A stretch of DNA of 62,266 nucleotides, taken from positions 1 through 62,266 of the forward strand of contig JAIUMM010000005.1 in NCBI GenBank assembly GCA_022565615.1. The letters run 5' to 3'. The stretch is from Nanobdellota archaeon. Lineage in GTDB: Archaea > Nanobdellota > Nanobdellia > Woesearchaeales > UBA583. Positions 1-62,266 of the stretch are shown one piece after another. The notes below the pieces were generated by a model. The model ran no database searches. It worked only from the letters and a program-made list of their open reading frames with translations, and was not told where the DNA came from. Each line of letters begins with the position of its first letter. Positions within the stretch are counted from its first letter, which is position 1. Both the position numbers and the translations under genes were made by a program.

Positions 1-1
1 A

Positions 2-184
2 TATAACGGGATTAGAAATTTTGTTCTTCCTCCCCTTCAAAGAACTACTCAATTATTTGAATTAAATGATTTAGAAAATAATCCTGTTGGACTTCCAATG
101 GGTCTTGCAAATCAAATGTATGATGGAGAATTAAGTCAAATTCCTGAGTGTGCAGAGGCTTATAGAGCAATTTATCCAGAATAA
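2..184 (+). CDS. 3' end of a hypothetical protein, truncated by the window edge
   Basis: Open frame from nt 2 to TAA at 182-184: YNGIRNFVLPPLQ...IPECAEAYRAIYPE*. Not in the ORF track because it has no start. Confidence 0.6.
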   Translation, partial: YNGIRNFVLPPLQRTTQLFELNDLENNPVGLPMGLANQMYDGELSQIPECAEAYRAIYPE

Positions 185-204
185 ACTCAAATAAAAATTA
201 TAAA

Positions 205-567
205 ATGAAAGAACAATTAAAAAATAATTTATTCAAAGGGTTAGTTCCTCTTCTAATTGTAACTTCAACTCCAGCTTTAAGTCAAGAAGATGATATTACT
301 CAATTAAATAGAAATCAACTCTCCTCTTATACTCAAGAGTGTAGAGATTATATTACACAAAATCCTTCTTATAATAATCAAGTAGTTCAAAGCTCTCTTA
401 GAGGAATTGAGAGTTATTTACAAGATTCTTCTTCTATTGATTTAAATTCAATTCAAGGAATTGGTTTTACTCAAACTTTTGAAGGAATGAGAGATTCTTC
501 TTGTTCTATGCTTCCAACTCTTTTGTATGATATAGAAGATGGAATTTTTATAAATTACAGAAATTAG
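205..567 (+). CDS. Small secreted protein, tandem paralogue 1
   Basis: Signal peptide (MKEQLKNNLFKGLVPLLIVTSTPALS/QE), two Cys, ends NYRN*. Confidence 0.8.
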   Translation: MKEQLKNNLFKGLVPLLIVTSTPALSQEDDITQLNRNQLSSYTQECRDYITQNPSYNNQVVQSSLRGIESYLQDSSSIDLNSIQGIGFTQTFEGMRDSSCSMLPTLLYDIEDGIFINYRN

Positions 568-583
568 TTAATAATTAATTAAA

Positions 584-901
584 ATGAAATCACAAATAAA
601 AAATAATTTACTCAAAGGGTTAGTTCCTCTTCTAATGGTAACTGCAACTCCAGCTTTAAGTCAAGAAAGAGATTTAGCAACTAGGTTGTCTCAAAATTTA
701 ACTGAATGTAAACAAAGTTTAGAGTTTGAAGATGAAAGGGAATTTGTAAAAGATTACATAAGTGAACTTCAAAGTACTGGAACATTATCTGGAATGAATA
801 GAATAGTAACTGATACTTTAATGTATTATGGAAGTAGAGGGAATGAATCTTGTGAAGAATCCTTAAATCTATATGGACAAATGCTTAATTATAGGAATTA
901 A
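584..901 (+). CDS. Small secreted protein, tandem paralogue 2
   Basis: First 84 nt match 205..288 at 78/84 positions; two Cys; ends NYRN*. Confidence 0.8.
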   Translation: MKSQIKNNLLKGLVPLLMVTATPALSQERDLATRLSQNLTECKQSLEFEDEREFVKDYISELQSTGTLSGMNRIVTDTLMYYGSRGNESCEESLNLYGQMLNYRN

Positions 902-942
902 TAAATAAATTCAATAAGTTTCTACTCCTCCTACACCAAATT

Positions 943-950
943 TTTATAAA
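943..950 (+). promoter_or_regulatory. Archaeal TATA box of the rad50-like gene
   Basis: TTTATAAA 21 nt before the ATG at 972; no Shine-Dalgarno seen. Confidence 0.6.
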
Positions 951-971
951 CACCAGTTAAGAAATGTAAGT

Positions 972-3602
972 ATGTTTATCTCCTCTATTACTCTTGATAA
1001 TATTCGCTCCTATACACATCAACAAATTACTTTTGAAGAGGGAATTAATGTGTTATATGGAAATATTGGCTCAGGAAAATCAACTATACTTCTTGCTATT
1101 GAAGTAGCTCTTTTTGGACTTAAAAAATCAGAAGGACAACATATTTTAAGAAAAGGAACTAGTGAGGGGAAAATATCTTTAACATTTACACAAGAAGGGG
1201 AAGAATTTACAATACTTAGAGAATTTAAAAAAACTAAAACAGGAATTACTCAAAGTGCAGGTTCAATAATTCTAAATTCACAAATTCAAGAATTTTCAAC
1301 TCAAGAGATGAATATGCATATATTTAATTATTTTAATTTTCCTATTTCATTTCTAAATAAAGATAAGACGCTAATGTATAGATTTACTCATTATACACCA
1401 CAAGAGCAGTTAAAAGAGATTTTACTAACACAAGCAGATAAACGTCTTGAAGTATTAAGAAAAGTCTTTAATATAGATAAATATAAACAACTTCAACAAG
1501 CACTTCAACTCACATCAAAAGCTACTTCAAAAGAACTAATTGTACTTGAAACTAAACTTGAAGAATTACCTAAAAATTTAGAAGAAGAGATTTCAAAAAA
1601 AATTAAAAAAATAGAGGAATTAAAGACCCAATTTGAACAATATAAATTAAAAGAAACATCTCTAAAATTAAAGCTTGATACTATTTTAAAAAATAAACGA
1701 GTTTTAGAAGATAAAAGAGCTACAATTATAGAGCAAGTAAAACAAATTCAAACTATTGAGAAAAATATTTTATCTTGTGATGAAGATTTAATTACTCAAA
1801 AAACATTTCAAAAACAATTACAGCAAAAAATTGAAGAATTAGATGGTCAAAAAAATACAACTAAAGATATGTGTTTGAAAAAAGAGCAATTAGAAAAACA
1901 TATTCAAACAAATGAGGAGAAAGTTATTCAAATTCAAAAAGATAGTAAAAAAATTGAAGAACAGCTCTTAGCTATTGAAAGAGAAGAGTTTACATTTGAG
2001 AAATTTAAAAGTGAGCTTAAAAAAGTAAATGATTTAGAAATGCGTTATACTCAAATTGAATCTATTATTAAAGATAATGAATTGCTCATTAAAAAGCAAG
2101 ATTCAAATTCAAAAAAAGAGGAAAAAATTACTATTGAATTACAATCTATTAATGATGCACTATATACATTTGATGTATCTTTATCTCAAAAAAAATCTTC
2201 TCTATTAGAACTCAAAGAGCAAATTAAACTTTTAGATAACTCAGTAACTACTACTTCCAATTCCTCTTCTTCACCAATAAACACTAGTACAAAAATGACG
2301 TGTCCTACTTGTTTTCAAGAAATTGATAAGAGTCATTTAAATCATTTAAAAGATTCAATTCAAATTAAAGAACTTGAAATAACTGCACTTGAAAAAGATG
2401 AAAAACAATTAAAATTACTTGAAACTAAAAAAGAAGTTGAGTCAAAATTAAAATTACTTGAAATCTCTAATAATCAATTACTTAAAGTTCAAGTTCAAAT
2501 TGAGACCTACAATCAACAACTGCAAGAAATTTCAAATCAACTTAATAGTCAAAAAGAGTACTTTAATACTATGTATTCAAATAAAGATGAACTTCAAGTT
2601 TTTAAAGAAAAATTACTCATTGAATCTAATCAAAATGAATTAGATACCACTTCAAGTAAAAATTCTAAACTAATACAATTAAAACAACAAGAGACAATCT
2701 TTCAACAGCAACTCAAAGACTTACAAAATACTATTAATAGATATAGAGAAGAATTAGTACAAATTAATCAATTAGATAAAAAATTACAAGAATTAGAGCT
2801 TCAAATAGTAAGAATTACCTCTAAATTAGAAGAGAGTATAAGTAAAGAAGATTCAATTAACAAATCTAAAACTCAAATGCAACAAAATTTAAAGGAATTG
2901 AGTTCCCAAATCTCTTTAAATTCAAAAATTAATGAGAAAATCTCAGAGCAACAAGAACTTGAAAAAAAATGTAATTCAAAATTAGAAGAATTATTTTCAT
3001 ATAAGAGTAAATGTAGTATTTCAAAAGAATATGAAATTAAAGAAAAGGAATCTCTTGAATATCAACTTACAAAAAGTAGAGAATTAAAAGATAAGATTCA
3101 ATTATTACAACTTCAAAATTCATTTGTAAAAGAAGATTTGATTGAGATTTGTAGAATTGTTGAAGAAACGTTATTTATTGAAATTCATACAGAACTTTCA
3201 AGAAAAATTGTTCATTACTTTAAGCAGCTAATAGATGAGCAAGAAATTGAAGTATATATAAGAGAAGATTTTAGTATTATTATTGAACAAAATGGGTATG
3301 AAGTTGAAGTTGAACAATTATCAGGAGGAGAAAAATCAGCTCTTGCTCTGAGTTATAGACTCTCTTTAAAAGAAGTAATTGAAGCACATTTTAGAGATGA
3401 AAATTCACTTGAATATATTATTTTAGATGAACCAACTGATGGATTTTCTCAAAATCAAATTCAAAAATTTGCACAAATATTAAGACAGAGTAATTTTAGA
3501 CAAATATTTTTAGTATCTCACGATTCAAATTTACTCACATCAGGAGAACATATTTATACAATTGAAAAAGAAAATCATATATCTTCAATAATAAAAGAAT
3601 AA
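972..3602 (+). CDS. rad50: SMC-family ATPase, Rad50/SbcC type
   Basis: Walker A GNIGSGKST, long coiled coils, central zinc hook CPTC, signature LSGGE, Walker B IILDEPT, H-loop VSH. Confidence 0.9.
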   Translation: MFISSITLDNIRSYTHQQITFEEGINVLYGNIGSGKSTILLAIEVALFGLKKSEGQHILRKGTSEGKISLTFTQEGEEFTILREFKKTKTGITQSAGSIILNSQIQEFSTQEMNMHIFNYFNFPISFLNKDKTLMYRFTHYTPQEQLKEILLTQADKRLEVLRKVFNIDKYKQLQQALQLTSKATSKELIVLETKLEELPKNLEEEISKKIKKIEELKTQFEQYKLKETSLKLKLDTILKNKRVLEDKRATIIEQVKQIQTIEKNILSCDEDLITQKTFQKQLQQKIEELDGQKNTTKDMCLKKEQLEKHIQTNEEKVIQIQKDSKKIEEQLLAIEREEFTFEKFKSELKKVNDLEMRYTQIESIIKDNELLIKKQDSNSKKEEKITIELQSINDALYTFDVSLSQKKSSLLELKEQIKLLDNSVTTTSNSSSSPINTSTKMTCPTCFQEIDKSHLNHLKDSIQIKELEITALEKDEKQLKLLETKKEVESKLKLLEISNNQLLKVQVQIETYNQQLQEISNQLNSQKEYFNTMYSNKDELQVFKEKLLIESNQNELDTTSSKNSKLIQLKQQETIFQQQLKDLQNTINRYREELVQINQLDKKLQELELQIVRITSKLEESISKEDSINKSKTQMQQNLKELSSQISLNSKINEKISEQQELEKKCNSKLEELFSYKSKCSISKEYEIKEKESLEYQLTKSRELKDKIQLLQLQNSFVKEDLIEICRIVEETLFIEIHTELSRKIVHYFKQLIDEQEIEVYIREDFSIIIEQNGYEVEVEQLSGGEKSALALSYRLSLKEVIEAHFRDENSLEYIILDEPTDGFSQNQIQKFAQILRQSNFRQIFLVSHDSNLLTSGEHIYTIEKENHISSIIKE

Positions 3603-3629
3603 TTTATTGAAGAACTAAAAAAACCTACT

Positions 3630-4031
3630 TTATTCTTCTTGTAACTGTTGTGCATAATACGAATTAATGAAGTAAGAGATTATTTCTTGAATTGTAAGCT
3701 CACTTAAAGGTAAACATTTTGTTGCATCAAAATACTCTATATATGTAGATTCATAAACTTCATTTAAGGAGATGTGATGAAATGTAATCTCTTCAAGACA
3801 TTGTTCTAAAAGTGTAATACTTTTACTTAGATTTTTCTTTTGAATTGCTAAAATTGCATCAGTAAATATTTTAGAAAATGATTCAAAAAAATAAGAAAGA
3901 TATGATTGAAGTTTTTGTAAAATTGATATAATTTGTTCTTGAGTCCTCTCTTCAAGTTGTAAAAATTCATTCAATTCTTCTTGAATTGAAGGTTTTTTTT
4001 TAGCAAAGTGTATATGTAGATGTCCACCCAT
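3630..4031 (-). CDS. Hypothetical protein
   Basis: 133-aa ORF filling the gap between genes; no motif recognised. Confidence 0.6.
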   Translation of the reverse strand: MGGHLHIHFAKKKPSIQEELNEFLQLEERTQEQIISILQKLQSYLSYFFESFSKIFTDAILAIQKKNLSKSITLLEQCLEEITFHHISLNEVYESTYIEYFDATKCLPLSELTIQEIISYFINSYYAQQLQEE

Positions 4032-4129
4032 AAAGTATGTATCACCAATTAATGTAGTATTAAATGTGTTTGATGTATTTCAATTAATTTATATTTTTTG
4101 ATATTTATAAACATATGTATTTATTACTT

Positions 4130-5731
4130 TTAAAATGTTCCAAGTCCTGTGAATTCTTGAATTCTATACCAAATATATTTAAGTTTAGAATCATCAAGAT
4201 ACTCTTCAACATCAAGTGTGTATTCAATATCGTTATAGTTATTCCAAATTCTTGAGAAAGACTCAGAAATTGAATTTGAAAGTTGAGAGTTTGAGTCAAT
4301 TTGAATTTTAATATTTGCTTCTAAATTGAAATTGTCTAAATTTCTTCGAGTATAATTTGTTGAGCCTAAGTGAATAATTGTTGTATTAGATTCAATTTTA
4401 TAAATTGTGAGTTGCTTAGAGTGGAATTGTTCACTATTTGTATTATACCACCTAATTGAGATATTTGTATTTTTAAGTAACTCATGTGCAACTACTCTAT
4501 TTGGAATTCCATTTTTTTCATGTCCAAAAGCATCTACATTAGGGTCTAAAATAATATTAATTATAACTCCTCTCTTACTTGCTAGTTTTAATTCATTAAT
4601 TATACTTCTACTTGAGAAATAGAACATAGAGAGTTCTATAATATCTCCTTTTTGTGTTTGTTGAATATCTTTAAGAATTGAATTTTTTATCTGTTTTTCA
4701 CTTAAAAATTGAATTGTTGAATTATGCTCAAAACTAGTATTAATTATATCATTAATTCTATTATCAATATCTTCATATCTATTAAAATATCTTTGAGTTG
4801 TGTTTAATATTTGTTCTAATTGAGTTAATATGTTTTCATCTTTTGTTGAAAATGAAGCAACTCCTAATTCACTTTTAACCATATCAGAAATTACTGCAGA
4901 GTTATCCACTCTTAGAGCAACATTTGAATGTAAATTACTAGGTGTATGGGGATTTGCAGATGTTATAAGAGCAGAGTATCCTTCAATATTATGAGTAATT
5001 ATGAGTTTTCTATGATTTGCTTTAAAATTTAAAAGTTTAAGTCCTGATCTTAGTGTTACATTATGTTGATCATTTCCAAGAGGATGAGGAATAATTCCAT
5101 TTTCTCCAACTCCAAACCATTGTAAAAATACTCTGTAAAATGTTGAGTATATATAGTTAGAATCTCTTAATTTATGAACATCAGTTTCAATAATTGTTAT
5201 ATTATTTTCTTTTAGTTCTGGATAGTGTTTAGGTGTAAAACTTCCATAAAAATTATTTATTCCATCAGTGATAAAGATAATTGTAATATTTGAGTTTTCT
5301 TGTTTTTTAGTAATTAGGGCTTGAGTAAGTTCACTTGTAATATTTCGCTTCACTAAAATTGAATTTTTAAGTTCTTGTGTAGTAAAATCTTCATTAAATA
5401 AAAACATATCTATAATAATAAAATCTTGTGCTTCTTGAATCATTGAGATAACTTCATCAAATATTTTATGCTCAGTTATTCTCTCATCTCCTTGAAAGTA
5501 AGTTATATCTTGTAGATATGTTAGTTGGTTTTCATCAATAGAGTATATATTACTCTTTATATTTACACCCTCAGGCAAAGGTTTTATTTGATGAAATATA
5601 AGAGTTGAGATGAGAAGAAGTAGTATTGCATAGAGTGCATATTTTTTATAATTAATTTTATGATCAGTTTTATAATTAACTTTATTTTTAGGCATTTTTT
5701 CTTGTTTTAATAAGCCAGTATTTTTCTTCAT
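4130..5731 (-). CDS. Phospholipase D family protein (cardiolipin-synthase-like), N-terminal membrane anchor
   Basis: TM helix near the N-terminus; two HxK motifs (NHRKLII...TSAN; FHSKQL...GSTN...NLEANI); IDMFLF and LSMFYF strands. Confidence 0.85.
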   Translation of the reverse strand: MKKNTGLLKQEKMPKNKVNYKTDHKINYKKYALYAILLLLISTLIFHQIKPLPEGVNIKSNIYSIDENQLTYLQDITYFQGDERITEHKIFDEVISMIQEAQDFIIIDMFLFNEDFTTQELKNSILVKRNITSELTQALITKKQENSNITIIFITDGINNFYGSFTPKHYPELKENNITIIETDVHKLRDSNYIYSTFYRVFLQWFGVGENGIIPHPLGNDQHNVTLRSGLKLLNFKANHRKLIITHNIEGYSALITSANPHTPSNLHSNVALRVDNSAVISDMVKSELGVASFSTKDENILTQLEQILNTTQRYFNRYEDIDNRINDIINTSFEHNSTIQFLSEKQIKNSILKDIQQTQKGDIIELSMFYFSSRSIINELKLASKRGVIINIILDPNVDAFGHEKNGIPNRVVAHELLKNTNISIRWYNTNSEQFHSKQLTIYKIESNTTIIHLGSTNYTRRNLDNFNLEANIKIQIDSNSQLSNSISESFSRIWNNYNDIEYTLDVEEYLDDSKLKYIWYRIQEFTGLGTF

Positions 5732-5831
5732 ACATAATTAGAGGAGAATAAAATTATAAATATATGTATTAATACAAAGATTACTAGTTTAGAAATTCAA
5801 ACTTTTTTTTTATTAAACTATAATAAAATAA

Positions 5832-5948
5832 CATTAAGAGGGGGATTTGAAATCTTACAAAATTTACAATTTTGGGATTTGAGAACGAAGAATGAGTGAC
5901 CACATAATGGTGAGAATTCTACACTTAAGTTTTGAGTGTAACGAAAAA
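5832..5948 (-). repeat. 117-bp tRNA-Ser-associated unit, copy A; ends in a decayed copy of the tRNA 3' end
   Basis: Gap-free alignment with 29903..30019; 85/100 identity over the first 100 aligned nt counted from the tRNA terminal CG. Confidence 0.9.
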
Positions 5949-6031
5949 CGCCAAGGGTGGGATTTGAACCCACGATCCCCTAAGGGACGAGATTAGCAGT
6001 CCCGCGCAATACCAGGCTATGCGACCTTGGC
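5949..6031 (-). tRNA. tRNA-Ser(GCT)
   Basis: Acceptor stem GCCAAGG/CCTTGGC, anticodon loop CT-GCT-AA, long variable arm, T-loop GGTTCAAATCC, discriminator G, CCA not encoded. Confidence 0.95.
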
Positions 6032-6117
6032 AAAAAAAGCCTTATCTACATTGTAGATATATAGTTAACTTTGAATTCATTTAAAAATCTTATGCTACAT
6101 TTTCAAATACAATGAAT

Positions 6118-6125
6118 TTTATAAA
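6118..6125 (+). promoter_or_regulatory. Archaeal TATA box of elp3
   Basis: TTTATAAA 23 nt before the ATG at 6149. Confidence 0.6.
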
Positions 6126-6148
6126 TACAATTTCATTTACTAGTTTAT

Positions 6149-8425
6149 ATGTCACAATCACAAGAAGAATTAAACTCTTTTTATTTTGATTTAATTAATG
6201 AAATTACTTCTATTGAGGATCCAAATCCTACTAAAATTAATACATTGAAAACAAAAATTGCTAAAAAATATAAGGTAAATTCAGTTGTAAAGAATCCTCA
6301 AATTTTAGGGTATGCAAGAGATGACTATCAAAGAGAGCAACTTGTGAAAATTTTTAATACAAAACCTATTAGAGAAGCAAGTGGTGTAACAGTAGTTGCA
6401 CTTTTTGCAATTCCTCATGCTTGTCCTCATGGTAAGTGTATGTATTGTCCTGGAGGTCCAGGTTCTCCTTTTGGAGATACTCCTCAATCCTATACAGGGC
6501 ATGAACCTGCTGCAATGAGAGCTAAAAGAAATATGTATGACCCTTACATGCAAATTTTTAATAGACTTGAGCATTATATTGCAAATGGACATGACCCTGA
6601 TAAATTAGAATTAATTTTTATGGGAGGAACATTTCCAAGTTTATCATTAGAATATAGAGATGAATTTGTAAAATATGTGTATAAAGCGATTAATGATTTT
6701 GGAGATTTATTTTTTGAGATGACACCTGAGGGGAAAAGAATTATTAGGTACGATATTTTTAATGAGTTTTTTGAAATGACTCATCATTTTAATTCACAAG
6801 AGAGACAAATTCGAGTGCAAGAGAAAATGCTTCAAGAGAAATTCAAAAATGATATCTTAACACTTGAAGAGCAAATTGAGAAAAATGAAACTGCAATTAT
6901 TAGAAGTATTGGTTTAACTGTTGAGACTAAACCAGATTGGGCATTAGAGAGTCATTGTAGAGATATGTTAAGATATGGTTGTACACGACTTGAAATTGGG
7001 GTTCAAACATTAAATGAAAATTGTTTAAAAAAAACTAATAGAGGACACACTCTTGAAGAGACAAAGAGATGTTTTCAAATTGCAAAAGATTTATGCTTAA
7101 AAATGAATGCCCATATGATGCTTGGACTTCCTGCGTCAAATTTACAAATTGATGAAGAAGGTTTAGTTGGATTATTTGAAGAAGAAGCATATAGACCAGA
7201 TATGCTTAAAATTTATCCGTGTTTAGTTGTTGATGGAACTCCGTTATATAATATGTATAAATTAGGATTATTTGAGCCAATTACTACTGAGAAAGCAGCA
7301 GAAATAATTGCAAGAAGTTATGCAAAATTCCCTCGATATGTAAGAGTAATGAGAGTTCAGCGTGATATTCCAACTACACTTGTTGAAGGAGGAGTTCAAA
7401 AATCAAATTTACGTCAATATGTAGAAGAGGAGATGAAAAAACTAGGGGTTGAGAGTAAAGATGTTAGAGCAAGAGAAATTGGACTAAGACAATTAGAGGA
7501 GCAAAGAACACAGCATATAAAAAAAGAAATTAAATTACTTGAAAAAATTGAATTTGAATTTAAAAATAGAATAAAACAATTTGAATTTAATTCTTCTTTT
7601 CAAAAATTAAATGTATTTGAATTATTACCTCAAAATACGAATATTTATAGAAATATTGAAGGATTTGTGCGTGATATTAATGCTCTTGAAGAAGTATATA
7701 TTGATAAAATTGATGAAGTTAAAGCAATCTTTGAAAAAAAAATTGAGAATACTAAAAATGAAAAAGTAGTTTCTTCAAATCAGTTTGCTCTTCAAATCAC
7801 AAAAGAATTTACAAAAGAATATTTTAATTCAATGTTAGCTAAATACTATATCACTAATTTTAATGAAAATACTCAATTATTAAATGAATATGTATTATCT
7901 CAAAAATCTCTTCAAATTGTGGAAGAAAATGAGGAAATTGATGAAAAAATTAATGAAGAGTTTAATACTTTAAACCTAAAAATACAATTTTTAAAACAAT
8001 ATACTAAAAAACTAGTTGAATATTTTGAGAGTATTACTCATTTTGCAATTAATGTAGAAGAATTCAATTCAAGTGAAGGAGTAGATATTTTTTTAGATGT
8101 TGTAAATACTGATGACACACTAATAGGATTTACTCGACTTAGATTTCCAAAACAAACAAATTTAACTCCAGAAATTCATGAAAAAACTGCTCTAATTAGG
8201 GAATTACATATCTATGGACAAACTATTCCAGTAGGAGCTCAAGCAAAGGATGAGATAGTACAACACAAAGGATGGGGAAGGAAATTAATATTTAAAGCAG
8301 AAGAAATTGCAAAACAAAGAGGATATACAAAAATGGTAATTATTAGTGGAGTTGGAGTAAGAGAATATTATAAGAAGTTAGGATACCACAAAGAAGGAAC
8401 ATACATGGTAAAAGAGTTATTTTAA
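6149..8425 (+). CDS. elp3: tRNA uridine(34) acetyltransferase Elp3 (radical SAM + GNAT) with a large insertion
   Basis: KPIREASG, CPHGKCMYCPGG, QSYTGHEP, FMGGTF, ETKPD, RVQRDIP, RELHIYG, QHKGWGRKL, ISGVGVREYYKKLGY. Confidence 0.95.
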   Translation: MSQSQEELNSFYFDLINEITSIEDPNPTKINTLKTKIAKKYKVNSVVKNPQILGYARDDYQREQLVKIFNTKPIREASGVTVVALFAIPHACPHGKCMYCPGGPGSPFGDTPQSYTGHEPAAMRAKRNMYDPYMQIFNRLEHYIANGHDPDKLELIFMGGTFPSLSLEYRDEFVKYVYKAINDFGDLFFEMTPEGKRIIRYDIFNEFFEMTHHFNSQERQIRVQEKMLQEKFKNDILTLEEQIEKNETAIIRSIGLTVETKPDWALESHCRDMLRYGCTRLEIGVQTLNENCLKKTNRGHTLEETKRCFQIAKDLCLKMNAHMMLGLPASNLQIDEEGLVGLFEEEAYRPDMLKIYPCLVVDGTPLYNMYKLGLFEPITTEKAAEIIARSYAKFPRYVRVMRVQRDIPTTLVEGGVQKSNLRQYVEEEMKKLGVESKDVRAREIGLRQLEEQRTQHIKKEIKLLEKIEFEFKNRIKQFEFNSSFQKLNVFELLPQNTNIYRNIEGFVRDINALEEVYIDKIDEVKAIFEKKIENTKNEKVVSSNQFALQITKEFTKEYFNSMLAKYYITNFNENTQLLNEYVLSQKSLQIVEENEEIDEKINEEFNTLNLKIQFLKQYTKKLVEYFESITHFAINVEEFNSSEGVDIFLDVVNTDDTLIGFTRLRFPKQTNLTPEIHEKTALIRELHIYGQTIPVGAQAKDEIVQHKGWGRKLIFKAEEIAKQRGYTKMVIISGVGVREYYKKLGYHKEGTYMVKELF

Positions 8426-8436
8426 TTAGTAAAAAG

Positions 8437-8931
8437 ATGGGTTTTCTGTATTGGAGAGAAATTAAGCAAAAAGGAGAAGAGATTTATATTCCTAAAATTA
8501 GAACCTTAAGAGAAAATTCTAGCTCTATACATTCAATAGAACTCTCAAAAAATGGAAAATATCTTCATTCAAATCATGATTTTATATCTCCTCTTCATAG
8601 ATTCCTTCGAAAGTATTGGATAGATGAACTCCCTCAGTTTTATTCTTTATTAAAAGGTGACTTAAAATTAATTGGAGTTAGAGCAAAAGAACCTAAAATT
8701 AATTCTGCTTATACACCTTTTTTTAGAAAAAAATTAGAAGAAGAAGTAAAACACAGTTTAATTGACATTACATACTCATTAGACAAAAGTAGAGACTTGT
8801 CAGATCCTAGAACTCTTGAAGCTTTATATAGATTGTATTTAAGAAAATATAATAATAATTCCTTTAGAACTGATTTAGAGTTTTTGTGTGGATTTGGAAG
8901 AAATATCTTAAAACGAAAATTTAGTGAATAA
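8437..8931 (+). CDS. Bacterial sugar transferase (monotopic phosphoglycosyl transferase) catalytic-domain protein
   Basis: KIRTL and LRKYWIDELPQFYSLLKGDLKLIGVR match the Bac_transf DELPQ...KGDMSLVGPRP signature; no N-terminal membrane helix. Confidence 0.7.
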   Translation: MGFLYWREIKQKGEEIYIPKIRTLRENSSSIHSIELSKNGKYLHSNHDFISPLHRFLRKYWIDELPQFYSLLKGDLKLIGVRAKEPKINSAYTPFFRKKLEEEVKHSLIDITYSLDKSRDLSDPRTLEALYRLYLRKYNNNSFRTDLEFLCGFGRNILKRKFSE

Positions 8932-8941
8932 TTGTATTTAT

Positions 8942-9223
8942 TTATATCATTCCAACTCTTACTAATACAATTAATAATCCAAATGAAACTACAAATACGC
9001 CAATTGTGATGAGAATTGAGAATATTAATTTAGGATTTATTCTATAACTTATAGTTCCAATAATTGATGCAAATGTTAATACTAGAGTCATAATCATAAC
9101 ACCAATTCCAGCAAATGCTTCAATACTTCGTGCATATAACAGTCCAGTTGTGAAAATAATAATTGGAGTTATAAAAATCCAGTTCTTTTCAATGATAGTT
9201 TTAAATGTATTTGTTGTTTTCAT
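8942..9223 (-). CDS. Small membrane protein (about 3 TM)
   Basis: 93 aa with three hydrophobic segments. Confidence 0.6.
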   Translation of the reverse strand: MKTTNTFKTIIEKNWIFITPIIIFTTGLLYARSIEAFAGIGVMIMTLVLTFASIIGTISYRINPKLIFSILITIGVFVVSFGLLIVLVRVGMI

Positions 9224-9379
9224 TTTTATAAGTAAGTTTTTTTTAAAATTTCTATAACTAAGTTATTACAAGTATGATTCTAATGTTTATAAACCTATTT
9301 ACACCAGAATTTTTTTAAAAAATAAATCATTGAATATTTCTAATTAAGTTTAAATATCTCTAAGTATTATAGTATATAG

Positions 9380-10486
9380 ATGTTTAAATATATGAAGAAA
9401 AATTCAAAGAAATTTGGAACTCCTCCTGGTACACTTATTTATACTGGTGAGAGTAAAAAATTATCTTATACTATTTCATTGATATCATATAATGTAGAAA
9501 ATTTTAAGAGCAGTTCTTATTCTAATTTTGATGATTTTGAAAATTATTTTAGCAAGTTTAAAAATGTTAATGACAATAAGCAAGAACATTCAAAATCAAA
9601 TGGTATTAACTGGATTCAAGTAGAGGGAATTTCAAATATTGATTTAATTCAAAATCTAGGAACATTTGCCTCAATTCATCAACTAAATCTTGAAGATATT
9701 GTAAGTGTTAATCAAAGACCTAAATTTGAAGAGGGAGAAGATTATGTGTTATGTATTCTTCAAATACCTCATTACAATGAAGATGAAAAAATAATTTCAT
9801 ATTCTCAATTAAGTTTAATTTTAAAAAATTCATTAGTGATTTCTTTTGAGGAGAGTAAAAATATCTATACTAAAACTATTAAAGAGAGAATTGAATTGAA
9901 AAAAGGAAGAGTTAGGAGTATGAACTCAGATTATTTATTTTATGTTCTAATTGATATTATATTTGATGGATATTTTAAAGTTATAGATATTTTAAATGAA
10001 AAACTTGAAGTATTGGAGGAGGAATTAATTACAAATCCTACAAAATCTACATTAAATGAATTATATAAACTTAGAAGAGAAATTTTATTTTTAAGAAAAT
10101 TATCTTGGTCAAATAAAGAATTAGTAAGTAACATATACCACTTAGATTCAAAATTATTTAGTAAAAAATTAAAACCTTTCTTAAAAGATGTTTATGATCA
10201 TAGTGTTCAAATTTTAGATTTAATTGAAACTAAAAGAGAACTTATTTCAACAATGCTTGATTTATATCAATCAAGTTTAGCAAATAAAACTAATGAAGTT
10301 ATGAAAGTTTTGACAATGTTTGCATCAATATTTATACCTTTAACTTTTATTGCAGGAATTTATGGAATGAATTTTGAGTATATGCCTGAACTTGCCTGGA
10401 AGTTTGGATATTTTGGAGTTTGGGGAATATTTATTATAGTTTCAGTTAGTTTAATTGTTTATTTTAAACGTAAAAATTGGATTTAA
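9380..10486 (+). CDS. corA: Magnesium/cobalt transporter CorA
   Basis: GTPPGTLIYTG N-terminus, QRPKFE, YGMNFEYMPEL signature, two C-terminal TM helices. Confidence 0.95.
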   Translation: MFKYMKKNSKKFGTPPGTLIYTGESKKLSYTISLISYNVENFKSSSYSNFDDFENYFSKFKNVNDNKQEHSKSNGINWIQVEGISNIDLIQNLGTFASIHQLNLEDIVSVNQRPKFEEGEDYVLCILQIPHYNEDEKIISYSQLSLILKNSLVISFEESKNIYTKTIKERIELKKGRVRSMNSDYLFYVLIDIIFDGYFKVIDILNEKLEVLEEELITNPTKSTLNELYKLRREILFLRKLSWSNKELVSNIYHLDSKLFSKKLKPFLKDVYDHSVQILDLIETKRELISTMLDLYQSSLANKTNEVMKVLTMFASIFIPLTFIAGIYGMNFEYMPELAWKFGYFGVWGIFIIVSVSLIVYFKRKNWI

Positions 10487-10568
10487 TTTTTTTAAATTTA
10501 CATATTTAAATAATAAATTTATAATTTACCTATTAAAATTATATTTTATAAGATATTTAAAAATTAGA

Positions 10569-11885
10569 TTAAATTAAAACTACAATTAATAATAATATAT
10601 AGCTTATTAATAGTCCTAAAAAATAGATACTTGCAATTTTAAATAATTTGAATCCTCCTAAAAACCATGTGAGTAATGCTTTAATTATTGTATTTGAAAT
10701 TACTGCTAAACTAATTGTCATAATTGCTGCAAATTCACTTATTGTTCCATTTCTAAATAATTGAGCAGTTGAGAGAGTTATTGCATCAACATCTACAAGT
10801 CCACTTAATACTGCTGTTATATATAATCCCATATCTGAGAAGTAATGTAAACTAATGTTTGAAACTATAATTATTGATGTGAATAATATTCCAAATATTA
10901 AAGCGGGTCTAATTCTAAAAGGTGATTTTAAGTTAGTATGTTTTTCTAGATTTGCTCTATAATTGTGAAATGTAAAATATACAATTCCAATTCCTACAAA
11001 TGGTGTTATAAGAAGAGGTATTGCCATAATTAGAGCTAAATTAGGAGCAATTATTAATATTTCAACAAATACTCTAAAAAACATAATTGATGATGCTAAA
11101 ATGATTCCTCCTGCAAATAAATAATTTAATCTTTCATTAGTTTTTGAAGAGATTGAAAATGAAGTTGTAAGTGCTGTTGATGATACTAAACCTCCTAATA
11201 ATCCTGTTAAAAAGAGTCCTTTTTTTTCACCAAGTATTTTCATTGTTACATAACTGGTAAAACTAAGTGCTGAGATTACTACTACTAAAGACCAAATAAT
11301 AAATGGGTTTAAATTTGAAATGGTACTTAGTGCTTCAATAAAGTGTTCTGGTAAAAATGAACTGATGTATTTAATTTGAGTTAAATCATAAGATTTGTTT
11401 GGTAAAATTGGAAGTAAAATTGCACTAATACATATAAAAAGTAGAGTTGAGTGTATTTCTTCTCTTGAAATATTTTTTGAAAAATTATGAAGATGAGGAG
11501 TTGTGTAGAGAAGAATTGATATGAAGACTGCAATAAATACTGCAATGTATGTAGCTCCACTTCCAATTAAAAGTCCACAAATAAATGAAATTACAATTAA
11601 TATTTCATATAAAAATGAATTTTCAAAAATATTTAATCGTTTAGTTTTTGCTATATTTTCGTGCATTACAAAGAGAATAATACTTGCAAATATTGCATAG
11701 ACTATATATGTCATTGAGAATTGAGTAAATAATACTGCACTAAGAGTTCCTAGAAGTGCAACTATAATGTGTGTTCTAATTCCAGGTGTAAAGAGTCTTT
11801 TTTCATTTCTCTCAACTTGAACTCCAATTAATCCTCCAAGAGCTGATGAAATAATAAATAATAGAAGTAGTTCAATTTCACTCAT
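10569..11885 (-). CDS. MgtC/SapB family membrane protein with a DUF4010-type C-terminal domain
   Basis: GGLIGVQVER...PGIRTH N-terminus, GGLVSSTALT and SGLVDVDAIT motifs, many TM helices. Confidence 0.85.
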   Translation of the reverse strand: MSEIELLLLFIISSALGGLIGVQVERNEKRLFTPGIRTHIIVALLGTLSAVLFTQFSMTYIVYAIFASIILFVMHENIAKTKRLNIFENSFLYEILIVISFICGLLIGSGATYIAVFIAVFISILLYTTPHLHNFSKNISREEIHSTLLFICISAILLPILPNKSYDLTQIKYISSFLPEHFIEALSTISNLNPFIIWSLVVVISALSFTSYVTMKILGEKKGLFLTGLLGGLVSSTALTTSFSISSKTNERLNYLFAGGIILASSIMFFRVFVEILIIAPNLALIMAIPLLITPFVGIGIVYFTFHNYRANLEKHTNLKSPFRIRPALIFGILFTSIIIVSNISLHYFSDMGLYITAVLSGLVDVDAITLSTAQLFRNGTISEFAAIMTISLAVISNTIIKALLTWFLGGFKLFKIASIYFLGLLISYILLLIVVLI

Positions 11886-11996
11886 AATATGTATATTTTA
11901 AATATTTTATTTTAAATAAAAATGTAATTGTGAAGGAGGAGTTAAGAGGAATAGAATTATAGCTACATTTAAATATTGATTTTTATTATTTAAAAT

Positions 11997-12836
11997 ATGT
12001 CACAAGAATTTGTTGAAAATCATAAAAGAATTATTTATAATTCAAATACTCCAAATGCTATTTTAATGGAGAGTGTATTTGCACTGATGAATGAGGGTTC
12101 ATATGAAGCAAAGGAAGTATTATTTGATATTGCAAGAAATCATAAGTGTGAGTTAATTAGGCATGAGACTATTTTTGCAATTGGAGAAATTGGGCCAGAT
12201 AAGGATATACGAGATTTTTTAAAAGAAACATTAAATGTTGATAATTCCATTGTAGTGCAACATGAAGCGTTAGTTGTGCTTGGACTTTTAGGAGTTGAAG
12301 AAGACAAAGAGTTTTTAGAGCAATTTTTAGAAGATGAAAGAATTGAAATTTCACAAAGTGCTAAGGTAGGAATTCAGAGAATTGAGCAAACATTTGATTT
12401 TTACAATGAAGTCCTGAAAAGTGAAGAGAGTGAGAGAGAATTTAGGGAAAAATTGCAAGACACATTAAATGTATGTGAAAATGATAGAATTCAAATTATG
12501 TTTCAATTAATGAAGCATGATACTTCTAAGAATGCACAAGCAATTTATCAAAGATTTACACAAGATCCTTGTCCAATTGTAAGACATGAAGCTGCGTTTT
12601 GTTTAGGAGAGATGAAAAGTGATGAAGCGTATTCTTGTTTATCAAAAGGAGTTTTTGAACAAGAGTATCCTATTGCAATTCATGAAGCACTATTTGCACT
12701 TGGAACAACTGGAAGAGAAGAAGCACTTGAAGTATTAAATCAATTTATTAATGATGAAAATTATATCATCTCACAAAGTGCAGTGATTGGAAAGGAGAAG
12801 ATAGAACTTGTTAAAAATCCATATCGTGGTGTCTAA
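11997..12836 (+). CDS. HEAT-repeat protein with deoxyhypusine hydroxylase (DOHH)-like architecture
   Basis: Two-fold internal repeat with four HE motifs at H56-E57, H89-E90, H197-E198, H229-E230 (codons at 12162, 12261, 12585, 12681). Confidence 0.7.
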   Translation: MSQEFVENHKRIIYNSNTPNAILMESVFALMNEGSYEAKEVLFDIARNHKCELIRHETIFAIGEIGPDKDIRDFLKETLNVDNSIVVQHEALVVLGLLGVEEDKEFLEQFLEDERIEISQSAKVGIQRIEQTFDFYNEVLKSEESEREFREKLQDTLNVCENDRIQIMFQLMKHDTSKNAQAIYQRFTQDPCPIVRHEAAFCLGEMKSDEAYSCLSKGVFEQEYPIAIHEALFALGTTGREEALEVLNQFINDENYIISQSAVIGKEKIELVKNPYRGV

Positions 12837-12875
12837 GTTGCTTTGCAACTTGAATAGTTTTTTTTAAGTCATACA

Positions 12876-13454
12876 ATGAGTAAAAATAAATATATTAAAA
12901 TGGAAGATATTGATAGAAAAAAAGAAGTTGAAAAAGAAATTGAAAATTTAATTGATGAGTTTAAAAAAAATTCAGACAAATTTTTAACTGAAGAAGATTT
13001 AAGGTCTTACTTATATCATTTATTATTAGATAAATTTGGCAAACTTAAAAAAACCAAGAGCAATTCTAGTTCTATAGAATTACACTCTGAAGTTAGATGG
13101 TATGGTGAAAATAAAGGATTGAAATATCGTTCTGATTTAGTTATTTTTGATGTATCTACATTAGAGACAAAATCAAGATCAACTAAACTTCCTTCAAAAG
13201 GTTACGGATTTAACAATCCTTATATAATTATAGAACTTAAACTTAGAAGAATAAATGGTTCTTCTGATAAAAAATTTTTTGAAAGTTTGATTAATGATAG
13301 AAATAAATTAAATGAAATTAAAAATAGTATAAATAATCCAAAATTATACACTTATTTAATTGGTTTTGACAAAAAACTATCACTCAATTCTTCAAAATTT
13401 AAATTAGAATCAAATGACTTCCACAAAGAATATTATATAAAGTCTAATAAATAA
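12876..13454 (+). CDS. Putative PD-(D/E)XK nuclease-fold protein
   Basis: E...RSDLVIFD...IIIELK arrangement, typical of restriction-endonuclease-like folds. Confidence 0.5.
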   Translation: MSKNKYIKMEDIDRKKEVEKEIENLIDEFKKNSDKFLTEEDLRSYLYHLLLDKFGKLKKTKSNSSSIELHSEVRWYGENKGLKYRSDLVIFDVSTLETKSRSTKLPSKGYGFNNPYIIIELKLRRINGSSDKKFFESLINDRNKLNEIKNSINNPKLYTYLIGFDKKLSLNSSKFKLESNDFHKEYYIKSNK

Positions 13455-13515
13455 ATTTAAAATGTCTAACTATTAAAAATTTATTTATAATACTCCTACA
13501 AATTTTTTAAAGGAG

Positions 13516-13523
13516 TTTATAAA
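13516..13523 (+). promoter_or_regulatory. Archaeal TATA box of the glmM-like gene
   Basis: TTTATAAA 22 nt before the ATG at 13546. Confidence 0.6.
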
Positions 13524-13545
13524 GGATTATCTCTAAGTAATAGAT

Positions 13546-14913
13546 ATGTTACAAAGAGTACAAGATACACACTATCCTCCTCTTACATCAGGAACTGATG
13601 GGTTTAGAGAAAGAGTTGAAAATTTTTCACCTCAAGGTATTAGAAGAATGGGGCAAAATTTAGCACAAAGATTGCCTACAAATTCAACATACGTTATTGC
13701 AAGAGATACCAGAGAGTCAGGAGTTGATTTTCAAAGATATTTAGAAGAAGGAATTAATGCAACTAATAGAGGAATTAAAGTAGAAGATGTAGGAGTTGTT
13801 CCAACTCCTCTTTTAAGTTATATCACAACTCACCCAAGAATTCAAGGAGGAGTAATGATTACAGCCTCACACAATCCATCACATGATAATGGATTTAAAT
13901 TTTTTGATGAACAAGGTAGAAAAATCTCAAAAGAAGATGAAACGCAATTAAGAGATGCGTATAACAACTCAAATATACATACATTTAATCACAAAAAAGT
14001 AAGTGTTAGTCCTCTTCATCCTTATTCTCAAGAATCAAAAGAGAAATATATTTCACAAATTAAAAGTTTATTAGAACAATCACAATTTCAAGGTAAAGTG
14101 GCAGTTGATTGTGCAAATGGTGCAACAGTTGATGTAGTAAGAGATATTTTCAAACATACAAAAAGAGGACTTGAATTTGAATTATTTGCAAATACACCAA
14201 ATGGTCATAATATTAATGAGAATTGTGGTGTAACAAGTCCCCAATTTTTAGAACAAATTTTAAGAAGAGGAGGTTATCAACTAGGAATTAGTTTTGATGG
14301 AGATGGGGATAGAGTTGGATTTGTAGATGAAAGAGGTCAAAGAATTGATGGAGATTTCGTATTAGGATATTTAGCAACAAAATTACACGAAGAAGGAAAA
14401 TTACAAGGAAGAGGAGTTGTGGTAACTCAGTACTCAAATTTAGCACTTGATGAGTATTTACAAGAACAAGGAATTGAAGTTCAAAGAGTTGAAAATGGAG
14501 ATAAAGCAGTGATGGCAAAATTACGAGCTAACAATTGGAGTTTTGGAGGAGAACACTCAGGACATATTATTTTAGATACTCAAATAGGAAGTGGAGATGG
14601 GATAAGAGCAGGAGTTGAAGTACTAAGACATTTAAGTCCAAAAAACTTAGTTTCTGAACAGTTAAATAATTTATATGTACCAAATCCTCAAATTCAAAAG
14701 AATATACAACTGGAGACAAGAATCTCATCTCTAAAAGATTTATCACAAGAAACTCAAGGAATAATTCAACAAGCTACAAAAGAAGTTGAAGAAGTAGGAG
14801 GAAGAGTCTTAATTAGACCTTCAGGAACTGAGCCAAAATTAAGAGTATTAGTTGAGAGTCCAAACTTAGTGTTTAATAAAGAAATTGTACAAAGAATAAA
14901 TAAACAATTTTAA
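13546..14913 (+). CDS. glmM: Phosphoglucosamine mutase (alpha-D-phosphohexomutase family)
   Basis: GTDG, RDTRESG, ITASHNP phosphoserine loop, DGDGDR metal loop, GGEHSGH, RPSGTEPKLRV. Confidence 0.8.
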   Translation: MLQRVQDTHYPPLTSGTDGFRERVENFSPQGIRRMGQNLAQRLPTNSTYVIARDTRESGVDFQRYLEEGINATNRGIKVEDVGVVPTPLLSYITTHPRIQGGVMITASHNPSHDNGFKFFDEQGRKISKEDETQLRDAYNNSNIHTFNHKKVSVSPLHPYSQESKEKYISQIKSLLEQSQFQGKVAVDCANGATVDVVRDIFKHTKRGLEFELFANTPNGHNINENCGVTSPQFLEQILRRGGYQLGISFDGDGDRVGFVDERGQRIDGDFVLGYLATKLHEEGKLQGRGVVVTQYSNLALDEYLQEQGIEVQRVENGDKAVMAKLRANNWSFGGEHSGHIILDTQIGSGDGIRAGVEVLRHLSPKNLVSEQLNNLYVPNPQIQKNIQLETRISSLKDLSQETQGIIQQATKEVEEVGGRVLIRPSGTEPKLRVLVESPNLVFNKEIVQRINKQF

Positions 14914-14973
14914 ATTATTTTTTAACAATCATTTTTTTAATTATTTTTTAGCAATTAATTTAAAGAGAATATT

Positions 14974-16470
14974 TTATTTCAAATATTCAACTAATGTTCT
15001 AACACCTGCTCCACTTGCTCCTCTTTTACTGCTAAAACTGCTCCCTGCAATATCTAAATGAACCCATTTCACATCTTCTTTTACAAATTTTTCTAAAAAT
15101 GCAGCAGCTGAACTTGCTCCTCCATATCTTCTCATAGCTCCACTTCCAGCATTTGAACAATTAGCAATAGTTGATTTTAAAACTTCTCTGTGCTCTTCAA
15201 AAATTGGCAATCTCCACATTAATTCATATGCATCTTTACTAGATTGATATATTCTTCGAGCCATTGCATTATCATTTGAAAACATAGCAATACTCTCAAG
15301 CCCAAGTGCAATCATACTTGCACCTGTAAGAGTTGCACAATCAATTAATTCTTCAACATTGAATTTTTCTTGAACATAATCCATACAATCAGCAAGAACT
15401 AATCTTCCTTCAGCATCGGTATTTGTAATTTCAACACTAATTCCTCTTCTTGAAATAAATACATCTCCTGGTTTATAAGATAATGAGTCAATTGAATTTT
15501 CAGCACATCCAAGTACAAGTACAATATTTTTTTCAATTTTCATTTCAACTAATGCTTTAAATGCACTAAGAGTTGTAGCAGCTCCTGCCATATCAAGTTT
15601 CATATCTTCAACAGCTCCAGTTGGTTTTAAGTTAATTCCTCCTGTGTCAAATGTAATTCCTTTTCCAACAAGAGCTGTAAAGACTTCAGTTTTAGGATTT
15701 CCTTTATATGTTGCATAAAGCATTCGAGGAGGAGTTTGAGCACTTTTACCTACTTGATAATGTAAATTCATATTCTCTTTAACTAATTCTTCTCCAACTA
15801 TTGCTTTAAATTCTAAATTATGTTTTTTTGAAAATTCTTCTAGTTCATTATGTAAATATTCACTTGTAATCTCACACGCATTTGAGTTTACTAAATTTCT
15901 ACAATATGATGTTTGAGTGATAGTAGTTTGAATATTTGAAATACTAGTTTGATCTAAAGTTGTAATTATTTCAAGTCTAGCTTTATCTTCTACTTTGTTT
16001 TCTTCTTTAACTAATTGTAAATCCACAATATATTTGTTAAAAGAATAATTTTGATATTCAAGACATGTAAGTAAAAGGTGTTGAAATTCACTTGAATAAT
16101 TTGAAATATCAAATACTACTTCATTCTTATCACTTTTTAAATTTGAGATTTTAGATATAATTTTAGATATAACAGTTGAAATAGTTCTAAAATAATTTTC
16201 ATCATTTTTATATTGAGGAACAATTCCTATAATTTCAAATAATTTAGTATCATCATTTAAAGAAGTTATAACTACATCGTTTTCAACAACTCCCATCTCA
16301 CATAATAAAGAGGAGAATTTAGAGATATTATTATTATTATTATTATCATCTGTATTAGATATGTGAGCAAAACACTTATTTTTTGAATCAAGTGTAAGTA
16401 ATGTTAATCTATATTTATACGTATTTGTATCTTGAGTATTTTTATTATATGAAATTAGAATTTTATTCAT
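14974..16470 (-). CDS. pepA: Leucyl aminopeptidase (M17)
   Basis: VGKGITFDTGG, MKLDMAGAA, NTDAEGRLVLAD, WVHLDIAG. Confidence 0.95.
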   Translation of the reverse strand: MNKILISYNKNTQDTNTYKYRLTLLTLDSKNKCFAHISNTDDNNNNNNISKFSSLLCEMGVVENDVVITSLNDDTKLFEIIGIVPQYKNDENYFRTISTVISKIISKISNLKSDKNEVVFDISNYSSEFQHLLLTCLEYQNYSFNKYIVDLQLVKEENKVEDKARLEIITTLDQTSISNIQTTITQTSYCRNLVNSNACEITSEYLHNELEEFSKKHNLEFKAIVGEELVKENMNLHYQVGKSAQTPPRMLYATYKGNPKTEVFTALVGKGITFDTGGINLKPTGAVEDMKLDMAGAATTLSAFKALVEMKIEKNIVLVLGCAENSIDSLSYKPGDVFISRRGISVEITNTDAEGRLVLADCMDYVQEKFNVEELIDCATLTGASMIALGLESIAMFSNDNAMARRIYQSSKDAYELMWRLPIFEEHREVLKSTIANCSNAGSGAMRRYGGASSAAAFLEKFVKEDVKWVHLDIAGSSFSSKRGASGAGVRTLVEYLK

Positions 16471-16567
16471 AATTATTTATATATCTTTTATAATATAAAT
16501 ATTATGTTTTTACTCCTTAATTTCAATACATAGAATTAAAAATACTCTTTTTAAATATAAATTATAT

Positions 16568-17410
16568 ATGGAGTTAAATATCTCATTTTTATTATTAATT
16601 GGAGCTTTATTTTCAGTAATTTCTTTTTTTTTAGCAATTTTTATTTTAAGAAAAGTATTTGAAGAAAAATATAGAAGACCATGGTTATTTGTGGCTCTTG
16701 GTATTATTTGTTACGCTCCTGCTCAAGTGTTAAGATTTTTATTCTTAGATAATATTACAGGAGAGAGTATTAGTTATATTATATATGGATTTGAATTTAT
16801 TGGACATGCTTTTTTAATGTATGGTTTATTACTTGAGTTATTTATTTTAAGACTTGTAAAAGGTAAATTTGTTCAAATGCGTTTTGTGCCTGTTCAAGAA
16901 GGAAGTGTAGATGGGACATTATCATTTGATGTAACTAATTCAAAGAGTTATTTAGCATACAAAAAAGATAGGAATTTTTTACTTAAATCATTTAAAGAAG
17001 CAGTGAGTAAAGGGTATCAAGGTTTTTTACTCACAACTTCATATCCAAATGATATTAGAGGAGAATATGGACTTCAAAAAACACCTATTTTAATGATTTC
17101 AAATCCTCAAAATGAGATAAAACCTCATCTAGAAAATGATACGTATTCAGAGTCTGTTGATGCTCTACATTTTAATGAGATGATTCAAGATATTGATAAT
17201 TTTTATGCTCAAGCACAAACTCCTTTTGTAATGATTGAATTAGATATGATTTTAGAATATAATCCTTTTGAAATTGTTTTAGGGTTACTTGAATATATTA
17301 AAAGTAAAAATGAAACTCACAAAGGGATATTATTTTTAACAATTCAACAAGATTCTTTGTCATATGTTAATTTAAATAGATTAAATCAAGAATTTTTTGA
17401 ATTTAAATAA
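16568..17410 (+). CDS. Membrane protein with a C-terminal DUF835-like domain
   Basis: Three N-terminal TM helices, then a soluble domain (GFLLTTSYP, TPILMIS, VMIELDMILEYNPFE) resembling archaeal DUF835. Confidence 0.6.
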   Translation: MELNISFLLLIGALFSVISFFLAIFILRKVFEEKYRRPWLFVALGIICYAPAQVLRFLFLDNITGESISYIIYGFEFIGHAFLMYGLLLELFILRLVKGKFVQMRFVPVQEGSVDGTLSFDVTNSKSYLAYKKDRNFLLKSFKEAVSKGYQGFLLTTSYPNDIRGEYGLQKTPILMISNPQNEIKPHLENDTYSESVDALHFNEMIQDIDNFYAQAQTPFVMIELDMILEYNPFEIVLGLLEYIKSKNETHKGILFLTIQQDSLSYVNLNRLNQEFFEFK

Positions 17411-17439
17411 TTTATTTCAATTATAATACAAATATTTAA

Positions 17440-18663
17440 ATGTATTTTTACATTAAAATAGATATGAATGATAAAAATAATGCTTTAGAGCAATCTCAAA
17501 CTTCTAAACAAGTAACTCCTTGGGATGTTAAAGATGTTGTTGATTATGATAAATTAATAAAAGAATTTGGTGTAACAAAAATTGATGAAGAAGATTTAAA
17601 GTATCTTAAAACTCTTGCTCAAAAAAGAGGATTAGATGAACATATTTTTCTAAGAAGAGGTTTGTTTTACGCTCATATGGATTTGAAAAAAGTAATTGAG
17701 TTACATAAAAGAAGAGAGCCAATTTTTTTATATACTGGAAGATCACCAGGAAGTGGAGAGATGCATTTAGGTCATTTGATTCCATTTCAATTTACTAAAT
17801 ATTTACAACAGTTATTTGATTGTAATTTATATATTGAAATTCCAGATGATGAAAAATTTTTATTTAAAAAAAAAATTGAACATTTAAACGATGTAGAGGA
17901 GTTTGTTAAAAAAGATATTGAACATATTACAGCAGTTGGTTTTAATGTAGATAAAACATTTATTTTTAGAACTTCAAAATATATAGGTATAATGTATCCA
18001 TTACTTTTAAAAATTGCAAAAAAAATTACATTTTCTCAGGCAAGAAATACGTTTGGATTTGAAGGAGAGAGTAATATTGGACAAATTTTTTATCCCTCTA
18101 TTCAAATAGCCCCTACAATGTTTGAGAGTGCTCAATGTTTAATTCCATGTGCTATTGATCAAAATCCATACTTTTTACTTCAAAGAGATTTTGCTCAAAA
18201 ATTAGGTTTTTATAAAAATGCAACTATTTTATCAAAATTTTTACCAGCTCTTACTGGTTCAACAGGAAAGATGTCTGCAAGTAATGAAGAGAGTGCAATT
18301 TTACTTACAGATAATGCAAATACAATTAAGAAAAAAATTAATAAATATGCATTTTCAGGAGGGCAAGAAACATTAGAATTACATAGAGAATTGGGCGGGA
18401 ATTGTGAAATCGATGTAAGTTTTCAATGGTTGAAGATGTTTTTGATGGAAGATGATGAAGAACTTGAGCAGATTCGAATAGCTTATGAATCTGGAAAATT
18501 ATTAAGTGGTGAGCTTAAGAAAATTTGTATTGAAAAAGTTCAAAACGTAATAGAAGAACATCAAAGAAGACTTGAAGAAGTAAGAGCAAATAACGAGGTT
18601 GAAATTTTAATGAAAACAGGAATATTAGCTAAAAATATGTGGGAGAAGAATTTTTTAGATTAA
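17440..18663 (+). CDS. trpS: Tryptophanyl-tRNA synthetase, archaeal/eukaryotic type; true start probably 17464
   Basis: VTPWDV, VDYDKLIKEFG, LYTGRSP, HLGH (HIGH motif), IPCAIDQNPYF, KMSAS. Confidence 0.95.
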   Translation: MYFYIKIDMNDKNNALEQSQTSKQVTPWDVKDVVDYDKLIKEFGVTKIDEEDLKYLKTLAQKRGLDEHIFLRRGLFYAHMDLKKVIELHKRREPIFLYTGRSPGSGEMHLGHLIPFQFTKYLQQLFDCNLYIEIPDDEKFLFKKKIEHLNDVEEFVKKDIEHITAVGFNVDKTFIFRTSKYIGIMYPLLLKIAKKITFSQARNTFGFEGESNIGQIFYPSIQIAPTMFESAQCLIPCAIDQNPYFLLQRDFAQKLGFYKNATILSKFLPALTGSTGKMSASNEESAILLTDNANTIKKKINKYAFSGGQETLELHRELGGNCEIDVSFQWLKMFLMEDDEELEQIRIAYESGKLLSGELKKICIEKVQNVIEEHQRRLEEVRANNEVEILMKTGILAKNMWEKNFLD

Positions 18664-18735
18664 TTTTATTTATTCTGTATCCTCCTTCAATGAATATTAA
18701 ACTATTTAAATACTAAATTTAAGATATTAATACAA

Positions 18736-20163
18736 ATGACAATATTACCATATATTCACAGTTATGATATTAGAGGAGTATATTCAAAACATTTTTCAAA
18801 AGAAGTTATTGAAAATTTAGCAAGAGGAGTTGTAAGTGAATTTTTACCCAAAAAATTAATTATTGGGTATGATATGAGAGAATCGTCACCTGATTTTTTT
18901 GAATTTTTTTCAAATCAATGTGTAAAAATGGGAGTTGAAGTAATTTCAATTGGACTTGCTTCAACACCTCAGTTATATTTTGCAACATGTATTCATGATT
19001 GTGATTTAGGAATTATTATTACAGCATCACACAATCCAAAAGAGTATAATGGGATGAAATTATGTAAAAAAAATGCATATCCAATTGCATATGATACAGG
19101 ACTTGATAAAGTTGAGAGGAGAATTGTTGATAAAGATTTTATTTCAAACATTGATAAAAATAACTCAAAAGGTTCAATTAAAGAAATTTCAATAATTAAA
19201 GAATATAATTCTTCTATTTTATTATATTTGTCTAAAATTAATGATAAACCTAGACAAACACCTATTAAAATAGCAGTTGATTATGCAAATGCTATTGGAT
19301 GTTTTTCAAATAAACCTGTACTTGAGCAATTAGAAAAAGATGGATTTATTGAGTGTATTCATATATTTGATGAACTTGATGGAACATTTCCAAATCATGA
19401 AGCAAATCCTATTAAAGAGGAGAATTTAGAAGAGTTGAAAAGAATAGTTGTAGAAGAGAAGTGTGATTTTGGAGTAAGTTTTGATGGAGATTCAGATAGA
19501 GTTGGATTTGTAGATGAGAGAGGGAATTATATTGCTCCTGATGTGATGGGATGTTTTATGGTGAATCATTTAAATAGACACGATGATACATTTAAGACAT
19601 TTTGTTATGATTTACGCTCTACAAGAAATTTAACTAAACTTGGTGATGTAATTAGTAAAGAATATTTTCAAACAAGAGTTGGACATTCACATATAAAAAA
19701 GAAAATGCATGAAGTTGATGCTCAATTTGCATGTGAATTATCTGGACATTTTTATTTTGAAGAGAGTGGTTCTAAATATGATGATGCTCTTAGAGCATTA
19801 ATTGAGAGTATTTGTGCAATTTCGTATTATGAAAAACCTTTGAGTGAAGTAGTTGAAGTATTTAATCCTAAATTTAAAAGTGCTGAGATTAATTTTACAG
19901 TTAAAGATGCTGATTTAGAGATGGAAGAATCTAAACATTGGTTTTTAGAACTAATTGATACATCAAAGGAGGAGTTAGCTATTTCTTATTTAGATGGAGT
20001 ATTAATTGAACATGATACTTTTTGGGTAAATATTAGGAAATCAAATACTGAACCTTTACTTAGAGTTAATTACGAAGTTATTGAAAAAGAAGGAGTAAGT
20101 TTAGATGAAGAGCAAAAATTATTTGAAAAAATTACTTCAATTATTAACAAAAATTTAAAATAA
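18736..20163 (+). CDS. Phosphomannomutase/phosphoglucomutase
   Basis: YDIRG, ITASHNPKEYNGMK, FPNHEANP, DGDSDR, CELSGHFYF, RKSNTEPLLR. Confidence 0.9.
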   Translation: MTILPYIHSYDIRGVYSKHFSKEVIENLARGVVSEFLPKKLIIGYDMRESSPDFFEFFSNQCVKMGVEVISIGLASTPQLYFATCIHDCDLGIIITASHNPKEYNGMKLCKKNAYPIAYDTGLDKVERRIVDKDFISNIDKNNSKGSIKEISIIKEYNSSILLYLSKINDKPRQTPIKIAVDYANAIGCFSNKPVLEQLEKDGFIECIHIFDELDGTFPNHEANPIKEENLEELKRIVVEEKCDFGVSFDGDSDRVGFVDERGNYIAPDVMGCFMVNHLNRHDDTFKTFCYDLRSTRNLTKLGDVISKEYFQTRVGHSHIKKKMHEVDAQFACELSGHFYFEESGSKYDDALRALIESICAISYYEKPLSEVVEVFNPKFKSAEINFTVKDADLEMEESKHWFLELIDTSKEELAISYLDGVLIEHDTFWVNIRKSNTEPLLRVNYEVIEKEGVSLDEEQKLFEKITSIINKNLK

Positions 20164-20175
20164 TTTCAAATTCTC

Positions 20176-20213
20176 ATTTTTTATTTTTATTTTTATTTTT
20201 ATTTTTATTTTTT
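20176..20213 (+). repeat. (TTTTTA)n simple repeat, probable T-rich terminator region
   Basis: About six tandem TTTTTA units just after the PMM/PGM stop codon. Confidence 0.5.
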
Positions 20214-20276
20214 AAATATTGTTCAACTTTGTAATGAAAATAAACTATTAAAAATAGTATATATTTAGTAAAATTT

Positions 20277-20750
20277 ATGTTAGAAAAAGGAACTAAAGCA
20301 CCAGAATTTACAGTACAAGCTATAAAGTTAGGACAAGATGAAGCACAAGAAATTTCTCTTAAAGATTTTTTAGGAAAAAAAACTATAGTATATTTTTATC
20401 CAAAAGATATGACTCCAGGGTGTTCTAATCAAGCACAAAATTTGCGAGATAACTTTGAAATTTTAGAGGAGAAAGGAATTGTAATTTTAGGAGTATCTTG
20501 TGATTCTATAACTTCACATAAAAAATTTGTTGAGAAGGAGAATTTACCTTTCTATTTAGTAAGTGATTCTACTAAAGAGATTGTAAAAGCATATGATGTT
20601 TATGGAGATAAAAGTTTTATGGGGAAATTATTTCAAGGAATTCACAGAACAACATATTTATTAGATGAAAATCATACTATTGTAGGAGTGATTGAAAAAC
20701 CAAAAGTAAAAGAACATGCACAAGAAATCTTGGAGATGTATAAACTGTAA
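20277..20750 (+). CDS. bcp: Peroxiredoxin, BCP/PrxQ type
   Basis: VYFYPKDMTPGCSNQA, GVSCDS, SHKKF, RTTYLLD. Confidence 0.9.
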   Translation: MLEKGTKAPEFTVQAIKLGQDEAQEISLKDFLGKKTIVYFYPKDMTPGCSNQAQNLRDNFEILEEKGIVILGVSCDSITSHKKFVEKENLPFYLVSDSTKEIVKAYDVYGDKSFMGKLFQGIHRTTYLLDENHTIVGVIEKPKVKEHAQEILEMYKL

Positions 20751-20956
20751 AGCAATTTTTTTAAATTTATTTTTTTAATCATTTATATGATTAATTTTAC
20801 AAATTTTTAATTTAATTGTTTCTCTAATGAATTTATGAAAGTTATTAGACTCATACATTTTAAGAGATAGCTTTATTGAATTCAATTTTTGTATTTAAGA
20901 AATGTCTAAATTTTAATTGAAATGAGCAGATATTTTAAAAAAAGAAAAATTATGTT

Positions 20957-22471
20957 TTATTTAAAAATAGGTTTAGGATCACCAAATGAAGTTTGATTTG
21001 GAAATTCATCAAATATTTTTTGTGCATATGGATATAAACCTGAATGGAATAATATTGCTCTATGTTCTGAATTTTCTAAAAGCCATTTTCTAAGTGAAGT
21101 ATAATCATATTGGGTCCAAATTCTAACTCCAATTATTTTAGAGTTCATTAAGTTTGCTTGTTCAATAATTAAATTTGTTTGATTAGAGCTCGTAGTGATG
21201 TATGTAGTATGTAATGGAACAATTTTTTCTAATTCTTCAAAATATCTCTTAGGTGAATCATAATACTGCCCAGGATAAGATTCATAATTATCTTGAACAA
21301 CAATTAATTCATTTTTATCAAATTCGATAGATTGGTTACCAATTACGTTATTTCTAATTGGTGCAGTTCCTATTAAAATACCTGTTCCTTGATAATTAAT
21401 AGTATTTCCAATAAATCTATCTGCAGGGAAAAAAGAATCAATTCCTCTCTCTGCTAAATATTGAGCAGCAGCCATTTTATCAATATAATCACCACAAGCA
21501 ATAACTAAAGAAACATTATTTTCAATGGCTTGAGAAACTATTGAAGAAATTCCATGAGTATCAATAATTAAACAAATATTACCATAACATTTATTTGTAG
21601 GATAATTAACTTTATCGGGTAAAACTTCAAATCTAAAAATACCTTTTTCATCTGGAGCATACCATTTTCCTTTTGATTTAATAACTATTGTTGATGTTAA
21701 AGGTATTACTGTTGAAGAAGTTCCATTTATTGCTTTTAGAAGATTATCTCCTTCTCCATAAGGAATAATTTGTTCATATTGAGAAGGGTAAACATTAATT
21801 GTATTTGATGCCCAATCTCTTATAATTCTTTCAATTTGTGTCCCAATTATGGTATTATTATTTACTTCAATATAACTTTCTCCAATTATAATGGTTTGAA
21901 AATCCTCAGGTATGTTTATTTCTTGTTTTTTTATGTTATAAGGTTCAAATTGAAATTTTTCTTCATTGATTAAACTATGATAAATATTTTGTTTACTCTT
22001 GGATGAACTATTTAATAATAATGATTCATAGATTTTGTAATCTTTTTCACATTCTAATGAAACGAAATATAAAATTTCATATATTAAATTAGGATCATCA
22101 AATTCGTATAATGCTTTTTCATAATATTTTAGAGAATTACATTTTCGAGTTAAATTTTCAGTTACTTTTCCCAAAAAATATTCTCTCTCACCTAATGTGA
22201 AATTACTATTAATGTTATCATATAAAACATAGTAGTAATCATACCATTCAATTAAATATTCTTTAATTTCTTCATCATAACTATTCCAAATAGATTTAAA
22301 GTTATGTTCAGTTTTATTTTCTATAAATTTATCTTCCCAAATATTGTCTAAATTATTTGTTTGTGTAGGTATATTATTATTGAATGAAAATAATATTATC
22401 AAACTTGTAATTAAAATTAAACTTGATAACATTATGAGAAAAATTGTAATACCTTTTATTTTATTTTCCAT
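20957..22471 (-). CDS. Hypothetical exported or membrane-anchored protein
   Basis: N-terminal hydrophobic helix; 504-aa ORF; no family recognised. Confidence 0.7.
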   Translation of the reverse strand: MENKIKGITIFLIMLSSLILITSLIILFSFNNNIPTQTNNLDNIWEDKFIENKTEHNFKSIWNSYDEEIKEYLIEWYDYYYVLYDNINSNFTLGEREYFLGKVTENLTRKCNSLKYYEKALYEFDDPNLIYEILYFVSLECEKDYKIYESLLLNSSSKSKQNIYHSLINEEKFQFEPYNIKKQEINIPEDFQTIIIGESYIEVNNNTIIGTQIERIIRDWASNTINVYPSQYEQIIPYGEGDNLLKAINGTSSTVIPLTSTIVIKSKGKWYAPDEKGIFRFEVLPDKVNYPTNKCYGNICLIIDTHGISSIVSQAIENNVSLVIACGDYIDKMAAAQYLAERGIDSFFPADRFIGNTINYQGTGILIGTAPIRNNVIGNQSIEFDKNELIVVQDNYESYPGQYYDSPKRYFEELEKIVPLHTTYITTSSNQTNLIIEQANLMNSKIIGVRIWTQYDYTSLRKWLLENSEHRAILFHSGLYPYAQKIFDEFPNQTSFGDPKPIFK

Positions 22472-22516
22472 TTTTAATATTAAGTTAATTCAAAGGACAT
22501 ATATAACTTTTTGTTA

Positions 22517-22882
22517 TTAAACTCTGTAAGAGAGTTTTTCTTTTTCCATATAATCATTTATAATTCTAGGAATATTTCTACTTGTTGTTAGAGGAGTTAT
22601 GTAATGAGTATCATTTCCAAAACCATCTCCTTTTTTATGATATAATCCTAATACTAAACCATCTTCTTGATGACAAGCAATTTTTCCAATTATTGGTATT
22701 TCTAAAATTTTAATCATATCTTCTAATGATTTAAATTCATTTTCTCCAATTTTTTTTCTTAAAATTTCTTTTGATTCTCTAAATGCATTTGCTTCACGTC
22801 TAATTGCACTTTCAATAGTTCCAACTCCTCCAGATTTTTGAATTATTTTTCTAAATCTAGGGTCTGTAAATTTTTTAGTCAT
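22517..22882 (-). CDS. Hypothetical protein
   Basis: 121-aa ORF with an upstream TATA-like box. Confidence 0.6.
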   Translation of the reverse strand: MTKKFTDPRFRKIIQKSGGVGTIESAIRREANAFRESKEILRKKIGENEFKSLEDMIKILEIPIIGKIACHQEDGLVLGLYHKKGDGFGNDTHYITPLTTSRNIPRIINDYMEKEKLSYRV

Positions 22883-22912
22883 AATTACTATATAGTTTTA
22901 AAATTTAAATAA

Positions 22913-23485
22913 TTATGTTTTTAAAGTTCTCTTCTTCCAACATCCTTGAAAATGGTCATCAATTACACCAACTGCTTGTAAATAAGAGTATATTATTACA
23001 CTACCTACAAACTTCATTCCTCTTTTTTGTAAATCTTTTGAAATCATATCGGACAATTCACTTCTTGAAGGGACCTCATCAATAAACTCCCAATTGTTTA
23101 CAACTTGTGTATTATTTACAAATCCCCATAAATACGTAGAGAAACTTCCAAATTCTTTTTGAATTTGAATAAATATTTGAGCATTTGTAATTGCATATTT
23201 GATTTTTAATCTATTTTTTACAATTCCTGAATCTTGACATAATTCTTCAAATTTATGTGTGTCATATTTAGCAATTTTTTTATAATTAAAATTATCAAAT
23301 GCTTTTCTATACCCTTCACGTTTATTTAAAATTAATTCCCAACTGAGTCCTGCGTGAGCTGACTCTAAAAGAAGCATTTCAAATAATTTTGTATCATCAT
23401 CATAAATAGGAACTCCCCACTCTTTATCATGGTATTTTGAATACATTTTACTATGAGATCCAAAACAACGAACTTTTTTATCCAT
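22913..23485 (-). CDS. tag: DNA-3-methyladenine glycosylase I
   Basis: RC...YHDKEWGVP, LFEMLLLES, AGLSWELIL, RGMKFVG, GVIDDH...C. Confidence 0.95.
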   Translation of the reverse strand: MDKKVRCFGSHSKMYSKYHDKEWGVPIYDDDTKLFEMLLLESAHAGLSWELILNKREGYRKAFDNFNYKKIAKYDTHKFEELCQDSGIVKNRLKIKYAITNAQIFIQIQKEFGSFSTYLWGFVNNTQVVNNWEFIDEVPSRSELSDMISKDLQKRGMKFVGSVIIYSYLQAVGVIDDHFQGCWKKRTLKT

Positions 23486-23632
23486 ACTATAATTATGAAT
23501 TATCTATTTAAAAACAATTTGAAATAATATTTATAAGTAATTATAAATATTTTAAGATGTTTTTTTAATTGACAATTAAAAGTATAATTAAAATTAAAAC
23601 TAGAAGAGAGAAAAGAAAATTCTATAAAAATT

Positions 23633-24586
23633 CTATAAAATTAATAATGTTGCAATATAAAAATAAATTAAAACACTTAGTATATCTTGAATAATTGTTG
23701 TAAAAGGTCCACTTCCAATTGCTGGGTCTTTATCTAATTTCATAAGTATAAATGGAATAAGTAATGCAAATACTGTTGCTAGAATAATTGAGCAAAATAC
23801 AGCAAGACCTACAATAACACCTAGTAACTGTGAATCCCAAATTATTGATGAAATTATCATAATAACTATCCAACATGCAATTGCAATTAAAAATGAAATT
23901 AATATTTGTTTAATACTATATTTTAACATTGGGACTTCATTATGAATAGCTAAACTACGAATGTATAGTGTTTGAGTCTGTGAACCTACTGCATTTGCAA
24001 TATATGCAACTAGTGGAATAAATGCTGCAATCATTAATTCTTCTTGCAAAACACTCTCAAAACTTCCAATAATTTGTGCTGCAAAAAGACCACCTATAAG
24101 ACCCACAATAATCCATGGTACTCTAAGTGTAAAATTTTTCCAAATTGAGAGGTCTTTAATTTTATCAACATATTCAGGGTTAATTCCTTCTAGATATAAG
24201 AAATCCTCTTGGTTTTCCTTATAAAGAATATGAAGAATAGTTTCACTTTTAACTACTCCAATTAATTTATTTTTTTTATTAACAATAGGTACTGATTTAA
24301 TATTATTATTTATTGCTAAATATGCGATTTTTTCGGGGTCAGTATGTTTGTGAGCTTTAACTATTTTTTTAATACTATGATCTTTTATAAGAGAATCTGA
24401 AGTAATACTAAACATTTCATGACTTGAGATTACTCCCTCTAAAGTTTCATCTTTATTTAATACATAGATATAGTCAATAGTGTCATAATCTCTTATCTTG
24501 TCAAATAAATATTTTTTAATATCACTAATTTTTTCATTTGAATAACAAATAGGGATATTTTTAGAAATTTTTAACTTTTTTTGCAT
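23633..24586 (-). CDS. mgtE: Magnesium transporter MgtE (CBS pair plus membrane domain, short form)
   Basis: CBS-like N-terminus, RVPWIIVGL, GSQTQT, DPAIGSGPFTTIIQD. Confidence 0.85.
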   Translation of the reverse strand: MQKKLKISKNIPICYSNEKISDIKKYLFDKIRDYDTIDYIYVLNKDETLEGVISSHEMFSITSDSLIKDHSIKKIVKAHKHTDPEKIAYLAINNNIKSVPIVNKKNKLIGVVKSETILHILYKENQEDFLYLEGINPEYVDKIKDLSIWKNFTLRVPWIIVGLIGGLFAAQIIGSFESVLQEELMIAAFIPLVAYIANAVGSQTQTLYIRSLAIHNEVPMLKYSIKQILISFLIAIACWIVIMIISSIIWDSQLLGVIVGLAVFCSIILATVFALLIPFILMKLDKDPAIGSGPFTTIIQDILSVLIYFYIATLLIL

Positions 24587-24776
24587 TCTTTATTTGAAAA
24601 AATAACTATTGTATATAAACATTATTAACTTTGAAAATAATTAAATATTTATATTTTTTAAAAAACATACTCAATTTGAATATTAATTATTAATTTAAAT
24701 TAAACTAAGATTTAAAAAGAACTATTTTTTATCTTTACTATATAAGAATTTTAATTATTCTACTATGTTATAAAAA

Positions 24777-25901
24777 ATGGCTAATGAAGTATTACAAGCA
24801 AAAATTGAAGAACTCGAGTTAGAGCTTAAAAATACTAAAGTTAATAAAAGAACTGAAGCAGCTGTTGGTCAATTAAAAGGTAAAATTGCTAAATTAAAAG
24901 AAGAACTTGAAGCAAAATCAGGAGGAGGAAGTAGAGGAGAAGGATTTGCAGTAAAAAAAGAAGGGGATGCAACAGTTGGACTTTTAGGAAAACCAAGTGT
25001 TGGAAAATCTACTCTTCTTGGAAAAGTAACTAATAAAGAGAGTAAAATTGGAGCGTACGAGTTTACAACTCTTGATTGTGTGCCTGGACTTTTACACTTT
25101 AAACATACAAATTTACAAATTTTAGACTTACCAGGAATTATTGATAAAGCAGCTGACAATAGAGGATTTGGAAAAAAAGTATTAAGTGTTGTAAGAGCAT
25201 GTGATTTAGTTGTGTTAGTAATTGATGCAAGAAGACCTATTGAAGATATAGAGATGTTATTAAGAGAAACTGAAAATTCACAAATTAAATTTAATCAAGA
25301 TCCTCCAAATATTCAAGTGAGAAGAATGTCACATGGGGCAGTAAATATTCCTCTTAATAATTCTTCAGACAATTTACCAAATGAAATGGTTGCAGAAGTT
25401 TTAAAGGGAATGGGATATGTTAATGCAGAAGTAATTATTCATGAAAAAGATGCAACAGTTGATGATGTTATTGAAGCATGTTATTCTAATATTGTGTATA
25501 AAAAAGCAGTATTGTGTATAAATAAAATTGATTTGTTTTCAGTTGAAGAATTGAAGAAGATAAGAGATGAGATTCAAGAGAAATATCCTCAGTTTGAATT
25601 ATTTGGAATTTCAGCAGAAGCAGAAGTTAATATTGAAAAATTTAAAGATTTTATTTGGGATCAGTTAGGATTTATGTGGGTGTATTTAAAAGAACAAAGA
25701 AAAGATCCAGATTTAGAAAAACCTTTAGTTGTCCATCAAGGAGATACTATTAAAGATGTGTGTGAGAAAATACATAAAGACTTACTTAAAAAATTTAGAT
25801 ATGCTAAAATTAAAGGGAGAAGTGCTAAATTTGATTGGCAAAGAGTAGGACTTGAACATAAAGTGGAGGATAGAGATATAGTTGAAATCTATGCTAGATA
25901 G
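24777..25901 (+). CDS. drg: DRG-family (OBG superfamily) GTPase with TGS domain
   Basis: GKPSVGKST, YEFTTL, DLPGII, NKID, C-terminal TGS (QRVGLEHKVEDRDIVEI). Confidence 0.9.
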   Translation: MANEVLQAKIEELELELKNTKVNKRTEAAVGQLKGKIAKLKEELEAKSGGGSRGEGFAVKKEGDATVGLLGKPSVGKSTLLGKVTNKESKIGAYEFTTLDCVPGLLHFKHTNLQILDLPGIIDKAADNRGFGKKVLSVVRACDLVVLVIDARRPIEDIEMLLRETENSQIKFNQDPPNIQVRRMSHGAVNIPLNNSSDNLPNEMVAEVLKGMGYVNAEVIIHEKDATVDDVIEACYSNIVYKKAVLCINKIDLFSVEELKKIRDEIQEKYPQFELFGISAEAEVNIEKFKDFIWDQLGFMWVYLKEQRKDPDLEKPLVVHQGDTIKDVCEKIHKDLLKKFRYAKIKGRSAKFDWQRVGLEHKVEDRDIVEIYAR

Positions 25902-25909
25902 ATTTCAAC
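25881..25909. other. Perfect 12-bp inverted repeat spanning the drg stop codon
   Basis: GTTGAAATCTAT-gctag-ATAGATTTCAAC. Confidence 0.85.
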
Positions 25910-25950
25910 AGACAAGAACGCATGAAGTAAGTGTCTCGTATAGTTGAAAT
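25902..25950. repeat. 49-bp repeat, copy 1 (TTTCAAC...GTTGAAA ends)
   Basis: 41/49 identical to 26014..26062. Confidence 0.85.
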
Positions 25951-26013
25951 ATACGCTCGTTGAGCACCGTATGCTCAAAAATAGAATATTTTTGTTATTT
26001 GTCCTAGAGATAA

Positions 26014-26062
26014 GTTTCAACAGAAAATAACACATAGAGTAAGTGTTTTGTATAGTTGAAAT
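26014..26062. repeat. 49-bp repeat, copy 2
   Basis: 41/49 identical to 25902..25950; 63 bp lie between the copies. Confidence 0.85.
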
Positions 26063-26199
26063 CTATATTTAATAAAACGTATAATTCTCGAAAATTTTTG
26101 ATTTTTATTGTTTCTACCATAAGAAAAAATTAAATAATAATATATTTATTTAATAGAGATATCCGTTTATACATTGAAATTTATTTAGTGTATAGTCGG

Positions 26200-27114
26200 G
26201 TAGCATATGCTACTAGTTAAAAATTATATATTTTTATTGAATCTATGGAGATTCACAAACTAAGAATAGAATTTTTAAGATTAAAATGTAAATACTCTTA
26301 TTCAAAGAGTCAAATATTGATGAAAGAAAAATTTGATAGATATATACATATTTCTACATTGAAACGTTGGTATAAACGTTTTTCGAAAGAATAAAATTGG
26401 GACTTTAGATTTATCTCTAAAATCCCAAATAAGATTTATTACAAAGTTACTCAAGAATTAGAAGCTCAAATCGTTAGTTTTCGTAAGAAAACTGGATATG
26501 GAGCTTTAAAAATCAAACAATGTTTAAATCTTGATATTCATCAAGATACTGTTAATCAGGTTCTTAAAAGAAATAATCTTACTAGGATTGAGCATAATCG
26601 TTCATCTCGTGCTAAATATGTTCGTTTTGAACGTAAACATGCTAATTCTCTTTGGCATATTGATTATAGTGAATTTGGTAAAGAAGGTAAAATTATAGCA
26701 GTTTTTGATGATGCAACTCGATATTGTCTTGGAATTTTACATGTAAGAACTGTTACAACTCTTGTTGTAATTCAATTTTTAGATGAATTAATACAAATAT
26801 TTGAAATTCCAACTCAAATTATTAGTGATAATGGAAGTCCATATGGACTTAAAAGTAAATATTCCAAATTTGATATTTGGTGTAGAAGAAGAGGCATTGA
26901 GCATATTAGAATAAGAGTTAAAAGACCTCAGACAAATGGTAAAGTTGAGAGATTATTTGGTTCAATTTATAAAGAAATTGAATTTTGTAATAATGATTTA
27001 GAACAATTTAGAATGAGATATAATCATTTTAGACCTCATCATAGTTTAAAAAATAAAACTCCAGCAGAAGAATTTTACAATTTTCAAAGAAAATTGAGAT
27101 GATGACATATGTCA
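26200..27114 (+). mobile_element. IS481-family insertion sequence, defective
   Basis: DDE transposase frame flanked by palindromes GTAGCATATGCTAC (26200-26213) and TGACATATGTCA (27103-27114). The element ends are inferred. Confidence 0.7.
26245..27102 (+). pseudogene. IS481-family (rve/DDE) transposase with a premature stop; not in the ORF track
   Basis: My translation: MEIHKLR...STLKRWYKRFSKE*NWDF...RFERKHANSLWHIDY...DDATRY...ISDNGSPY...PQTNGKVER...YNHFRPHHSLKNKTPAE...LR*; in-frame TAA at 26392-26394. Confidence 0.9.
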
Positions 27115-27163
27115 CCTGCTTTCACATATATATTTTTTTATAGATAAATTTAAATAAGAAATA

Positions 27164-28381
27164 ATGAGTTTATTTAATATGAATTTTAATTTAATTTTAC
27201 TTAAATCTGATAATATGTTTATTGGAATTAATTTTTTACTATATTTAGTTATCTCATCTATTATTTCATTTTTATCTATATACTTAAATTCATTTGGTTT
27301 AAGTGAGTCAGAGATAAGTTTTTTATTTATGATTTCAAATTTCATAACTTTATTTTTATTTATTATATTTCCAATAGTAATTATATTTTTTAATATTTAT
27401 AAAATATTTTTAGTTTCATTACTTGTATTTATAAGTAGTTTATTTTTGTTTCTTCAAAATAACTTAATTATAATATATTTTTCTTTATTCATATTTTTAA
27501 TTGGGAGAGTTTTAAGTAGAAATTCTTCAACATTAATTTTTAAAAATTTAGTTAATAGTTTTGATTTTAGTAAAATTCAAGGTTTATATTTTGTTTTTAT
27601 TAATTTATCGTGGATAATTTCTCCAGTTTTATTTGGTTTTATAATTAATTTATATGGGATAAATTTAATGTTTATTATATCAATTTTAATAATTATAATT
27701 TGTACTTTTTTGTTCACTTTAAATTTCAAATCTAAAATGATTACTGTCTCTGAGAATACTTTAAATATGAAAAATTTTAAAGAAATTGATTTGAATTTTT
27801 TTAAAATTGTAATACAAAAAAATTTTTTATTAATTTATATGACTTCTTTAGGTCCTTATATTTGGTTTATATTAACTTATGTATATATGCCTTTATTTAT
27901 TGTATTTAACTTTGAAGAGGTTTATTACGTTGGTTTATATATAGCCTTAATCAATATACTAAATTTAATTACTTCATATTATTTGATAAAATTTATTTCA
28001 TTCTTTTCAATAAAAAAATTATATGTATTAGGATATTTTTTCTCTTTTATAGGAACATTTTCTATATTTTTTATAAATCCTTTTTATACAATATTGATTA
28101 CTCTTATTATAAATATATTTGTAGGAGTTTTAGAACCTATTAATGAAATTATTTTTTTCAAATTATTTTCAGGAAATAATGCTAACCTATCATATTCAAT
28201 TTATAATTCCAGTTCAGAGGTTAGCAGTATAATTACTTTACTTTTAATTGGTTTAATATTAACTATTACTGAATTTTTTAATATAATATTCATTATAATT
28301 TCATTATTATTTTTTTTACTTTTTATATTAAGTCTAAAAATACCTTTATTATATGGCGATAATTCAACTAAAATTAGTTAA
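27164..28381 (+). CDS. MFS-type transporter (about 12 TM), extremely AT-rich
   Basis: 405 aa of alternating hydrophobic helices; YLNSFGLSESEIS and SWIISPVLFGFI resemble MFS motifs. Confidence 0.7.
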   Translation: MSLFNMNFNLILLKSDNMFIGINFLLYLVISSIISFLSIYLNSFGLSESEISFLFMISNFITLFLFIIFPIVIIFFNIYKIFLVSLLVFISSLFLFLQNNLIIIYFSLFIFLIGRVLSRNSSTLIFKNLVNSFDFSKIQGLYFVFINLSWIISPVLFGFIINLYGINLMFIISILIIIICTFLFTLNFKSKMITVSENTLNMKNFKEIDLNFFKIVIQKNFLLIYMTSLGPYIWFILTYVYMPLFIVFNFEEVYYVGLYIALINILNLITSYYLIKFISFFSIKKLYVLGYFFSFIGTFSIFFINPFYTILITLIINIFVGVLEPINEIIFFKLFSGNNANLSYSIYNSSSEVSSIITLLLIGLILTITEFFNIIFIIISLLFFLLFILSLKIPLLYGDNSTKIS

Positions 28382-28402
28382 TATTATTTTAAAAAATTAG
28401 AA

Positions 28403-28966
28403 TTAATTTTCTTCTAATGCTAGAAGTCTTTCATACTCTTCTTCTACTAAATTAGCCATTTGAATTCCAGTTGAACTTGCATCTCCAAAACCAATTAAGT
28501 AATTATCTCCAACTACAGTAATAGGAGTTCCAATTCTCTCATTAGCTAAACCTGTTGTTGTTTCAATTGCTTCTTGTAGAGCTTCTTGACCAGCTGGTGT
28601 TCTAATATTGTGAATTACGATTTGTAAATAGGGGTATGTAGCTAAAATATTTGGATTAAATTCACTTTGTCTAATACAATGAGGACACGTTGGGTCGTGA
28701 AATTGATGCATTACTACAACTGGTCCTTCATAGCCTGCAGCAGGTCCTAAACCTGTACTTTCTCCTTCTCCTTGATTTAATACTAGAACTAATATCACAA
28801 GTAGTATTACTGCTGCAATAATGATTGGAATATTATTTTTTAGTATTTTAACTAAACCTCCTGATTTTTTAAGTTCATCTCTTCTTTCTTTTTTAGATTT
28901 AACTTCATTTTCATGATTATTTACATGAGTTGAAGAATCTTTTTTTTTAATCTTAGATTTAACCAT
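28403..28966 (-). CDS. Membrane-anchored thioredoxin/glutaredoxin-fold protein
   Basis: Single TM helix, CPHC redox motif, GTPITVVGD cis-Pro loop. Confidence 0.75.
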   Translation of the reverse strand: MVKSKIKKKDSSTHVNNHENEVKSKKERRDELKKSGGLVKILKNNIPIIIAAVILLVILVLVLNQGEGESTGLGPAAGYEGPVVVMHQFHDPTCPHCIRQSEFNPNILATYPYLQIVIHNIRTPAGQEALQEAIETTTGLANERIGTPITVVGDNYLIGFGDASSTGIQMANLVEEEYERLLALEEN

Positions 28967-29002
28967 CTTGATATTTATTTAATATTTTCTACATTTAAAA
29001 AA

Positions 29003-29632
29003 CTATTGTATGTATTTGTGAAGTGAATCTTTAAGTACAATGTGATGTTTTAGACATCTGCAAGAATATCCTTCTTTTTCATCACCTATTAAAATTATTG
29101 GTGAATTGTAATGAGCGGGTTTTGAATTAATTTCTCTTTGTGTTCGAGTTGCTTTTCTATTACAACCTTCAAATTCACAAATTCCACTAAGTTTAGTGAT
29201 ATAATTTGCTCTACTTAGTAAATCTCCCATTGGTCCAAATGTTTCTCCTCTAAAATCTAAATCTAATCCTGCACAAATTATATACACTTCTTTTTTTAAT
29301 AACTCATCGATTTGAGAAATTATTTTCAAATCAAAAAATTGACATTCATCAATAATTACAACATCATGAAAGTTATTTTTAAAAAATTCATTACTCAATT
29401 CAGGATTCTTAGCATTAAGTAATTTAAATTCTACACCACTTAGATTTAAATTTGAACGGGTATCAATTTTTCTAGTGTCAATATCAGGTTTTATTGCTAA
29501 AATTGAAATATTTGTCATATAACTTAGAGTGTCTAATATTCTCATAATTTCTCTACTTTTACCTGATTTCATAGGTCCACAAATTACATGAAGTTCTCCA
29601 GGTAATATGTGAGAGTGTTGATGTGAATTCAT
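29003..29632 (-). CDS. tdk: Thymidine kinase
   Basis: GPMKSGKS, IDECQFF, GLDLDFRGETFG, Cys zinc ligands. Confidence 0.95.
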   Translation of the reverse strand: MNSHQHSHILPGELHVICGPMKSGKSREIMRILDTLSYMTNISILAIKPDIDTRKIDTRSNLNLSGVEFKLLNAKNPELSNEFFKNNFHDVVIIDECQFFDLKIISQIDELLKKEVYIICAGLDLDFRGETFGPMGDLLSRANYITKLSGICEFEGCNRKATRTQREINSKPAHYNSPIILIGDEKEGYSCRCLKHHIVLKDSLHKYIQ

Positions 29633-29819
29633 TATATGTAATATTATATCTTAGTATTTAAAAATTATTTGTTTAAAAAATTGCAATTAAAAAAAGATGT
29701 TTAAGTAAATAGTTGACTATTTAGCAAAATAATATAATAAACACAAAGCTTTTTAAAGTGTTTAAAATTAATCTTAATTGATAGCATTTTAACTATTATT
29801 AGTATTGATTTAATAATTT

Positions 29820-29902
29820 GCCAAGATCGCATAACTCGGTATTGCGCTTGACTTGAAATCAAGTTCCACATGGAATTCTGGGTTCAAATCCCAGTCTTGG
29901 CG
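29820..29902 (+). tRNA. tRNA-Ser(TGA)
   Basis: Acceptor stem GCCAAGA/TCTTGGC, anticodon arm CTTGA-CT-TGA-AA-TCAAG, long variable arm, GGTTCAAATCC, discriminator G, CCA not encoded. Confidence 0.95.
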
Positions 29903-30019
29903 TTTTTCGTTTCACTCAAAACTTAATTCTGAAATTTTCACCATTATGTGGTCACTCATTCTTCGTTCTCACATCCGAAAATCAAAGATTTTCTAGGACT
30001 TCAAATCCCTGTCTTGGCG
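29903..30019 (+). repeat. 117-bp tRNA-Ser-associated unit, copy B
   Basis: Colinear with 5832..5948; 30000-30021 repeats 29883-29904 (tRNA 3' end plus 2 flanking nt) at 21/22. Confidence 0.9.
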
Positions 30020-30109
30020 TTATATATTTTTCATCTTAGATTTTCTGCGTTACATTTTTATGATTTGAACGAAGTTCCTTTGGTGCAAAAAATTTTTAAT
30101 TTTTCAGCA

Positions 30110-30166
30110 CAAATCCTAAGTATTGGCGTTTTTTGTTTCACTCAAAACTTAATTCTGAAATTCTCA
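30110..30166 (+). repeat. Partial third copy: tRNA 3' end plus the start of the 117-bp unit
   Basis: CAAATCCTAAGTATTGGCGTTTTTTGTTTCACTCAAAACTTAATTCTGAAATTCTCA closely matches 29885-29940. Confidence 0.85.
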
Positions 30167-30207
30167 TATTCTAAACATTTATATAATTCAATATTTTAAA
30201 TTTTAAT

Positions 30208-31314
30208 ATGAATAAGATAATTTTAGTAATAACAATTTTAATGAGTTTGATTATTAGTGGATGTTCTTCTCAAGAATTTATTGAAAGTGAACAAGAAAGG
30301 GTTTTAATAACTAATCTTGAAAGTCCTTGGGGAATGGCATTTGTTAATGAAGAGATGGGTGAGATACTTATTACACAAAGAAGAGGTCAATTAAAGTTAT
30401 TTAATATAGAAACTCAAGAACTCAAAGAGATTTTAGGAACTCCTCAGGTTGTAAGTTCTGGTCAAGGAGGGTTATTGGATGTTGATTATGATAACGGATT
30501 TGTATATCTAGCGTATTCTTCTAGTTCAAGTGAGAGTCAAGGTGTTGCAACACATGTTGGAAGAGGAGAGTTAAATTTAGAAGAATTTAGAATTGAAAAT
30601 TTTGAAGTACTTAGAACTATTGAACCATTTCAAAGAGGAGGATCACATTTTGGTTCAAGAGTGTTAGTTGTTGACGAATATATTTTTGTAACTACTGGGG
30701 ATAGAGGTTCAAAAGATTTTAGTGAGATTCATCCTTCTCAAAATACAAGTAATGAAATTGGAACTATATTGAGATTGTATAAAAATGGTTCAATTCCTCC
30801 TTATAATCCTTATGTTAATGCTGGAGGATTTATTGATTCAATTTATACATATGGACATAGAAACGTTCAGGGAATTGTGAATTTCAATGGAGAAATTTTT
30901 GTAAGTGAACATGGTGAGCAAGATGGAGATATGATTCACAAATTAGTTGAAGGTGGAAATTATGGTTGGCCTCTTGTTCATTATGGTTGTACATATGCTA
31001 TTGGAAGAGAAATTGGAGGATTTGCACATGAAAGGGATGATATAGGAAATCCTCTTCATCATTGGGAGTGTGGAAGTGGAGGTTTTCCACCAGCTGGAAT
31101 GGATGTATTTAATGATAAATTATATGTTGGAAATTTAAGAGGACAATATGTAGGAGAATTTGAATTTTTAAGAGATAATGAGAGCACAATTATTGGACTT
31201 GAAGAAGTAGGTAAATATGTTAAAGGGGAACGTATTAGAGATATTATGAAATTTGAAGGAGGAATTTATGTAATAACAGATAGTGGAAAACTAGTTCAAA
31301 TAAATTTGAGTTAA
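30208..31314 (+). CDS. PQQ-dependent sugar dehydrogenase (glucose/sorbosone, YliI-like), lipoprotein-type signal
   Basis: LESPWGMAF, GQGGLLDV, HFGSRV, TTGDRG, YGHRNVQG, EHG, GGNYGWP; IISGC lipobox. Confidence 0.9.
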   Translation: MNKIILVITILMSLIISGCSSQEFIESEQERVLITNLESPWGMAFVNEEMGEILITQRRGQLKLFNIETQELKEILGTPQVVSSGQGGLLDVDYDNGFVYLAYSSSSSESQGVATHVGRGELNLEEFRIENFEVLRTIEPFQRGGSHFGSRVLVVDEYIFVTTGDRGSKDFSEIHPSQNTSNEIGTILRLYKNGSIPPYNPYVNAGGFIDSIYTYGHRNVQGIVNFNGEIFVSEHGEQDGDMIHKLVEGGNYGWPLVHYGCTYAIGREIGGFAHERDDIGNPLHHWECGSGGFPPAGMDVFNDKLYVGNLRGQYVGEFEFLRDNESTIIGLEEVGKYVKGERIRDIMKFEGGIYVITDSGKLVQINLS

Positions 31315-31360
31315 GTTTACATTTAAATTTAAATTTAAAATTAATAATTTAGAATTATAT

Positions 31361-32101
31361 TTAATAATTCATTGGAACTTCAATAATTAGTAGTTTTGAA
31401 TTCTCTTTTGCATTAAAAGAGAGTGTATCAATTGAATTTTGACATTCTAAAGAATCTCTTTTTTCAATTAAAATATTTTCAAATTCATTGCTACTTACTT
31501 CAACTTCTCCTTCAACAAGTAATACAAATACTCCATTATTAGAATCAAATTTGTTATAAGTTAGTGAGTCTTCTTTATCAATTTGCATCATTGAAATAAA
31601 AGCATTTTGATGAATCATTAAAGAATTTTCTCTTGAATCAGGTGAGATTAATAATTTTGAAGAATTATTAATGTGTTCATAATCAATTTGAGCCTCATCA
31701 TATCTTGGTTCAACATCTACTGCATTAGGTTCAATCCAAATTTGAAATAATTTTAATTGAGTAGTTTCATCCCCATTAACTTCACTATGTAAAACTCCAC
31801 TTCCTGCACTCATAACTTGAATTTGTCCAGGTTTAATTAATCCATTACCTCCAGTTGAGTCTTCATGTTTTACAATTCCTTCAAGAGGAATTGTTATAAT
31901 TTCCATATTGTCATGTGGATGCATTCCAAATCCTTGTCCGGGTTCAAAAATATCATCGTTGAGAACTTTTAATGCTCCAAAACCCATCCTTGAAGGTTCA
32001 TACCAATTTCCAAATGAAAATGAATGTCTTGTTTCTAAAATTGAAAATTTGAAATGACCTCTTTGTTCTGATTTAAATATTGTATAGTTTTTATCTTCCA
32101 T
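31361..32101 (-). CDS. Pirin family protein (YhhW-like)
   Basis: FGALKVLNDD, GFGMHPHDNMEIIT, HEDSTG, QVMSAGSGVLHSE, FQIWI. Confidence 0.95.
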   Translation of the reverse strand: MEDKNYTIFKSEQRGHFKFSILETRHSFSFGNWYEPSRMGFGALKVLNDDIFEPGQGFGMHPHDNMEIITIPLEGIVKHEDSTGGNGLIKPGQIQVMSAGSGVLHSEVNGDETTQLKLFQIWIEPNAVDVEPRYDEAQIDYEHINNSSKLLISPDSRENSLMIHQNAFISMMQIDKEDSLTYNKFDSNNGVFVLLVEGEVEVSSNEFENILIEKRDSLECQNSIDTLSFNAKENSKLLIIEVPMNY

Positions 32102-32122
32102 TTTCTTTATTTCTTTATTTAT

Positions 32123-32752
32123 TTAAAATCCAAATCCTTTTCCTTTGAGTAAATCAATTTTTTTATAACTCTCTTCAAGAGATTTTACAGTTTCTTCATC
32201 TCCTCTAAGTCCTTGTGCAAAGATCATTTCAAATGATTTTACTCCTATAAATTGAGAATATACAGTCATAATTTGCGTATTAACATCCCAACTTTTATTT
32301 CCTATTTCTTCATTATATACTCCAGAACTTGTTGAAAATACTAGTAAATTAGCATGTTGCATTTTTCCTACAAAATTTCCATCAACAACATCCCACGTTT
32401 TACCCTTTTGTAAAATTGAATCAAAAAATGTTTTCACAATTCCAGGTAATGTAAAATTATACATAGGATATGCAAGTACTATAACATCACTATTGATTAT
32501 TTTTTGAGCAAACATATCATGTTGTTTCATTTCTTCTTCCTCTTCTTCATTTAATTCAACTCCTCCATAATTTCTTTTTAGATAGGAATTAACTCCTAAT
32601 TGAGTAAAAAATGTAGGATTAATTTGTAATAAATCAATTATTTCAACTTCGTGATTTATTGTATCAATGTTTGATTTATAATGCTCTAATAATTTTAAAG
32701 TATTAGATTTTTCATATCTTGGTGTATATTGAATAATTGTAATTTTTACCAT
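32123..32752 (-). CDS. azoR: FMN-dependent NADH-azoreductase (Flavodoxin_2 family)
   Basis: TPRYEKSNT, SDVIVLAYPMYNFTLPGIVKTFFD, GKTW, STSSGVY, FAQG. Confidence 0.85.
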   Translation of the reverse strand: MVKITIIQYTPRYEKSNTLKLLEHYKSNIDTINHEVEIIDLLQINPTFFTQLGVNSYLKRNYGGVELNEEEEEEMKQHDMFAQKIINSDVIVLAYPMYNFTLPGIVKTFFDSILQKGKTWDVVDGNFVGKMQHANLLVFSTSSGVYNEEIGNKSWDVNTQIMTVYSQFIGVKSFEMIFAQGLRGDEETVKSLEESYKKIDLLKGKGFGF

Positions 32753-32788
32753 GTAAATATGATAAAGTTGATGTTGCTTATAAAAAAA

Positions 32789-32806
32789 AGTTTCAAAAAA
32801 GAAACT
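32789..32806. promoter_or_regulatory. Candidate operator of the HxlR-family regulator
   Basis: Palindrome AGTTTC-N6-GAAACT between the divergent azoR and hxlR starts. Confidence 0.5.
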
Positions 32807-32808
32807 AA

Positions 32809-33198
32809 GTGTTAATTTTAATACTTATATTTATTAATAAAAAGAGTTTTATATATGATATGCAAACCACACAGGAACTTAAGTCTAAACAAATTTATTC
32901 TTGCCAAGTTCAAGAGATGATGAAATTATTGGGAAAAAAATGGTCTCTTTTGATAATTAAGTGCATTTCAAGAAATAAAGAAATATCTTTTACTGAATTA
33001 AAAAAGGAGCTTAAAATTTCACAAAAAATATTATGGCAACGTTTAGAAGAGTTAGAGAAAGAAGATTTAATTACTAATTTTGAATGTACTCAAAAATTAA
33101 AAAAAAAAGAATTTAGATCTATTTATTCACTTACACAAAAAGGAGCTCAAATTGAGAAATTTTTAGAATTGTTTGAAGGAGTTGAAAAAAATAATTAA
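32809..33198 (+). CDS. HxlR-family winged-helix regulator; true start probably 32860
   Basis: SCQVQEMMKLLGKKWSLLII, FTELKKEL, ISQKILWQRLEELE, YSLTQKG. Confidence 0.85.
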   Translation: MLILILIFINKKSFIYDMQTTQELKSKQIYSCQVQEMMKLLGKKWSLLIIKCISRNKEISFTELKKELKISQKILWQRLEELEKEDLITNFECTQKLKKKEFRSIYSLTQKGAQIEKFLELFEGVEKNN

Positions 33199-33221
33199 AT
33201 AATTTTTCAATAGAATTGTTC

Positions 33222-33755
33222 TTATTTTTTCTTAATTTTAGTGTTTAATTTTTCTTTTTGTCTTTGAAGTTCTAAAGTGTTTAAAAGTTCTAACATTTCT
33301 CTATATTCATTTTCATCATCTTCTAAAATAAAATTGGGTTCTATTCCATATTGAGCACACATTAACATTAAATGTGAGTATACAATTTGAAGTCTTTGAA
33401 GATGTACTTCTTTTATATATTGTGAAGTTGTAAGTATTAAAATAAAGACAGTAGTTCCTGTAATTGAAACTAGTGCTGTAATGTATCCTATTAGTTCAGA
33501 AAACAATATGATATTACTTAAAAAAAATGATGCAAATGAAATATATAGACCAACATACATTGCAACAATTATTCCTTGATATCTTTTAACAGCTTTATTC
33601 CAAATTAAAGTTTTTCTTTCATAAAATAAGATTTTTTTAATATCATGTTCACTAATATTTTCTTGAGATTCAATTTCTTTTCTAAGTGTTGTAATTGCCT
33701 TCATAATTGAGGCTACAATGAGTCCAAATCTTGATATTTTAAATAATACTTTCAT
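33222..33755 (-). CDS. Hypothetical membrane protein
   Basis: Two central TM helices; 177 aa. Confidence 0.6.
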   Translation of the reverse strand: MKVLFKISRFGLIVASIMKAITTLRKEIESQENISEHDIKKILFYERKTLIWNKAVKRYQGIIVAMYVGLYISFASFFLSNIILFSELIGYITALVSITGTTVFILILTTSQYIKEVHLQRLQIVYSHLMLMCAQYGIEPNFILEDDENEYREMLELLNTLELQRQKEKLNTKIKKK

Positions 33756-33816
33756 TTTTTATATTAAGTGTGGTGTTTATTTTATGTTTGTATATATAGT
33801 TTTAAATGTAATATAT

Positions 33817-34791
33817 TTATTTCAAATTTAGATTAATTGAACTAAACATTGCAAGTAATACTTCAAGTTGTAATTCTTCATCTGAACCTTCAACAATTCT
33901 AAATTCAACAGTTCCAATTTTATCAACTAATTTGATAATTTTTTTCTCATCAATATCTAAATTTATAACTGCTGTATAAATTTCTTTTAAAATTTCAAGT
34001 GCACTAAGTCCATATACAGATTTGAGTTTAATCATCATTTCTCTTGCTTTTTTAAATTCTCCATTTAATGTATATTGAATCATCTCATCAAGTTCTTTAA
34101 TTTCAATAGCATTAGTTACTTCATTTATTGTTGTAAGAGTTAAGTTTTTATCAAGCACACTTGCTGCTTGCATAGTATTTTCTAGTTTTCTCACATCTCC
34201 TTTTGAAATATCAAGTAATCTTTGAATTGCTTCATCATTAATTGTGAGTTCCTCACTTGTTACAATTTTTTGAATTAATTGTTTTAAATCTTCATCTTTT
34301 AGTCCTTTAAATTTAAAAATTACACATCTTGATTGTATTGGGTCTATAATTTTTGAGAGTTCATTACATGCTAGAATAAATCTACATGTAGCTGAATATC
34401 TCTCCATTGTTCGTCTAAGTGCTTGTTGAGCTTCTTTTGTTAGAGAATCTGCCTCATCAAGGCAAATAATTTTATAGGGAACTTGAGCTAAGGATTGCAT
34501 TTTTGCAAATTCTTTAATTTGATTTCTAATAACATCAATTCCTCTCTCATCACTTGCATTTAGTTCTAAAAAATTACCTTGTAATTTATCTGCTCCATAT
34601 AATTCTTTTGCAACCACTAGTGCTGTTGTGGTCTTACCAGTCCCGGGTGTTCCTGCAAAGAGGAGATGAGGCATATTTTTACTCTCAACAAATGCTCTAA
34701 TTCTACTTACAAATTCTTTTTGTCCTATAATATCGTTAAATGATTGTGGTCTATATTTATCTACCCAAATTTGACTTTTACTTCTATTCAT
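33817..34791 (-). CDS. rfcS: Replication factor C small subunit
   Basis: WVDKYRP, GTPGTGKTT, ELNASDERGIDVIR, LDEADSLT, QQALRRTME, IQSRC; no intein. Confidence 0.97.
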   Translation of the reverse strand: MNRSKSQIWVDKYRPQSFNDIIGQKEFVSRIRAFVESKNMPHLLFAGTPGTGKTTTALVVAKELYGADKLQGNFLELNASDERGIDVIRNQIKEFAKMQSLAQVPYKIICLDEADSLTKEAQQALRRTMERYSATCRFILACNELSKIIDPIQSRCVIFKFKGLKDEDLKQLIQKIVTSEELTINDEAIQRLLDISKGDVRKLENTMQAASVLDKNLTLTTINEVTNAIEIKELDEMIQYTLNGEFKKAREMMIKLKSVYGLSALEILKEIYTAVINLDIDEKKIIKLVDKIGTVEFRIVEGSDEELQLEVLLAMFSSINLNLK

Positions 34792-34846
34792 AATTTAGAT
34801 GAGTGAAAAATGTTTAAATACTTTTGTCAATGAAGTTTAGTTACAA

Positions 34847-35143
34847 ATGGAAGTTAACAAACAACTTGGATTTTTAAAACAACAAACTGAAAATATTGAT
34901 TTGGAAATTTTATTACTTCTAAAAAGAAGGTTTCAAACTCAAAAAAGAATTTTTGATGCTCAATATAAAAGTAATTTAGAACCTACAACTGATGAAAATG
35001 ACTTAGATACTATGGATATGGTAATGAAAAGAGCAAGGGAGATGGAAATTTCAGAGAGTTTTATTCATGATTTGTATTCTAAAATCTTAGATCATACACA
35101 AGAGTTGAAAACTCAATTTATTGTAAGTAAAGAGAAAAAATAA
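34847..35143 (+). CDS. Chorismate mutase type II (AroQ)-like small protein
   Basis: LKQQTENIDLEILLLLKRR resembles the LRxxIDxIDxxILxLLxxR helix; C-terminal IHDLYSKIL helix. Confidence 0.5.
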   Translation: MEVNKQLGFLKQQTENIDLEILLLLKRRFQTQKRIFDAQYKSNLEPTTDENDLDTMDMVMKRAREMEISESFIHDLYSKILDHTQELKTQFIVSKEKK

Positions 35144-35197
35144 TTCATTACTACTTTTATGAGGTATGTAAATTTTTTAAAGAGTTAATTTTAAAAT

Positions 35198-36961
35198 ATG
35201 AATATGAATAAATTTTTGATGTCTTTTTTAATGGTGTTTTTATTGGTGTTGGTAGGAGGAGTAAATATTTTTGGAGATGTTTACAGAGACTGTTATTCCC
35301 AATGTACTTTAGATGGAGGAAATGCGCAATTTTGTATTGACTTGTGTGGTTCAATTCCAGGTGCTTCATCATCTCCAAATGTTGATTTAAACCCAGGTGG
35401 TCTTTTTGAAGATGTTGCTCCAGATCCTTCAGATAATGATGCAGCAGCTGCTGTAACTGCTCCACAAGGAACTGGAGATTCAGATGCTCTTGTGAATAAT
35501 CCTCAAGGAGTCCCAGTCTCAGCAACTTCTCCTCCTCAACCTAGACCTGAAAATTTAGTTAGAGTTGGGCCTACAACTCCTGAGGAAGTTACTGCTGCTG
35601 AAATAGTGGGAGATGCTCCTACTCCTGAAGAAGCTGTTAGAAGGGTTGCAGATTCTCCAGATTTACCTGCAAATTATAGAATTCAAGCACTTAGAGCATT
35701 AACTCAAGATGAGTGTGGAGAGGGTATGTTTTCTTTTTTTTGTACTTGGTTTGATAGACCTCAAGAAAGAGCAGCAGAACAATTAAGAGAGGGTTTTAGA
35801 GCTCAAACAACTGGAAATTTTTCTCTTGAAGAACATAATGAAATTCTAAGAAGAGAAGCTAGAAGCGTAATTCCAACTAATGTTCCTAATTGTGAAGATT
35901 CATTAAGTTCTCAATGTGGTCAAAGTTTAAGGAATTTTGATTGTCAAGGTGATCAAACTTGTGAACAAAGTATTGAGTTAGCTCAATTAGGAAGACAAGA
36001 AGCACTTAATCAACAAAGAATTCCAAATTCAGGTATGATTAGAGCTGCTCAAATGCTCAGAGTAAGTCCTCAAGCTTCTGCTACTTCAGGTATGATTCAA
36101 AATTTATTAGGAATTGAGTTATCATTAATTCAAGAAGGTTCAAGTATAGATCAAATTTTGAAGTATGGAACACCTGAGCAAGTTTGTTTTGCAAAAGTGG
36201 ATTCTTTTATTAGTGTAAATGGACTTCAAGTTGAAGGACAAGTTATGGAAGTTGATGATGAAACTACTGGAATGAGTTCAGTTATTAGGGCGTGTGATAA
36301 TAGAAATTTTCAAATTTGTGCTGATTTAAGAGCTGAGAGATCTGGAATTTATTTTAATAATTCGTTTACTCTTTTTGTTCATTTATATGTTAGAAATGCA
36401 GAAGATTTTCCTCAAATGGTGACAGTACAAGCAGAGTTGAAATCTGGAGGAGGAAGAGAAGAAAAAATTAATGTAGTTGAGTTAAGTGAAGATGTTCCAG
36501 GGAGTTTTATTCTTCTTCAACCAGGTCAAACATTTTCAAGAACGATTTATTTACCTGAAACTCAAGCATTTGTAGGAGAAGAAAATTTAAAAGAAATTTA
36601 TGGGAATGTGGTGATGGGTGTGTTTGAAGCATTAGGAGTTTCTGAGCAAGGGAATTCTCAAGAGCAACAACAAGCTCAAAATCATCAATTGTCTCAAGAT
36701 GAACTTGAGAGTTTAAGTGATGAAGAATTACAGCAGTTAATGACTGAAATGGAACAAAATCAAGCAACACAAACTCAAGGTTCTAATTTAGATGGAGTTA
36801 GTGGGGGAAGATTAGTGTATGCTCTAGATTATCCTATTTTAACTTTGAGGGGAACTTCTGGAAGTAATCCTTCTAAAGAAGTTGAAATGAGTGGAGCTAA
36901 TATGACTCAAGGTTCAAATCAACAATCAGTAGCTGTTGTAAGAAGAGTTTCTTTGGACTAA
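35198..36961 (+). CDS. Secreted or surface hypothetical protein, Cys-containing with a Pro/Ala/Asp-rich linker
   Basis: Signal peptide, CYSQC...FCIDLC, low-complexity acidic linker, Gln-rich segment. Confidence 0.75.
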   Translation: MNMNKFLMSFLMVFLLVLVGGVNIFGDVYRDCYSQCTLDGGNAQFCIDLCGSIPGASSSPNVDLNPGGLFEDVAPDPSDNDAAAAVTAPQGTGDSDALVNNPQGVPVSATSPPQPRPENLVRVGPTTPEEVTAAEIVGDAPTPEEAVRRVADSPDLPANYRIQALRALTQDECGEGMFSFFCTWFDRPQERAAEQLREGFRAQTTGNFSLEEHNEILRREARSVIPTNVPNCEDSLSSQCGQSLRNFDCQGDQTCEQSIELAQLGRQEALNQQRIPNSGMIRAAQMLRVSPQASATSGMIQNLLGIELSLIQEGSSIDQILKYGTPEQVCFAKVDSFISVNGLQVEGQVMEVDDETTGMSSVIRACDNRNFQICADLRAERSGIYFNNSFTLFVHLYVRNAEDFPQMVTVQAELKSGGGREEKINVVELSEDVPGSFILLQPGQTFSRTIYLPETQAFVGEENLKEIYGNVVMGVFEALGVSEQGNSQEQQQAQNHQLSQDELESLSDEELQQLMTEMEQNQATQTQGSNLDGVSGGRLVYALDYPILTLRGTSGSNPSKEVEMSGANMTQGSNQQSVAVVRRVSLD

Positions 36962-37114
36962 AAATACTGTAATTATTTTTTTCAACAATGGTGTAATTAG
37001 AGATTGGCGTAAGTCAATTTTGATTAAAGTATTTAATATTTAATTAAATATAGTTAACAATTAATTGAAATTATTGTATTTGAGAGTGAGAACAAACTTA
37101 TTTAAATATTTTTA

Positions 37115-37642
37115 TTGAAAATTTATTTGATGGCTGAATTTAGTGATACTCCTTTAATGGAAATTACTCTTAGAAGATATGAACAACCTCATGGTCTTGA
37201 TAAGAGAGGGACTCTGAGAAAAATTTGTTTATCTTTGGGTTTGTTACAACCTGGAGATAGTCGAGATGTTATTGTTGATATTTTACTTGTTTTGGAAAAT
37301 GTAAAACATTTAAAAAAAGATTTAAGTGCAGTTGATATTAAACAACAAGTTCTTCAAATTAGAACTACATATGGACTCTCAGATTTAGGAACTGCTGATT
37401 CTAATATTAGAAGACAATTAAAAAGACTCAGAGATGTGTATTTAGTTGAAAAGATAAGAAATAATTATAGGATTATAGAATTTTCTGATTTGAAAATCTT
37501 ATTTGAACAAAGAATTAAAACAATTATTTTAAATTCAATTGTTGAGAGAAATAATGAGTATTTTGAATATTATTCTCAATTTGAAGGGATTGATACTAGT
37601 AATGAATCAAAAAATATAAAAAGCGAGGAATTACAAAAATAA
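37115..37642 (+). CDS. Hypothetical protein with a probable winged-helix region; true start probably 37130
   Basis: EITLRRYE...CLSLGLLQPGDSRDVIVDIL...ADSNIRRQLKRLRDVYLVEK; TTTAAATA about 22 nt before 37130. Confidence 0.65.
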   Translation: MKIYLMAEFSDTPLMEITLRRYEQPHGLDKRGTLRKICLSLGLLQPGDSRDVIVDILLVLENVKHLKKDLSAVDIKQQVLQIRTTYGLSDLGTADSNIRRQLKRLRDVYLVEKIRNNYRIIEFSDLKILFEQRIKTIILNSIVERNNEYFEYYSQFEGIDTSNESKNIKSEELQK

Positions 37643-37644
37643 TA

Positions 37645-38562
37645 TTGTTGAAAATGGAATCATTAATAAATGTTAATAAAAAAACTAGCGTAATTTTTAC
37701 AATTTTACTCAGTATGCTTTTAATTGCAGGATGTACTGGTGGAGTTGGAGGAGGAGATAATGTAAGAACAGCAAGTATAGGGGGGAGTTCAGCTAATAAT
37801 AATGGGGCTGTTGTTTTGAATTTTGTTGAGAATAATCCTCCTTCTCAGATGTTTAAGGGAGAGAGATATGATTTTGCGTTTGTGATTTCAAATTATCAAA
37901 TGCATGAAGTTGATGATTTACGATTAAGAATTACAGGTTTTGATAGGGGAAATGTAAATGGACTTCCTGAACAAGATACAGTAAGTTCAATTCCTTCTGC
38001 TTCAGAGGTTGCAGGTGCTGGAATTAAAACAGATCATTTTTATAGTGATGTTGTAGTTGATGATTTTACAAGAGAATTTCCTTTAAATCCTAGAATTAGA
38101 TATTGTTATACTCAAACTTCATTTAGAAAACAAGAAATATGTGTTCCTAGTTTAAATAATGTTTGTGGAAGAGATGTAGTTGTTGCAAATACTGTTGAGA
38201 CAAATGGGCCTTTTAATTTTAGGGTTCAAAATGTAAATTCAATTGGGGGGACTATTAGAATTGATTTTGAAGTTACAAATAGACTTGGTGGAAGAGTTGT
38301 TGATGAATGTTTTGGAAGAGAAGGATTTGCAAGTGAATACTCAGGTGTTGTTGCAAGATTAGGTACTGTTGAGGGAAATTGTAGAGCTACTGGGACAAAT
38401 GATTATTTGTTTGCAAATGGAAGAGCTAATTTTTTTTGTGAATTTTCAAGAACTGGTGATGATTCTTATCCTGCTCAGTTATATGTAGAAGCACAGAGTT
38501 TATATGAACAGGAGAAGAGATTAAATATTATGGTAAGAGATCCTAGTTATGGGGTTGGTTAA
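37645..38562 (+). CDS. Putative lipoprotein with a beta-rich, Cys-containing ectodomain
   Basis: LLIAGC lipobox, Gly-rich linker, several Cys; 2 nt from the upstream gene. Confidence 0.7.
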   Translation: MLKMESLINVNKKTSVIFTILLSMLLIAGCTGGVGGGDNVRTASIGGSSANNNGAVVLNFVENNPPSQMFKGERYDFAFVISNYQMHEVDDLRLRITGFDRGNVNGLPEQDTVSSIPSASEVAGAGIKTDHFYSDVVVDDFTREFPLNPRIRYCYTQTSFRKQEICVPSLNNVCGRDVVVANTVETNGPFNFRVQNVNSIGGTIRIDFEVTNRLGGRVVDECFGREGFASEYSGVVARLGTVEGNCRATGTNDYLFANGRANFFCEFSRTGDDSYPAQLYVEAQSLYEQEKRLNIMVRDPSYGVG

Positions 38563-38613
38563 ATATTTTTACCAATTAATTTTTATTTAAGTATTAAATT
38601 ATATTTTTAATTT

Positions 38614-39792
38614 TTAAGTTCTATTTAAATTTCCTTGTGATATTATTATCAGATTATTTAATACTAGTTGAATAATTGGAAGGGAGTATTGTTCTAATTG
38701 GTGTTGTGTTGTAGAATCTAAGTCTTGGAGTATTCTTGAGTATGAATTAATTCCTTGAAAATAGGTGAATGTGAGTAATGCTACTTCTTCAGGAGTTGGC
38801 TGTCTTGAAATATCAATATTGAAAAATTGTGCAAGTTGAAATATATGTAGAAAACCTGCTTCTAGTTCTCTTTGTCTTTGTTCATTAGAATTCATAGAAG
38901 CATATCTTCCATTTAAATTGAAATAATTTTCAACCCAATTAATTGTTTGAGGTTTTATTTGAAAAGGGCCTCTTGCATCTGCTGAACTAGTTGTTGTTCT
39001 TCCAAAATTATTTTCAATGAGTAAAAGTCCTACTAAAAGTTGGTAATATGAAGTGTGAATTGAGTGAATTTGATTATTTGAAAGTTGAGATGGGTTTTCA
39101 AGTGAATGCAGAATAAATCTATTGAGTTGAGGATTTATTTGATTAGGGTAAAAAGTGATTTGTCGTTCTTCTTCTTGATAACTTCCATTGGGCATTCTTT
39201 CAATAAGTACTTGAAGCTGAGGTCTAGGACTTGCTGAAATAATAGGGAGTATTTGAGAAAATCGTTGTAGTGCAAGAGGAGCTTCAAGTTGATATCTATA
39301 TACGTTCCATATAAATATGAAATCTTTTTGATCTTGTGTTCTTTGAGATTCATTTATGGATAAGATTTCTTGAGCATAACTTCTAAGTTGGAGTATTTGT
39401 GAATTTTCAAGGGGGTTTATATGTTGTGTTTGATGAATCCAACGTAAATATCTTAAATATTCTTCAAATGTTCCTTCAATTATGGTATCAGGTCTTTGTT
39501 GAGGCCTTATTGTTTCATTATTTGGGGTTAAAAACTGAGTGTTTGTATTTTGTGTGATACTATCTTGAGTTTGTTCGCTTGAGATTTGAGGTGTTGAAGT
39601 TTCTTGTATTGAAATTTGGGAGGGTGAGAGTGGATAGGGATTATTATGAGAAGTTTGATTTGGAAATGATGAAAATGCTAATCCTAATGTGAGTACTTTG
39701 AGAAATGATTTTATTTTTGACATAAATACTATGTTAGATTTTATTTTTAAATAAGTTTGCATTATTATTAAAATATTAATGAAAAAGTTCAT
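38614..39792 (-). CDS. Secreted protein with a lytic transglycosylase (SLT, lysozyme-like) domain; true start probably 39723
   Basis: LLIENNFG...SSADARGPFQIKPQT matches the SLT ExxF...SxxGAxGxxQxxPxT motif; TYFQG resembles AYNAG; leader MSKIKSFLKVLTLGLAFSS. Confidence 0.65.
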   Translation of the reverse strand: MNFFINILIIMQTYLKIKSNIVFMSKIKSFLKVLTLGLAFSSFPNQTSHNNPYPLSPSQISIQETSTPQISSEQTQDSITQNTNTQFLTPNNETIRPQQRPDTIIEGTFEEYLRYLRWIHQTQHINPLENSQILQLRSYAQEILSINESQRTQDQKDFIFIWNVYRYQLEAPLALQRFSQILPIISASPRPQLQVLIERMPNGSYQEEERQITFYPNQINPQLNRFILHSLENPSQLSNNQIHSIHTSYYQLLVGLLLIENNFGRTTTSSADARGPFQIKPQTINWVENYFNLNGRYASMNSNEQRQRELEAGFLHIFQLAQFFNIDISRQPTPEEVALLTFTYFQGINSYSRILQDLDSTTQHQLEQYSLPIIQLVLNNLIIISQGNLNRT

Positions 39793-39813
39793 AATAATTA
39801 TTGAGTAAATTAT

Positions 39814-41100
39814 TTAGAGAAAAGGAAGGGGTTCAATTTTATTTCTTTTCTTTTTAATATATGTTCCAATATTATATTTTAAGTGTTCAAATAAATATGC
39901 AGGTTGCATTTGAGGGATTATTGATTTGTAAATATAAATTTCTTCTTCTTCTGCTTCTTTTGGTGTTAAGTTTACAAAGTAGTAGTCAATTTTTTGTTTA
40001 TCAAGATACTTGCAGATTAATTCAAATTTTTCTTCATCAGTATTTGTATTTTCTACTTTTAAATGTTTTTTAAGTTGTTTGTATGGTGTTTGTTGTTCTA
40101 ATATGAAATTTAGGATTTTTTTATGTTTGTGTTGTGCATAAAAGAAGATTCTATCAAGTACGTTATTTACATCTTCTTCTTTTTGAATTTTTGAATCATA
40201 ATTAGGGTTTTCAAGCAATAATTGTTCAATCCATATTGTTGATTTGATTGCTTCAAGTAATGCTCCTGTTATTGCTTCAATAAGATTAATGTCACTTGAA
40301 CTTCCAATACAAAGAGCTGGTTTGTGATGAATATTTTTATTAGTGCTTTCAAGTAAAACAAGAATGGAGTGATATTCTTCTTGAGTATTTATTTTATAAA
40401 CATGTACGTTTGTAATAGTGTCTTGTTTGAGTTGTGTGAGAAGATGATTAAGAGTTGAGTGTTGCTCTAAATCTTGATTATTGAGTTTATAGTATGGTTT
40501 TTGGTTTAAAAATGAGCACATGAAATCGTGTCTTTCTAATACTTCCATCACTGCGTGATATTTGGTGCTTTTAGGTGAGGTTCTAAGAGCAGTTCCAGTT
40601 GTTATTGAAAATCTTATATATGTATCATCATAACTAAATGGAACATAGACCATTTGAGCAGGAAGGTAATAATTATTATTTTCTTTGTCTTGACATAATG
40701 TCCAATAGTATTTTGCTTGAAGTATTTCTTTTTGATTAAGTTGGGATGAGTTAATAAATTCTTTAAGTGGTATTATTTGATTTTCTTCTTCTTTTGCTTG
40801 TTTTTCTATTTCACTTTGTGTTTTACATAGTAATTCTCGTATATTATATATAGAGATTACATATCGCTCTAATGCTTCTGCGTACACTTTAAGTATTGCA
40901 TCATCTCTATTCTCACTAAGTGATGATGCTGAGGCTGTATATTTTGTTTTATATAAATCTGAATTTTGTGTATATACATCAGTGTAGAGATAAAAATATG
41001 TTGGGTAATTATGTAGTGTATTTGTTCTAAATATTTCTCCCATATTTGGAATTTTTTGATGAACTTTTGCAAGTTTTGTAATAATTTCTTCGTAATCCAT
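39814..41100 (-). CDS. YcaO-like family protein, stand-alone
   Basis: AEALERY, LPAQMVY, ITTGTA, MEVLERH, GALLEAI, and C-terminal EPLPFL (PxP). Confidence 0.85.
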   Translation of the reverse strand: MDYEEIITKLAKVHQKIPNMGEIFRTNTLHNYPTYFYLYTDVYTQNSDLYKTKYTASASSLSENRDDAILKVYAEALERYVISIYNIRELLCKTQSEIEKQAKEEENQIIPLKEFINSSQLNQKEILQAKYYWTLCQDKENNNYYLPAQMVYVPFSYDDTYIRFSITTGTALRTSPKSTKYHAVMEVLERHDFMCSFLNQKPYYKLNNQDLEQHSTLNHLLTQLKQDTITNVHVYKINTQEEYHSILVLLESTNKNIHHKPALCIGSSSDINLIEAITGALLEAIKSTIWIEQLLLENPNYDSKIQKEEDVNNVLDRIFFYAQHKHKKILNFILEQQTPYKQLKKHLKVENTNTDEEKFELICKYLDKQKIDYYFVNLTPKEAEEEEIYIYKSIIPQMQPAYLFEHLKYNIGTYIKKKRNKIEPLPFL

Positions 41101-41227
41101 ACTTTATGTAATAATTTGAGATTTTATAAGTGTTAGTATATACATTAGAATATTTGTGTAGGTCATGAAATTTTAAATGATTAACTATTCATTTGTTTTT
41201 AACTTTGAAGTGAAACTTAAAGAAAAG

Positions 41228-41235
41228 TTTATAAA
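41228..41235 (+). promoter_or_regulatory. Archaeal TATA box
   Basis: TTTATAAA 22 nt before the ATG at 41258. Confidence 0.6.
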
Positions 41236-41257
41236 GTTTGAAGTCATATAGATATAA

Positions 41258-41575
41258 ATGTCACTGGAAAATAAAGTATCCTCTAATATTAAACTATCTC
41301 CTAAGTCTTTTGCATTAGCAGGAGGAATTATGTTAGGTAGTTTTTTATCTCCTGTGTATGCTAATGATAGTTATAATTCTCAAACACAAACTCCACAATA
41401 TCCTACTTGTGAGTATTTAATTCAAAACCCACAGTATGTTGGAGATAGATGTACTTTATCTTCAGGTCAAGTAGTTCCAATTGTTAGAACTAATACGAAT
41501 TCTCAAGGAAATTTAATTCAAGAATATATTGCACAAGTTGAATCGCAAGTTCCTTGGGGTAGAAATAGAAATTAA
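41258..41575 (+). CDS. Small secreted protein with two Cys
   Basis: Signal peptide ending PVYA/ND; divergent from ycaO. Confidence 0.75.
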   Translation: MSLENKVSSNIKLSPKSFALAGGIMLGSFLSPVYANDSYNSQTQTPQYPTCEYLIQNPQYVGDRCTLSSGQVVPIVRTNTNSQGNLIQEYIAQVESQVPWGRNRN

Positions 41576-41603
41576 ATTAGTGTATTTAGATAGTATTTTT
41601 GTG

Positions 41604-42170
41604 TTATCTTTCTAATTTTCTAATAAATTCTTGATAATGTTGATGTGTTACTGGTGAGATGAATACTGTATTATCGTTAGTGTTGATATGGCTTAAAACT
41701 CCACAAATTTTACCTTCAAGGGTTGTAACTGGAGATCCACTAAATCCTCTCATAACTTCTTGTACGGGAATTGGACTATAATGTAATTCTCTTCCTGCAA
41801 TTGGTATGTCTGTTTGACTTAGTATTAAATTATGTCTACTTCCATTGGTTAAATGTAGTATGCATTCATCTCCTGCTTTTAGTTCTTGTTCATATATTTC
41901 AAGAGGAGTTCTTTGAGATGGAATTTGTCTTCTAAATAATGTGGTGTCTCTTCTTTGAGGCGAGTAGTGTTCTTCGTAATGTCTAAATTCAGGAATTTCA
42001 TCAAAAACATGTCTTGCTGTAACTGAAATGTGGGGGTTTTGAACAGGAGTTGAGGGTGAGAGTCTATTGCCTTCTAGTTCAAAAATAGGTGGAATTGATT
42101 GAGTTGTTGTTCTACATGAGGAGAGTAATGTCCCTCCAACTAATAAAAATGTTCTTCTTGTAAGTCTCAT
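41604..42170 (-). CDS. Trypsin-like serine protease, Tat-type lipoprotein
   Basis: TRRTFLL twin-Arg motif and LSSC lipobox; triad motifs TARH, RDTTL, GFSGSP followed by GKICGV. Confidence 0.75.
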   Translation of the reverse strand: MRLTRRTFLLVGGTLLSSCRTTTQSIPPIFELEGNRLSPSTPVQNPHISVTARHVFDEIPEFRHYEEHYSPQRRDTTLFRRQIPSQRTPLEIYEQELKAGDECILHLTNGSRHNLILSQTDIPIAGRELHYSPIPVQEVMRGFSGSPVTTLEGKICGVLSHINTNDNTVFISPVTHQHYQEFIRKLER

Positions 42171-42292
42171 TATAGATTGAGAAATTAAATTGAGTTTAAA
42201 TGTGTTGTTATTGGGTTTAAAAAATATTGAAATTCTTATTTGTTCTATACTTAAATTATTTTAACTTATGTGGAGTGGTAAATATGGAAAAA

Positions 42293-42300
42293 TTTATAAA
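42293..42300 (+). promoter_or_regulatory. Archaeal TATA box
   Basis: TTTATAAA 21 nt before the ATG at 42322. Confidence 0.6.
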
Positions 42301-42321
42301 TATGTAAATCATAGTTAAACT

Positions 42322-42801
42322 ATGACACAAAAAAAATCATTAACATCAAGATTAGTAGCACCTGCTTTAGTAGTAGGAAGTTTAGGACTTGCAGCTTGTT
42401 CTCAAGAACCTCCAGTTGGAGCATCAGTTCAATCAACTGCTTCAGGGTATACTGTAACTCCGCTAATTCCGCAAGAAGGAGGTTTAGTAAGACCTGGGAG
42501 ATCTATAAATATTAGACACAGCGGGAGTTGTATGCAAACTAGTTTTAGAGGAAATGAGTATAGATTTTGTCAAGGGACTCAACCATATAATACAGTTGTA
42601 TCTGCTGCAAGAGTTGGGGGAATTAGTCCTGCAAATCCAGATTTAAGAGCTGAAGAATTAAGAGCATTTGAAAGATCATTAGCACCATACAGAGTAAATC
42701 AAGGTGGAAGTGGAAATGGAGGAGGAAGTACTGGTGGAAACTCAGGTGGTGGTAATAGTGGAGGAGGAAATTGTGGTGGGGACTGTGGGGGGGGAAGATA
42801 A
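42322..42801 (+). CDS. Putative lipoprotein with a Gly/Ser/Asn/Cys-rich C-terminal tail
   Basis: LGLAAC lipobox; tail QGGSGNGGGSTGGNSGGGNSGGGNCGGDCGGGR. Confidence 0.75.
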   Translation: MTQKKSLTSRLVAPALVVGSLGLAACSQEPPVGASVQSTASGYTVTPLIPQEGGLVRPGRSINIRHSGSCMQTSFRGNEYRFCQGTQPYNTVVSAARVGGISPANPDLRAEELRAFERSLAPYRVNQGGSGNGGGSTGGNSGGGNSGGGNCGGDCGGGR

Positions 42802-42862
42802 TTTTTTTATTACTTATTGGTTAAACTATTTTATTATATATTTTTATGATCAGATGTAATTT

Positions 42863-45800
42863 ATGAAATTTAAATTCATATTATTTTATTTTATTTTAAG
42901 TTTATATTTAGTTGTTAATTTTTCATTAGCAATTTATGTAGATTTAGTTCCTGAATCTGATTCTGGAATTTTAGCCACTGTATTTTATTGTGATCCTAAT
43001 GTTGAAAATTGTCCTGCAGTTTTATCTCATGTTGATTCATCATTAATAGACATTCCTATTGAAAATATTAAAAATTTTAATTTTGACCCTTCTGCTACAT
43101 CAGAGGTTTGGAAAGGTTTTTATGTATATAAATCAGGGAAAAGACTAGAAGTTTACAGTAGGGGTTCATATGGTACAGTCCCTATGGGTCCAGGAAGTTC
43201 TCCTGAAAATCCTATAACTATGGACATATTTGCTATGGGTGGGTACTATTCAACTTCAACAGGTGCTTTTAAAAATGATTTAAGGGGAGTTGATAGTTGT
43301 AGAGTTATTCCTGTAATTGATGGAGATGTTATAAACTTAAATTCAAATCTTGATTATTTAAGTAGGTTTTCTACTGGAACTATTCAAGAACTCCCTTCTT
43401 CTTTAGAGCAGTATTATTTTATGAATGCTAATGTTCAAGTGTATGCTCAAAATGGAGATGGAACTGTTTTTGAAATTTATAATAATAATATTTTAATGCC
43501 TCAATATGATATAGCTCGTTCTTTAAATTATAATTTAAATACTCAAACAGGAGTTATAACAGTAAATGGAAATTCAGTTACTCTTCCTCCTGGAGAGTAT
43601 GATTTGAAAGTTAAAACTGATACCACTATTGAGCCAAAGTGTGATTCCGGTAGAGGAACTATTCAAGAACCGGTTCTAGATTCTTTTACAATCTCTGCTC
43701 CTCCTTCTCCTCAAGATGTTGTAATTAATGAATTTATATCAGTAGATAGAAATCAAATAATCTTAGATATTAGTAGAAATGGTTTTACTGGAGCAATTCC
43801 TCTTCAATTTGATTTTACAAGAATTCCTGTTCACCAAGAAGAATGGAATATGAATGATAAACGTATCAATAATTCATTTAGTGTAACAATTCCTCAAGGA
43901 AGTGCTGATGGACAGATAAGAATTAATGTTGGAAGTATTAGTTATGGTGATATTGAACAAAGTGGAGGAATCTCGACAAATCAGTTTTCTTCTACATTTG
44001 CAGGAAGATTTGATGTAAAAGTTAATGTTCAAGGCAATTCAACTACTTTTTCAAATCAAGGACTTTTCTTCTGTCAAAGTGGAGATTCTTCTTGTGATTC
44101 AGTTCCAGATGTTGAGGATGTATGTCCTGAAGAGTTTGGAACTCCTTTTTACAAAGGATGTCCATCTGAAGATATTGCAATTGAATTAATACCTCCAATT
44201 GAAGGACATTGGAGTTTATCTTGTAGTCATCGTTCATATTTGTTGTATTCTTCAAGATATGTTTCATATGATTCAGTTCAAAATAGATTAAGATGTTCAG
44301 GAGGAGGAGGATTGTTTGGAGTTGATAATCACTTTTATATTAATGATACATATCATTCTTCTGGAAACAAAAATGTGTATGTGAACAATCCAACTACTGC
44401 GGAGTATAAATGTTATGCAAGTGGTAGATTGTTTGCTACATGTTCTTTTGAATTTAGACCTGAGCAAAATGAAATTGAGGTTTCGGTATTTGATATGGAT
44501 AGAGATGGATTAAATTATTATCCTACTTGGTGGATAAATAGATTTGAGAGTTATGTTACTTTAAATAATATTCAAAGTGAAGATCTCTGTCCAGCTTCTT
44601 ATGGACTTGCTCAAAATGATGGATGTCCTGTTACAAACAAGGAACTAATATATATTAATTTAAGTGAATCCGGAAGAGATTTAATAACATTCCCTGATTT
44701 TAATGAAGATAAAATTTTCTTTGAGGATTCAACAAACTCAATATTTATAGGAAGAGATAGGGCTGAGTTAAGTGGAATTCAAAGTATTTCAACTAATCCA
44801 ATTCAAATTGATATTACAAGTTCTTGTATTCCTACAATTCCATTATCTCAGATATTGCTAAATAATCCTCAACTCTCACAACTTATTAATTTAGAACTTA
44901 ATATGATTACTCTTACTAAACAAGATATAGAAAATCAGTTAACCCAATATGAAGAGCAAATTCAACAATTAGATCCTCAGCAATTAGTTGATGAACTCCA
45001 ACAAGATACTCTGCCACCAGGTCTTGTAGATTCTCTGCCACCAGGTCTTCAAAATATGGAAAAATTACCAAAAGGACTCAGAAGAGATAGAGTTCCAACA
45101 AGAGAAGATATGCAAAAATTAATTGAACAGAAAAGATTAGAAGAGATGGGGAAAATTTCAAGAATCTCAGTTGAAGAGAAAAGGAGAATCATTGATTATT
45201 TAAGAAAAGTTTCAGATTGCTCTCAAACAATTCAAAGAGAAGATGAGTTAGATTTATTTTCTTTAACATCAACTCTTCATCTACTTACTCCAATTGATAC
45301 TACTCAGAGGACAAGGGATGTTATAAATTCAATAATTAATACTGCAAATCAATTACAAATTTCAAAAACTATTGACCCTCAGATTAGTTCAAATCAAATT
45401 AGAACACAAATTAGTTTAAATATTGATAATATTCCAGCTAATACTACAATTTGGCAAGTGATTCCAAAAGAAAGTATTCAAGACTTTGATGCTTTAAGAA
45501 ATTCAATTCAACAAGGTAATGCTGATGAGATTAGAGTTAAAGATAAAGATCCAATTATTGGATGGTACTTTGGTTCAGGAGGAAGTTCTGGAGACATAGG
45601 ATTTGAAATAGAAGGTACAGGTGAAGGAGGTTCTACAATTCCTATTGAAGATACGATTTACTTTAATTATGGGGAGTTAATTGTGAATTATAGGGAATTT
45701 GGATGTTTTGAAAGTGAAAATGAATTATTTACAATTCAAAATATTACAGGATCATTAGTCAATAAAACTACATTTTCATATTCAGTATGTATAACACATA

Positions 45801-46732
45801 ATGGAAGTCATGATGTTTCACCTTCTGCTCCTTTAATTGAACAATATTTTGGAATTGATTCTACTCAAAGACTTACTCAAAATATTCGTGATATAGATTT
45901 ATTTAAACAAGAAGGTTCAGATTTAGGATATAATACATATTATGCTATGTTTTATGGAATTTCTCCTCCTAGACTAGATTATTCTTGTATAGGTTCAATA
46001 GATGAAGTAACAGGATTATTTGGAGGGTGTATGTATAGGCCTAATAATAGGTTATGGATGTATTACGGAGATGATCCATTCCCTCCTCAAATAGATTTAT
46101 TCTATGTTCCATCACATTCAATTCAACCACAAATTACAATATTTGATGAAATATCAGGAGTGAGTGAAATTAGGTATTGTATTACAGAAGATGAATTTGA
46201 GAGTTGTAATTTCCCAGCACAGTATATTCAAGTTAGTTCATTTACACAAGGAGAAAATCTAGTAGAGATTTCAATTCCTACAATTAGATGTCCAGATGTT
46301 AGAGATTGTGAAAAACATATTAGAATCTATGTTGAAGATGTAGAAGGGAATAGTGTGTGGCATAATGAAACATTACTTCTTCTTCAAGAAGCAACTTCTT
46401 GTAATGCTCAATGTATTGCACAACCATTACCTGGAAGATATTTGGCTTCATGTCATAGAATTAGTGGTTGTGAATTCATGGGATTAGATAGTGAGAGTGA
46501 AGAAGAGAAAGGAACAACAGTTGCTAATTTATGTAATTATAAAGTTCCAAATTCGTGGGTTGATATAGGGGGAGGTCTTGAAGTTCAATGTCCAAGTGGT
46601 CCAATTAGAGTTTCAAGATTTACACAAATCCCTTTTACAGTTAATTCAAATATTTGTGGAGATATAAACTCAAACAGAATTCCAGTTATAATTGATGGAG
46701 AAGAAGTTACTATGCATATTATTACTTGTTAA
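42863..46732 (+). CDS. Large (1289 aa) secreted or surface protein, Cys-rich
   Basis: Signal peptide; two thrombospondin-type-3-like repeats (DVCPEEFG...KGCP, DLCPASYG...DGCP); LPPGL repeats; Cys-rich C-terminus. Confidence 0.8.
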   Translation: MKFKFILFYFILSLYLVVNFSLAIYVDLVPESDSGILATVFYCDPNVENCPAVLSHVDSSLIDIPIENIKNFNFDPSATSEVWKGFYVYKSGKRLEVYSRGSYGTVPMGPGSSPENPITMDIFAMGGYYSTSTGAFKNDLRGVDSCRVIPVIDGDVINLNSNLDYLSRFSTGTIQELPSSLEQYYFMNANVQVYAQNGDGTVFEIYNNNILMPQYDIARSLNYNLNTQTGVITVNGNSVTLPPGEYDLKVKTDTTIEPKCDSGRGTIQEPVLDSFTISAPPSPQDVVINEFISVDRNQIILDISRNGFTGAIPLQFDFTRIPVHQEEWNMNDKRINNSFSVTIPQGSADGQIRINVGSISYGDIEQSGGISTNQFSSTFAGRFDVKVNVQGNSTTFSNQGLFFCQSGDSSCDSVPDVEDVCPEEFGTPFYKGCPSEDIAIELIPPIEGHWSLSCSHRSYLLYSSRYVSYDSVQNRLRCSGGGGLFGVDNHFYINDTYHSSGNKNVYVNNPTTAEYKCYASGRLFATCSFEFRPEQNEIEVSVFDMDRDGLNYYPTWWINRFESYVTLNNIQSEDLCPASYGLAQNDGCPVTNKELIYINLSESGRDLITFPDFNEDKIFFEDSTNSIFIGRDRAELSGIQSISTNPIQIDITSSCIPTIPLSQILLNNPQLSQLINLELNMITLTKQDIENQLTQYEEQIQQLDPQQLVDELQQDTLPPGLVDSLPPGLQNMEKLPKGLRRDRVPTREDMQKLIEQKRLEEMGKISRISVEEKRRIIDYLRKVSDCSQTIQREDELDLFSLTSTLHLLTPIDTTQRTRDVINSIINTANQLQISKTIDPQISSNQIRTQISLNIDNIPANTTIWQVIPKESIQDFDALRNSIQQGNADEIRVKDKDPIIGWYFGSGGSSGDIGFEIEGTGEGGSTIPIEDTIYFNYGELIVNYREFGCFESENELFTIQNITGSLVNKTTFSYSVCITHNGSHDVSPSAPLIEQYFGIDSTQRLTQNIRDIDLFKQEGSDLGYNTYYAMFYGISPPRLDYSCIGSIDEVTGLFGGCMYRPNNRLWMYYGDDPFPPQIDLFYVPSHSIQPQITIFDEISGVSEIRYCITEDEFESCNFPAQYIQVSSFTQGENLVEISIPTIRCPDVRDCEKHIRIYVEDVEGNSVWHNETLLLLQEATSCNAQCIAQPLPGRYLASCHRISGCEFMGLDSESEEEKGTTVANLCNYKVPNSWVDIGGGLEVQCPSGPIRVSRFTQIPFTVNSNICGDINSNRIPVIIDGEEVTMHIITC
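45009..45049 (+). repeat. 24-bp-period tandem repeat encoding DTLPPGLV/DSLPPGLQ
   Basis: CTCTGCCACCAGGTCTT at 45009-45025 and 45033-45049. Confidence 0.85.
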
Positions 46733-46807
46733 TGTAACTCTGGTGATACTAGTATTAAATAATTTTTTTAGTTTTTATTTTTATTTTTTTATTCTAAAAT
46801 AAATAAT

Positions 46808-46815
46808 TTTATAAA
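46808..46815 (+). promoter_or_regulatory. Archaeal TATA box of the prepilin peptidase gene
   Basis: TTTATAAA 21 nt before the ATG at 46837. Confidence 0.6.
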
Positions 46816-46836
46816 ATACTCATTTAATTCATTATT

Positions 46837-48333
46837 ATGTTAGATTTTATAATTAATTATTTTAATAATCATTTATTTTTATTTTTACTATTTATTGTCA
46901 CAATTATATATTTTTTAATTGCTTCATATGAAGATTTTAAAAAAAAAGAAGTATTTAATTTTATTAACTTTTCATATCTTTTCATTACTAGTTTTTTAAT
47001 AATATTATATTCAATTTCACAAGTTTCAATTCAGATATTGGTGATTGGAATATTAGGATTATTTTTAGGTTTTTTACTTGGAAGTATTTTATTTTTCTTA
47101 GGGATATGGGGTGGAGGAGATGCTAAATTTCTAATTCCTTTTGGAGGAGTATTTACATTATTAGCTACTCAAACTTCTTCATTATTTTCAAGTTTTGAAT
47201 TATTTTTTAGTACTAGTAATTTAGACAATAATGTTATAGTTAATGTTAGTGAATTAATGTTTATAATTTTAGCTTACTCATTGTTATTAATTAATTTTTT
47301 AATAATACTCTACATTCTTTACAAACTAGTTTTAGTTAAAAAAATTAATCATCTCTACATTTCTACATTAATACTTTTAATATTTATTATAATTGGAATG
47401 ATTTCAATATTTCCAATAATTCCATTTGAAATTAGGTTAATTAGTTCTTTAAGTTTTATTATATTATTATTTTTGATTCCAAATTCTTCTTTTTTCATGG
47501 TATCTAAATTTGAAAAACTTTCAACACAGGGCTTAAAAAAACTTTTTAAATTAGAAAAAGAAAATGTGTCAGAGTATTATCTTTCTCATCCAATAGTGTT
47601 ACACTCAAAAGAAATTGAACCTTTTAGATTAAATTCTTCTCCTCTAACATTAGCTAAAGTTGAAGAGTTTGAGAAAAAAGGGTTAAATAATTCTTCTTAT
47701 TTAAATGTTGTATCAATTCCTCCAATAATTCCATTTTTTTTATTTCAACTTTTAGTTATTATGTTTTTATTAATATTTGAATTTAAAGAACAAAATCTTG
47801 TATTATTATTTAAATTTGTAGAATTTCTATTACTTTCATTTTTAGTTGGAGGATTGTATGTAATTGTATTAGTATTGTATAATTCAGTAATACATTTGAA
47901 ATTAATTTATCAGTCAATTCCTAATTATAGATTTTTTACATATGTTTTCTCAATACTTGTTCTTTTAATTACTCATATTATAGCTCATAATATACTAATT
48001 TCACAAATAAGTTTAATGGGTGGAGTAATTGTTATTTGTCTTTTTTTATTTGAAATCACTAAAATTATTGAAAAAAAAATATTTGTTATTGAGACTACAA
48101 TTGATGCAATAACTCTTGGAGATTGGATTGTAGAAGATGTAATTGTTGAAGATAATATAGTTTTTAAAAAAGAAGATTTTAAACTTGGGGTTGAAGAATT
48201 TCAATTAGAAATATTAAATAAGTTATATGGAGAAAATAAATTAAAATCACTTAAAGTCAAATCCGGAATTGCATTTATACCTCATTTATTTATAGGATTT
48301 ATACTATTAATTGTGTTAAATTTATTTTATTAA
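46837..48333 (+). CDS. Prepilin/prearchaellin peptidase (A24, FlaK/PibD-like), extended
   Basis: Catalytic Asp motifs YEDFKKKEV and WGGGDAK; C-terminal GDWIVED and GIAFIPHL. Confidence 0.85.
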   Translation: MLDFIINYFNNHLFLFLLFIVTIIYFLIASYEDFKKKEVFNFINFSYLFITSFLIILYSISQVSIQILVIGILGLFLGFLLGSILFFLGIWGGGDAKFLIPFGGVFTLLATQTSSLFSSFELFFSTSNLDNNVIVNVSELMFIILAYSLLLINFLIILYILYKLVLVKKINHLYISTLILLIFIIIGMISIFPIIPFEIRLISSLSFIILLFLIPNSSFFMVSKFEKLSTQGLKKLFKLEKENVSEYYLSHPIVLHSKEIEPFRLNSSPLTLAKVEEFEKKGLNNSSYLNVVSIPPIIPFFLFQLLVIMFLLIFEFKEQNLVLLFKFVEFLLLSFLVGGLYVIVLVLYNSVIHLKLIYQSIPNYRFFTYVFSILVLLITHIIAHNILISQISLMGGVIVICLFLFEITKIIEKKIFVIETTIDAITLGDWIVEDVIVEDNIVFKKEDFKLGVEEFQLEILNKLYGENKLKSLKVKSGIAFIPHLFIGFILLIVLNLFY

Positions 48334-48418
48334 ATATTTTTAGTTTTTTTATAAAATTGTTACTTTATAAATATATAAAAATGTTTAAATAGCATTCAAA
48401 TATAACTAATATTATAAG

Positions 48419-49456
48419 ATGTTCTTTTCAAAAAAACAAGTAACTTTTATTGAAAATTTGAATTCTCACAATACTAAAGAATCTTTAATTAGTTCAGCAT
48501 ATTTACTTTATTCTTTAAATAGTTTAGAATCATGTGCATATGTCAATCTCGATGCTACTAAAAATTCATTTATTTCTCTTTTAGAACAATTATTTTTAAG
48601 AACTAATTTAAAAAAAGAATATCCTTATATTCATATAGATTATTATTTAAAATTTAATTCAAATTTCTTAATTAAGGGAATTTTATCTCAAGCTGAATTT
48701 CAAAATTTAAAAATTGAAAAACTAGTTCAAAATTTAATTTATTATAGATATGATACAATTATTCTTGATAATTTAGATGTTACTTCTCAGCATTTAGATA
48801 CAATACTCACTATTTTAAATTCAAGTGAGATAACTTCTAATATAGTAATAATTGGGTCTGATAAAATTAAATTTTTTTTTGAGAAGAAAAAAATAGAATT
48901 TCATTCATCATTAAAATTGGAGTTACATTCAAATTTGAAAGATTCACAATCTTTGTATTCATCTTCACCTTCTTTAGATGTACAATATTCAAATCAACCA
49001 AATATTTTGAATATTTTAACAAACCCAAATATTTCTTCATGGTTGAGTATAACATATAATTTAATTTCTATAAAAAAATCTGGAACTAAACGTTTTTTCT
49101 TTATTTCAAATTCATATTCTTATTCTAAAGAAATTACATTTATTTTAATTATGAAAAAATGTTTAAAACAAATTCCTGAATTTGAAAATTGGGATTATAT
49201 GGTAATTAATCCTAATAATTTAAATTTTATCTTAGATATGGAGTATAATAAACAACTTACACTATTAAATCAATCTTTACTTGTCGAAGGATTTTCAAAT
49301 TTAATTTTTAATACAACTTTAGATATTGAAAAATTTGTATTACACAAATTAACTAATTTGAATACACTTGAAACTGTAAATAATACGAATAATTCATTTG
49401 TAATAATTTCTTCACTTAGTCAAATCAATAAGAGTTCAATAGTAAAGTTAAATTAA
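48419..49456 (+). CDS. Hypothetical protein, possibly a degenerate P-loop (KaiC/FlaH-like) fold
   Basis: CAYVNLD and Walker-B-like DTIILDNL strands, no Walker A; weak. Confidence 0.4.
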   Translation: MFFSKKQVTFIENLNSHNTKESLISSAYLLYSLNSLESCAYVNLDATKNSFISLLEQLFLRTNLKKEYPYIHIDYYLKFNSNFLIKGILSQAEFQNLKIEKLVQNLIYYRYDTIILDNLDVTSQHLDTILTILNSSEITSNIVIIGSDKIKFFFEKKKIEFHSSLKLELHSNLKDSQSLYSSSPSLDVQYSNQPNILNILTNPNISSWLSITYNLISIKKSGTKRFFFISNSYSYSKEITFILIMKKCLKQIPEFENWDYMVINPNNLNFILDMEYNKQLTLLNQSLLVEGFSNLIFNTTLDIEKFVLHKLTNLNTLETVNNTNNSFVIISSLSQINKSSIVKLN

Positions 49457-49603
49457 ATACTAATAAATTAAAATAAACTACTATTAAAGTGAAATAGTGT
49501 TATATCTAAAACTTATTTTTATTATTTGTTTTTCTAAGTTAATTGTTTTTTTCACTTGAAAATACTCAAAAAATAATATATTAGATATAGTTGATAATTA
49601 ATT

Positions 49604-50404
49604 ATGTCAATATTTGGAAAGAAAAAAGAAAATGCACCTCCTGCTCCTCCTATCCCTTCAGGAGGAGGATTAAATGATATTAAAAGTGAGATTAGTGGAA
49701 ATCAGGGTAATAATGTAACAGATGAAAATTCTAAACTGCCACCACCACCAGGATCTTCTGCTGCTATGAGTAGTTCAACTTCATCAGTTCAATCTATGCA
49801 AACTAATGGAGTTAGCAATAGAAATTCTTCTACATCTTCTCCTAGTTTTGATCCATCAAACATTTCAAAAAATAATGGATTTAATCAAAATAATGAGAAT
49901 TCAAGTTTAAACTCTTCATCTACTATGAATAATTCTAATTTAAATCTTGCAAAAAAATCAGTATTAGATGAATCATTATTTAATTTAGAAGATTTTGAGT
50001 TGCCTAATTTAGATGATTTAGATGATATTGATATGAAAGTTAAAACTCTTGAAAATAAAAATTCAAATACTTATAATGAAACTTCTTCAAATTCTTTAAC
50101 TTCTAATTTTAATAATTCAAGTTCTAAATCACAATCTCATAACTTAAAATCTGAGCATTTTATTCCTACAAAAGGACTTTCAGCCTCTGATAAAGAAACT
50201 TTCTTTTTAACAACAAATGAGTTTAAACATTTATTGGAATTAGTGGATTCAGTGAAAGATAGAGTGAGAATTTCAACTCAAAGGCATATGAAAATAACAA
50301 CTATTAAAGCTGAAGAAGATATTGAATATGAAAATATGAAAAAGGATTTTCAATTTATTGAGGATAAATTGTATGAAGTTGATAGTACAATATTTGAGAG
50401 GTAA
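49604..50404 (+). CDS. Hypothetical protein: Pro/Ser/Asn-rich disordered N-terminus and a C-terminal coiled coil
   Basis: PPAPPIP and PPPP motifs; C-terminal ~70-aa helix pair resembling the next ORF. Confidence 0.75.
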   Translation: MSIFGKKKENAPPAPPIPSGGGLNDIKSEISGNQGNNVTDENSKLPPPPGSSAAMSSSTSSVQSMQTNGVSNRNSSTSSPSFDPSNISKNNGFNQNNENSSLNSSSTMNNSNLNLAKKSVLDESLFNLEDFELPNLDDLDDIDMKVKTLENKNSNTYNETSSNSLTSNFNNSSSKSQSHNLKSEHFIPTKGLSASDKETFFLTTNEFKHLLELVDSVKDRVRISTQRHMKITTIKAEEDIEYENMKKDFQFIEDKLYEVDSTIFER

Positions 50405-50409
50405 TTAAA

Positions 50410-50619
50410 ATGAATAGAAATCAAAGAGAGGTTTTCATTAGAGTTCAAAATATTAAAGAAATTGTAGGTATTTTAGAACAAATTGAAGAATCACAAAATA
50501 TTGTTAAAGCTTTAATTCCTAAAATTGAAGAAGTTAAACAAAAAGAAGAATTAATTTTAAATAATTGGATGAATCATCTTGAGGAAATTGATGAGAAGGT
50601 TGAACATTTAACATTATAA
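50410..50619 (+). CDS. Small coiled-coil protein
   Basis: 69 aa, 5 nt from both neighbours; VFIRV...EEL...W...LEEIDEKV. Confidence 0.7.
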   Translation: MNRNQREVFIRVQNIKEIVGILEQIEESQNIVKALIPKIEEVKQKEELILNNWMNHLEEIDEKVEHLTL

Positions 50620-50624
50620 TAAAA

Positions 50625-51242
50625 ATGGCACTTAAAAAAAAACAAATAAATAATACAAATCATTCAAGGTCTTCAAAACTTATTAATACAAATGATTATA
50701 GAGTAGAAGATTCAGATTTATACGTTTGTGTATATGATGTGGTTAATAAAAGAAAATCTTTACTCTCTGCACTTAAAAATTCTTTAGTATCTCAAGAAGA
50801 ATTTGAGATTTTACAATCTTCAAGGACTGCTAAATATCATTATATTCAAGAGATGAAAAAAGAGTTAGAGAAAATTAATTCTTTATATGCAAAATTACAA
50901 AAGTTGTTTCCAAATACAAGACACATATTAACATTTGCAGAAAAAGAAATGAAAGAACTTGAACATCAAGTTGGAAATTTAGTAAAATCTCGTGAAATTG
51001 AAGATCTAGAGCTTGAAAATTTAGATCATTTAAAAGAAGAACTTGAAGAAATAGAAGAAGAAAAAGTTCATCAAAGAAATCAAAAAATTTTAAAAACAAA
51101 TTTAGATTATAATCCAAGTGAATTAGAAGAAGAAAAATTATCTAGTTTGTATTCATCAAAACATCCTCAGAATAAAGAATCTAAATTAAATAGAATTCAA
51201 AATAATTTAAGCATTATTGAAGAAAAACTTAAAAATTTATAA
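50625..51242 (+). CDS. Coiled-coil hypothetical protein
   Basis: 205 aa, third gene of a tightly packed trio; ends LSIIEEKLKNL. Confidence 0.75.
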   Translation: MALKKKQINNTNHSRSSKLINTNDYRVEDSDLYVCVYDVVNKRKSLLSALKNSLVSQEEFEILQSSRTAKYHYIQEMKKELEKINSLYAKLQKLFPNTRHILTFAEKEMKELEHQVGNLVKSREIEDLELENLDHLKEELEEIEEEKVHQRNQKILKTNLDYNPSELEEEKLSSLYSSKHPQNKESKLNRIQNNLSIIEEKLKNL

Positions 51243-51289
51243 TTTTTCTTTTAAAAATTTAAAATAAATTAAACTATTTATACTTAAAT

Positions 51290-51892
51290 TTATTTTCTAA
51301 TGTAGTTAATGGTGTTATTTTCTGAAAACTCAAAAATTTTGCTTCCAGTTCCACTTACTTGGGTGTCATCAATAATTACTAAATCAACTTTTTTAAGTAA
51401 TTCTACTTCTAAATCTTCAAATTCACTTGGAGATGTTTGACCTGAAATATTAGCAGAAGTTGCTATTAAAGGAATTTTTAAGGAAAAGACTATGTCTTGA
51501 ATATAATGATCACAAATTCTCACTCCAATTTTGTTTTCTTTAGATTTAAGAAGAGGAGACAAATTATTATTTTTGGAGTTATTATCTTCATTTACTTCTA
51601 ATAAAATAGTATATGCTCCAGGTAGGTATTTTCGTATATTTTTTTCAATAGTATCATTGATTTTAAAGGTATTAAATATGAAATTAAAATCTGGGACAAT
51701 AATGCTTAAAGGTTTATTTTCATCTCTTTTTTTTAATTCATAAATTTTTTTAACAACTTCATCACTATCTCCTCTTCCTCCAATTCCATATAATGTATCT
51801 GTTGGATAAATTATAATTCCACCATCAAGAATAGTTTGTTCAATTAATTCTTTATTTTTACTAATATCTTCTTTAAATAGTAAAGTGACCAT
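51290..51892 (-). CDS. tsaC: L-threonylcarbamoyladenylate synthase (Sua5/TsaC, short form)
   Basis: IYPTDTLYGIG, KKRDENKPLS, YLPGAYT, IGVRI, ATSANISG. Confidence 0.95.
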   Translation of the reverse strand: MVTLLFKEDISKNKELIEQTILDGGIIIYPTDTLYGIGGRGDSDEVVKKIYELKKRDENKPLSIIVPDFNFIFNTFKINDTIEKNIRKYLPGAYTILLEVNEDNNSKNNNLSPLLKSKENKIGVRICDHYIQDIVFSLKIPLIATSANISGQTSPSEFEDLEVELLKKVDLVIIDDTQVSGTGSKIFEFSENNTINYIRK

Positions 51893-51980
51893 ATATAGAA
51901 TAAAGTGTAACTATTAATAAATTTAATGAGAAAATTCTTAAAAATTTAATTTAATATTAAAAAAAATACAATATTTAATT

Positions 51981-52547
51981 TTATCTTGCAAAGATAATAA
52001 CAAATACTCCAATTACTGCTAAAAATATAAATGCAGACCATGTTGCAGAAGGAACACTATTAATTAAATCTGTAAACCAATTACTTGAAACTTCAGGTTC
52101 AAATTCCCCAAAGCCAATATTTGGATTAGTATTAATTTCAGATTGATATTCCATTTCATTGAATCTATCTTTTTCAAACTCATTATTCATTGCAAAAAAT
52201 GAATTAACTAAAATTCCTAAAAATAATACTACAAATACAGCCATTACAATTTTCCCATTTAATCCTAAACTTGGGATATCAATTTCTAAGAAATTTAGAA
52301 GCATTGCAATTATAAATATTGCAACTATTAATATTCCAAAAAATGTGAATAGGTAACTTACTGCAAATGCAACTACTCCACTAAGTGATACAATAATTGC
52401 TGCAAGTGCTGAAATTCCTGCATTTAATTTAGCGTCAGCTTCTTTAAATGGCCCTCTTGTAACTAATAATGCATAAATTATAATCCACATTAAAAGTGCA
52501 ATAAATAATGTTCTAAACTCTATTAATACTCCTAAAGCATCTTCCAT
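51981..52547 (-). CDS. Hypothetical multi-pass membrane protein
   Basis: About 5 hydrophobic helices. Confidence 0.7.
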   Translation of the reverse strand: MEDALGVLIEFRTLFIALLMWIIIYALLVTRGPFKEADAKLNAGISALAAIIVSLSGVVAFAVSYLFTFFGILIVAIFIIAMLLNFLEIDIPSLGLNGKIVMAVFVVLFLGILVNSFFAMNNEFEKDRFNEMEYQSEINTNPNIGFGEFEPEVSSNWFTDLINSVPSATWSAFIFLAVIGVFVIIFAR

Positions 52548-52686
52548 ATGTAATATAGAACACTTGAATTTATAAATATTGTGTTATCTCTTTATTATAA
52601 TAACTTATAATTATGTTAATTAATATAAAATTTAAGATTAATTCATTATTAATTTTATATTAGTTTAATCTTTATTTAGAATAAAA

Positions 52687-53676
52687 ATGACACAAGATAA
52701 TAAAATTCCTTCTAAAGTATTAAAACAAACTCCATTTTTACTCGCTCCAATGGATGAAGTAACTGATATTGGTTTTAGAACGTTATGTGAAGAAGAAGGT
52801 AGTGCTTATGGAACTACTGAACTTACTTCAGTTGATGCTTTAGTTCGTGATAGAGTAATGGAGTCAAGGTATAAAAAAGAGAATTTGAAAATAAATTCAA
52901 TTCAACTTTTTGGACATAATCCTCAAACATTTGTAGATGCTGCTAAAAAAGTTAAACATGAGGCTGATTTTATTGATATTAATTTTGGTTGTCCTTCTGC
53001 TTGTGTAAATAGTAATGATTCTGGAGCAATTTTGCTTAAAGATCCAAAAAATGTACGCTCTATTGTTGAGAAATTAGTTAAAGAAGTAGATAGACCAATT
53101 ACTGCTAAAATTCGTTTAGGATATGAAAAAACAACATATTTAGATGTTGCTCGTGAAGTTGAAGAGGCTGGAGCTTCTATGCTTGCAGTTCATGGAAGAA
53201 CAGCTAAGCAAAAATATTCAGGAAAAGCTAATTGGGACGCTATACAAGAGATTTATGACAAAACTGATATTTTTTTATGTGGAAATGGGGATATTACAAA
53301 GCCTGAGCAAATTGATGAGTATATGGGAAGTCATTGTGATGCTTTAATGATTGGAAGAGGAGCAATTGGAAATCCCAAAATATTTAAAGATTTTTTAGAG
53401 TATAAAAATAATAAAAACCAATTCTTAAAAAAACAAGAAGAACTAAAAGAATTAAGTAGAGAGAAGAGAGATGAAATTAAAAAAAGAGAACAAAAAGAAT
53501 ACTTTTTACGTTATTTACATCATTTAAAACATATTACACTTCAAAGAGAAGTATATAGAATTCAGCATCAAGCAATGTACTTTTTTAAAGGAATTTCAGG
53601 GGTTAAAGAATTAAGACAACAATTAATGCAGGTAAAGACAATTGATGAAGTAATTAAATTAGTGGAAGAATTCTAA
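52687..53676 (+). CDS. tRNA-dihydrouridine synthase (Dus family)
   Basis: LLAPM, IQLFG, DINFGCP, TAKIRLG, VHGRT, GNGDI, MIGRGAIGNP. Confidence 0.95.
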   Translation: MTQDNKIPSKVLKQTPFLLAPMDEVTDIGFRTLCEEEGSAYGTTELTSVDALVRDRVMESRYKKENLKINSIQLFGHNPQTFVDAAKKVKHEADFIDINFGCPSACVNSNDSGAILLKDPKNVRSIVEKLVKEVDRPITAKIRLGYEKTTYLDVAREVEEAGASMLAVHGRTAKQKYSGKANWDAIQEIYDKTDIFLCGNGDITKPEQIDEYMGSHCDALMIGRGAIGNPKIFKDFLEYKNNKNQFLKKQEELKELSREKRDEIKKREQKEYFLRYLHHLKHITLQREVYRIQHQAMYFFKGISGVKELRQQLMQVKTIDEVIKLVEEF

Positions 53677-53785
53677 ATTTTATACTTAAAAATAATATAA
53701 AATTAGATTAAAATTTTATTTTTCATCTTAAGTTTTTTACGTTAATTATTTAAACTTAGCACTTTCTATGTAATATATAATAAAA

Positions 53786-55414
53786 ATGACAAAAGACACT
53801 ACTAAAACTCTTGATGAAATAATTGATAATGTTAATATTCAAAATTCAAGTCCTCAATCTCAAGAAGTTCAAATTAGAAGTGAAGTAGAGTCAATTTTAG
53901 AAAAACAATTTGATAATTCGCTCACACAAGAAGATTATCAACGATTTCAAATTCTTGCAAGTCAAAATCCTCAATTAGTTGAAAAAACACAAAGAGATTT
54001 TATGCAAAGAGAAGATGTTCAAGAAAAAATTAGAAAAATTCAAGAACAAGAGCAACAAAGAATTGAACAATTAAGAAGTCAAATTGATACATTAAGACTT
54101 GGTAGTTCTCAGTTAAGTGAAAGTGGAGCATATTCTAAAATTAGAGCAGATCAAGTGGAGAGTCAATTATTAAATTCAGGTGGGAAGAGAATTTTACATT
54201 TTACTGATACTGAAGTTGAAGCAGATCAACTTGAAGGAAGACTTGCAAAATTACTTCATGATGAAGGAGTATTAGGATATGTTCAAGAGAATGGAAGACT
54301 TCCTGAAAATACAGTTCTTGTTCATACAGGTGATATTGGTCCTGATTTATTTAATCAAATGAAATATAGAACACAAGCTTTTTTAGCTGATACCGTAATT
54401 AAAGAGGGTGAGCTAACAGGAGAGGATGCTCAAGAATTTAAACAACTCTACCATGAGATGATGGACCAAGCTGGTGTAACAGAAGAGATGTTAATTCGTG
54501 GAATTAAAACGCAAGAAGATCAACAAGCTCTGCAACAATTTATTCAACTTTTATATGGATTTACTGATCCGATGTTTAAAACTAGTGATGATATTAAAGA
54601 GTTTAGAAAGAAAAGAGATAAACTTCACTCACACTTAGAAAAAGCTATTATTAATCATTCAAAAAGAAATATGGGTGAAATTAAAGAAGTATTTGATAAA
54701 TATGGTCTTAATGATGAAAATTTTGTAATTATTAGTGGAAATCATGATGTTCCTCATGTTGTACAAGATACATTTGGAAATTCTTATTTAAGTGAAGGAG
54801 AGACTCGTGAAGTTGGTGGAATTAAATTTAATAGACCTCTTGGTAGTGCAACTGGTTCTGTATATGGACCTTTACTTGCAAGAGATATTATGGGTTCAAA
54901 TGAATTAATTGAGCAAATTCCTCAAATGAGATACAATTCTGAGCCTTTTAGAGAGTTAAAACAATATGTTCAACAAGAGTTAGGTTTTGATCATTTAAAT
55001 GATTCTCAAATTGATGATTTAATTAAATTTTCAGTGAGAAAATCTCAATTTGGATTTCCAAGTGGGGAGTTGAAACATGTTAATGATAGAATTGAAGAAG
55101 ATGTTAAAGCACAAATTCAACAAAGACTTCAAAGAATTCCACAAACTCTTGATAATAATGCTCATGTATATTTAGGTCATGGAGATGTTACACATCCTCA
55201 ACATGCAGGACTTGAAGAAACATATTTACGACAACTTCTTGATGGTAAAGGAGATGATGGAAAATTTTATTTAGGAGGACATCAACATGGTGAGACTACT
55301 AATCAAACTAATAGGATGACTTATATTAATCCTGGTGCTTCAAGAGATAGTTATGCACATGGTGTTGTATATGTTAATTCAGATAATTCTCTTCATAGTT
55401 TGAAATCAACTTAA
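53786..55414 (+). CDS. Calcineurin-like metallophosphoesterase with large insertions
   Basis: LHFTD, HTGD, SGNHD, LGH, GGHQH, YINPG in canonical order. Confidence 0.7.
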   Translation: MTKDTTKTLDEIIDNVNIQNSSPQSQEVQIRSEVESILEKQFDNSLTQEDYQRFQILASQNPQLVEKTQRDFMQREDVQEKIRKIQEQEQQRIEQLRSQIDTLRLGSSQLSESGAYSKIRADQVESQLLNSGGKRILHFTDTEVEADQLEGRLAKLLHDEGVLGYVQENGRLPENTVLVHTGDIGPDLFNQMKYRTQAFLADTVIKEGELTGEDAQEFKQLYHEMMDQAGVTEEMLIRGIKTQEDQQALQQFIQLLYGFTDPMFKTSDDIKEFRKKRDKLHSHLEKAIINHSKRNMGEIKEVFDKYGLNDENFVIISGNHDVPHVVQDTFGNSYLSEGETREVGGIKFNRPLGSATGSVYGPLLARDIMGSNELIEQIPQMRYNSEPFRELKQYVQQELGFDHLNDSQIDDLIKFSVRKSQFGFPSGELKHVNDRIEEDVKAQIQQRLQRIPQTLDNNAHVYLGHGDVTHPQHAGLEETYLRQLLDGKGDDGKFYLGGHQHGETTNQTNRMTYINPGASRDSYAHGVVYVNSDNSLHSLKST

Positions 55415-55642
55415 ATTCTTCCAACACATGAATTTGATATTAAATATAGGTATAAAAGATAAATAGCATCACAAAGTGTTCAAAATGTAAGGGAATAAGT
55501 ATTTTATAAATATTTTTTCATATTAAATACTTCTTTTTTTAAGTTATAAATTATTAGATTTTTACCTTTAATTTTTCAGTATTTTATTGTAGTTCTATAA
55601 ATTTATAAATCGTTTTTTTCTAATTTAAATTAGATATTTCAT

Positions 55643-58600
55643 ATGATTTTAAATTTTAATAATAATAAATTGATTAGTGGATTTTTAGTATTAATTATTT
55701 TAATTATTAGCTCTATTTCTGCTATTCAATACTTATCTTCTAATTCAATTTTTGATGTTACAATTTTACAAATTAATGATAGTTTAATTCCATATTCTAT
55801 TGAACTTGAACTTAAGAATAAAATTCTTGAAGAACTAGAATTTAATATTGAAATTTACTCATTAGATAATTCAATTTTGGTTTATGAGGATATTATAATA
55901 TGTAGTGATAGTTGTACTTTTACTTTGAATTTTTCAAAGGTTTTTTTTGATAAACATGAAATTTTAATTTCAACTATATATAATCAAGAACTTTTTGAGC
56001 AAAGAATCTCTTTTGAATTTGAACAAAGAAAATCTAATTCTAAAATTGTAATGAGAAATGCTTTTTTAGTATCATCAAGAGAGAATACAAATATTACAGG
56101 TTTGCTGGAATTAGAGAGTGTTTCAAATGCTTTTATTGAAATATTTCCAAAAGATTTTGAGCATTTAAAAGAGCAGTACACTATTTCTTGTAATTCTTTA
56201 AATTGTGAATTTAATTTTCCTTTGAACAATATAGTCGTATTGGGAGAATATACTATTCGTGCTTTTTTAGAAACTGACTATATTGAAAATAATTTTAGAA
56301 TTTATTCACAATCTCAAGGCACAGTATCAACTAATTTAGATAATGATTCAAATTTGAATAATAAAACTTCACAAATATATGTGGGAGATGATATTGAGAA
56401 AGTCACAATTTTAGATGCGTTTGGTAATTTAAGAGAAGTTGAAGTAATTAATGGTTCTTTTGATTCAATTGGAATTACTTCATTTTCAAAAGAAGATTTT
56501 AAACAAAGACCTTCTATTTCAACAACTACACGAATTCAATCAATTGACTCAATAATTGAAATGTTGAATGAAAATATGTCTTATGATAGAGTTGTTACTT
56601 CATATAATTTTGAAGAGAGTTTTGAGAATATTGAATTTTTACAACGTCAAGTTGAAATTAAAAAAAGTCAATCTTTTGAGGAATATATGAATGAATCTTC
56701 AAGATTATCTAGAAATGAACAGATTGTTTATGAAGAGGAGAATTTATACTTTGCAAGAGGAAGAGGAGTAGTTGATTTAGAAAAAATTGATTTTAGTTCA
56801 AACAAATTAATTCCAGGGATTTATAAAAAAGAGAGAATTGTTAGATTTGAAGATGGAAGAGAAGAAATTTTTGAAAAATTTTTTGCATATGGATTAGTTT
56901 CAATTAATACTTTAAAACCTTTATACTATAATGATGAAGTAGCAGAAGTACTAATTGTAGTACTTGATAGATGGGGTTATTTAGTTGAAGATGCAAATAT
57001 TACGCTTCAAGTAATAACTCCTCAAAATAATTCTATTTTACTTAAAACAGAAAATCTAGATATTTTACCTACTCAAGATATGGGTGTGTATTCAACTGCT
57101 TTTGAATTAAACGAAGTTGGAGAATATATAATGAATGTAGTGACTCAAGTTGATGGGTTTGAATTAGAAATGCAGACTTTTGTGAATGCAGTTGAGAGCT
57201 ACGAATTTGATATTATTAGAACAGTTCCTGCAACTATTGATCCATGGGAAGGGCCTTTTAGAAATGAGTTCACAATTACACCTAAAAATGGATACTCAGG
57301 TTTATACTCATTAACTGAGCAGTTTTCATCAGATTTTGAAATAATTGATACTAATGCAGATGAAATTGAGACAATTGGTTCAACTACTTATTTGACTTGG
57401 AATAACTTATTTCTAGAATCACAAGTATTTTATGAAGCTCAAACTCCTCTTGTAACTCCATATTTATATTTTTTAGGAAATGCTTTTATTACATATAATG
57501 AAGGTTTTGAAACATTCTATGAAAATAGAAGTTGGCAATTTGCAATTGACCCTGCTGCAAGAGTGTGTGGAGCTCAAAGCCCTTGTATTTGTGGAGCTGC
57601 ATGTTCGGGTGGAAATGAACCAGGTTCAGGAACTATTGATGCTTGTAGTGATGGAAATACTGACTATGAATGGACTAATGATATTCGTGTAACAGCACTT
57701 GATGCTCCATTTTTTGGAGTGGGAGATCAAATTGAAATTTGTGTGGATTTTAATTGTGATATTGGTTTTGGAGGAGATAGGGCTTTAATTAGTTATAAAG
57801 ATGGATCAAGAGGTTGGTTAAATGGAGATGTTATTTTTGCAACAGCTGGTACTACAGGGCAAGCAGGTGCATGTGTTGGTCTTCAAACATATTGTGTTAC
57901 AAGAACATTAAATTCATTTGTAGGTGTACATCATGTAAGAGGTAGTACAGTATATCAAGGAAGAGCAGATAGAGTTTGTGAGACAACAGGAAGAACTTGG
58001 AGAGATCATGATGATGTTGAATTTGTTGTATTAGATAAAATTACACCTTCAGTTATTTCTTGGAATTTGGATAATGGTACTAATGTTGGAAATAATTTAC
58101 AAGTAATTAGAGGAAATTTAATTAATTCTACAACTCTTTGGAATATTGAACTTCAAGGAGGGGATATTAGACATAACTCAATTGGATCATTTACTAATTA
58201 TAATGTAAATTCGTTTGCAAATAATAGAACAAATTATACATTTGATACAAGTGATATTTCTTTATTTCCTCAAAGAGGAGTAGTTGAGATTCAAAGAGTA
58301 AGAGCTAATGATTTTTTTTTTAATTTACAAGGGACTTCGTCAGGTACAAGACAGTTTACAATTATAGGACTTGCGGAAGTAAATCAAAGTAGTTTAGTTC
58401 CAAATGTTGGATTTGAGCCTTTACAAACGACTAAAAGTTGTCAAATAATTGATTCAGTTATTAACTCAGTTGCATATCAAGGAGTTGATGTTGATTTTTA
58501 TATAAATTCTTCATTTTTAGGAACAAATTCCACAAACTCTCAAGGTTGGGCAGAGTTTACATTTACTCAACCAATTATTGGAGATTTTGAAGTAGAGTGT

Positions 58601-61600
58601 AGAGTTGAAGATCAATTAAGTAATTTTATTCTATCAACTGATCAATCAAGTGCAGTAACTGAATTATTTGTAAGAGAAGATGGAGCTGATATTAATCCTC
58701 CTATAATTGATAATATTACAATTAGTGAAACTTTATTTTCAACAGGTGGTGCTACAATAATTAGTACTGATGTTACAGATGACATTTTAGTTGATAATGT
58801 TAGATTATTTGTAAGATATCCAAATTTAACTCAAGTTAGTTTTCCTATGACTCTAATTTCAGAAAACACATATTCTTTTACATTTACACAAACTCAACAA
58901 GTAGGAAATTATAGATATTTTATTAGAGCTGAGGACAATTCTTCAAATCCTACTTTATCTTCTACAAGAAATTTTCAAGTAGTTGGTACTAATGCTATTA
59001 TTGGAGTTGAATTAAATAATACGGTATTTAAACTTGGAGATGATTTGGAATTAAATCCTTTTGTAAAAACTCAACAAGTTGATTCTTCAGTATTTACAGA
59101 AGATGGAGATAGTGGTTTTATATTTTATTCTTTTGATAGTAGTTTTGAAGGATGGTTTTCAGGAGGTACAGGAAACCAGTGGCAAAGAGGAGTTCCAAGT
59201 GGTGCTTTTACAAATAGATGTGATGTTGGAAGTTGTCTTGCAACTAATTTAGCTGGAAATTACAATTCTAATACTAATCAATGGGTTAGAAGTCCAACTT
59301 TAAATTTATCAGGAAGGAGCAATTTACAAGTGAGATATTGGAGAATGGTTCAAGTTGAAAATGGGGTAACTACAGATAGAGTATTTTTTGAAGGTTCTAA
59401 TAATAATGGTGGAAGTTGGAATATTTATTTTCAAGACGCACTTGGAACTGGGACTTATACACTTGGTGCTGGAACTACTACAGTTTTTCCAACTGAACTT
59501 GAAGAGAGTGAAGAAGCAACATTTAGATTTAGACTGACTTCTAATGGAGCAACAAATTTTAATGGGTGGGCAGTAGATTCTGTTAATATTTCATTTACTC
59601 CAAGAGTAAATTGGAATAAAGATTGGAATGTCTTTGATAGTATGTTTGGAGAGGATGATATTAGTAAACTTACTTCAATTAAAGTTGGTGTAAATATTAC
59701 AAATTATGTATCAATAGGTTCTGATAGTGCAGGTTCATTGAGTCCAGATTTAGAGATTCAAATATTTAATGGAATTGAATATTCTAATAGTTACTTTTGT
59801 AACTTAGACTCTTCTTTATCATATCCTTTTAATTGTGAAATTACAATCTCTCAAGATGAGCAGTTTTTAGAGTCTTGGAAGAGTCAAGCAAATAGAAGTG
59901 TGAGAATTAGAGCTATTAATTTAGATAATTCAGATAGCATTGAGTTTAGAGATGTCACAAGAGAATTAGTTCAACCTTCAATTGTTGAGAATTTAGGAAT
60001 TGTCCCAATTACAGCTTTTATTTTACAAGAAATTAGATTTATTAATGGAACAACATCACAAACGTTAAGTTTTGAACCCATTACAATTGCTCCAAGAGAA
60101 GCTAGACAACTTAGTGATTTTTGGACATTTAATATTGCAGGAGATTTTCAATTAGAAGAATATGATGCATATGTTGCTGTAGTTGATAGTAATAGAAATG
60201 TATTATTTAATGAAGATGGAACTCCTATTAATGACTCATTTAGATTTGAAGTTAATTCATTGATTATTAATTTGTTAAGTCCACTTAGAAATTCTATTCA
60301 AGATGAGAGTTTTAGAATTAATATATCTCTTGATACGAGTTCAATTGGTTTTGGAGGAACATGTTTGTACTCATTAAACTCAAATCCTAATATTACAATG
60401 TCAAATCCAAGTACTAATTATTTAGAGTCTTTTATTGTTAATCAAGAAGATGGTGAGCAACAATTAATTATTTATTGTAATGATACAGATGGTGATTTTG
60501 TAAATACAGGAATTATTAATTTTAATGTTTCACAACCTCCAAGAGTTGATTTTATAGCTCCAACACTTCCAACAAGTTCTGTTGTAACAAATTCTTGGCA
60601 TGAAATTAATGTAACAGTAGAAGATTCATCTTTAAGAGAGTTGAGCATAGAGTTTTCTGATATAAATTATACTTTATTAGATAATTCTTTAGTTTTAAAT
60701 ATGGGAGCAAATAATCTTGTAAGTTTAGGAGAAAATTCAACATTTATTTATGATTCTTCTTCTTTTAAAAATCATGGAGTTTTTAGAGGAGATGCAATTT
60801 TTTCTTCATTTGGTAGAAATGGAGGTTCATTTCAATTTGATGGAACTGATGATTGGGTTGAAATTGAAGATGATGAAAGTTTGGATTCTACAAGTGAATT
60901 TACTTTTGAAGCTTGGATTTATGATTCTTCAACAGATACACAACCAAGAGGAATTGCATCAAAAAGAGTAAGTCAAAATTCTCCTATTTACTCTTGGGCA
61001 ATTTTTAGGTGGAATTCTAGAGAAATATATTTTGATGTTGGAAGTGGAGATAGAGATAGTTCAGTAGGATATAGTTTGCCTTCTGAGGAATGGGTTCATT
61101 TAGTTATTACTTTTGATGGAAATATTCCAAGTGAGGAGCGGAAAAAATTTTATATTAATGGAGAATTAATTTCAATTCAACCATCTAGTCAAACTCAAAT
61201 TTCAAGAAGAGAGGGAGTTCCATTAACAATTGGAACTTTAAACCCTAATTATGGAAATTCTTGGAATGGTTTTATTGATGAAGTTAAGATATATAGTAGA
61301 GTGTTAGATGAAGAAGAAATAAGACTTAGATATAATACAAATGTAGTACAGACAACATTAAGTGATTGGTATGGTTTTGTTAATATAACTATGCTTACAA
61401 ATAACATATATGATTATAGAGCTTGTGCTTTAGATAGTATAAATAACCAAAATTGTACTGATATGAGAACTATTACAATTGATAGGGAACTTGCTTCAAT
61501 TCAGATTAATTCTCCTTATAATTTGAAACAATTATCAAATATTGATGTTTTAACAAACATTTCAACTTCAATTCCAGTTGATTTAGTTCAAGTAGAATTT

Positions 61601-62266
61601 AATTCAAATGGAACTAGATTTAATTTAACTGATATTTTAAGTGGTACTCAATTTAATAGAATATTCACAAATTTACAATCTTTAATTGAATATAATTTAA
61701 CATTTTATGCATATGATGATGTTGGAAATGAAGTTACAAATTCAACATTACTTAGGTTAGTTCCAAGACTAGGGGCAAGTATTCAAAAAAGAATTGAAAG
61801 TTTTGGAAATAATGAGTATCAAACAACTATTTTGTTAAATAATACTAATATTGATGAAGAGCTAAATATTAGAGTATTTGAAGTTTTAAATGCAAATTTA
61901 GTTCCGTTATTATTTATACCGGCTCCTTTAAACTCAACATTCACATCTGGTTCTTTAATTTTTAATTCAAACATATATTTATTTAATACTACAATTCTTA
62001 CGGGTATGGATTCTTCAACAACTATTATAAATATGTTTAGGTTTAATAATTCAGAGGCATTATTTAGAAATCAATTTTTAGTAGGATTTGGAGGTAATTT
62101 AATACAGATTAATGGTTCAGTTTCAAATATTACAACTGGGAGTGGAGGCAGTTCTTCTCCTTATTCTTGTGAACCTGGAGAGTGTACTTCAAATTATGCA
62201 CTTGCACCAGGATTAGAAAGTTCTTGGATGCAGTGGCCTTTACTAGAAATAGGTTCTAGTTCTACA
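55643..62266 (+). CDS. Giant surface or adhesin-like protein, 5' part only (at least 2208 codons, runs off the window); not in the ORF track
   Basis: ATG at 55643 with signal peptide MILNFNNNKLISGFLVLIILIISSISA. The frame is the same at 57542 and at the window end, and no stop was seen where spot-checked. Cys-rich block near 57565-57650, MAM/immune-inhibitor-A-like beta-sandwich near 59130-59600, LamG jellyroll near 60740-61330 (FDGTDDWV, FTFEAWI, WVHLVITFDG, FYING, GFIDEVKIYSRVL). Confidence 0.85.
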   Translation, partial: MILNFNNNKLISGFLVLIILIISSISAIQYLSSNSIFDVTILQINDSLIPYSIELELKNKILEELEFNIEIYSLDNSILVYEDIIICSDSCTFTLNFSKVFFDKHEILISTIYNQELFEQRISFEFEQRKSNSKIVMRNAFLVSSRENTNITGLLELESVSNAFIEIFPKDFEHLKEQYTISCNSLNCEFNFPLNNIVVLGEYTIRAFLETDYIENNFRIYSQSQGTVSTNLDNDSNLNNKTSQIYVGDDIEKVTILDAFGNLREVEVINGSFDSIGITSFSKEDFKQRPSISTTTRIQSIDSIIEMLNENMSYDRVVTSYNFEESFENIEFLQRQVEIKKSQSFEEYMNESSRLSRNEQIVYEEENLYFARGRGVVDLEKIDFSSNKLIPGIYKKERIVRFEDGREEIFEKFFAYGLVSINTLKPLYYNDEVAEVLIVVLDRWGYLVEDANITLQVITPQNNSILLKTENLDILPTQDMGVYSTAFELNEVGEYIMNVVTQVDGFELEMQTFVNAVESYEFDIIRTVPATIDPWEGPFRNEFTITPKNGYSGLYSLTEQFSSDFEIIDTNADEIETIGSTTYLTWNNLFLESQVFYEAQTPLVTPYLYFLGNAFITYNEGFETFYENRSWQFAIDPAARVCGAQSPCICGAACSGGNEPGSGTIDACSDGNTDYEWTNDIRVTALDAPFFGVGDQIEICVDFNCDIGFGGDRALISYKDGSRGWLNGDVIFATAGTTGQAGACVGLQTYCVTRTLNSFVGVHHVRGSTVYQGRADRVCETTGRTWRDHDDVEFVVLDKITPSVISWNLDNGTNVGNNLQVIRGNLINSTTLWNIELQGGDIRHNSIGSFTNYNVNSFANNRTNYTFDTSDISLFPQRGVVEIQRVRANDFFFNLQGTSSGTRQFTIIGLAEVNQSSLVPNVGFEPLQTTKSCQIIDSVINSVAYQGVDVDFYINSSFLGTNSTNSQGWAEFTFTQPIIGDFEVECRVEDQLSNFILSTDQSSAVTELFVREDGADINPPIIDNITISETLFSTGGATIISTDVTDDILVDNVRLFVRYPNLTQVSFPMTLISENTYSFTFTQTQQVGNYRYFIRAEDNSSNPTLSSTRNFQVVGTNAIIGVELNNTVFKLGDDLELNPFVKTQQVDSSVFTEDGDSGFIFYSFDSSFEGWFSGGTGNQWQRGVPSGAFTNRCDVGSCLATNLAGNYNSNTNQWVRSPTLNLSGRSNLQVRYWRMVQVENGVTTDRVFFEGSNNNGGSWNIYFQDALGTGTYTLGAGTTTVFPTELEESEEATFRFRLTSNGATNFNGWAVDSVNISFTPRVNWNKDWNVFDSMFGEDDISKLTSIKVGVNITNYVSIGSDSAGSLSPDLEIQIFNGIEYSNSYFCNLDSSLSYPFNCEITISQDEQFLESWKSQANRSVRIRAINLDNSDSIEFRDVTRELVQPSIVENLGIVPITAFILQEIRFINGTTSQTLSFEPITIAPREARQLSDFWTFNIAGDFQLEEYDAYVAVVDSNRNVLFNEDGTPINDSFRFEVNSLIINLLSPLRNSIQDESFRINISLDTSSIGFGGTCLYSLNSNPNITMSNPSTNYLESFIVNQEDGEQQLIIYCNDTDGDFVNTGIINFNVSQPPRVDFIAPTLPTSSVVTNSWHEINVTVEDSSLRELSIEFSDINYTLLDNSLVLNMGANNLVSLGENSTFIYDSSSFKNHGVFRGDAIFSSFGRNGGSFQFDGTDDWVEIEDDESLDSTSEFTFEAWIYDSSTDTQPRGIASKRVSQNSPIYSWAIFRWNSREIYFDVGSGDRDSSVGYSLPSEEWVHLVITFDGNIPSEERKKFYINGELISIQPSSQTQISRREGVPLTIGTLNPNYGNSWNGFIDEVKIYSRVLDEEEIRLRYNTNVVQTTLSDWYGFVNITMLTNNIYDYRACALDSINNQNCTDMRTITIDRELASIQINSPYNLKQLSNIDVLTNISTSIPVDLVQVEFNSNGTRFNLTDILSGTQFNRIFTNLQSLIEYNLTFYAYDDVGNEVTNSTLLRLVPRLGASIQKRIESFGNNEYQTTILLNNTNIDEELNIRVFEVLNANLVPLLFIPAPLNSTFTSGSLIFNSNIYLFNTTILTGMDSSTTIINMFRFNNSEALFRNQFLVGFGGNLIQINGSVSNITTGSGGSSSPYSCEPGECTSNYALAPGLESSWMQWPLLEIGSSST

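What the first reader, a model, noticed from the sequence alone, without database searches (positions are those of the whole stretch)
5832..30166. The same 117-bp unit, ending in a copy of the tRNA 3' end, follows two different tRNA-Ser genes
Seen: the DNA after tRNA-Ser(GCT) (5948 down to 5832) and after tRNA-Ser(TGA) (29903-30019) aligns without gaps at 85/100, with a 30-nt perfect core CCATTATGTGGTCACTCATTCTTCGTTCTC. At both loci the T-loop sequence TTCAAATCCC recurs exactly 117 bp downstream (21/22 identity over the duplicated end at the TGA locus, more decayed at the GCT locus). A partial third copy lies at 30110-30166. Established: integrative elements duplicate tRNA 3' ends, and the E. 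coli tyrT locus carries tandem repeats containing the tRNA 3' end. Inference: a miniature non-autonomous element that targets tRNA-Ser, or a co-transcribed small RNA or processing signal. No integrase is present in the window.
Basis: partly seen in the sequence, partly recalled or inferred. Interest (0 to 1): 0.7.

Follow-up and report, generated by a model that had tools for sequence, protein, structure and literature searches.

The report
tRNA-end-bounded cassette arrays behind archaeal tRNAs
The repeated 117-bp unit is real and is one member of a family of short, gene-less, hairpin-rich DNA cassettes, each closed by a copy of the last ~20 bases of the tRNA, that stack up behind tRNA-Ser (and tRNA-His) genes in a small group of soda-lake Woesearchaeota, most likely as footprints of integrase-type recombination into the tRNA's T-loop.

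Summary

The window is a DPANN archaeon (Woesearchaeota), not a bacterium. Independent assemblies of four or more relatives carry the same unit ("A") behind tRNA-Ser(GCT), (TGA) and (GGA). They also carry two unrelated modules ("B", "C"). B also follows tRNA-His and there ends in the tRNA-His 3' end.

One relative has five copies of the tRNA end separating four modules. Module number and order differ between close relatives.

In one near relative the slot behind tRNA-Ser(GCT) holds an SSV-type integrase whose reading frame starts inside the tRNA T-arm.

My best reading (about 0.5) is serial site-specific integration at the tRNA T-loop/3' end. It left ORF-less cassettes that were later reshuffled by deletion and by exchange through the invariant core.

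Against a recent jump, the copies look old and constrained. A 43-nt block is invariant while neutral sites are only about 60% identical. A host-level RNA or DNA function therefore stays open. No transcription data exist. I rate it a new variant of a known kind, of moderate interest.

The parts
5949..6031 (-). tRNA-Ser(GCT), archaeal type, no encoded CCA. Its last 20 nt (5949-5968, TTCAAATCCCACCCTTGGCG) are the repeated 'att' segment.
5911..5948 (-). Module A, part 'a' (38 nt). It holds a T5 run, the invariant CACTCAAAACTTAA, then an 11-12-nt patch that differs by isoacceptor locus.
5881..5910 (-). Module A core, identical to 29941-29970. It lies within a 43-nt block that is invariant in 6 copies from 4 genomes.
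5852..5880 (-). Module A, part 'c', variant c1. It contains the 7-bp hairpin CAAAATT-GTA-AATTTTG (5858-5874).
5832..5851 (-). Decayed copy of the tRNA T-loop-to-3' end (TTCAAATCCCCCTCTTAATG), 117 bp after the tRNA's own copy.
29820..29902 (+). tRNA-Ser(TGA). Its last 20 nt (29883-29902, TTCAAATCCCAGTCTTGGCG) are the repeated 'att' segment.
29903..29999 (+). Module A. Part a is 29903-29940, the core is 29941-29970 and part c2 is 29971-29999. c2 holds the hairpin GAAAATC-AAA-GATTTTC at 29977-29993.
30000..30019 (+). Second copy of the tRNA T-loop-to-3' end (TTCAAATCCCTGTCTTGGCG, 1 mismatch).
30020..30110 (+). Module B, unrelated to A. It has an AT-rich left part and the motif GATTTGAAC-GAA-GTTCC. 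It ends in the bulged hairpin GTGCAAAAAAT...ATTTTTCAGCAC (30083-30110).
30111..30128 (+). Third, decayed copy of the tRNA end (AAATCCTAAGTATTGGCG, with a 1-nt insertion). It is orthologous to the most distal copy in relatives.
30129..30166 (+). a' is a partial A consisting of part 'a' only. It leads into the upstream region of the GSDH lipoprotein gene (30208-31314). The same a'-GSDH junction follows a tRNA-Ser(GCT) array in relative L012.

Best explanation
The unit is a cassette: module A (97 nt) plus a copy of the last 20 nt of the tRNA. It belongs to arrays of short (about 75-245 nt), ORF-less, hairpin-rich cassettes. These lie head-to-tail behind tRNA genes in a narrow clade of haloalkaline Woesearchaeota.

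Proposed mechanism:
- A tyrosine (SSV-type) integrase recombines DNA carrying a matching attP with the T-loop-to-3'-end segment of the tRNA gene.
- The incoming DNA supplies a new tRNA 3' end. The old one is pushed downstream as a direct repeat.
- Repeated events stack cassettes, with the newest next to the tRNA.
- What remains of each event is only the pair of arms next to the att site. These are either relics after internal deletion or true attP-only mini-elements moved in trans.
- The arrays are then remodelled by deletions that fuse neighbouring modules.
- They are also remodelled by homologous exchange between the inversely oriented tRNA-Ser loci through the invariant core.

Shown:
- The repeat anatomy.
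- The heterologous modules.
- The variation between relatives.
- An integrase in the same slot in a near relative.

Inferred:
- That an integrase made these particular cassettes.
- The order of events.
- Why the core is conserved. My suggestion is a recombinase or accessory-protein binding site.
For: (1) Each module ends in a copy of the tRNA segment from T54/C56 to the discriminator base, in direct orientation. The window has 3 copies at the TGA locus and 2 at the GCT locus. L025 has 5 copies bounding 4 modules, and three of those copies are identical to the tRNA's own 20 nt.

(2) Modules A, B and C are unrelated to each other in sequence, so simple tandem duplication cannot build the arrays.

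(3) Module B behind tRNA-His ends in the tRNA-His 3' end, not the tRNA-Ser one. The junction lies in the shared T-loop CAAATCC.

(4) The content of the slot differs between near relatives:
- window: A, B, a'
- L025: A, B, C, B-long, a'
- L026: a C/A hybrid, a'
- L012: A, a'
- L002: B, an A/C hybrid, b'

(5) In L013/L021 (ELP3 85% identical, tRNA 98.8% identical, flanks syntenic) the slot holds a 343-aa PF16795 integrase. Its ORF starts inside the tRNA T-arm and has no in-frame Met for about 130 codons. It matches the SSV1 integrase structures 3VCF, 4DKS and 3UXU at E = 6e-13. Homologous integrases sit at tRNA-Ser(GCT) in other metagenome contigs of unnamed origin.

(6) In L012 the distal copy at the GCT locus is of TGA type, and a'-GSDH is shared with the window's TGA locus. 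This shows exchange between loci through the core.

(7) In L025 an inverted copy of the right half of A abuts a T-loop-like sequence inside B-long (57 nt, 86% complementary).

(8) There is precedent for tandem arrays bounded by 20-bp copies of a tRNA-like 3' end, with insertion in the T-loop, in the Dehalococcoides ssrA islands (PMC3146451). There is also precedent for SSV-type integrases carrying att inside their own gene in archaea (PMC8371274).
Against: - No integrase is present in the window.
- No detectable similarity links module A to the integrase genes found in relatives.
- None of the modules occurs in 2.9 million viral contigs or in the JGI metagenome collection. No donor element is therefore known.
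- No circular or excised form and no clean empty/filled pair within one strain was seen. The hint is ambiguous.
- The copies look old. The two A copies in this genome are the least similar pair (81/96), while the orthologous pair window-L025 is 90/96. Part 'a' tracks the isoacceptor locus.
- Relics would not be expected to keep a 43-nt block invariant while 4-fold sites are only 57-66% identical. That points to a function the relic model does not itself supply.
- 'a' and the flank a' are near-identical. This fits a local duplication as well as it fits an attP that included the trailer.
Confidence: 0.5

Rival explanations
1. Host-functional element. Module A (and perhaps B and C) would be a conserved 3' trailer of tRNA-Ser genes, acting as RNA or as a DNA site. 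As RNA it could be a co-transcribed small RNA, or a processing, stability or termination signal. The terminal tRNA-end mimic could give it a tRNA-like 3' end for RNase Z or the CCA enzyme. As DNA it could bind a regulator.
For: - Conservation is far above neutral. A is 85-94% identical between genomes whose GSDH 4-fold sites are 57-66% identical, and a 43-nt block is invariant in 6 copies.
- The hairpin in part c keeps pairing through two double changes between variants c1 and c2.
- The first hairpin of C also keeps pairing across variants.
- A sits behind all three tRNA-Ser isoacceptors seen.
- Orthologous copies are more alike than copies within one genome.
- A stem that uses G-U pairs (CUAGGAC / GUCUUGG around the T-loop copy) is possible only on the tRNA strand.
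Against: - A T5 run, the archaeal termination signal, follows the tRNA directly (established knowledge of archaeal termination).
- Folding energy on the tRNA strand is ordinary (z = -0.06).
- There is no Rfam family, even at E <= 10.
- There are no canonical C/D boxes (by reading the sequence).
- There is no complementarity to the cognate tRNA beyond shuffles.
- There is no conserved ORF.
- L026 has lost the left half of A at its TGA locus. Part of A also occurs inverted inside another module. Both are hard to fit with a strand-specific trailer function.
- There are no RNA data either way.
Confidence: 0.22
2. Purely local duplication with no mobile element. Unequal crossing-over or slippage behind the tRNA would generate repeats that contain the tRNA 3' end, as proposed for the 178-bp repeats of E. 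coli tyrT. Gene conversion would then spread the result between tRNA-Ser loci.
For: - att-a-core-c-att-a' is formally 1.6 copies of a 117-bp period.
- 'a' and a' are 36/38 identical in the window.
- Exchange between loci is evident.
Against: - The arrays contain three mutually unrelated modules between the tRNA-end copies.
- Module B occurs with a tRNA-His end behind tRNA-His.
- Duplicates always start in the T-loop and stop at the discriminator base. Random unequal exchange would not do that.
- There is no Rfam rtT match.
Confidence: 0.12
3. Transposition with a long target-site duplication. A casposase- or Cas1-like or other transposase would make staggered cuts at the T-loop and at the tRNA 3' end. 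It would insert a MITE-like module and duplicate the 17-22 nt between the cuts.
For: - It explains without target switching why B carries the end of whichever tRNA it follows.
- B is bounded by imperfect inverted T-arm halves, CTAGGATTTG...CAAATCCCAG.
- Casposons are known to target tRNA 3' ends with TSDs of about 14-15 bp (my own knowledge).
Against: - No transposase or Cas1 was seen in the window or in any fetched relative locus.
- A and C have no terminal inverted repeats.
- At GCT loci the distal copy is not of GCT type, which a TSD made in place would be.
- The inverted A piece in L025 has no second target copy on its other side.
Confidence: 0.08

Closest known systems
Dehalococcoides ssrA-specific genomic islands (McMurdie et al. 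2011, PMC3146451)
   Same: Tandem arrays lie downstream of a tRNA-like gene. Each unit is bounded by a ~20-bp direct repeat of the gene's 3' end. The inferred insertion point is in the T-loop. Short motifs directly upstream of each repeat are conserved. The number of units varies between strains. Some units lack integration genes and were proposed to be cis-mobilizable.
   Different: Those units are kilobase-scale islands with cargo genes and a serine recombinase (DsiB). Here the units are 75-245 bp with no ORF. The organism is an archaeon. Several tRNA genes are used. The only recombinase seen nearby is SSV-type and sits in a relative, not in this genome.
Integrated archaeal elements with SSV-type ('suicidal') integrases: SSV1, pTN3, pT26-2 (review PMC8371274)
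   Same: The tRNA gene is the attachment site, and part of the tRNA is repeated at the far end. The att sequence lies inside the integrase reading frame, as in L013/L021, where the ORF starts in the T-arm. Homologous recombination between integrated copies in opposite orientation rearranges the chromosome. Class II tRNAs, including Ser(TGA) and Ser(GCT), are known targets.
   Different: The known cases are 5-40-kb viruses or plasmids with int(N) and int(C) halves at the two borders. Here there are no int fragments. The sequence before the tRNA-end copy has no start codon in the L021 frame, and the module shows no conserved ORF and no similarity to the integrase gene. Several cassettes are stacked within a few hundred bp.
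Cis-mobilizable elements (CIMEs) and accretion arrays of streptococcal ICEs (as cited in PMC3146451 and PMC5704250)
   Same: DNA segments flanked by attL and attR lack their own recombination genes. They are thought to derive from integrative elements, lie in tandem with three or more att sites, and could be moved by an integrase supplied in trans.
   Different: CIMEs are kilobases long, bacterial, and shown experimentally to be mobilised. Here the segments are about 100-bp cassettes and mobility is not demonstrated.
E. coli tyrT 178-bp repeats / rtT RNA (Rfam RF00391)
   Same: Repeats directly behind a tRNA gene each contain the tRNA's 3' terminal segment, and a small RNA has been reported from them.
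   Different: The tyrT repeats are copies of a single unit in one locus of a bacterium and include CCA. There is no Rfam match here. The modules here are heterologous and are shared by different tRNA genes.
Integron cassette arrays
   Same: Short units are captured one after another at a fixed site. Each is delimited by a structured (hairpin-forming) recombination site. The integrase acts in trans. Arrays differ between strains.
   Different: Integron cassettes carry ORFs and attC sites. The integrase (IntI) is encoded next to attI. Integrons are bacterial. No defining feature of an integron was met here.

Membership tests
Integrase-generated att repeats at a tRNA gene (integrated element, or a relic of one) | A direct repeat of a 3' segment of the tRNA gene lies downstream of an intact tRNA, in the same orientation. 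| tested here: met
   2-5 copies per locus, always in direct orientation, running from T54/C56 to the discriminator base
Integrase-generated att repeats at a tRNA gene (integrated element, or a relic of one) | A site-specific recombinase gene lies inside or next to the repeat-bounded segment. | tested here: not met
   None in the window. One is present in the same slot only in relative L013/L021.
Integrase-generated att repeats at a tRNA gene (integrated element, or a relic of one) | The slot is occupied in some close relatives and empty in others. | tested here: inconclusive
   The content of the slot differs among relatives. tRNA-His and tRNA-Ser(GGA) without modules are seen only on short contigs of more divergent organisms. 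The possible empty/filled pair in the source sample is ambiguous.
Integrase-generated att repeats at a tRNA gene (integrated element, or a relic of one) | An excised circular form or attP junction exists. | not testable with these tools
   Only assembled contigs are available for the DNA runs, and they show no joints. The RNA runs have no reads.
SSV-type ('suicidal') integrative element | int(N) and int(C) gene halves flank the element, and the att sequence is translated in frame. | tested here: not met
   No int-like sequence in the window. Module A is not similar to the integrase 5' region. No conserved ORF runs through the modules. The feature is met only for int(C) in L021.
tyrT-type rtT repeats | Tandem copies of one unit behind the tRNA, matching the Rfam rtT model. 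| tested here: not met
   No Rfam hit. The modules are heterologous.
MITE or transposon with target-site duplication | Terminal inverted repeats, and a target duplication made in place (the flanking copies are of the local sequence). | tested here: not met
   A and C lack TIRs. The distal copy at the L012 GCT locus is of TGA type. Only B has weak inverted ends.
Archaeal box C/D guide RNA | C (RUGAUGA) and D (CUGA) boxes flanking a guide of 10 nt or more that is complementary to a target RNA. | tested here: not met
   No conserved C/D boxes on either strand (by reading). No snoRNA-type Rfam hit near threshold. No complementarity to the cognate tRNA beyond shuffles.
Split or intron-bearing archaeal tRNA (BHB-dependent) | The tRNA gene is incomplete without the distant piece, and exon-intron junctions form a bulge-helix-bulge. 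| tested here: not met
   Both tRNA genes are complete and score 53-58 bits without any extra piece. The downstream copies have no matching 5' acceptor strand (by reading).
Integron | An intI gene next to an attI site, with cassettes made of an ORF plus attC. | tested here: not met
   No integrase in the window and no ORFs in the modules.

The most novel reading that the evidence does not exclude
These arrays may be a live, integron-like capture platform in DPANN archaea. In this reading, tiny ORF-less cassettes (essentially attP arms that fold into hairpins) are inserted, excised and shuffled at tRNA T-loops by an integrase supplied in trans. The cassettes or the spare tRNA-end copies would serve the host. 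They could act as structured small RNAs released from the tRNA transcript. Alternatively they could act as decoy landing pads that keep 'suicidal' integrases away from the functional tRNA.
Probability: 0.12. Interest if true: 0.75.

Novelty: new variant of a known kind. Interest (0 to 1): 0.5.

Why it matters
tRNA genes are the classic landing sites of integrative elements. What is normally seen is a kilobase-scale island with one spare tRNA end. Here the same signature is repeated up to five times within 650 bp, around cassettes too small to encode anything, in an archaeal lineage whose mobile elements are almost unknown.

If the cassettes are relics, they give a compact record of successive integration events and a set of candidate att arms for finding Woesearchaeota viruses or plasmids.

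If they are active or host-functional, they would be the smallest integrase-dependent mobile units described, or a new tRNA-linked RNA class.

The inverted copies 24 kb apart also mark a probable chromosomal rearrangement hot spot. They are a practical hazard for assembly, because several relatives' contigs break exactly in the core.

Tried and rejected
Collection scans
- The exact-word scan of species-representative genomes with a 20-mer of the core gave only one real relative, MAG JBLKOJ01 (L002, L003). L001 is a chance hit.
- The JGI metagenome scan with a degenerate core gave only GC-rich chance hits.
- Four viral-contig scans (core, B hairpin, c2, part 'a') gave only chance hits.
- The viral-contig search with the relative's integrase found nothing.

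RNA evidence
- Three metatranscriptomes of the same umbrella study gave zero reads on the loci.

Ideas tested and dropped
- Module A as a decayed integrase fragment, int(N) or the start of int(C). Local alignments are no better than shuffles. The frame used by the L021 integrase has no start codon in A. No ORF is conserved across copies. The 88-codon open frame through the window's TGA array stops early in L025.
- The variable patch in A as a guide for the cognate tRNA. Duplex energies are within the shuffle range.
- C/D-box RNA, split tRNA, a T-loop intron or a tRNA-like minihelix. No boxes, no 5' acceptor strand, and no Rfam support.
- A simple single inversion between the two loci as the whole story. 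L012 fits it, but L026 carries the c1 variant next to a'-GSDH, so exchanges were multiple.

Not meaningful
- The bacterial promoter/terminator scan was not used because the organism is archaeal.
- The other six TTCAAATCC words in the window lie inside coding sequence with no further tRNA likeness.

Full report
**1. The observation**

ARAGORN and Rfam find two tRNA genes in the window:
- tRNA-Ser(GCT) on the minus strand, body 5949-6031.
- tRNA-Ser(TGA) on the plus strand, body 29820-29902.

- The 117 nt that follow each gene align without gaps at 97/117.
- The 30-nt core occurs exactly twice, against 0.00 expected.
- The segment from the T-loop to the discriminator base recurs with a start-to-start spacing of exactly 117 at both loci. 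Identity is 21/22 at TGA and 76% of 25 nt at GCT.
- A third piece at 30111-30166 consists of a decayed tRNA end followed by the first 38 nt of the unit.
- The motif CAAATCC-N2-5-TCTTRR occurs three times against 0.11 expected.

The source sample's own contigs reproduce the region, with breaks in the repeated core. Independent assemblies of relatives show the same design, so it is not an artefact.

**2. What organism**

A 20-mer of the core hit only one real genome among 185,579 species representatives. That genome is a Candidatus Woesearchaeota MAG, JBLKOJ01.

The window is about 27% G+C. It encodes an archaeal/eukaryal-type Elp3, RFC and similar proteins. The closest named homologues of its proteins are Woesearchaeota or Nanoarchaeota MAG proteins. 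The DNA runs that hold it are labelled bioreactor and soda-lake metagenomes.

The feature therefore has to be read in archaeal terms. tRNA genes lack an encoded CCA, oligo-T acts as the terminator, and SSV-type integrases are the relevant recombinases.

**3. Anatomy of the unit (module A)**

I aligned six full copies from four genomes. They are window GCT, window TGA, L012 GCT, L003 GGA, L002 and L025 TGA. The alignment divides A into three parts.

- Part 'a' (38 nt) has a T5 run, the invariant CACTCAAAACTTAA, and then an 11-12-nt patch. The patch is alike at the same isoacceptor locus in different genomes and differs between loci.
- The core sits within a 43-nt block that is invariant in all six copies.
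- Part 'c' (29 nt) comes in two variants. Each forms a 7-bp hairpin: c2 is GAAAATC-AAA-GATTTTC and c1 is CAAAATT-GTA-AATTTTG. They differ by two compensatory pairs.

After A comes the copy of the tRNA end. In L003 that copy is decayed almost beyond recognition, but it is followed by the start of module B, as it is elsewhere.

**4. The unit is one of several cassettes in arrays**

Relatives were fetched through the flanking Elp3 and GSDH genes. The copies of the tRNA end are tabulated.

| Locus | Order of elements behind the tRNA |
|---|---|
| Window, TGA | tRNA, A, end, B, end, a', GSDH |
| Window, GCT | tRNA, A, decayed end, PLD-like gene |
| L025 (GSDH 74% identical) | tRNA-Ser(TGA), A, end, B, end, C, end, B-long, decayed end, a', GSDH |
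| L026 | TK, tRNA-Ser(TGA), hybrid (left of C + right of A, c1 type), end, a', GSDH |
| L012 | Elp3, tRNA-Ser(GCT), A, end (TGA type), a', GSDH |
| L002 | (contig edge) end, B, end, hybrid (A + right of C), end, b', GSDH |
| L003 | tRNA-His, B, copy of the tRNA-His 3' end, then tRNA-Ser(GGA), A |

In L025 there are five copies of the tRNA end, and three are identical to the tRNA's own 20 nt.

A, B and C share nothing but the terminal tRNA-end copy. All are rich in short hairpins. The hairpin in part c of A and the first hairpin of C keep their pairing across variants.

The copy starts at T54 after A and C and at C56 after B. It always stops at the discriminator base.

A more distant relative, L030 (GSDH 67% identical), has no tRNA or array next to GSDH. 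Short soda-lake contigs show related tRNA-His and tRNA-Ser(GGA) genes with unrelated sequence behind them. They also show a B(His) variant that lacks a 53-nt internal block.

**5. Link to integrases**

L013/L021 is a near relative. Its Elp3 is 85% identical, its tRNA-Ser(GCT) is 98.8% identical, and genes on both sides are syntenic. In this relative the slot behind the tRNA holds an integrase, a GDSL lipase and a NUDIX protein, in place of A plus the PLD-like gene.

The integrase has these properties:
- It belongs to PF16795.
- It matches the SSV1 integrase catalytic-domain structures 3VCF, 4DKS and 3UXU at E = 6e-13.
- Its open frame begins inside the T-arm (GTG GGT TCA AAT CCC ...).
- It has no in-frame Met for about 130 codons.

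This is the hallmark of SSV-type integrases, which carry att within their own gene (PMC8371274).

Homologues at 68-73% identity sit at tRNA-Ser(GCT) in other metagenome contigs whose organisms are not named. There a displaced 5' tRNA fragment lies upstream, an arrangement like the pTN3 type (PMC8371274).

So the 3' flank of tRNA-Ser is a proven integration slot in this lineage. The segment duplicated in the arrays is the segment read through by the L021 integrase.

However, several expected links are missing:
- The window has no integrase.
- A shows no similarity to the integrase genes.
- No second att copy bounds the L021 insert within 10 kb.
- No donor element with A, B or C was found in any collection.

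**6. Exchange between loci**

In L012 the array behind tRNA-Ser(GCT) has a GCT/GGA-type 'a'. After the core it continues with c2, a TGA-type tRNA end and the a'-GSDH junction. In the window that junction belongs to the TGA locus.

The two window loci are inverted relative to each other and 24 kb apart. Recombination within the invariant core would invert the segment between them, and L012 is what one product would look like. L026 shows c1 next to a'-GSDH, so more than one exchange has happened.

Hybrid modules are explained by simple deletions spanning a tRNA-end copy.

**7. Age and constraint**

GSDH 4-fold degenerate sites are 57-66% identical between these genomes. The intergenic DNA upstream of the tRNA is about 58-71% identical, apart from a promoter-like block.

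Module A is 85-94% identical between genomes, and its 43-nt block is invariant. The two copies within the window are the least similar pair (81/96). The orthologous pair window-L025 is 90/96.

This argues against a recent burst of transposition. It argues for long residence under constraint. The constraint could act at the element level, as a recombinase or accessory binding site. It could also act at the host level.

**8. Tests of the RNA idea**

- No Rfam family other than tRNA matches, even at E <= 10.
- On the tRNA strand the unit folds no better than shuffles (z = -0.06). The opposite strand gives z = -2.3.
- There are no conserved C/D boxes.
- There is no complementarity to the cognate tRNA beyond chance.
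- There is no conserved ORF.
- Three metatranscriptomes contain no reads from the organism.

The idea is therefore untested rather than refuted. The compensatory changes in the hairpins are equally compatible with DNA-level palindromes.

**9. Conclusion**

The best-supported account is serial site-specific recombination into the T-loop/3' end of tRNA genes. It left stacks of tiny cassettes that were later remodelled by deletion and by homologous exchange.

The closest described systems are:
- the Dehalococcoides ssrA island arrays, with 20-bp repeats of the 3' end and T-loop insertion (PMC3146451);
- cis-mobilizable elements;
- archaeal SSV-type integrated elements (PMC8371274).

The differences are the miniature size, the absence of any gene, the use of several tRNA genes, and the strong conservation of cassette cores.

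I rate it a new variant of a known kind. Confidence in the mechanism is about 0.5, and a host-functional RNA or DNA element is the main rival.

Noticed in passing
window 6149-8425 (+): The Elp3 homologue is 758 aa, whereas most relatives are about 575-585 aa and align to only about 59% of it. The extra length appears to fall in two places: between the ELP3_N and radical-SAM matches, and between Radical_SAM_C and the GNAT domain. No intein or other Pfam domain was detected there. A close relative (P0002, 768 aa) shares the long form, while P0003 (85% identical over the shared part) is short.
   Followed up: partly
window about 55,630-62,266 (+): A single open frame of more than 2,211 codons runs off the 3' end of the window, so it is not in the ORF list. 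It starts with a hydrophobic, signal-like N-terminus and is probably a giant surface protein.
   Followed up: partly
L016 5620-5800; L019 60-225: In other metagenome contigs (organisms not named), SSV-type integrase ORFs read through a complete tRNA-Ser(GCT). A displaced 5' tRNA fragment ending in the anticodon loop lies about 30 nt upstream. This resembles pTN3-like integration into the 5' half of a tRNA. The cargo includes McrBC and a UvrD/PD-(D/E)XK helicase-nuclease.
   Followed up: partly
L003 5062-5114; L025 3740-3900; L002 about 4900-4960: A motif of the form GAACGA(A/T)C...(G)TGAGTG(T/A)C(TC) recurs inside long versions of module B. It is the reverse complement of part of the A core (GTCACTCATTCTTCGTTC). 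In one soda-lake contig the 53-nt block that carries it is absent from B(His). It may be a separate small insertion or a shared protein-binding site.
   Followed up: partly
window 29633-29818; L025 3156-3266; L026 996-1178: A conserved block, ACAAAGCTTTTTAAA(G/C)NGTT(T/C)AAA(A/G)TTAAT, lies about 55-70 nt upstream of tRNA-Ser(TGA). A similar TTTTTAAA motif lies upstream of tRNA-Ser(GCT). It is probably the tRNA promoter (TATA/BRE) and would imply a fairly long leader.
   Followed up: no
window 16787, 17098, 17679, 18055, 45599, 58942: The 9-mer TTCAAATCC occurs 10 times in the window against 1.5 expected. The six copies away from the tRNA loci lie inside coding sequence and have no further tRNA likeness. 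This is probably a codon or composition effect.
   Followed up: yes
Logan contigs of runs X1 and X2, laid on L003 5115-5300 and window 5947-5979: In the window's own source sample, a tRNA-Ser(GGA) 3' end is joined directly to the flank TTCAATTATAAA. A B-type hairpin plus a GGA-type tRNA end is joined to the same flank, at similar depth. This could be an empty/filled polymorphism. It could equally be a repeat longer than the assembler's word size. It was not resolvable from contigs.
   Followed up: partly
window 4130-5731 (-) versus L021 10001-12271: The gene content directly behind the tRNA-Ser(GCT) array differs between near relatives. The window has a PLD-like protein there. L021 has an integrase, a GDSL lipase and a NUDIX protein. 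The next genes (a 133-aa ORF and an SMC-like ATPase) are syntenic. The PLD-like gene may therefore itself be island cargo.
   Followed up: partly

Follow-up and report, generated by a model that had tools for sequence, protein, structure and literature searches.

The 3' end of drg, the gene for a GTPase of the DRG/OBG family, is polymorphic between close relatives for the insertion or absence of arrays of short units. In the archaeal DNA analyzed (a stretch of 62,266 nt, hereafter the window) the array alternates two cassette types, alpha and beta, and is no simple series of scars. Our tentative explanation, held at slightly less than even confidence, is the serial recombination, at the drg 3' end, of miniature, non-autonomous cassettes carrying replacement ends.

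The array at the drg stop codon

Homologues of drg carry names such as Woesearchaeota or Nanoarchaeia OBG GTPase. It is the sole protein gene in the window whose last 24 nt recur downstream. The elements are arranged in the order alpha (the real end), U1, beta, T1, alpha remnant, U2, gamma and T2, followed by the cargo (Table 1). Three copies of the drg end, one of them synonymously recoded, had been described earlier, together with a perfect 12-bp hairpin at the real stop and a TGAGCA-N5-TGCTCA hairpin after copy 1; all the sequence statements held on re-check, and both hairpins were located. The hairpin repeats said to be interleaved with the copies are likewise there, as two units of 48–58 nt, identical at 41 of 48 positions (25903-25950 and 26015-26062; 49 bp and 41/49 in the preliminary description). 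A repeat search extends the units to 58 nt with 83% identity (25896-25953 and 26008-26065), and a degenerate 48-mer has exactly two matches in the window, the two units themselves, with 0 expected in shuffles.

Table 1. Positions of the drg array, of the tRNA-Ser arrays and of the adjoining cargo in the window.
Feature	Position	Strand	Sequence or evidence
tRNA-Ser(gct), F1 mini-element, decayed copy of tRNA 3' end	5832-6032	-	34-nt stretch identical to F1 at tRNA-Ser(tga)
drg, DRG/OBG-family GTPase, 374 aa, target gene	24777-25901	+	Pfam MMR_HSR1, MMR_HSR1_Xtn, TGS
Alpha end, functional last 8 codons IVEIYAR*	25878-25901	+	ATA GTT GAA ATC TAT GCT AGA TAG
Hairpin H1, 12 bp, 5-nt loop GCTAG, encloses stop codon	25881-25909	+	GTTGAAATCTAT / ATAGATTTCAAC; perfect in window
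Centre 1, GC-rich hairpin module	25910-25939	+	AGACAAGAACGCATGAAGTAAGTGTCTCGT; nhmmer profile match, E 3e-8
Beta end (copy 2), displaced and recoded IVEIYAR*	25940-25963	+	ATA GTT GAA ATA TAC GCT CGT TGA
T module 1	25961-26003	+	TGAGCA-N5-TGCTCA hairpin, A/T hairpin CAAAAATAGAATATTTTTG (25976-25994), then T-rich run
Decayed alpha-2 remnant and inverted arm A''	26001-26021	+	GTCCTAGAGATAAG and ATAAGTTTCAAC; comparison with relatives
Centre 2, diverged copy	26022-26051	+	nhmmer E 5e-4; 83% identical to unit 1
Gamma end (copy 3), IVEIYI*	26052-26072	+	ATA GTT GAA ATC TAT ATT TAA
T module 2	26078-26117	+	CTCGAAAATTTTTGATTTTTATTGT...; resembles second T module of L007
IS481-like insertion sequence	26173-27155	+	rve, rve_3 domains; absent in L001, L002, L007, L048
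MFS transporter	27164-28381	+	Pfam MFS_1; absent from relatives
Array at tRNA-Ser(tga), parallel to drg	29819-30162	+	tRNA; F1; tRNA 3'-end copy; F2; decayed copy; F1 fragment

Alpha cassettes feature an AGR arginine codon, a hairpin spanning the stop and a GC-rich hairpin; beta cassettes a CGN arginine codon, a stop-spanning hairpin of their own, then an A/T hairpin and a T-run. The arginine of alpha-type ends is AGR in all six lineages carrying them (AGA, followed by a TAG stop, in the window), and the codons TAC, CGT and TGA of the beta end are atypical for the window. The first 16 nt of the gamma end (from 26051) are identical to the real drg end; its orthologue in the related lineage L001 reads IVEIYIR*, with synonymous variants proper to L001. 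The arms of H1 are at 25881-25892 and 25898-25909, and the GC content over 25902-25939 is 39%, vs. 27% for the window. The centre module follows drg also in L001, L007, L020 and L023 according to the nhmmer profile, and in L018 is recognizable in the alignment only. T module 1, opened by TGAGCA-CCGTA-TGCTCA at 25961-25977, has a 23-nt stretch identical to the drg flank of L011, and related modules stand in tandem in L006, L001, L007 and L023. The alpha-2 remnant was read against the sequences found at the same position in L011 (TACGCTAGATAGATTT) and in L001, L006 and L023 (TACGCAAGGTAA).

Coding and pairing constraints

Alpha and beta copies at drg differ at 25–33% of positions. All 34 differences found in five lineages are silent or replace a stop with a stop (P ≤ 4e-5 per lineage), the window contributing 6 nt differences, all silent (P = 4e-5). 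Since the divergence is only silent, both types have served as real gene ends, a result in line with the earlier proposal of displaced or replacement ends under purifying selection. Such silent-only divergence of stacked ends is an unusually clean sign that each copy was a working gene end, and makes the history of the site readable. Beta copies carry the I/V and A/V residues of their own lineage, and alpha copies too have lineage-specific residues, which suggests that the two have long resided together and cycled inside a lineage, and speaks against an arrival from outside. A switchable C-terminus, also considered in the preliminary description, is not supported, as alpha and beta encode the same peptide. 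Nor is ATAGTTGAAAT a conserved core, as had been supposed: it drifts by synonymous codon changes (GTCGAGAT, ATCGAAAT and others).

Changes in the hairpin are compensated. H1 and the 5-pair centre stem have 92% of cells paired across six lineages, five pairs are changed on both sides, all within the 12 pairs of H1, and the covariation score of H1 and centre beats 500/500 shuffles and all slid controls. The stop-spanning palindrome may be read as 11-7-11, its arms covarying with silent codon changes, and judging from these alignments nucleic-acid pairing appears to fit the covariation better than a fixed protein-binding site. In the drg array Rfam 15 gives no match at E ≤ 10 over 25700-30300, and in the whole window only two tRNA-Ser genes reach the gathering score. 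The suggestion of a structured RNA stands for the stop-spanning hairpin alone, by covariation, and matches no Rfam family.

Several other readings of the array were discarded. Intron splicing of the BHB type from alpha to beta finds neither exon-exon pairing nor a bulge-helix-bulge by inspection; read-through or ribosome hopping between the two ends would meet a 62-nt spacing that is out of frame, with intervening stops, and yield an identical product. A 10-codon mini-ORF (GTG-TCT-NNN plus beta) has a start-like codon in most copies but lacks a ribosome-binding site, and could not be encoded by the homologous module at tRNA-Ser. The minus-strand ORFs at 25889-26035 and 26004-26120 have no frame conserved among lineages. 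Boxes of C/D-box or H/ACA sRNAs are absent, and neither these RNAs nor ribozymes are matched in Rfam. A mimicry of the tRNA T-arm by the drg end (ATAG-TTGAAAT-CTAT vs. CTGGG-TTCAAAT-CCCAG) holds in the window and in L011 only, and fails in the cassette-bearing L001, L007, L020 and L023. The differences between copies (C>A, T>C, A>C, A>T, A>G, G>A) are not adenine-specific, the repeat, of 24 nt, is too short (about 100 nt or more would be expected) and no reverse transcriptase was found, which does not fit a diversity-generating retroelement (DGR).

Arrays and empty sites in related lineages

The flank of drg was compared in some 25 related lineages (more than 40 drg loci), as proposed in the preliminary description. 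Of the two outcomes it had envisaged, empty sites were found, as well as arrays, and islands bearing integrases were not. Arrays reside at the drg stop in L001, L007-10, L018, L020 and L023, and their architecture recurs in independent assemblies, L007-10 corresponding to four runs. In L011, L006 and L048, with DRG proteins 81%, 93% and 78% identical, respectively, drg ends in beta-type codons with a T module directly after; these empty sites are colinear with 25940-26003 of the window, that is, with copy 2 and its downstream flank. Spacers of 76–80 nt follow drg in L002 and L048. The closest contrast is between L007, in which the cassette is present, and L006, in which it is absent, the drg genes being 95% identical in nucleotides and 98.7% in amino acids. 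The same contrast was observed in the pairs L023/L048 and L020/L051.

Elements at tRNA-Ser, nrdR and other gene ends

In the tRNA-Ser(tga) array the copy of the tRNA 3' end is at 30000-30019 and the decayed copy at 30111-30128. F1 is present in the window at both tRNA-Ser genes, which are separated by 24 kb, the element at tRNA-Ser(gct) sharing an identical 34-nt stretch with that at tRNA-Ser(tga). The duplicated tRNA-Ser ends are ~19–24 nt long, start in the T-loop and run to just past the tRNA end. The drg centre resembles the F1 core (GAGAACGAAGAATGAGTGAC) by eye, a likeness for which nhmmer gives no support. The order in L007 is tRNA-F2-copy-F1, and F2 of L004 carries a drg-type centre; in L004 and L012 the centre module (E 2e-6) is found between tRNA-Ser(tga) and a direct repeat of its 3' end.

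Protein genes are hit as well in L020. Two identical copies (at least 37 nt, 37/37) of the 3' end of a further gene enclose the centre module. The nrdR 5' end is present twice, as 33-nt copies (32/33 identical) with a related element in between; in L051 the nrdR site is empty. One element backbone is found in L020 at three targets with duplications differing in length (33 nt, at least 37 nt), which is unusual for a site-specific integrase; across sites the length varies from 11 to 37 nt. Direct repeats of gene ends flank the units and leave the target gene intact at drg (three copies), at tRNA-Ser (three copies) and at the nrdR 5' end. The centre arms …CAAGAAC… and …GTGTCT… act much as short terminal inverted repeats do; they are far apart in the L020 elements.

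Recombinases and known mobile systems

Virtually every ORF of 90 aa or more in the window was scanned against Pfam, and neither a tyrosine nor a serine recombinase nor Cas1 turned up; that the window has no recombinase had been stated in the preliminary description. The sole match of recombinase type is a DDE (rve) ORF. Precomputed Pfam matches gave no recombinase within 10 kb of annotated related loci, nor did the few ORFs of L020 and L023 scanned; no integrase-bearing element resides at the drg site in about 25 lineages. Viral contigs, metagenome contigs from JGI, and records of phages and plasmids gave no match to the modules; a search for the 49-mer in viral or plasmid contigs had been proposed in the preliminary description. 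Of the earlier view of integration scars around a core at drg, the end copies, the empty sites, the cargo and the occurrence of the centre at tRNA-Ser are retained, the conserved core is not.

For ICESt1/ICESt3 at fda in Streptococcus, decayed elements flanked by att sites (CIMEs) have been documented to pile up in tandem at the target gene's 3' end (PMC5704250). The drg array is similar in having att-like 3'-end copies, a replacement end for each incoming element and decayed elements pushed downstream, these last devoid of recombination genes and presumably mobilized in trans. It differs in the size of the units (38–140 nt, not kilobases), the lack of a known integrase, the DPANN host and the drg target; moreover two kinds of cassette alternate at drg, and displaced ends stay coding-competent. 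Archaeal tyrosine integrases use att sublocations in the T stem-loop or at the 3' end of tRNAs, and those of the pT26-2 type target tRNA-Ser TGA/GCT (PMC8371274). The stacked elements at tRNA-Ser(tga) and tRNA-Ser(gct) in the window, with duplications that begin in the T-loop and extend slightly beyond the tRNA, are comparable, and one tRNA-Ser element shares the drg-type centre module. Unlike tRNA att sites, however, the drg duplicate is protein-coding and drifts synonymously, with no conserved core or overlap, and neither an int gene nor a fragment of one was found.

Casposons insert into the 3'-distal portion of aEF-2 and of tRNA genes, where they duplicate the target site and can form tandem stacks (PMC4779613). 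Archaeal hosts, insertion at the 3' terminus of tRNA genes or of a gene for a translational GTPase, direct target repeats and tandem stacking are common to both. Casposons are large, encode Cas1 and PolB, and make duplications of fixed length, about 14–15 bp. Given duplications of variable length (11–37 nt) and no Cas1 found, a casposon or other transposon with fixed duplications does not fit. An origin as MITE of the neighboring IS481-like element was rejected, its candidate ends (ATTGAAATTTATTTA...) being unrelated to the modules.

Integrons have reportedly been described in Archaea (Ghaly et al. 2022). Small imperfect hairpins bounded by TTTCAAC...GTTGAAA, arrays of units and the capture of adjacent genes recall attC sites; the drg units contain no ORFs, and intI is missing. 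An attC site has the conserved boxes R'' RYYYAAC and R' GTTRRRY, with recombination at G/TT. The window fits these at 6/7 + 6/7 positions, but relatives have GAC/GAT and GTC/GTG/ATT; the AAC/GTT triplets simply go along with the drg codons, and attC was rejected. No integrase was found. Xer/dif sites (IMEX-type, with a conserved 11-6-11 site) do not fit, as the arms differ between close lineages and change in a compensating way. BIMEs of E. coli and NIMEs/dRS3 of Neisseria are arrays of hairpin modules with hundreds of dispersed copies, and the Neisseria repeats are prophage integration sites. Alternating short hairpin modules at gene ends and module shuffling between strains are shared with the drg array; yet BIMEs and NIMEs contain no second copy of the upstream gene's coding end.

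Origin of the array

Under the serial recombination that we favor, the 3' end of drg would be a hot spot stacking cassettes, each with an in-frame substitute for the last 4–8 codons. The alpha/U cassette would supply ...Y-A-R-stop, with an AGR arginine codon, and an inverted copy of the V/I-E-I-Y codons closing the 12-bp hairpin over the stop codon, the GC-rich 30-nt centre hairpin following. The beta/T cassette would supply the same residues, with a CGN arginine codon, plus a short stop hairpin, an A/T hairpin and a T-run able to end transcription. A cassette entering by crossover inside the last 8 codons would become the functional end, the former end being displaced downstream as a pseudo-end, and recombination between repeated ends would remove cassettes and give rise to 'empty' relatives. 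The events may be catalyzed in trans by a recombinase encoded elsewhere, or proceed by short-homology recombination; hairpins and T-runs probably provide the drg transcript with its replacement 3' end and its terminator. Empty sites, polymorphism of the L007/L006 type, recurrence in independent assemblies, silent divergence, the shared centre module, the stacked mini-elements at tRNA-Ser, the cargo and the precedent of CIMEs were counted in favor of cassette recombination. Counted against it were the failure to find a recombinase or integrase-bearing elements, the unconserved core, the lineage-specific residues, the differing duplication lengths in L020, the lack of matches in viral, phage and plasmid records, and the size of the 62-nt alpha/U unit, too short for excision as a double-stranded circle given recombinase synapsis.

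It is somewhat unlikely that no mobile element is involved and that a structured terminator region of drg grows and shrinks by local tandem duplication, hairpin slippage and unequal crossing-over. Duplication from the left base of the stop-spanning hairpins onward would take in the last codons, deletions would bring downstream copies into functional position, keeping all copies coding-competent, and ectopic gene conversion would have carried the centre to the tRNA-Ser array close by. The array of L023, with 2.5 periods of about 106 nt and 35 nt identical between units 1 and 3, argues for this, as do the tandem 47-nt T modules of L006, each beginning with a YAR*-like 12-mer and differing in order from those of L001, the evolution in concert of copies 1 and 3 within each lineage, the lineage-specific residues of both alpha and beta, and the fact that no recombinase was found. 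Distances are also short, drg and tRNA-Ser(tga) being 1.5–4 kb apart and all L020 copies less than 10 kb from drg. F1, however, is found at two tRNA-Ser genes 24 kb apart, the nrdR insertion of L020 is a clean gain with respect to L051, foreign cargo sits exactly at the arrays, the distribution in relatives is patchy, and the alpha 24-mer is 92–96% identical among L001, L020 and L023 despite drg genes merely 71–78% identical. MITE-like miniature transposons or template-switch insertions, in which a long target duplication (19–37 nt) keeps the hit gene end intact, are clearly unlikely. They would suit the near-identical, 'fresh' duplications at nrdR, at the second L020 gene and at tRNA-Ser, as well as the inverted-repeat-like centre arms, and casposons provide an archaeal precedent (PMC4779613); but a transposase ruler would fix the length of the duplication, neither Cas1 nor another candidate transposase was found, the ends of the IS481-like element being unrelated to the modules, and differences of 25–33%, all silent, are unlike the neutral decay of an unused copy.

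That the region is primarily a cis-acting RNA with a function of its own (a 3'-UTR or terminator switch), or serves to swap the C-terminus or 3' UTR of DRG, with coding-like copies acting in alternative pairings, is very unlikely. The covarying hairpin over the stop codon speaks for it, together with the compensated hairpin (TAYGC/GCRTA) proper to beta-type ends, the perfect complementarity of 25898-25909 to both copy 1 and copy 3, and the 249-nt array region, which folds better than 200/200 shuffles (z = -3.15). The alternative pairing A':beta-left is nonetheless no better than shuffles, Rfam is silent, going from alpha to beta leaves the peptide unchanged, the whole structure is missing from many close relatives, and pairing constraints leave changes confined to third codon positions unexplained. 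That strain variants of the drg end were joined in tandem during assembly, a concern raised in the preliminary description, is extremely improbable. Copies do differ like alleles, by silent changes only, and the L004 contig ends inside a repeat; against this, related arrays with the same alpha-U-beta order are found at the drg stop of six further lineages, whose assemblies are independent and come from different projects and assemblers, one contig was seen in 17 samples, and the sequence between copies is not drg.

More broadly, it is possible, if rather doubtful, that the cassettes represent an undescribed class of DPANN elements of 40–140 nt, made up by a recoded gene terminus and a terminator/RBS, stacked at drg, tRNA-Ser, nrdR and other genes by trans-acting or homology-guided recombination, and forming a platform akin to an integron, where foreign genes such as the MFS transporter and bacterial groESL are taken up and the target is left unharmed. 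Should a dedicated enzyme mobilize them, they would be a new small type of mobile element in archaea; if there is none, the array would illustrate how hairpins drive local duplication within limits set by selection. A gene end, an inverted copy, a GC-rich hairpin and a recoded end provide a search image for the same process elsewhere.

Genes adjoining the array

DPANN archaea have tiny genomes, and gene gain in them is poorly understood. Hot spots of this kind are usual at tRNA genes, and drg would be a concrete example at the end of an essential-type GTPase gene, with foreign genes (a transporter and an IS, or bacterial-type groES-groEL) adjoining a cassette array whose presence varies among relatives. 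The cargo itself is variable. The IS481 remnant and the transporter noted earlier were both located after the array, at 26245-27100 and 27164-28381, respectively; the rve ORF of the former has an in-frame TAA at 26392, and candidate 15-nt terminal inverted repeats are at 26173-87 and 27141-55. In relatives drg is directly followed by a gene of 187 aa and TK, and the downstream genes are different in L006. In L023 the array is followed by groES-groEL, beyond which lies a decayed centre-beta-T remnant with 76% identity over 71 nt as read by eye.

Displaced ends of drg and their cassettes

The window is AT-rich (26.9% GC), and drg, the gene for a DRG/OBG-type GTPase whose nearest homologues reside in MAGs labelled Woesearchaeota or Nanoarchaeia, is followed by two copies of its own last codons. 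End copies, repeat units and hairpins noted in the preliminary description were all recovered in place (see table). The two units are identical at 41 of 48 positions, or at 83% over 58 nt; a degenerate 48-mer matches the window only at these two places (expected 0), and among window ORFs of at least 90 aa the last 24 nt recur downstream of drg alone.

Features of the drg and tRNA-Ser regions (forward-strand coordinates)
Feature	Position	Remarks
drg	24777-25901	Pfam MMR_HSR1, MMR_HSR1_Xtn, TGS
Real drg end (alpha)	25878-25901	ATAGTTGAAATCTATGCTAGATAG
Copy 2 of drg end (beta)	25940-25963	peptide identical to real end, plus stop; six silent differences
Copy 3 of drg end (gamma)	26052-26072	IVEIYI-stop
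Perfect 12-bp hairpin over drg stop (H1)	25881-25892 / 25898-25909	
TGAGCA-N5-TGCTCA	25961-25977	
IS481-like element	26173-27155	rve and rve_3 domains; TGA stop
MFS gene	27164-28381	after IS481-like element
tRNA-Ser(gct)	5948-6032, minus strand	then F1 and decayed copy of tRNA end; region 5832-6032
tRNA-Ser(tga)	29819-29903	array to 30162: F1, tRNA-end copy (30000-30019), F2, decayed copy (30111-30128), F1 fragment

Across lineages the array is made up of two kinds of cassette in alternation, alpha/U and beta/T. In alpha/U cassettes TAY-GCN-AGR-stop is joined by A', which repeats the preceding V/I-E-I-Y codons in inverted orientation, and by the centre, a GC-rich 30-nt hairpin module (..AAGAACG..loop..GTGTCTC..). 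Beta/T cassettes comprise ATH-GTN/ATH-GAR-ATH-TAY-GYN-CGN-stop, a short TAYGY complement, an A/T hairpin and a T-run. The order in the window is alpha (real)-U1-beta-T1-alpha remnant-U2-gamma-T2; the repeat is seen most clearly in L023 (L numbers denote loci of related lineages, percentages after them DRG amino acid identity to the window). Downstream of its real drg end L006 carries two T modules plus an intact TACGCAAGGTAA, a 12-mer which is the real drg end of L001.

Silent divergence of the ends

In the window, L001, L018, L020 and L023 the 24-nt alpha and beta ends differ from each other at 6-8 positions. All 34 changes in the five lineages are silent or stop-to-stop (chance under random substitution at most 4e-5 per lineage); L007 beta features one nonsense change. 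Beta residues match their own lineage, being I-I in L018 and L020 and I-V elsewhere; Y-V-R in L023 is shared with its sister L048. Silent-only differences and lineage-matched residues show that both kinds of end have served as the real drg end in their own lineage, and the silent recoding of the stacked ends is unusually clean.

Three details point to constraints or histories other than coding. The Arg codon is AGR in every alpha and CGN in every beta, CGN making up 10.5% of Arg codons in the window and AGA 16 of 16 in drg. Among L001, L020 and L023 the alpha 24-mer shows 92-96% identity, vs. only 71-78% for the drg genes. Copy 1 and copy 3 share 16 identical nt in the window, and in L001 the four silent variants of this lineage are common to both over 12 nt, a pattern indicative of concerted evolution. 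None of 43 window ORFs stops with TGA (TAA 39, TAG 4); TGA serves as stop only in copy 2 of the drg end (25961-25963) and in the IS ORF (27100-27102).

Empty and occupied sites in relatives

The drg loci of relatives, obtained by exact-protein look-ups and pattern scans, show three states. Empty sites, for which a search had been proposed in the preliminary description, were found in L011 (81%), L006 (93%) and L048 (78%). Here drg ends with ...GARATATAYGYNCGNTRR, directly followed by GCRTAT..CTCAAAAAT-N5-ATTTTTG-TTG. End and flank are colinear with copy 2 and its flank in the window (25940-26003), 23 bases being identical in L011, the functional drg of which stops with TGA; copy 2 is thus the counterpart of the drg end in use in these relatives, terminator-like flank included. 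Window-like arrays occur in L001 (91%), L007-L010 (93%; four runs, the contig being seen in 17 samples), L023 (79%; 2.5 periods), L020 (71%) and L018 (69%), a decayed array in L002-5, and no trace of the array in the drg loci of L013-17, L019, L021-22, L032-37, L050-52 and L054.

The drg genes of L007 and L006 are 95% identical in nucleotides and 98.7% in amino acids, yet differ in the presence of the array, as do the pairs L023/L048 and L020/L051. Presence and absence within such close pairs rule out an assembly artefact, and a chimeric assembly was rejected as source of the array; the splits show that gain or loss has been recent.

Hairpins over the stop codon

A structure made up of H1 (alpha-left:A') and a five-pair centre stem was monitored in six lineages. 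It is paired in 92% of cells, and outscores 500 of 500 shuffles and all slid controls; five pairs changed on both sides, all within the 12 pairs of H1. When A' is paired with the beta copy instead, the score is no better than that of shuffles. A compensated stop hairpin of another sequence, read directly from the alignments, is present in beta-type ends whether these are functional or displaced (TATGC/GCATA, TACGT/ACGTA, TACGC/GCGTA, TATGTT/AACATA). The stop-enclosing hairpin is thus maintained in both kinds of end, where it may act in RNA (transcript 3' end) or in DNA. The 249-nt region folds better than 200 of 200 shuffles (z = -3.15), and no Rfam match was found in the drg array even at E <= 10.

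Related elements at other targets

The centre also occurs away from drg. In L004/L012 (89%) it lies between tRNA-Ser(tga) and a direct repeat of the last 17 nt of the tRNA (profile search, E 2e-6); the element also includes the tRNA 3' half in inverted and decayed form, which parallels the inverted drg end in U. In L020 a centre has the 3' end of another gene on either side, the two copies being identical over 37 nt or more. A related 137-nt element of L020 (14351-14512, minus strand) lies between 33-nt duplicates of the nrdR 5' end, and provides GGAGG ahead of the real start codon; the dUTPase-like and nrdR genes which it separates abut in L051 (unoccupied site, 13940-13960).

Two types of mini-element, F1 and F2, reside at tRNA-Ser genes. 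F1 at tRNA-Ser(gct) is identical over 34 nt to the F1 copy 24 kb away. The order at tRNA-Ser(tga) varies among relatives, being tRNA-F2-copy-F1 in L007 and tRNA-F1-copy in L048. In L023, where the tRNA is inverted relative to the window, a 330-nt element lies between the tRNA and a copy of about 55 nt running from the anticodon loop, followed by F1; its small ORF, ribbon-helix-helix-like by eye, has no Pfam match. The window tRNA-Ser duplications start in the T-loop and finish just beyond the tRNA, a layout reviewed for the att sites of integrases from bacteria and archaea; archaeal integrases of the pT26-2 type are known to target tRNA-Ser TGA and GCT (PMC8371274).

Genes at the drg flank

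The rve ORF of the IS481-like element is split in frame by a TAA at 26392; candidate terminal inverted repeats of 15 nt lie at 26173-87/27141-55. Since a 187-aa gene and then thymidine kinase lie next to drg in relatives, and IS481-like element and MFS gene are missing in all relatives examined, 26173-28381 is a window-specific insertion. In L023 a groES-groEL pair (11557-13491) resides between the drg array and a mixed remnant (13640-13912) in which tRNA-Ser-type modules precede drg-type modules; the decayed centre-beta-T part (13836-13912) shares, by our reading, 76% identity with U1-beta1-T1 over 71 nt. Synteny in L006 breaks directly after the last pseudo-end. Cargo in the window and L023 and the L006 break show the drg flank to be a variable, gene-capturing site. 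The groEL-groES pair is of bacterial type and is carried by a DPANN archaeon.

Origin of the arrays

In the best-supported interpretation, miniature non-autonomous cassettes carrying replacement ends would recombine one after the other at drg, a parallel process acting at tRNA-Ser. The logic is that of a documented process in which decayed att-flanked elements accrete in tandem at a target gene's 3' end (PMC5704250). Att-type arrays of replacement gene ends are already known; new here are the miniature size, the DPANN host, the location at drg and the clean silent recoding of the stacked ends. The integration scars proposed in the preliminary description are partly supported: they gain from empty sites, replacement ends and the tRNA-Ser parallel, and lose from the lack of a conserved core and of a recombinase, found nowhere examined. 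Pfam scans of essentially all window ORFs of at least 90 aa returned neither a tyrosine or serine recombinase nor Cas1.

Further points weigh against cassette recombination: the very small size of the units, the presence of one backbone at several targets with duplications of differing lengths, and the adaptation of both kinds of cassette to their own lineage. These weaknesses are substantial, and keep two rivals alive. Local hairpin-driven duplication, with unequal crossing-over and gene conversion, is one; the other is target-duplicating insertion, by template switching or by a transposase, for which casposons, targeting aEF-2 and tRNA 3' ends, are a partial precedent (PMC4779613). Two alternatives also raised in the preliminary description, a switchable C-terminus and a structured RNA (here taken as purely regulatory), are unlikely.

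Other features of the window

At 20957-22471, 35198-39792 and 41258-50404 many ORFs of considerable size, the longest 1,289 aa, have no Pfam match at E <= 1e-5, several none at E <= 0.01, and a YcaO gene (39814-41100) lies among them. From about 55300 to 62266 (plus strand) a single open frame exceeding 2,211 codons continues past the window end, its hydrophobic N-terminus suggesting a giant surface protein.

Follow-up and report, generated by a model that had tools for sequence, protein, structure and literature searches.

What does a YcaO enzyme act on when it stands alone in an archaeal genome? This question is raised by a 62,266-nt stretch of DNA from a Nanobdellota archaeon (contig JAIUMM010000005.1, positions 1 to 62,266, hereafter called the window), in which a preliminary description had placed a YcaO within a cluster of small secreted genes and proposed the Gly/Ser/Cys-rich tail of one of their products as its substrate. 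We know of no archaeal YcaO product that has been characterised apart from MCR thioamidation. Azoline-forming YcaOs without a partner protein are little understood, as stated by Cox et al. 2015 (PMC4603692). The features of the locus are collected in Table 1.

Table 1. Features of the YcaO locus (positions are those of the window).
Feature	Position	Strand	Basis or class
SLT-like secreted protein, 3' of YcaO on the same strand	38614..39792	(-)	sub-threshold matches
YcaO, stand-alone, 428 aa	39814..41100	(-)	predicted divergent SagD/TOMM-type cyclodehydratase
AT-rich intergenic region, divergent YcaO / 105-aa ORF	41101..41257		sequence
105-aa ORF, signal peptide and two Cys	41258..41575	(+)	divergent from YcaO
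Protease-like secreted protein, 188 aa	41604..42170	(-)	Tat-like RRTFL, lipobox-like LSSC
AT-rich intergenic region, divergent protease-like gene / gly159	42171..42321		sequence
gly159, 159-aa predicted lipoprotein, candidate YcaO substrate	42322..42801	(+)	ORF and codon usage
gly159 signal peptide with lipobox LAAC (Cys26)	42322-42399	(+)	sequence
gly159 C-terminal tail, 32 residues (128-159), GGSGNGGGSTGGNSGGGNSGGGNCGGDCGGGR	42703..42798	(+)	sequence

The YcaO enzyme and its family placement

The window YcaO matched PF02624 in the Pfam search at 92.3 bits (cutoff 25.7, E = 4.7e-26). Its ExxER motifs were EALER at residues 75-79 (E75, E78, R79) and EVLER at residues 186-190 (E186, E189, R190), and the E and R residues of these motifs were invariant or near-invariant in an alignment of 51 family sequences. 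The protein ended in EPLPFL, a PxP in which the third Pro of PxPxP is changed to Leu (clade consensus PHPFL). These results confirmed the preliminary description of a YcaO with both ExxER motifs and a C-terminal PxP. The AF2 model (pLDDT 92.4) showed a YcaO fold preceded by only about 60 residues, and its best structural match in Foldseek was the M. jannaschii YcaO (6peu, TM 0.70/0.78), with LynD and McbD (McbD TM 0.63) scoring almost equally. The fold search matched 6peu, 4v1v, 6gri and 4q86 (E from 1e-18 to 1e-11), a comparison that cannot separate azoline-forming from thioamide-forming YcaOs, and the YcaO profile had no match among PDB sequences at E 0.01.

A word-indexed homologue search with the window YcaO returned two orthologues only, with 82% and 67% identity and dN/dS of 0.12-0.20. 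The ORF was intact in three lineages, and every catalytic residue was kept. A first genome scan for YcaO relatives by N-terminal patterns found nothing, an 18-sequence YcaO alignment was too diverse for pattern derivation, and a scan of viral contigs with the window YcaO was empty. The window YcaO is a genuine gene under purifying selection.

Among the NCBIfam models, TIGR03604 scored best for the window YcaO (141.5 bits, E = 3.2e-41, below the curated cutoff of 219.25), and it also ranked first for each of the 18 relatives scanned (lowest E = 3.8e-85). TIGR03266 reached 37.5 bits, where its cutoff is 365. SagB lay directly after YcaO in 17 related loci examined, and precursors were found near the enzyme, namely a 63-aa precursor ending in ADSCSNSGDGCNGSCNHSSK in locus L013, a Cys-rich 79-aa ORF in L003, and NHLP-type precursors (GCCCTCTPACCC) in L004-L009. 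The wider YcaO clade is a genuine TOMM clade, with SagB and classical precursors. Because TIGR03604 is the best model for the enzyme and its 18 relatives, and because the relatives pair with SagB, the window YcaO is, on sequence grounds, a divergent member of the SagD/TOMM azoline-forming branch and not of the TfuA/thioamide branch, which supports its earlier assignment to the azoline-forming side. A C-terminal PxP motif likewise goes with azoline-forming YcaOs (PMC12338566). The solitary position of the enzyme in an archaeon and its top fold match to a thioamide-forming YcaO could speak for another chemistry on a cellular protein, such as thioamidation of the McrA type, formation of amidines or peptide cleavage driven by ATP, but LynD and McbD matched nearly as well, no TfuA was present among the window ORFs scanned, and the TIGR scores, the SagB pairing of the relatives and the C-terminal PxP all count against it, so that we regard such a chemistry as very improbable.

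The Pfam search of 43 of the 49 window ORFs of at least 100 aa revealed no TfuA, ThiF/E1 domain, nitroreductase/SagB or ABC exporter, and BLAST with three SagB queries found no SagB homologue anywhere in the window, upholding the earlier observation that no TfuA, E1-like partner, dehydrogenase or exporter lies nearby. SagB was also absent beside the 82% orthologue and in the orthologous contig L001. No RRE protein was present at the window YcaO, and when both strands immediately upstream of YcaO were searched for a small precursor of the conventional kind, only featureless ORFs of about 20-26 aa appeared. Of the microcin-type genes, equivalents of McbB, McbC and the McbEFG export/immunity proteins were missing from the window, YcaO alone being present. 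The HExxH and ABC-F genes of related DPANN-type clusters were missing from the window as well, and together with the lack of SagB this would suit a functionless orphan left by a decayed TOMM cluster. Such a remnant is scarcely credible for an ORF that is intact in three lineages, evolves at the dN/dS given above and retains all its catalytic residues.

The gly159 lipoprotein and its neighbours

The GC1/GC2/GC3 values of gly159 were 0.52/0.61/0.11, and the GC3 of the neighbouring genes was 0.10-0.16. This host-like codon usage indicates that the reading frame is real, and the tail stands at its end exactly as the preliminary description had quoted it. Candidate heterocyclisation sites in the tail were C151 and C155, together with S130, S136, T137, S141 and S146. 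The earlier caveat that Cys follows Asn or Asp still applies, but it is softened by the core ADSCSNSGDGCNGSCN of a short conventional precursor adjoining a related DPANN-type YcaO. Searches of Pfam, NCBIfam and PHROG assigned gly159 to no family. In a screen of the whole 62-kb window for Cys/Ser/Thr/Gly-rich sequences, gly159 was the top real-gene candidate, its score being equalled solely by a 31-aa ORF antisense to a giant ORF.

The only hydrophobic stretch of gly159 was N-terminal. Since no TM segment precedes the tail, the tail would lie outside the cell after export, away from ATP, and modification would therefore have to precede export. YcaO and gly159 occupied separate transcription units, 1.2 kb apart and in mixed orientation, with two genes between them. 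A TTTATAAATA element was located about 30 nt 5' of the gly159 ATG, within the intergenic region; the promoter/terminator scan used a bacterial consensus and is uninformative for an archaeal host. A Gly-rich linker, CTGGVGGGDN, was also observed in a neighbouring lipoprotein (ORF 37645-38562).

The three ORFs beyond the upstream end of YcaO were as described previously, but the SLT and trypsin labels given to the neighbours correspond to sub-threshold matches. The SLT-like protein matched Pfam SLT (PF01464) with E = 0.1 (12.6 bits, cutoff 21.3) and the PHROG 'endolysin domain' with E = 0.0099, both at residues 249-292. Its motifs LLIENNF...GPFQIKP...YFQG were kept in the orthologue as LLIENNF, GxFQIKP and YFxG, and the orthologue points to M23 (at about nt 39726) as the likely true start. 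In L001 the SLT-like gene was syntenic with YcaO (42% identity, dN/dS 0.34), with an unrelated gene inserted between the two. In the 188-aa protein, the motifs TARHV and GFSGSPV were seen by eye, and matches to Peptidase_S55 (E = 0.22) and PHROG 'protease' (E = 0.057) both fell around GFSGSPV. A small serine protease of chymotrypsin fold is a possible identity for this protein; its single-sequence AF2 model (pLDDT 36) was unusable. Neither the SLT-like nor the protease-like protein had a PDB sequence match, and viral-contig scans with both were empty. The 105-aa ORF had no family match in Pfam, NCBIfam or PHROG and no homologue in the loci examined, and the intergenic region separating it from YcaO contained no small Cys/Ser-rich ORF.

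The preliminary description had joined these genes into one system, in which YcaO modifies the tail, the protease frees a microcin-B17-like peptide, and the product forms an antibacterial or host-interaction kit with the lytic transglycosylase. The genes are adjacent, all except YcaO encode signal peptides, two independent libraries placed the weak protease-like and SLT-like matches on identical residues, and L001 shows synteny between YcaO and the SLT-like gene. However, the protease-like protein had no homologue in any locus examined, and the SLT-like gene recurred in no YcaO/tail locus besides L001. Nothing therefore ties the protease-like gene to YcaO, and the claim that it releases the tail found no support; the sole tie to the SLT-like gene is the synteny in one orthologous contig, with a gene intervening. 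Both family assignments were sub-threshold, the protease model failed, and exporter and immunity genes were both absent. MccB17 activity depends on azoles, and no azoles of this kind would arise where there is no dehydrogenase. Taken as a whole, the kit is improbable.

Gly-run/Cys-tailed proteins beside related YcaOs

The best non-orthologous BLAST matches of the window YcaO were P0004, P0005, P0006, P0008 and P0013. Three of them (P0005, P0008 and P0013) each adjoined a signal-peptide protein of 156-172 aa ending in a Gly run and Cys, with the tail ends ...GGGNCGGQV, ...GGGGGGGACI and ...GGGGGACI, so the neighbourhood analysis that had been proposed for recurrent Gly-rich ORFs was positive. 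The contig of the closest relative, P0004, carried no such tail protein. The heptad GGGNCGG was identical between the gly159 tail and the protein adjoining P0005 (locus L012), an identity of 7 residues with E = 0.03 for one single comparison, and the proteins of L025 and L026 carried related tails. When every ORF of 30 aa or more in 27 sequences was screened, no tail proteins emerged beyond those of gly159, L012, L025 and L026; the strict tail filter retained three, and the fourth, L026, fell just under the composition threshold and was seen directly.

The genomic backgrounds of the tail loci differed (27%, 32% and 52-57% GC), and hhalign and BLASTP detected no homology beyond the heptad among gly159, the L012 tail protein and the Rhodocyclales family. 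The different backgrounds and the protein bodies without detectable homology indicate that the tail is the shared feature, and a tail module common to these proteins replaced the idea of one conserved precursor family. The bacterial tail proteins had a TM helix that would hold the tail in the cytoplasm, which was less clear for L012. Searching plasmids for the bacterial tail protein gave no match. The orthologous contigs of the window YcaO were too short to reveal whether a gly159-type tail gene is kept.

In Rhodocyclales, the slot after the tail protein also held unrelated genes or nothing, even where the tail was Gly/Cys-rich; in one example, the tail GNGGCGGGNCG lay next to a 464-aa protein of no assigned family. 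The 464-aa, 236-aa and 185-aa slot genes were tested as cryptic YcaOs and were not YcaOs. Because the content of the slot varies, the YcaO-tail adjacency in Rhodocyclales could reflect an insertion hotspot.

This variable slot is one of several observations that would fit a YcaO acting on a target encoded elsewhere, with the enzyme sitting in a cell-surface gene island and the gly159 tail being an ordinary flexible low-complexity segment. The separate transcription units of YcaO and gly159 and the Gly-rich linkers of neighbouring lipoproteins, such as that in ORF 37645-38562, are consistent with it; lipoproteins are abundant in DPANN genomes (PMC12462473), and neighbourhood searches miss distantly encoded precursors (Cox et al., PMC4603692). 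Set against it are the Gly-run/Cys tails beside three related YcaOs with no others in the 27 sequences, the heptad identical at the same position, and the lack of any other real gene scoring as a candidate core in the 62-kb window. A target elsewhere is a serious possibility, with a chance well short of even.

Because related YcaOs in two unrelated organisms adjoin similarly tailed proteins, the gly159 tail is the likeliest target. Our preferred reading, held tentatively and at somewhat under even confidence, is that the YcaO is functional, ATP-dependent and of the azoline lineage, that it has become detached from SagB, and that the gly159 tail is its most likely substrate. The link between enzyme and tail is the likeliest one on these sequence comparisons, which support but do not prove it. 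The reaction would take place in the cytoplasm, either ahead of Sec export or as it proceeds, and would begin with attack of the C151 or C155 thiol (possibly also of Ser/Thr hydroxyls) on the preceding backbone carbonyl. YcaO would use ATP to phosphorylate the hemiorthoamide, and elimination of phosphate would give thiazoline (or oxazoline) rings. As no dehydrogenase is present, the rings would remain azolines, and the end product would be a modified surface-protein tail, clipped off or not. We infer this chemistry from where the enzyme falls in its family and the substrate from co-occurrence; the timing relative to export is likewise inferred.

A broader possibility, which we consider doubtful, is that a TOMM-type YcaO sub-clade has exchanged short RiPP precursors for another kind of target, the C-terminal tails of full-length exported or membrane-anchored proteins, where it would form azolines in a Gly-run/Cys tail with no leader-binding partner. 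Three cases would share this arrangement: the DPANN-like archaeon, a second organism of low GC that has SagB, and Rhodocyclales bacteria, whose tail is hypervariable and predicted to be cytoplasmic. If so, the role of these YcaOs would be to modify protein tails on the cell surface and not to make antibiotics. Should the lipoprotein or membrane-protein tail be the substrate, the reach of YcaO heterocyclisation would widen beyond small secreted peptides to include the C-termini of full-size surface proteins, and enzyme and tail would make up a minimal two-gene system that is simple to test and could serve to modify proteins at the C-terminus. In DPANN biology, an organism living attached to other cells would then carry a surface protein with a chemical modification.

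Comparison with known systems

The methanogen marker 1/TfuA-associated YcaOs are archaeal, of similar size and close in fold (6peu), whereas their TfuA and MCR context is lacking in the window, and the TIGR03266 score of the window YcaO lies far below the cutoff. Bottromycin YcaOs (BotC/BotCD type) stand alone, without a partner protein (PMC7136475), and partner-free action, a likeness of proposed function, would be common to the window YcaO; unlike the window, bottromycin has a large actinobacterial cluster and a follower-peptide precursor.

Microcin B17 (McbA) has a Gly-rich Ser/Cys core behind a Gly run, as in the gly159 tail, and McbD matched the YcaO model in fold. In contrast, microcin B17 has McbBCD with export and immunity genes, and gly159 differs from McbA in its Cys after Asn/Asp and its Sec/lipobox signal. 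The microcin-B17-like character proposed earlier thus holds for composition and not for homology, the McbB/McbC equivalents being absent.

The TOMM/SagD cyclodehydratases (BalhD, McbD, LynD) have the YcaO fold, the ATP/Mg ExxER motifs and PxP in common with the window YcaO, whose relatives come with SagB and Cys/Ser-rich precursors. The window YcaO scores below the TIGR03604 cutoff and is without an E1-like/ThiF-like/RRE partner or dehydrogenase. The TOMM/SagD substrate is a short leader-core peptide, whereas the candidate here is the tail of a 159-aa lipoprotein, unusual for a TOMM in length, signal peptide and orientation. The DPANN/CPR-type YcaO-SagB clusters (L003, L011, L013, L036) and the NHLP-type TOMM loci (L004-L009) have SagB together with an HExxH protein, in many cases an ABC-F ATPase, and precursors that are short or of NHLP type, none of which the window has. 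Their YcaOs belong to the same clade as the window YcaO and share with it the absence of a visible C protein beside YcaO, a length of about 410-450 aa and a C-terminus of PHPFL or PLPFL.

The window YcaO and its clade

The window has a GC content of about 27%. The archaeal housekeeping genes recognised by Pfam/NCBIfam scans are those of the RFC small subunit, a FlaK-like prepilin peptidase, Elp3, a class I Trp/Tyr-type tRNA synthetase (tRNA-synt_1b), a Rad50-like ATPase and a DRG-type GTPase. This content is in keeping with part of the chromosome of a DPANN-like archaeon with a small genome. The YcaO gene, whose closest named relative comes from a Pacearchaeota MAG, lies inside a run of signal-peptide proteins without known family at 34-46 kb.

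Features of the window discussed in the text
Feature	Position	Strand	Remarks
Elp3-like radical SAM/GNAT protein	6149-8425		758 aa
Secreted SLT-like gene	38614-39792	-	downstream of YcaO, same strand; two weak matches
YcaO	39814-41100	-	428 aa; PF02624, E 4.7e-26
105-aa ORF	41258-41575	+	
Protease-like gene	41604-42170	-	
Tail ORF (159-aa lipobox protein)	42322-42801	+	GC3 0.11, neighbour-like, versus 41% overall GC
Secreted Cys-rich protein	42863-46732		1289 aa; no Pfam match
FlaK/prepilin-peptidase-like protein	46837-48333		498 aa
Three family-less ORFs	48419-51242		after the FlaK-like gene
Giant ORF	55643-62266		>2200 codons; runs past window end; no Pfam match

The giant ORF and the 1289-aa protein are probably large surface proteins. 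The FlaK-like protein is unusually long, with a Peptidase_A24 match at residues 20-124 only, and in the Elp3-like protein a stretch of about 165 residues, which separates the ELP3_N match from the radical SAM match, hits nothing and may be an insertion.

The preliminary description had reported a YcaO with both ExxER motifs and three small flanking ORFs; the flanking ORFs were found in place, and the YcaO itself was borne out by its Pfam match, the motifs EALER (75-79) and EVLER (186-190) and a C-terminal PLPFL. In a 51-sequence alignment, E75, R79, E186 and R190 were fully conserved and E78 and E189 almost fully. An AlphaFold2 model built from this alignment was confident (pLDDT 92.4, pTM 0.93) and superposed on M. 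jannaschii YcaO (TM 0.70/0.78), LynD (0.68) and McbD (0.63), as well as on the M. kandleri and E. coli YcaO proteins. Two metagenomes hold orthologues (82% and 67% identical) with dN/dS of 0.12 and 0.20; selection thus maintains the gene, and a dead relic is an unlikely reading, although SagB, the dehydrogenase usually paired with a TOMM YcaO, was absent from both the window and L001, the contig carrying the 82% orthologue.

The best NCBIfam model for the window YcaO was TIGR03604 (SagD-type thiazole/oxazole maturase; E 3.2e-41, below cutoff), which was also the best model in 18/18 relatives scanned, whereas the McrA-thioamidation model scored only 37.5 bits (cutoff 365). An exhaustive profile search matched 1290 cluster representatives at an E of 0.001 or better; the best matches listed were mostly 400-460 aa, and PHPFL ended most of the 60 relatives whose C-termini were inspected. 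A SagB/nitroreductase gene lay directly 3' of the related YcaO in 17 fetched loci (L003-L009, L011-L013, L016, L017, L019-L022 and L036). Precursors were found near several YcaO genes: a 63-aa precursor ending ADSCSNSGDGCNGSCNHSSK in L013, a 79-aa Cys-rich ORF in L003 and, roughly 1.1-1.6 kb ahead of each L004-L009 YcaO gene, near-identical NHLP-type precursors of 102-105 aa ending GCCCTCTPACCCTAAAVIKAA (longer ending ...VVGAGCCCTCTPACCCTAAAVIKAA). Taken together, the model ranking, the SagB pairing and the nearby precursors make this a genuine azol(in)e-forming clade, in agreement with the azoline-type placement proposed earlier; a different YcaO chemistry is unlikely.

Gly/Cys tails beside related YcaO genes

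No Cys/Ser-rich small ORF was found upstream of the window YcaO. The best candidate core within a real gene of the whole window was formed by the last 32 residues of the 159-aa lipobox protein (GGSGNGGGSTGGNSGGGNSGGGNCGGDCGGGR); since its GC3 resembles that of its neighbours, the tail ORF is a native gene in the correct reading frame. The neighbourhood comparison suggested in the preliminary description, a search for recurrent Gly-rich ORFs, gave a positive result. The top five non-orthologous BLAST matches of the window YcaO were P0004, P0005, P0006, P0008 and P0013, and a tailed signal-peptide protein adjoins each of P0005, P0008 and P0013. At L012, the locus of P0005 (32% GC), a convergent 156-aa signal-peptide protein ending ...DDEDGGGNCGGQV lies 6 nt after the YcaO-SagB pair. 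In L025 and L026 (52-57% GC; Rhodocyclales-like by the names of family matches), a 170-172-aa protein with signal peptide, ectodomain and TM helix lies directly upstream of YcaO and ends ...SSGGGGGGGACI or ...SSGGGGGACI. When every ORF of 30 aa or more in 27 sequences was screened for such tails, the tail proteins of the window, L012, L025 and L026 were the only ones recovered; the strict filter returned 3/4, and the L026 tail, just under the composition threshold, was read directly. In the 159-aa window protein the heptad GGGNCGG spans residues 147-153; in the 156-aa L012 protein it spans 148-154. Homology between the bodies of the three tail-protein types was not detectable by hhalign or BLASTP; architecture and tail are what recurs, the pattern expected if the enzyme recognises the tail. 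At L012, a 140-aa Cys-rich ORF without family match (L012:3827-4249) also adjoins the tail protein and the YcaO-SagB pair.

The most likely reading, still tentative, is that an azoline-forming YcaO lacking both partner and dehydrogenase acts on the lipoprotein's Gly/Ser/Cys tail. The main rival, only slightly less likely, is an enzyme whose true substrate is encoded elsewhere and whose place in this cluster is incidental. The co-occurrence of YcaO and tail comprises three independent lineages only, and no such tail protein was present on the 5.5-kb contig of the closest relative, P0004 (L011). The window YcaO and tail gene are separate transcription units with two genes between them. The window tail protein has no TM helix that would keep the tail cytoplasmic, so modification would have to precede Sec export. 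The Rhodocyclales tail family gave 32 matches with hypervariable sequence after ATKKDD, and some of its Gly/Cys tails have no adjoining YcaO; the gene slot that separates the tail protein from a convergent class I methyltransferase is either empty or occupied by YcaO or by unrelated 464-, 236- or 185-aa proteins.

The Rhodocyclales-type contigs L025-L035 (e.g. L027:4708-7481) carry this family of about 170 aa, with signal peptide, conserved ectodomain, TM helix, ATKKDD and a hypervariable Gly/Cys/Pro tail. Several have a KAP NTPase and a gene of about 670 aa upstream and toxin-antitoxin pairs downstream; the locus type looks like a polymorphic tail-plus-cargo locus.

Secreted neighbours of the YcaO gene

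The SLT and trypsin-like protease labels are weakly supported: for each protein, two independent libraries gave a weak match over the same residues, and motifs could be recognised by eye, but PDB sequence searches with both proteins were negative and single-sequence modelling of the protease-like protein gave an unusable structure (pLDDT 36). Counterparts of these proteins or of the 105-aa ORF were absent from every other fetched locus, save the SLT-like neighbour in L001. Given the weak assignments and the lack of recurrence, nothing supports a functional tie to YcaO, and the earlier proposal of protease release within an antibacterial kit including the SLT is unlikely. The SLT-like neighbour retained in L001 (L001:2308-3342) is 42% identical, versus 82-88% for other neighbours, and its dN/dS of 0.34, versus 0.12-0.18 in neighbours, indicates that it evolves quickly; in L001 a further gene, coding for 209 aa on the minus strand (1557-2186), separates it from YcaO. 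The N-terminus of the protease-like protein (MRLTRRTFLLVGGTLLSSC) looks like a twin-arginine motif plus lipobox, a combination that would be uncommon outside haloarchaea (PMC12462473).

Partner genes and related clusters

Consistent with the reported lack of TfuA, E1-like partner, flavin dehydrogenase and exporter, Pfam scans of 43 of the 49 window ORFs with 100 aa or more detected neither TfuA nor ThiF/E1, and neither a nitroreductase nor an ABC exporter. The DPANN-type canonical clusters (L011:89-4817, L036:29-3131, L013:167-4174 and L003:6072-8903) have the order HExxH protein (about 190 aa), YcaO, SagB and paralogue-like protein (about 180-200 aa). An ABC-F-type ATPase (two ABC domains, TM domain not called) comes next in L011 and L013; it could confer immunity by ribosome protection, and this would be a hint that the product targets translation. 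The near-identical precursors of L004-L009 come from Bacteroidota, Ectothiorhodospiraceae and Arcobacteraceae MAGs, suggesting that one type of TOMM cluster has spread horizontally. No E1/ThiF-type gene was seen adjoining the related YcaO genes in the fetched loci, whereas a Haloplanus plasmid carries the classical C-D-B trio.
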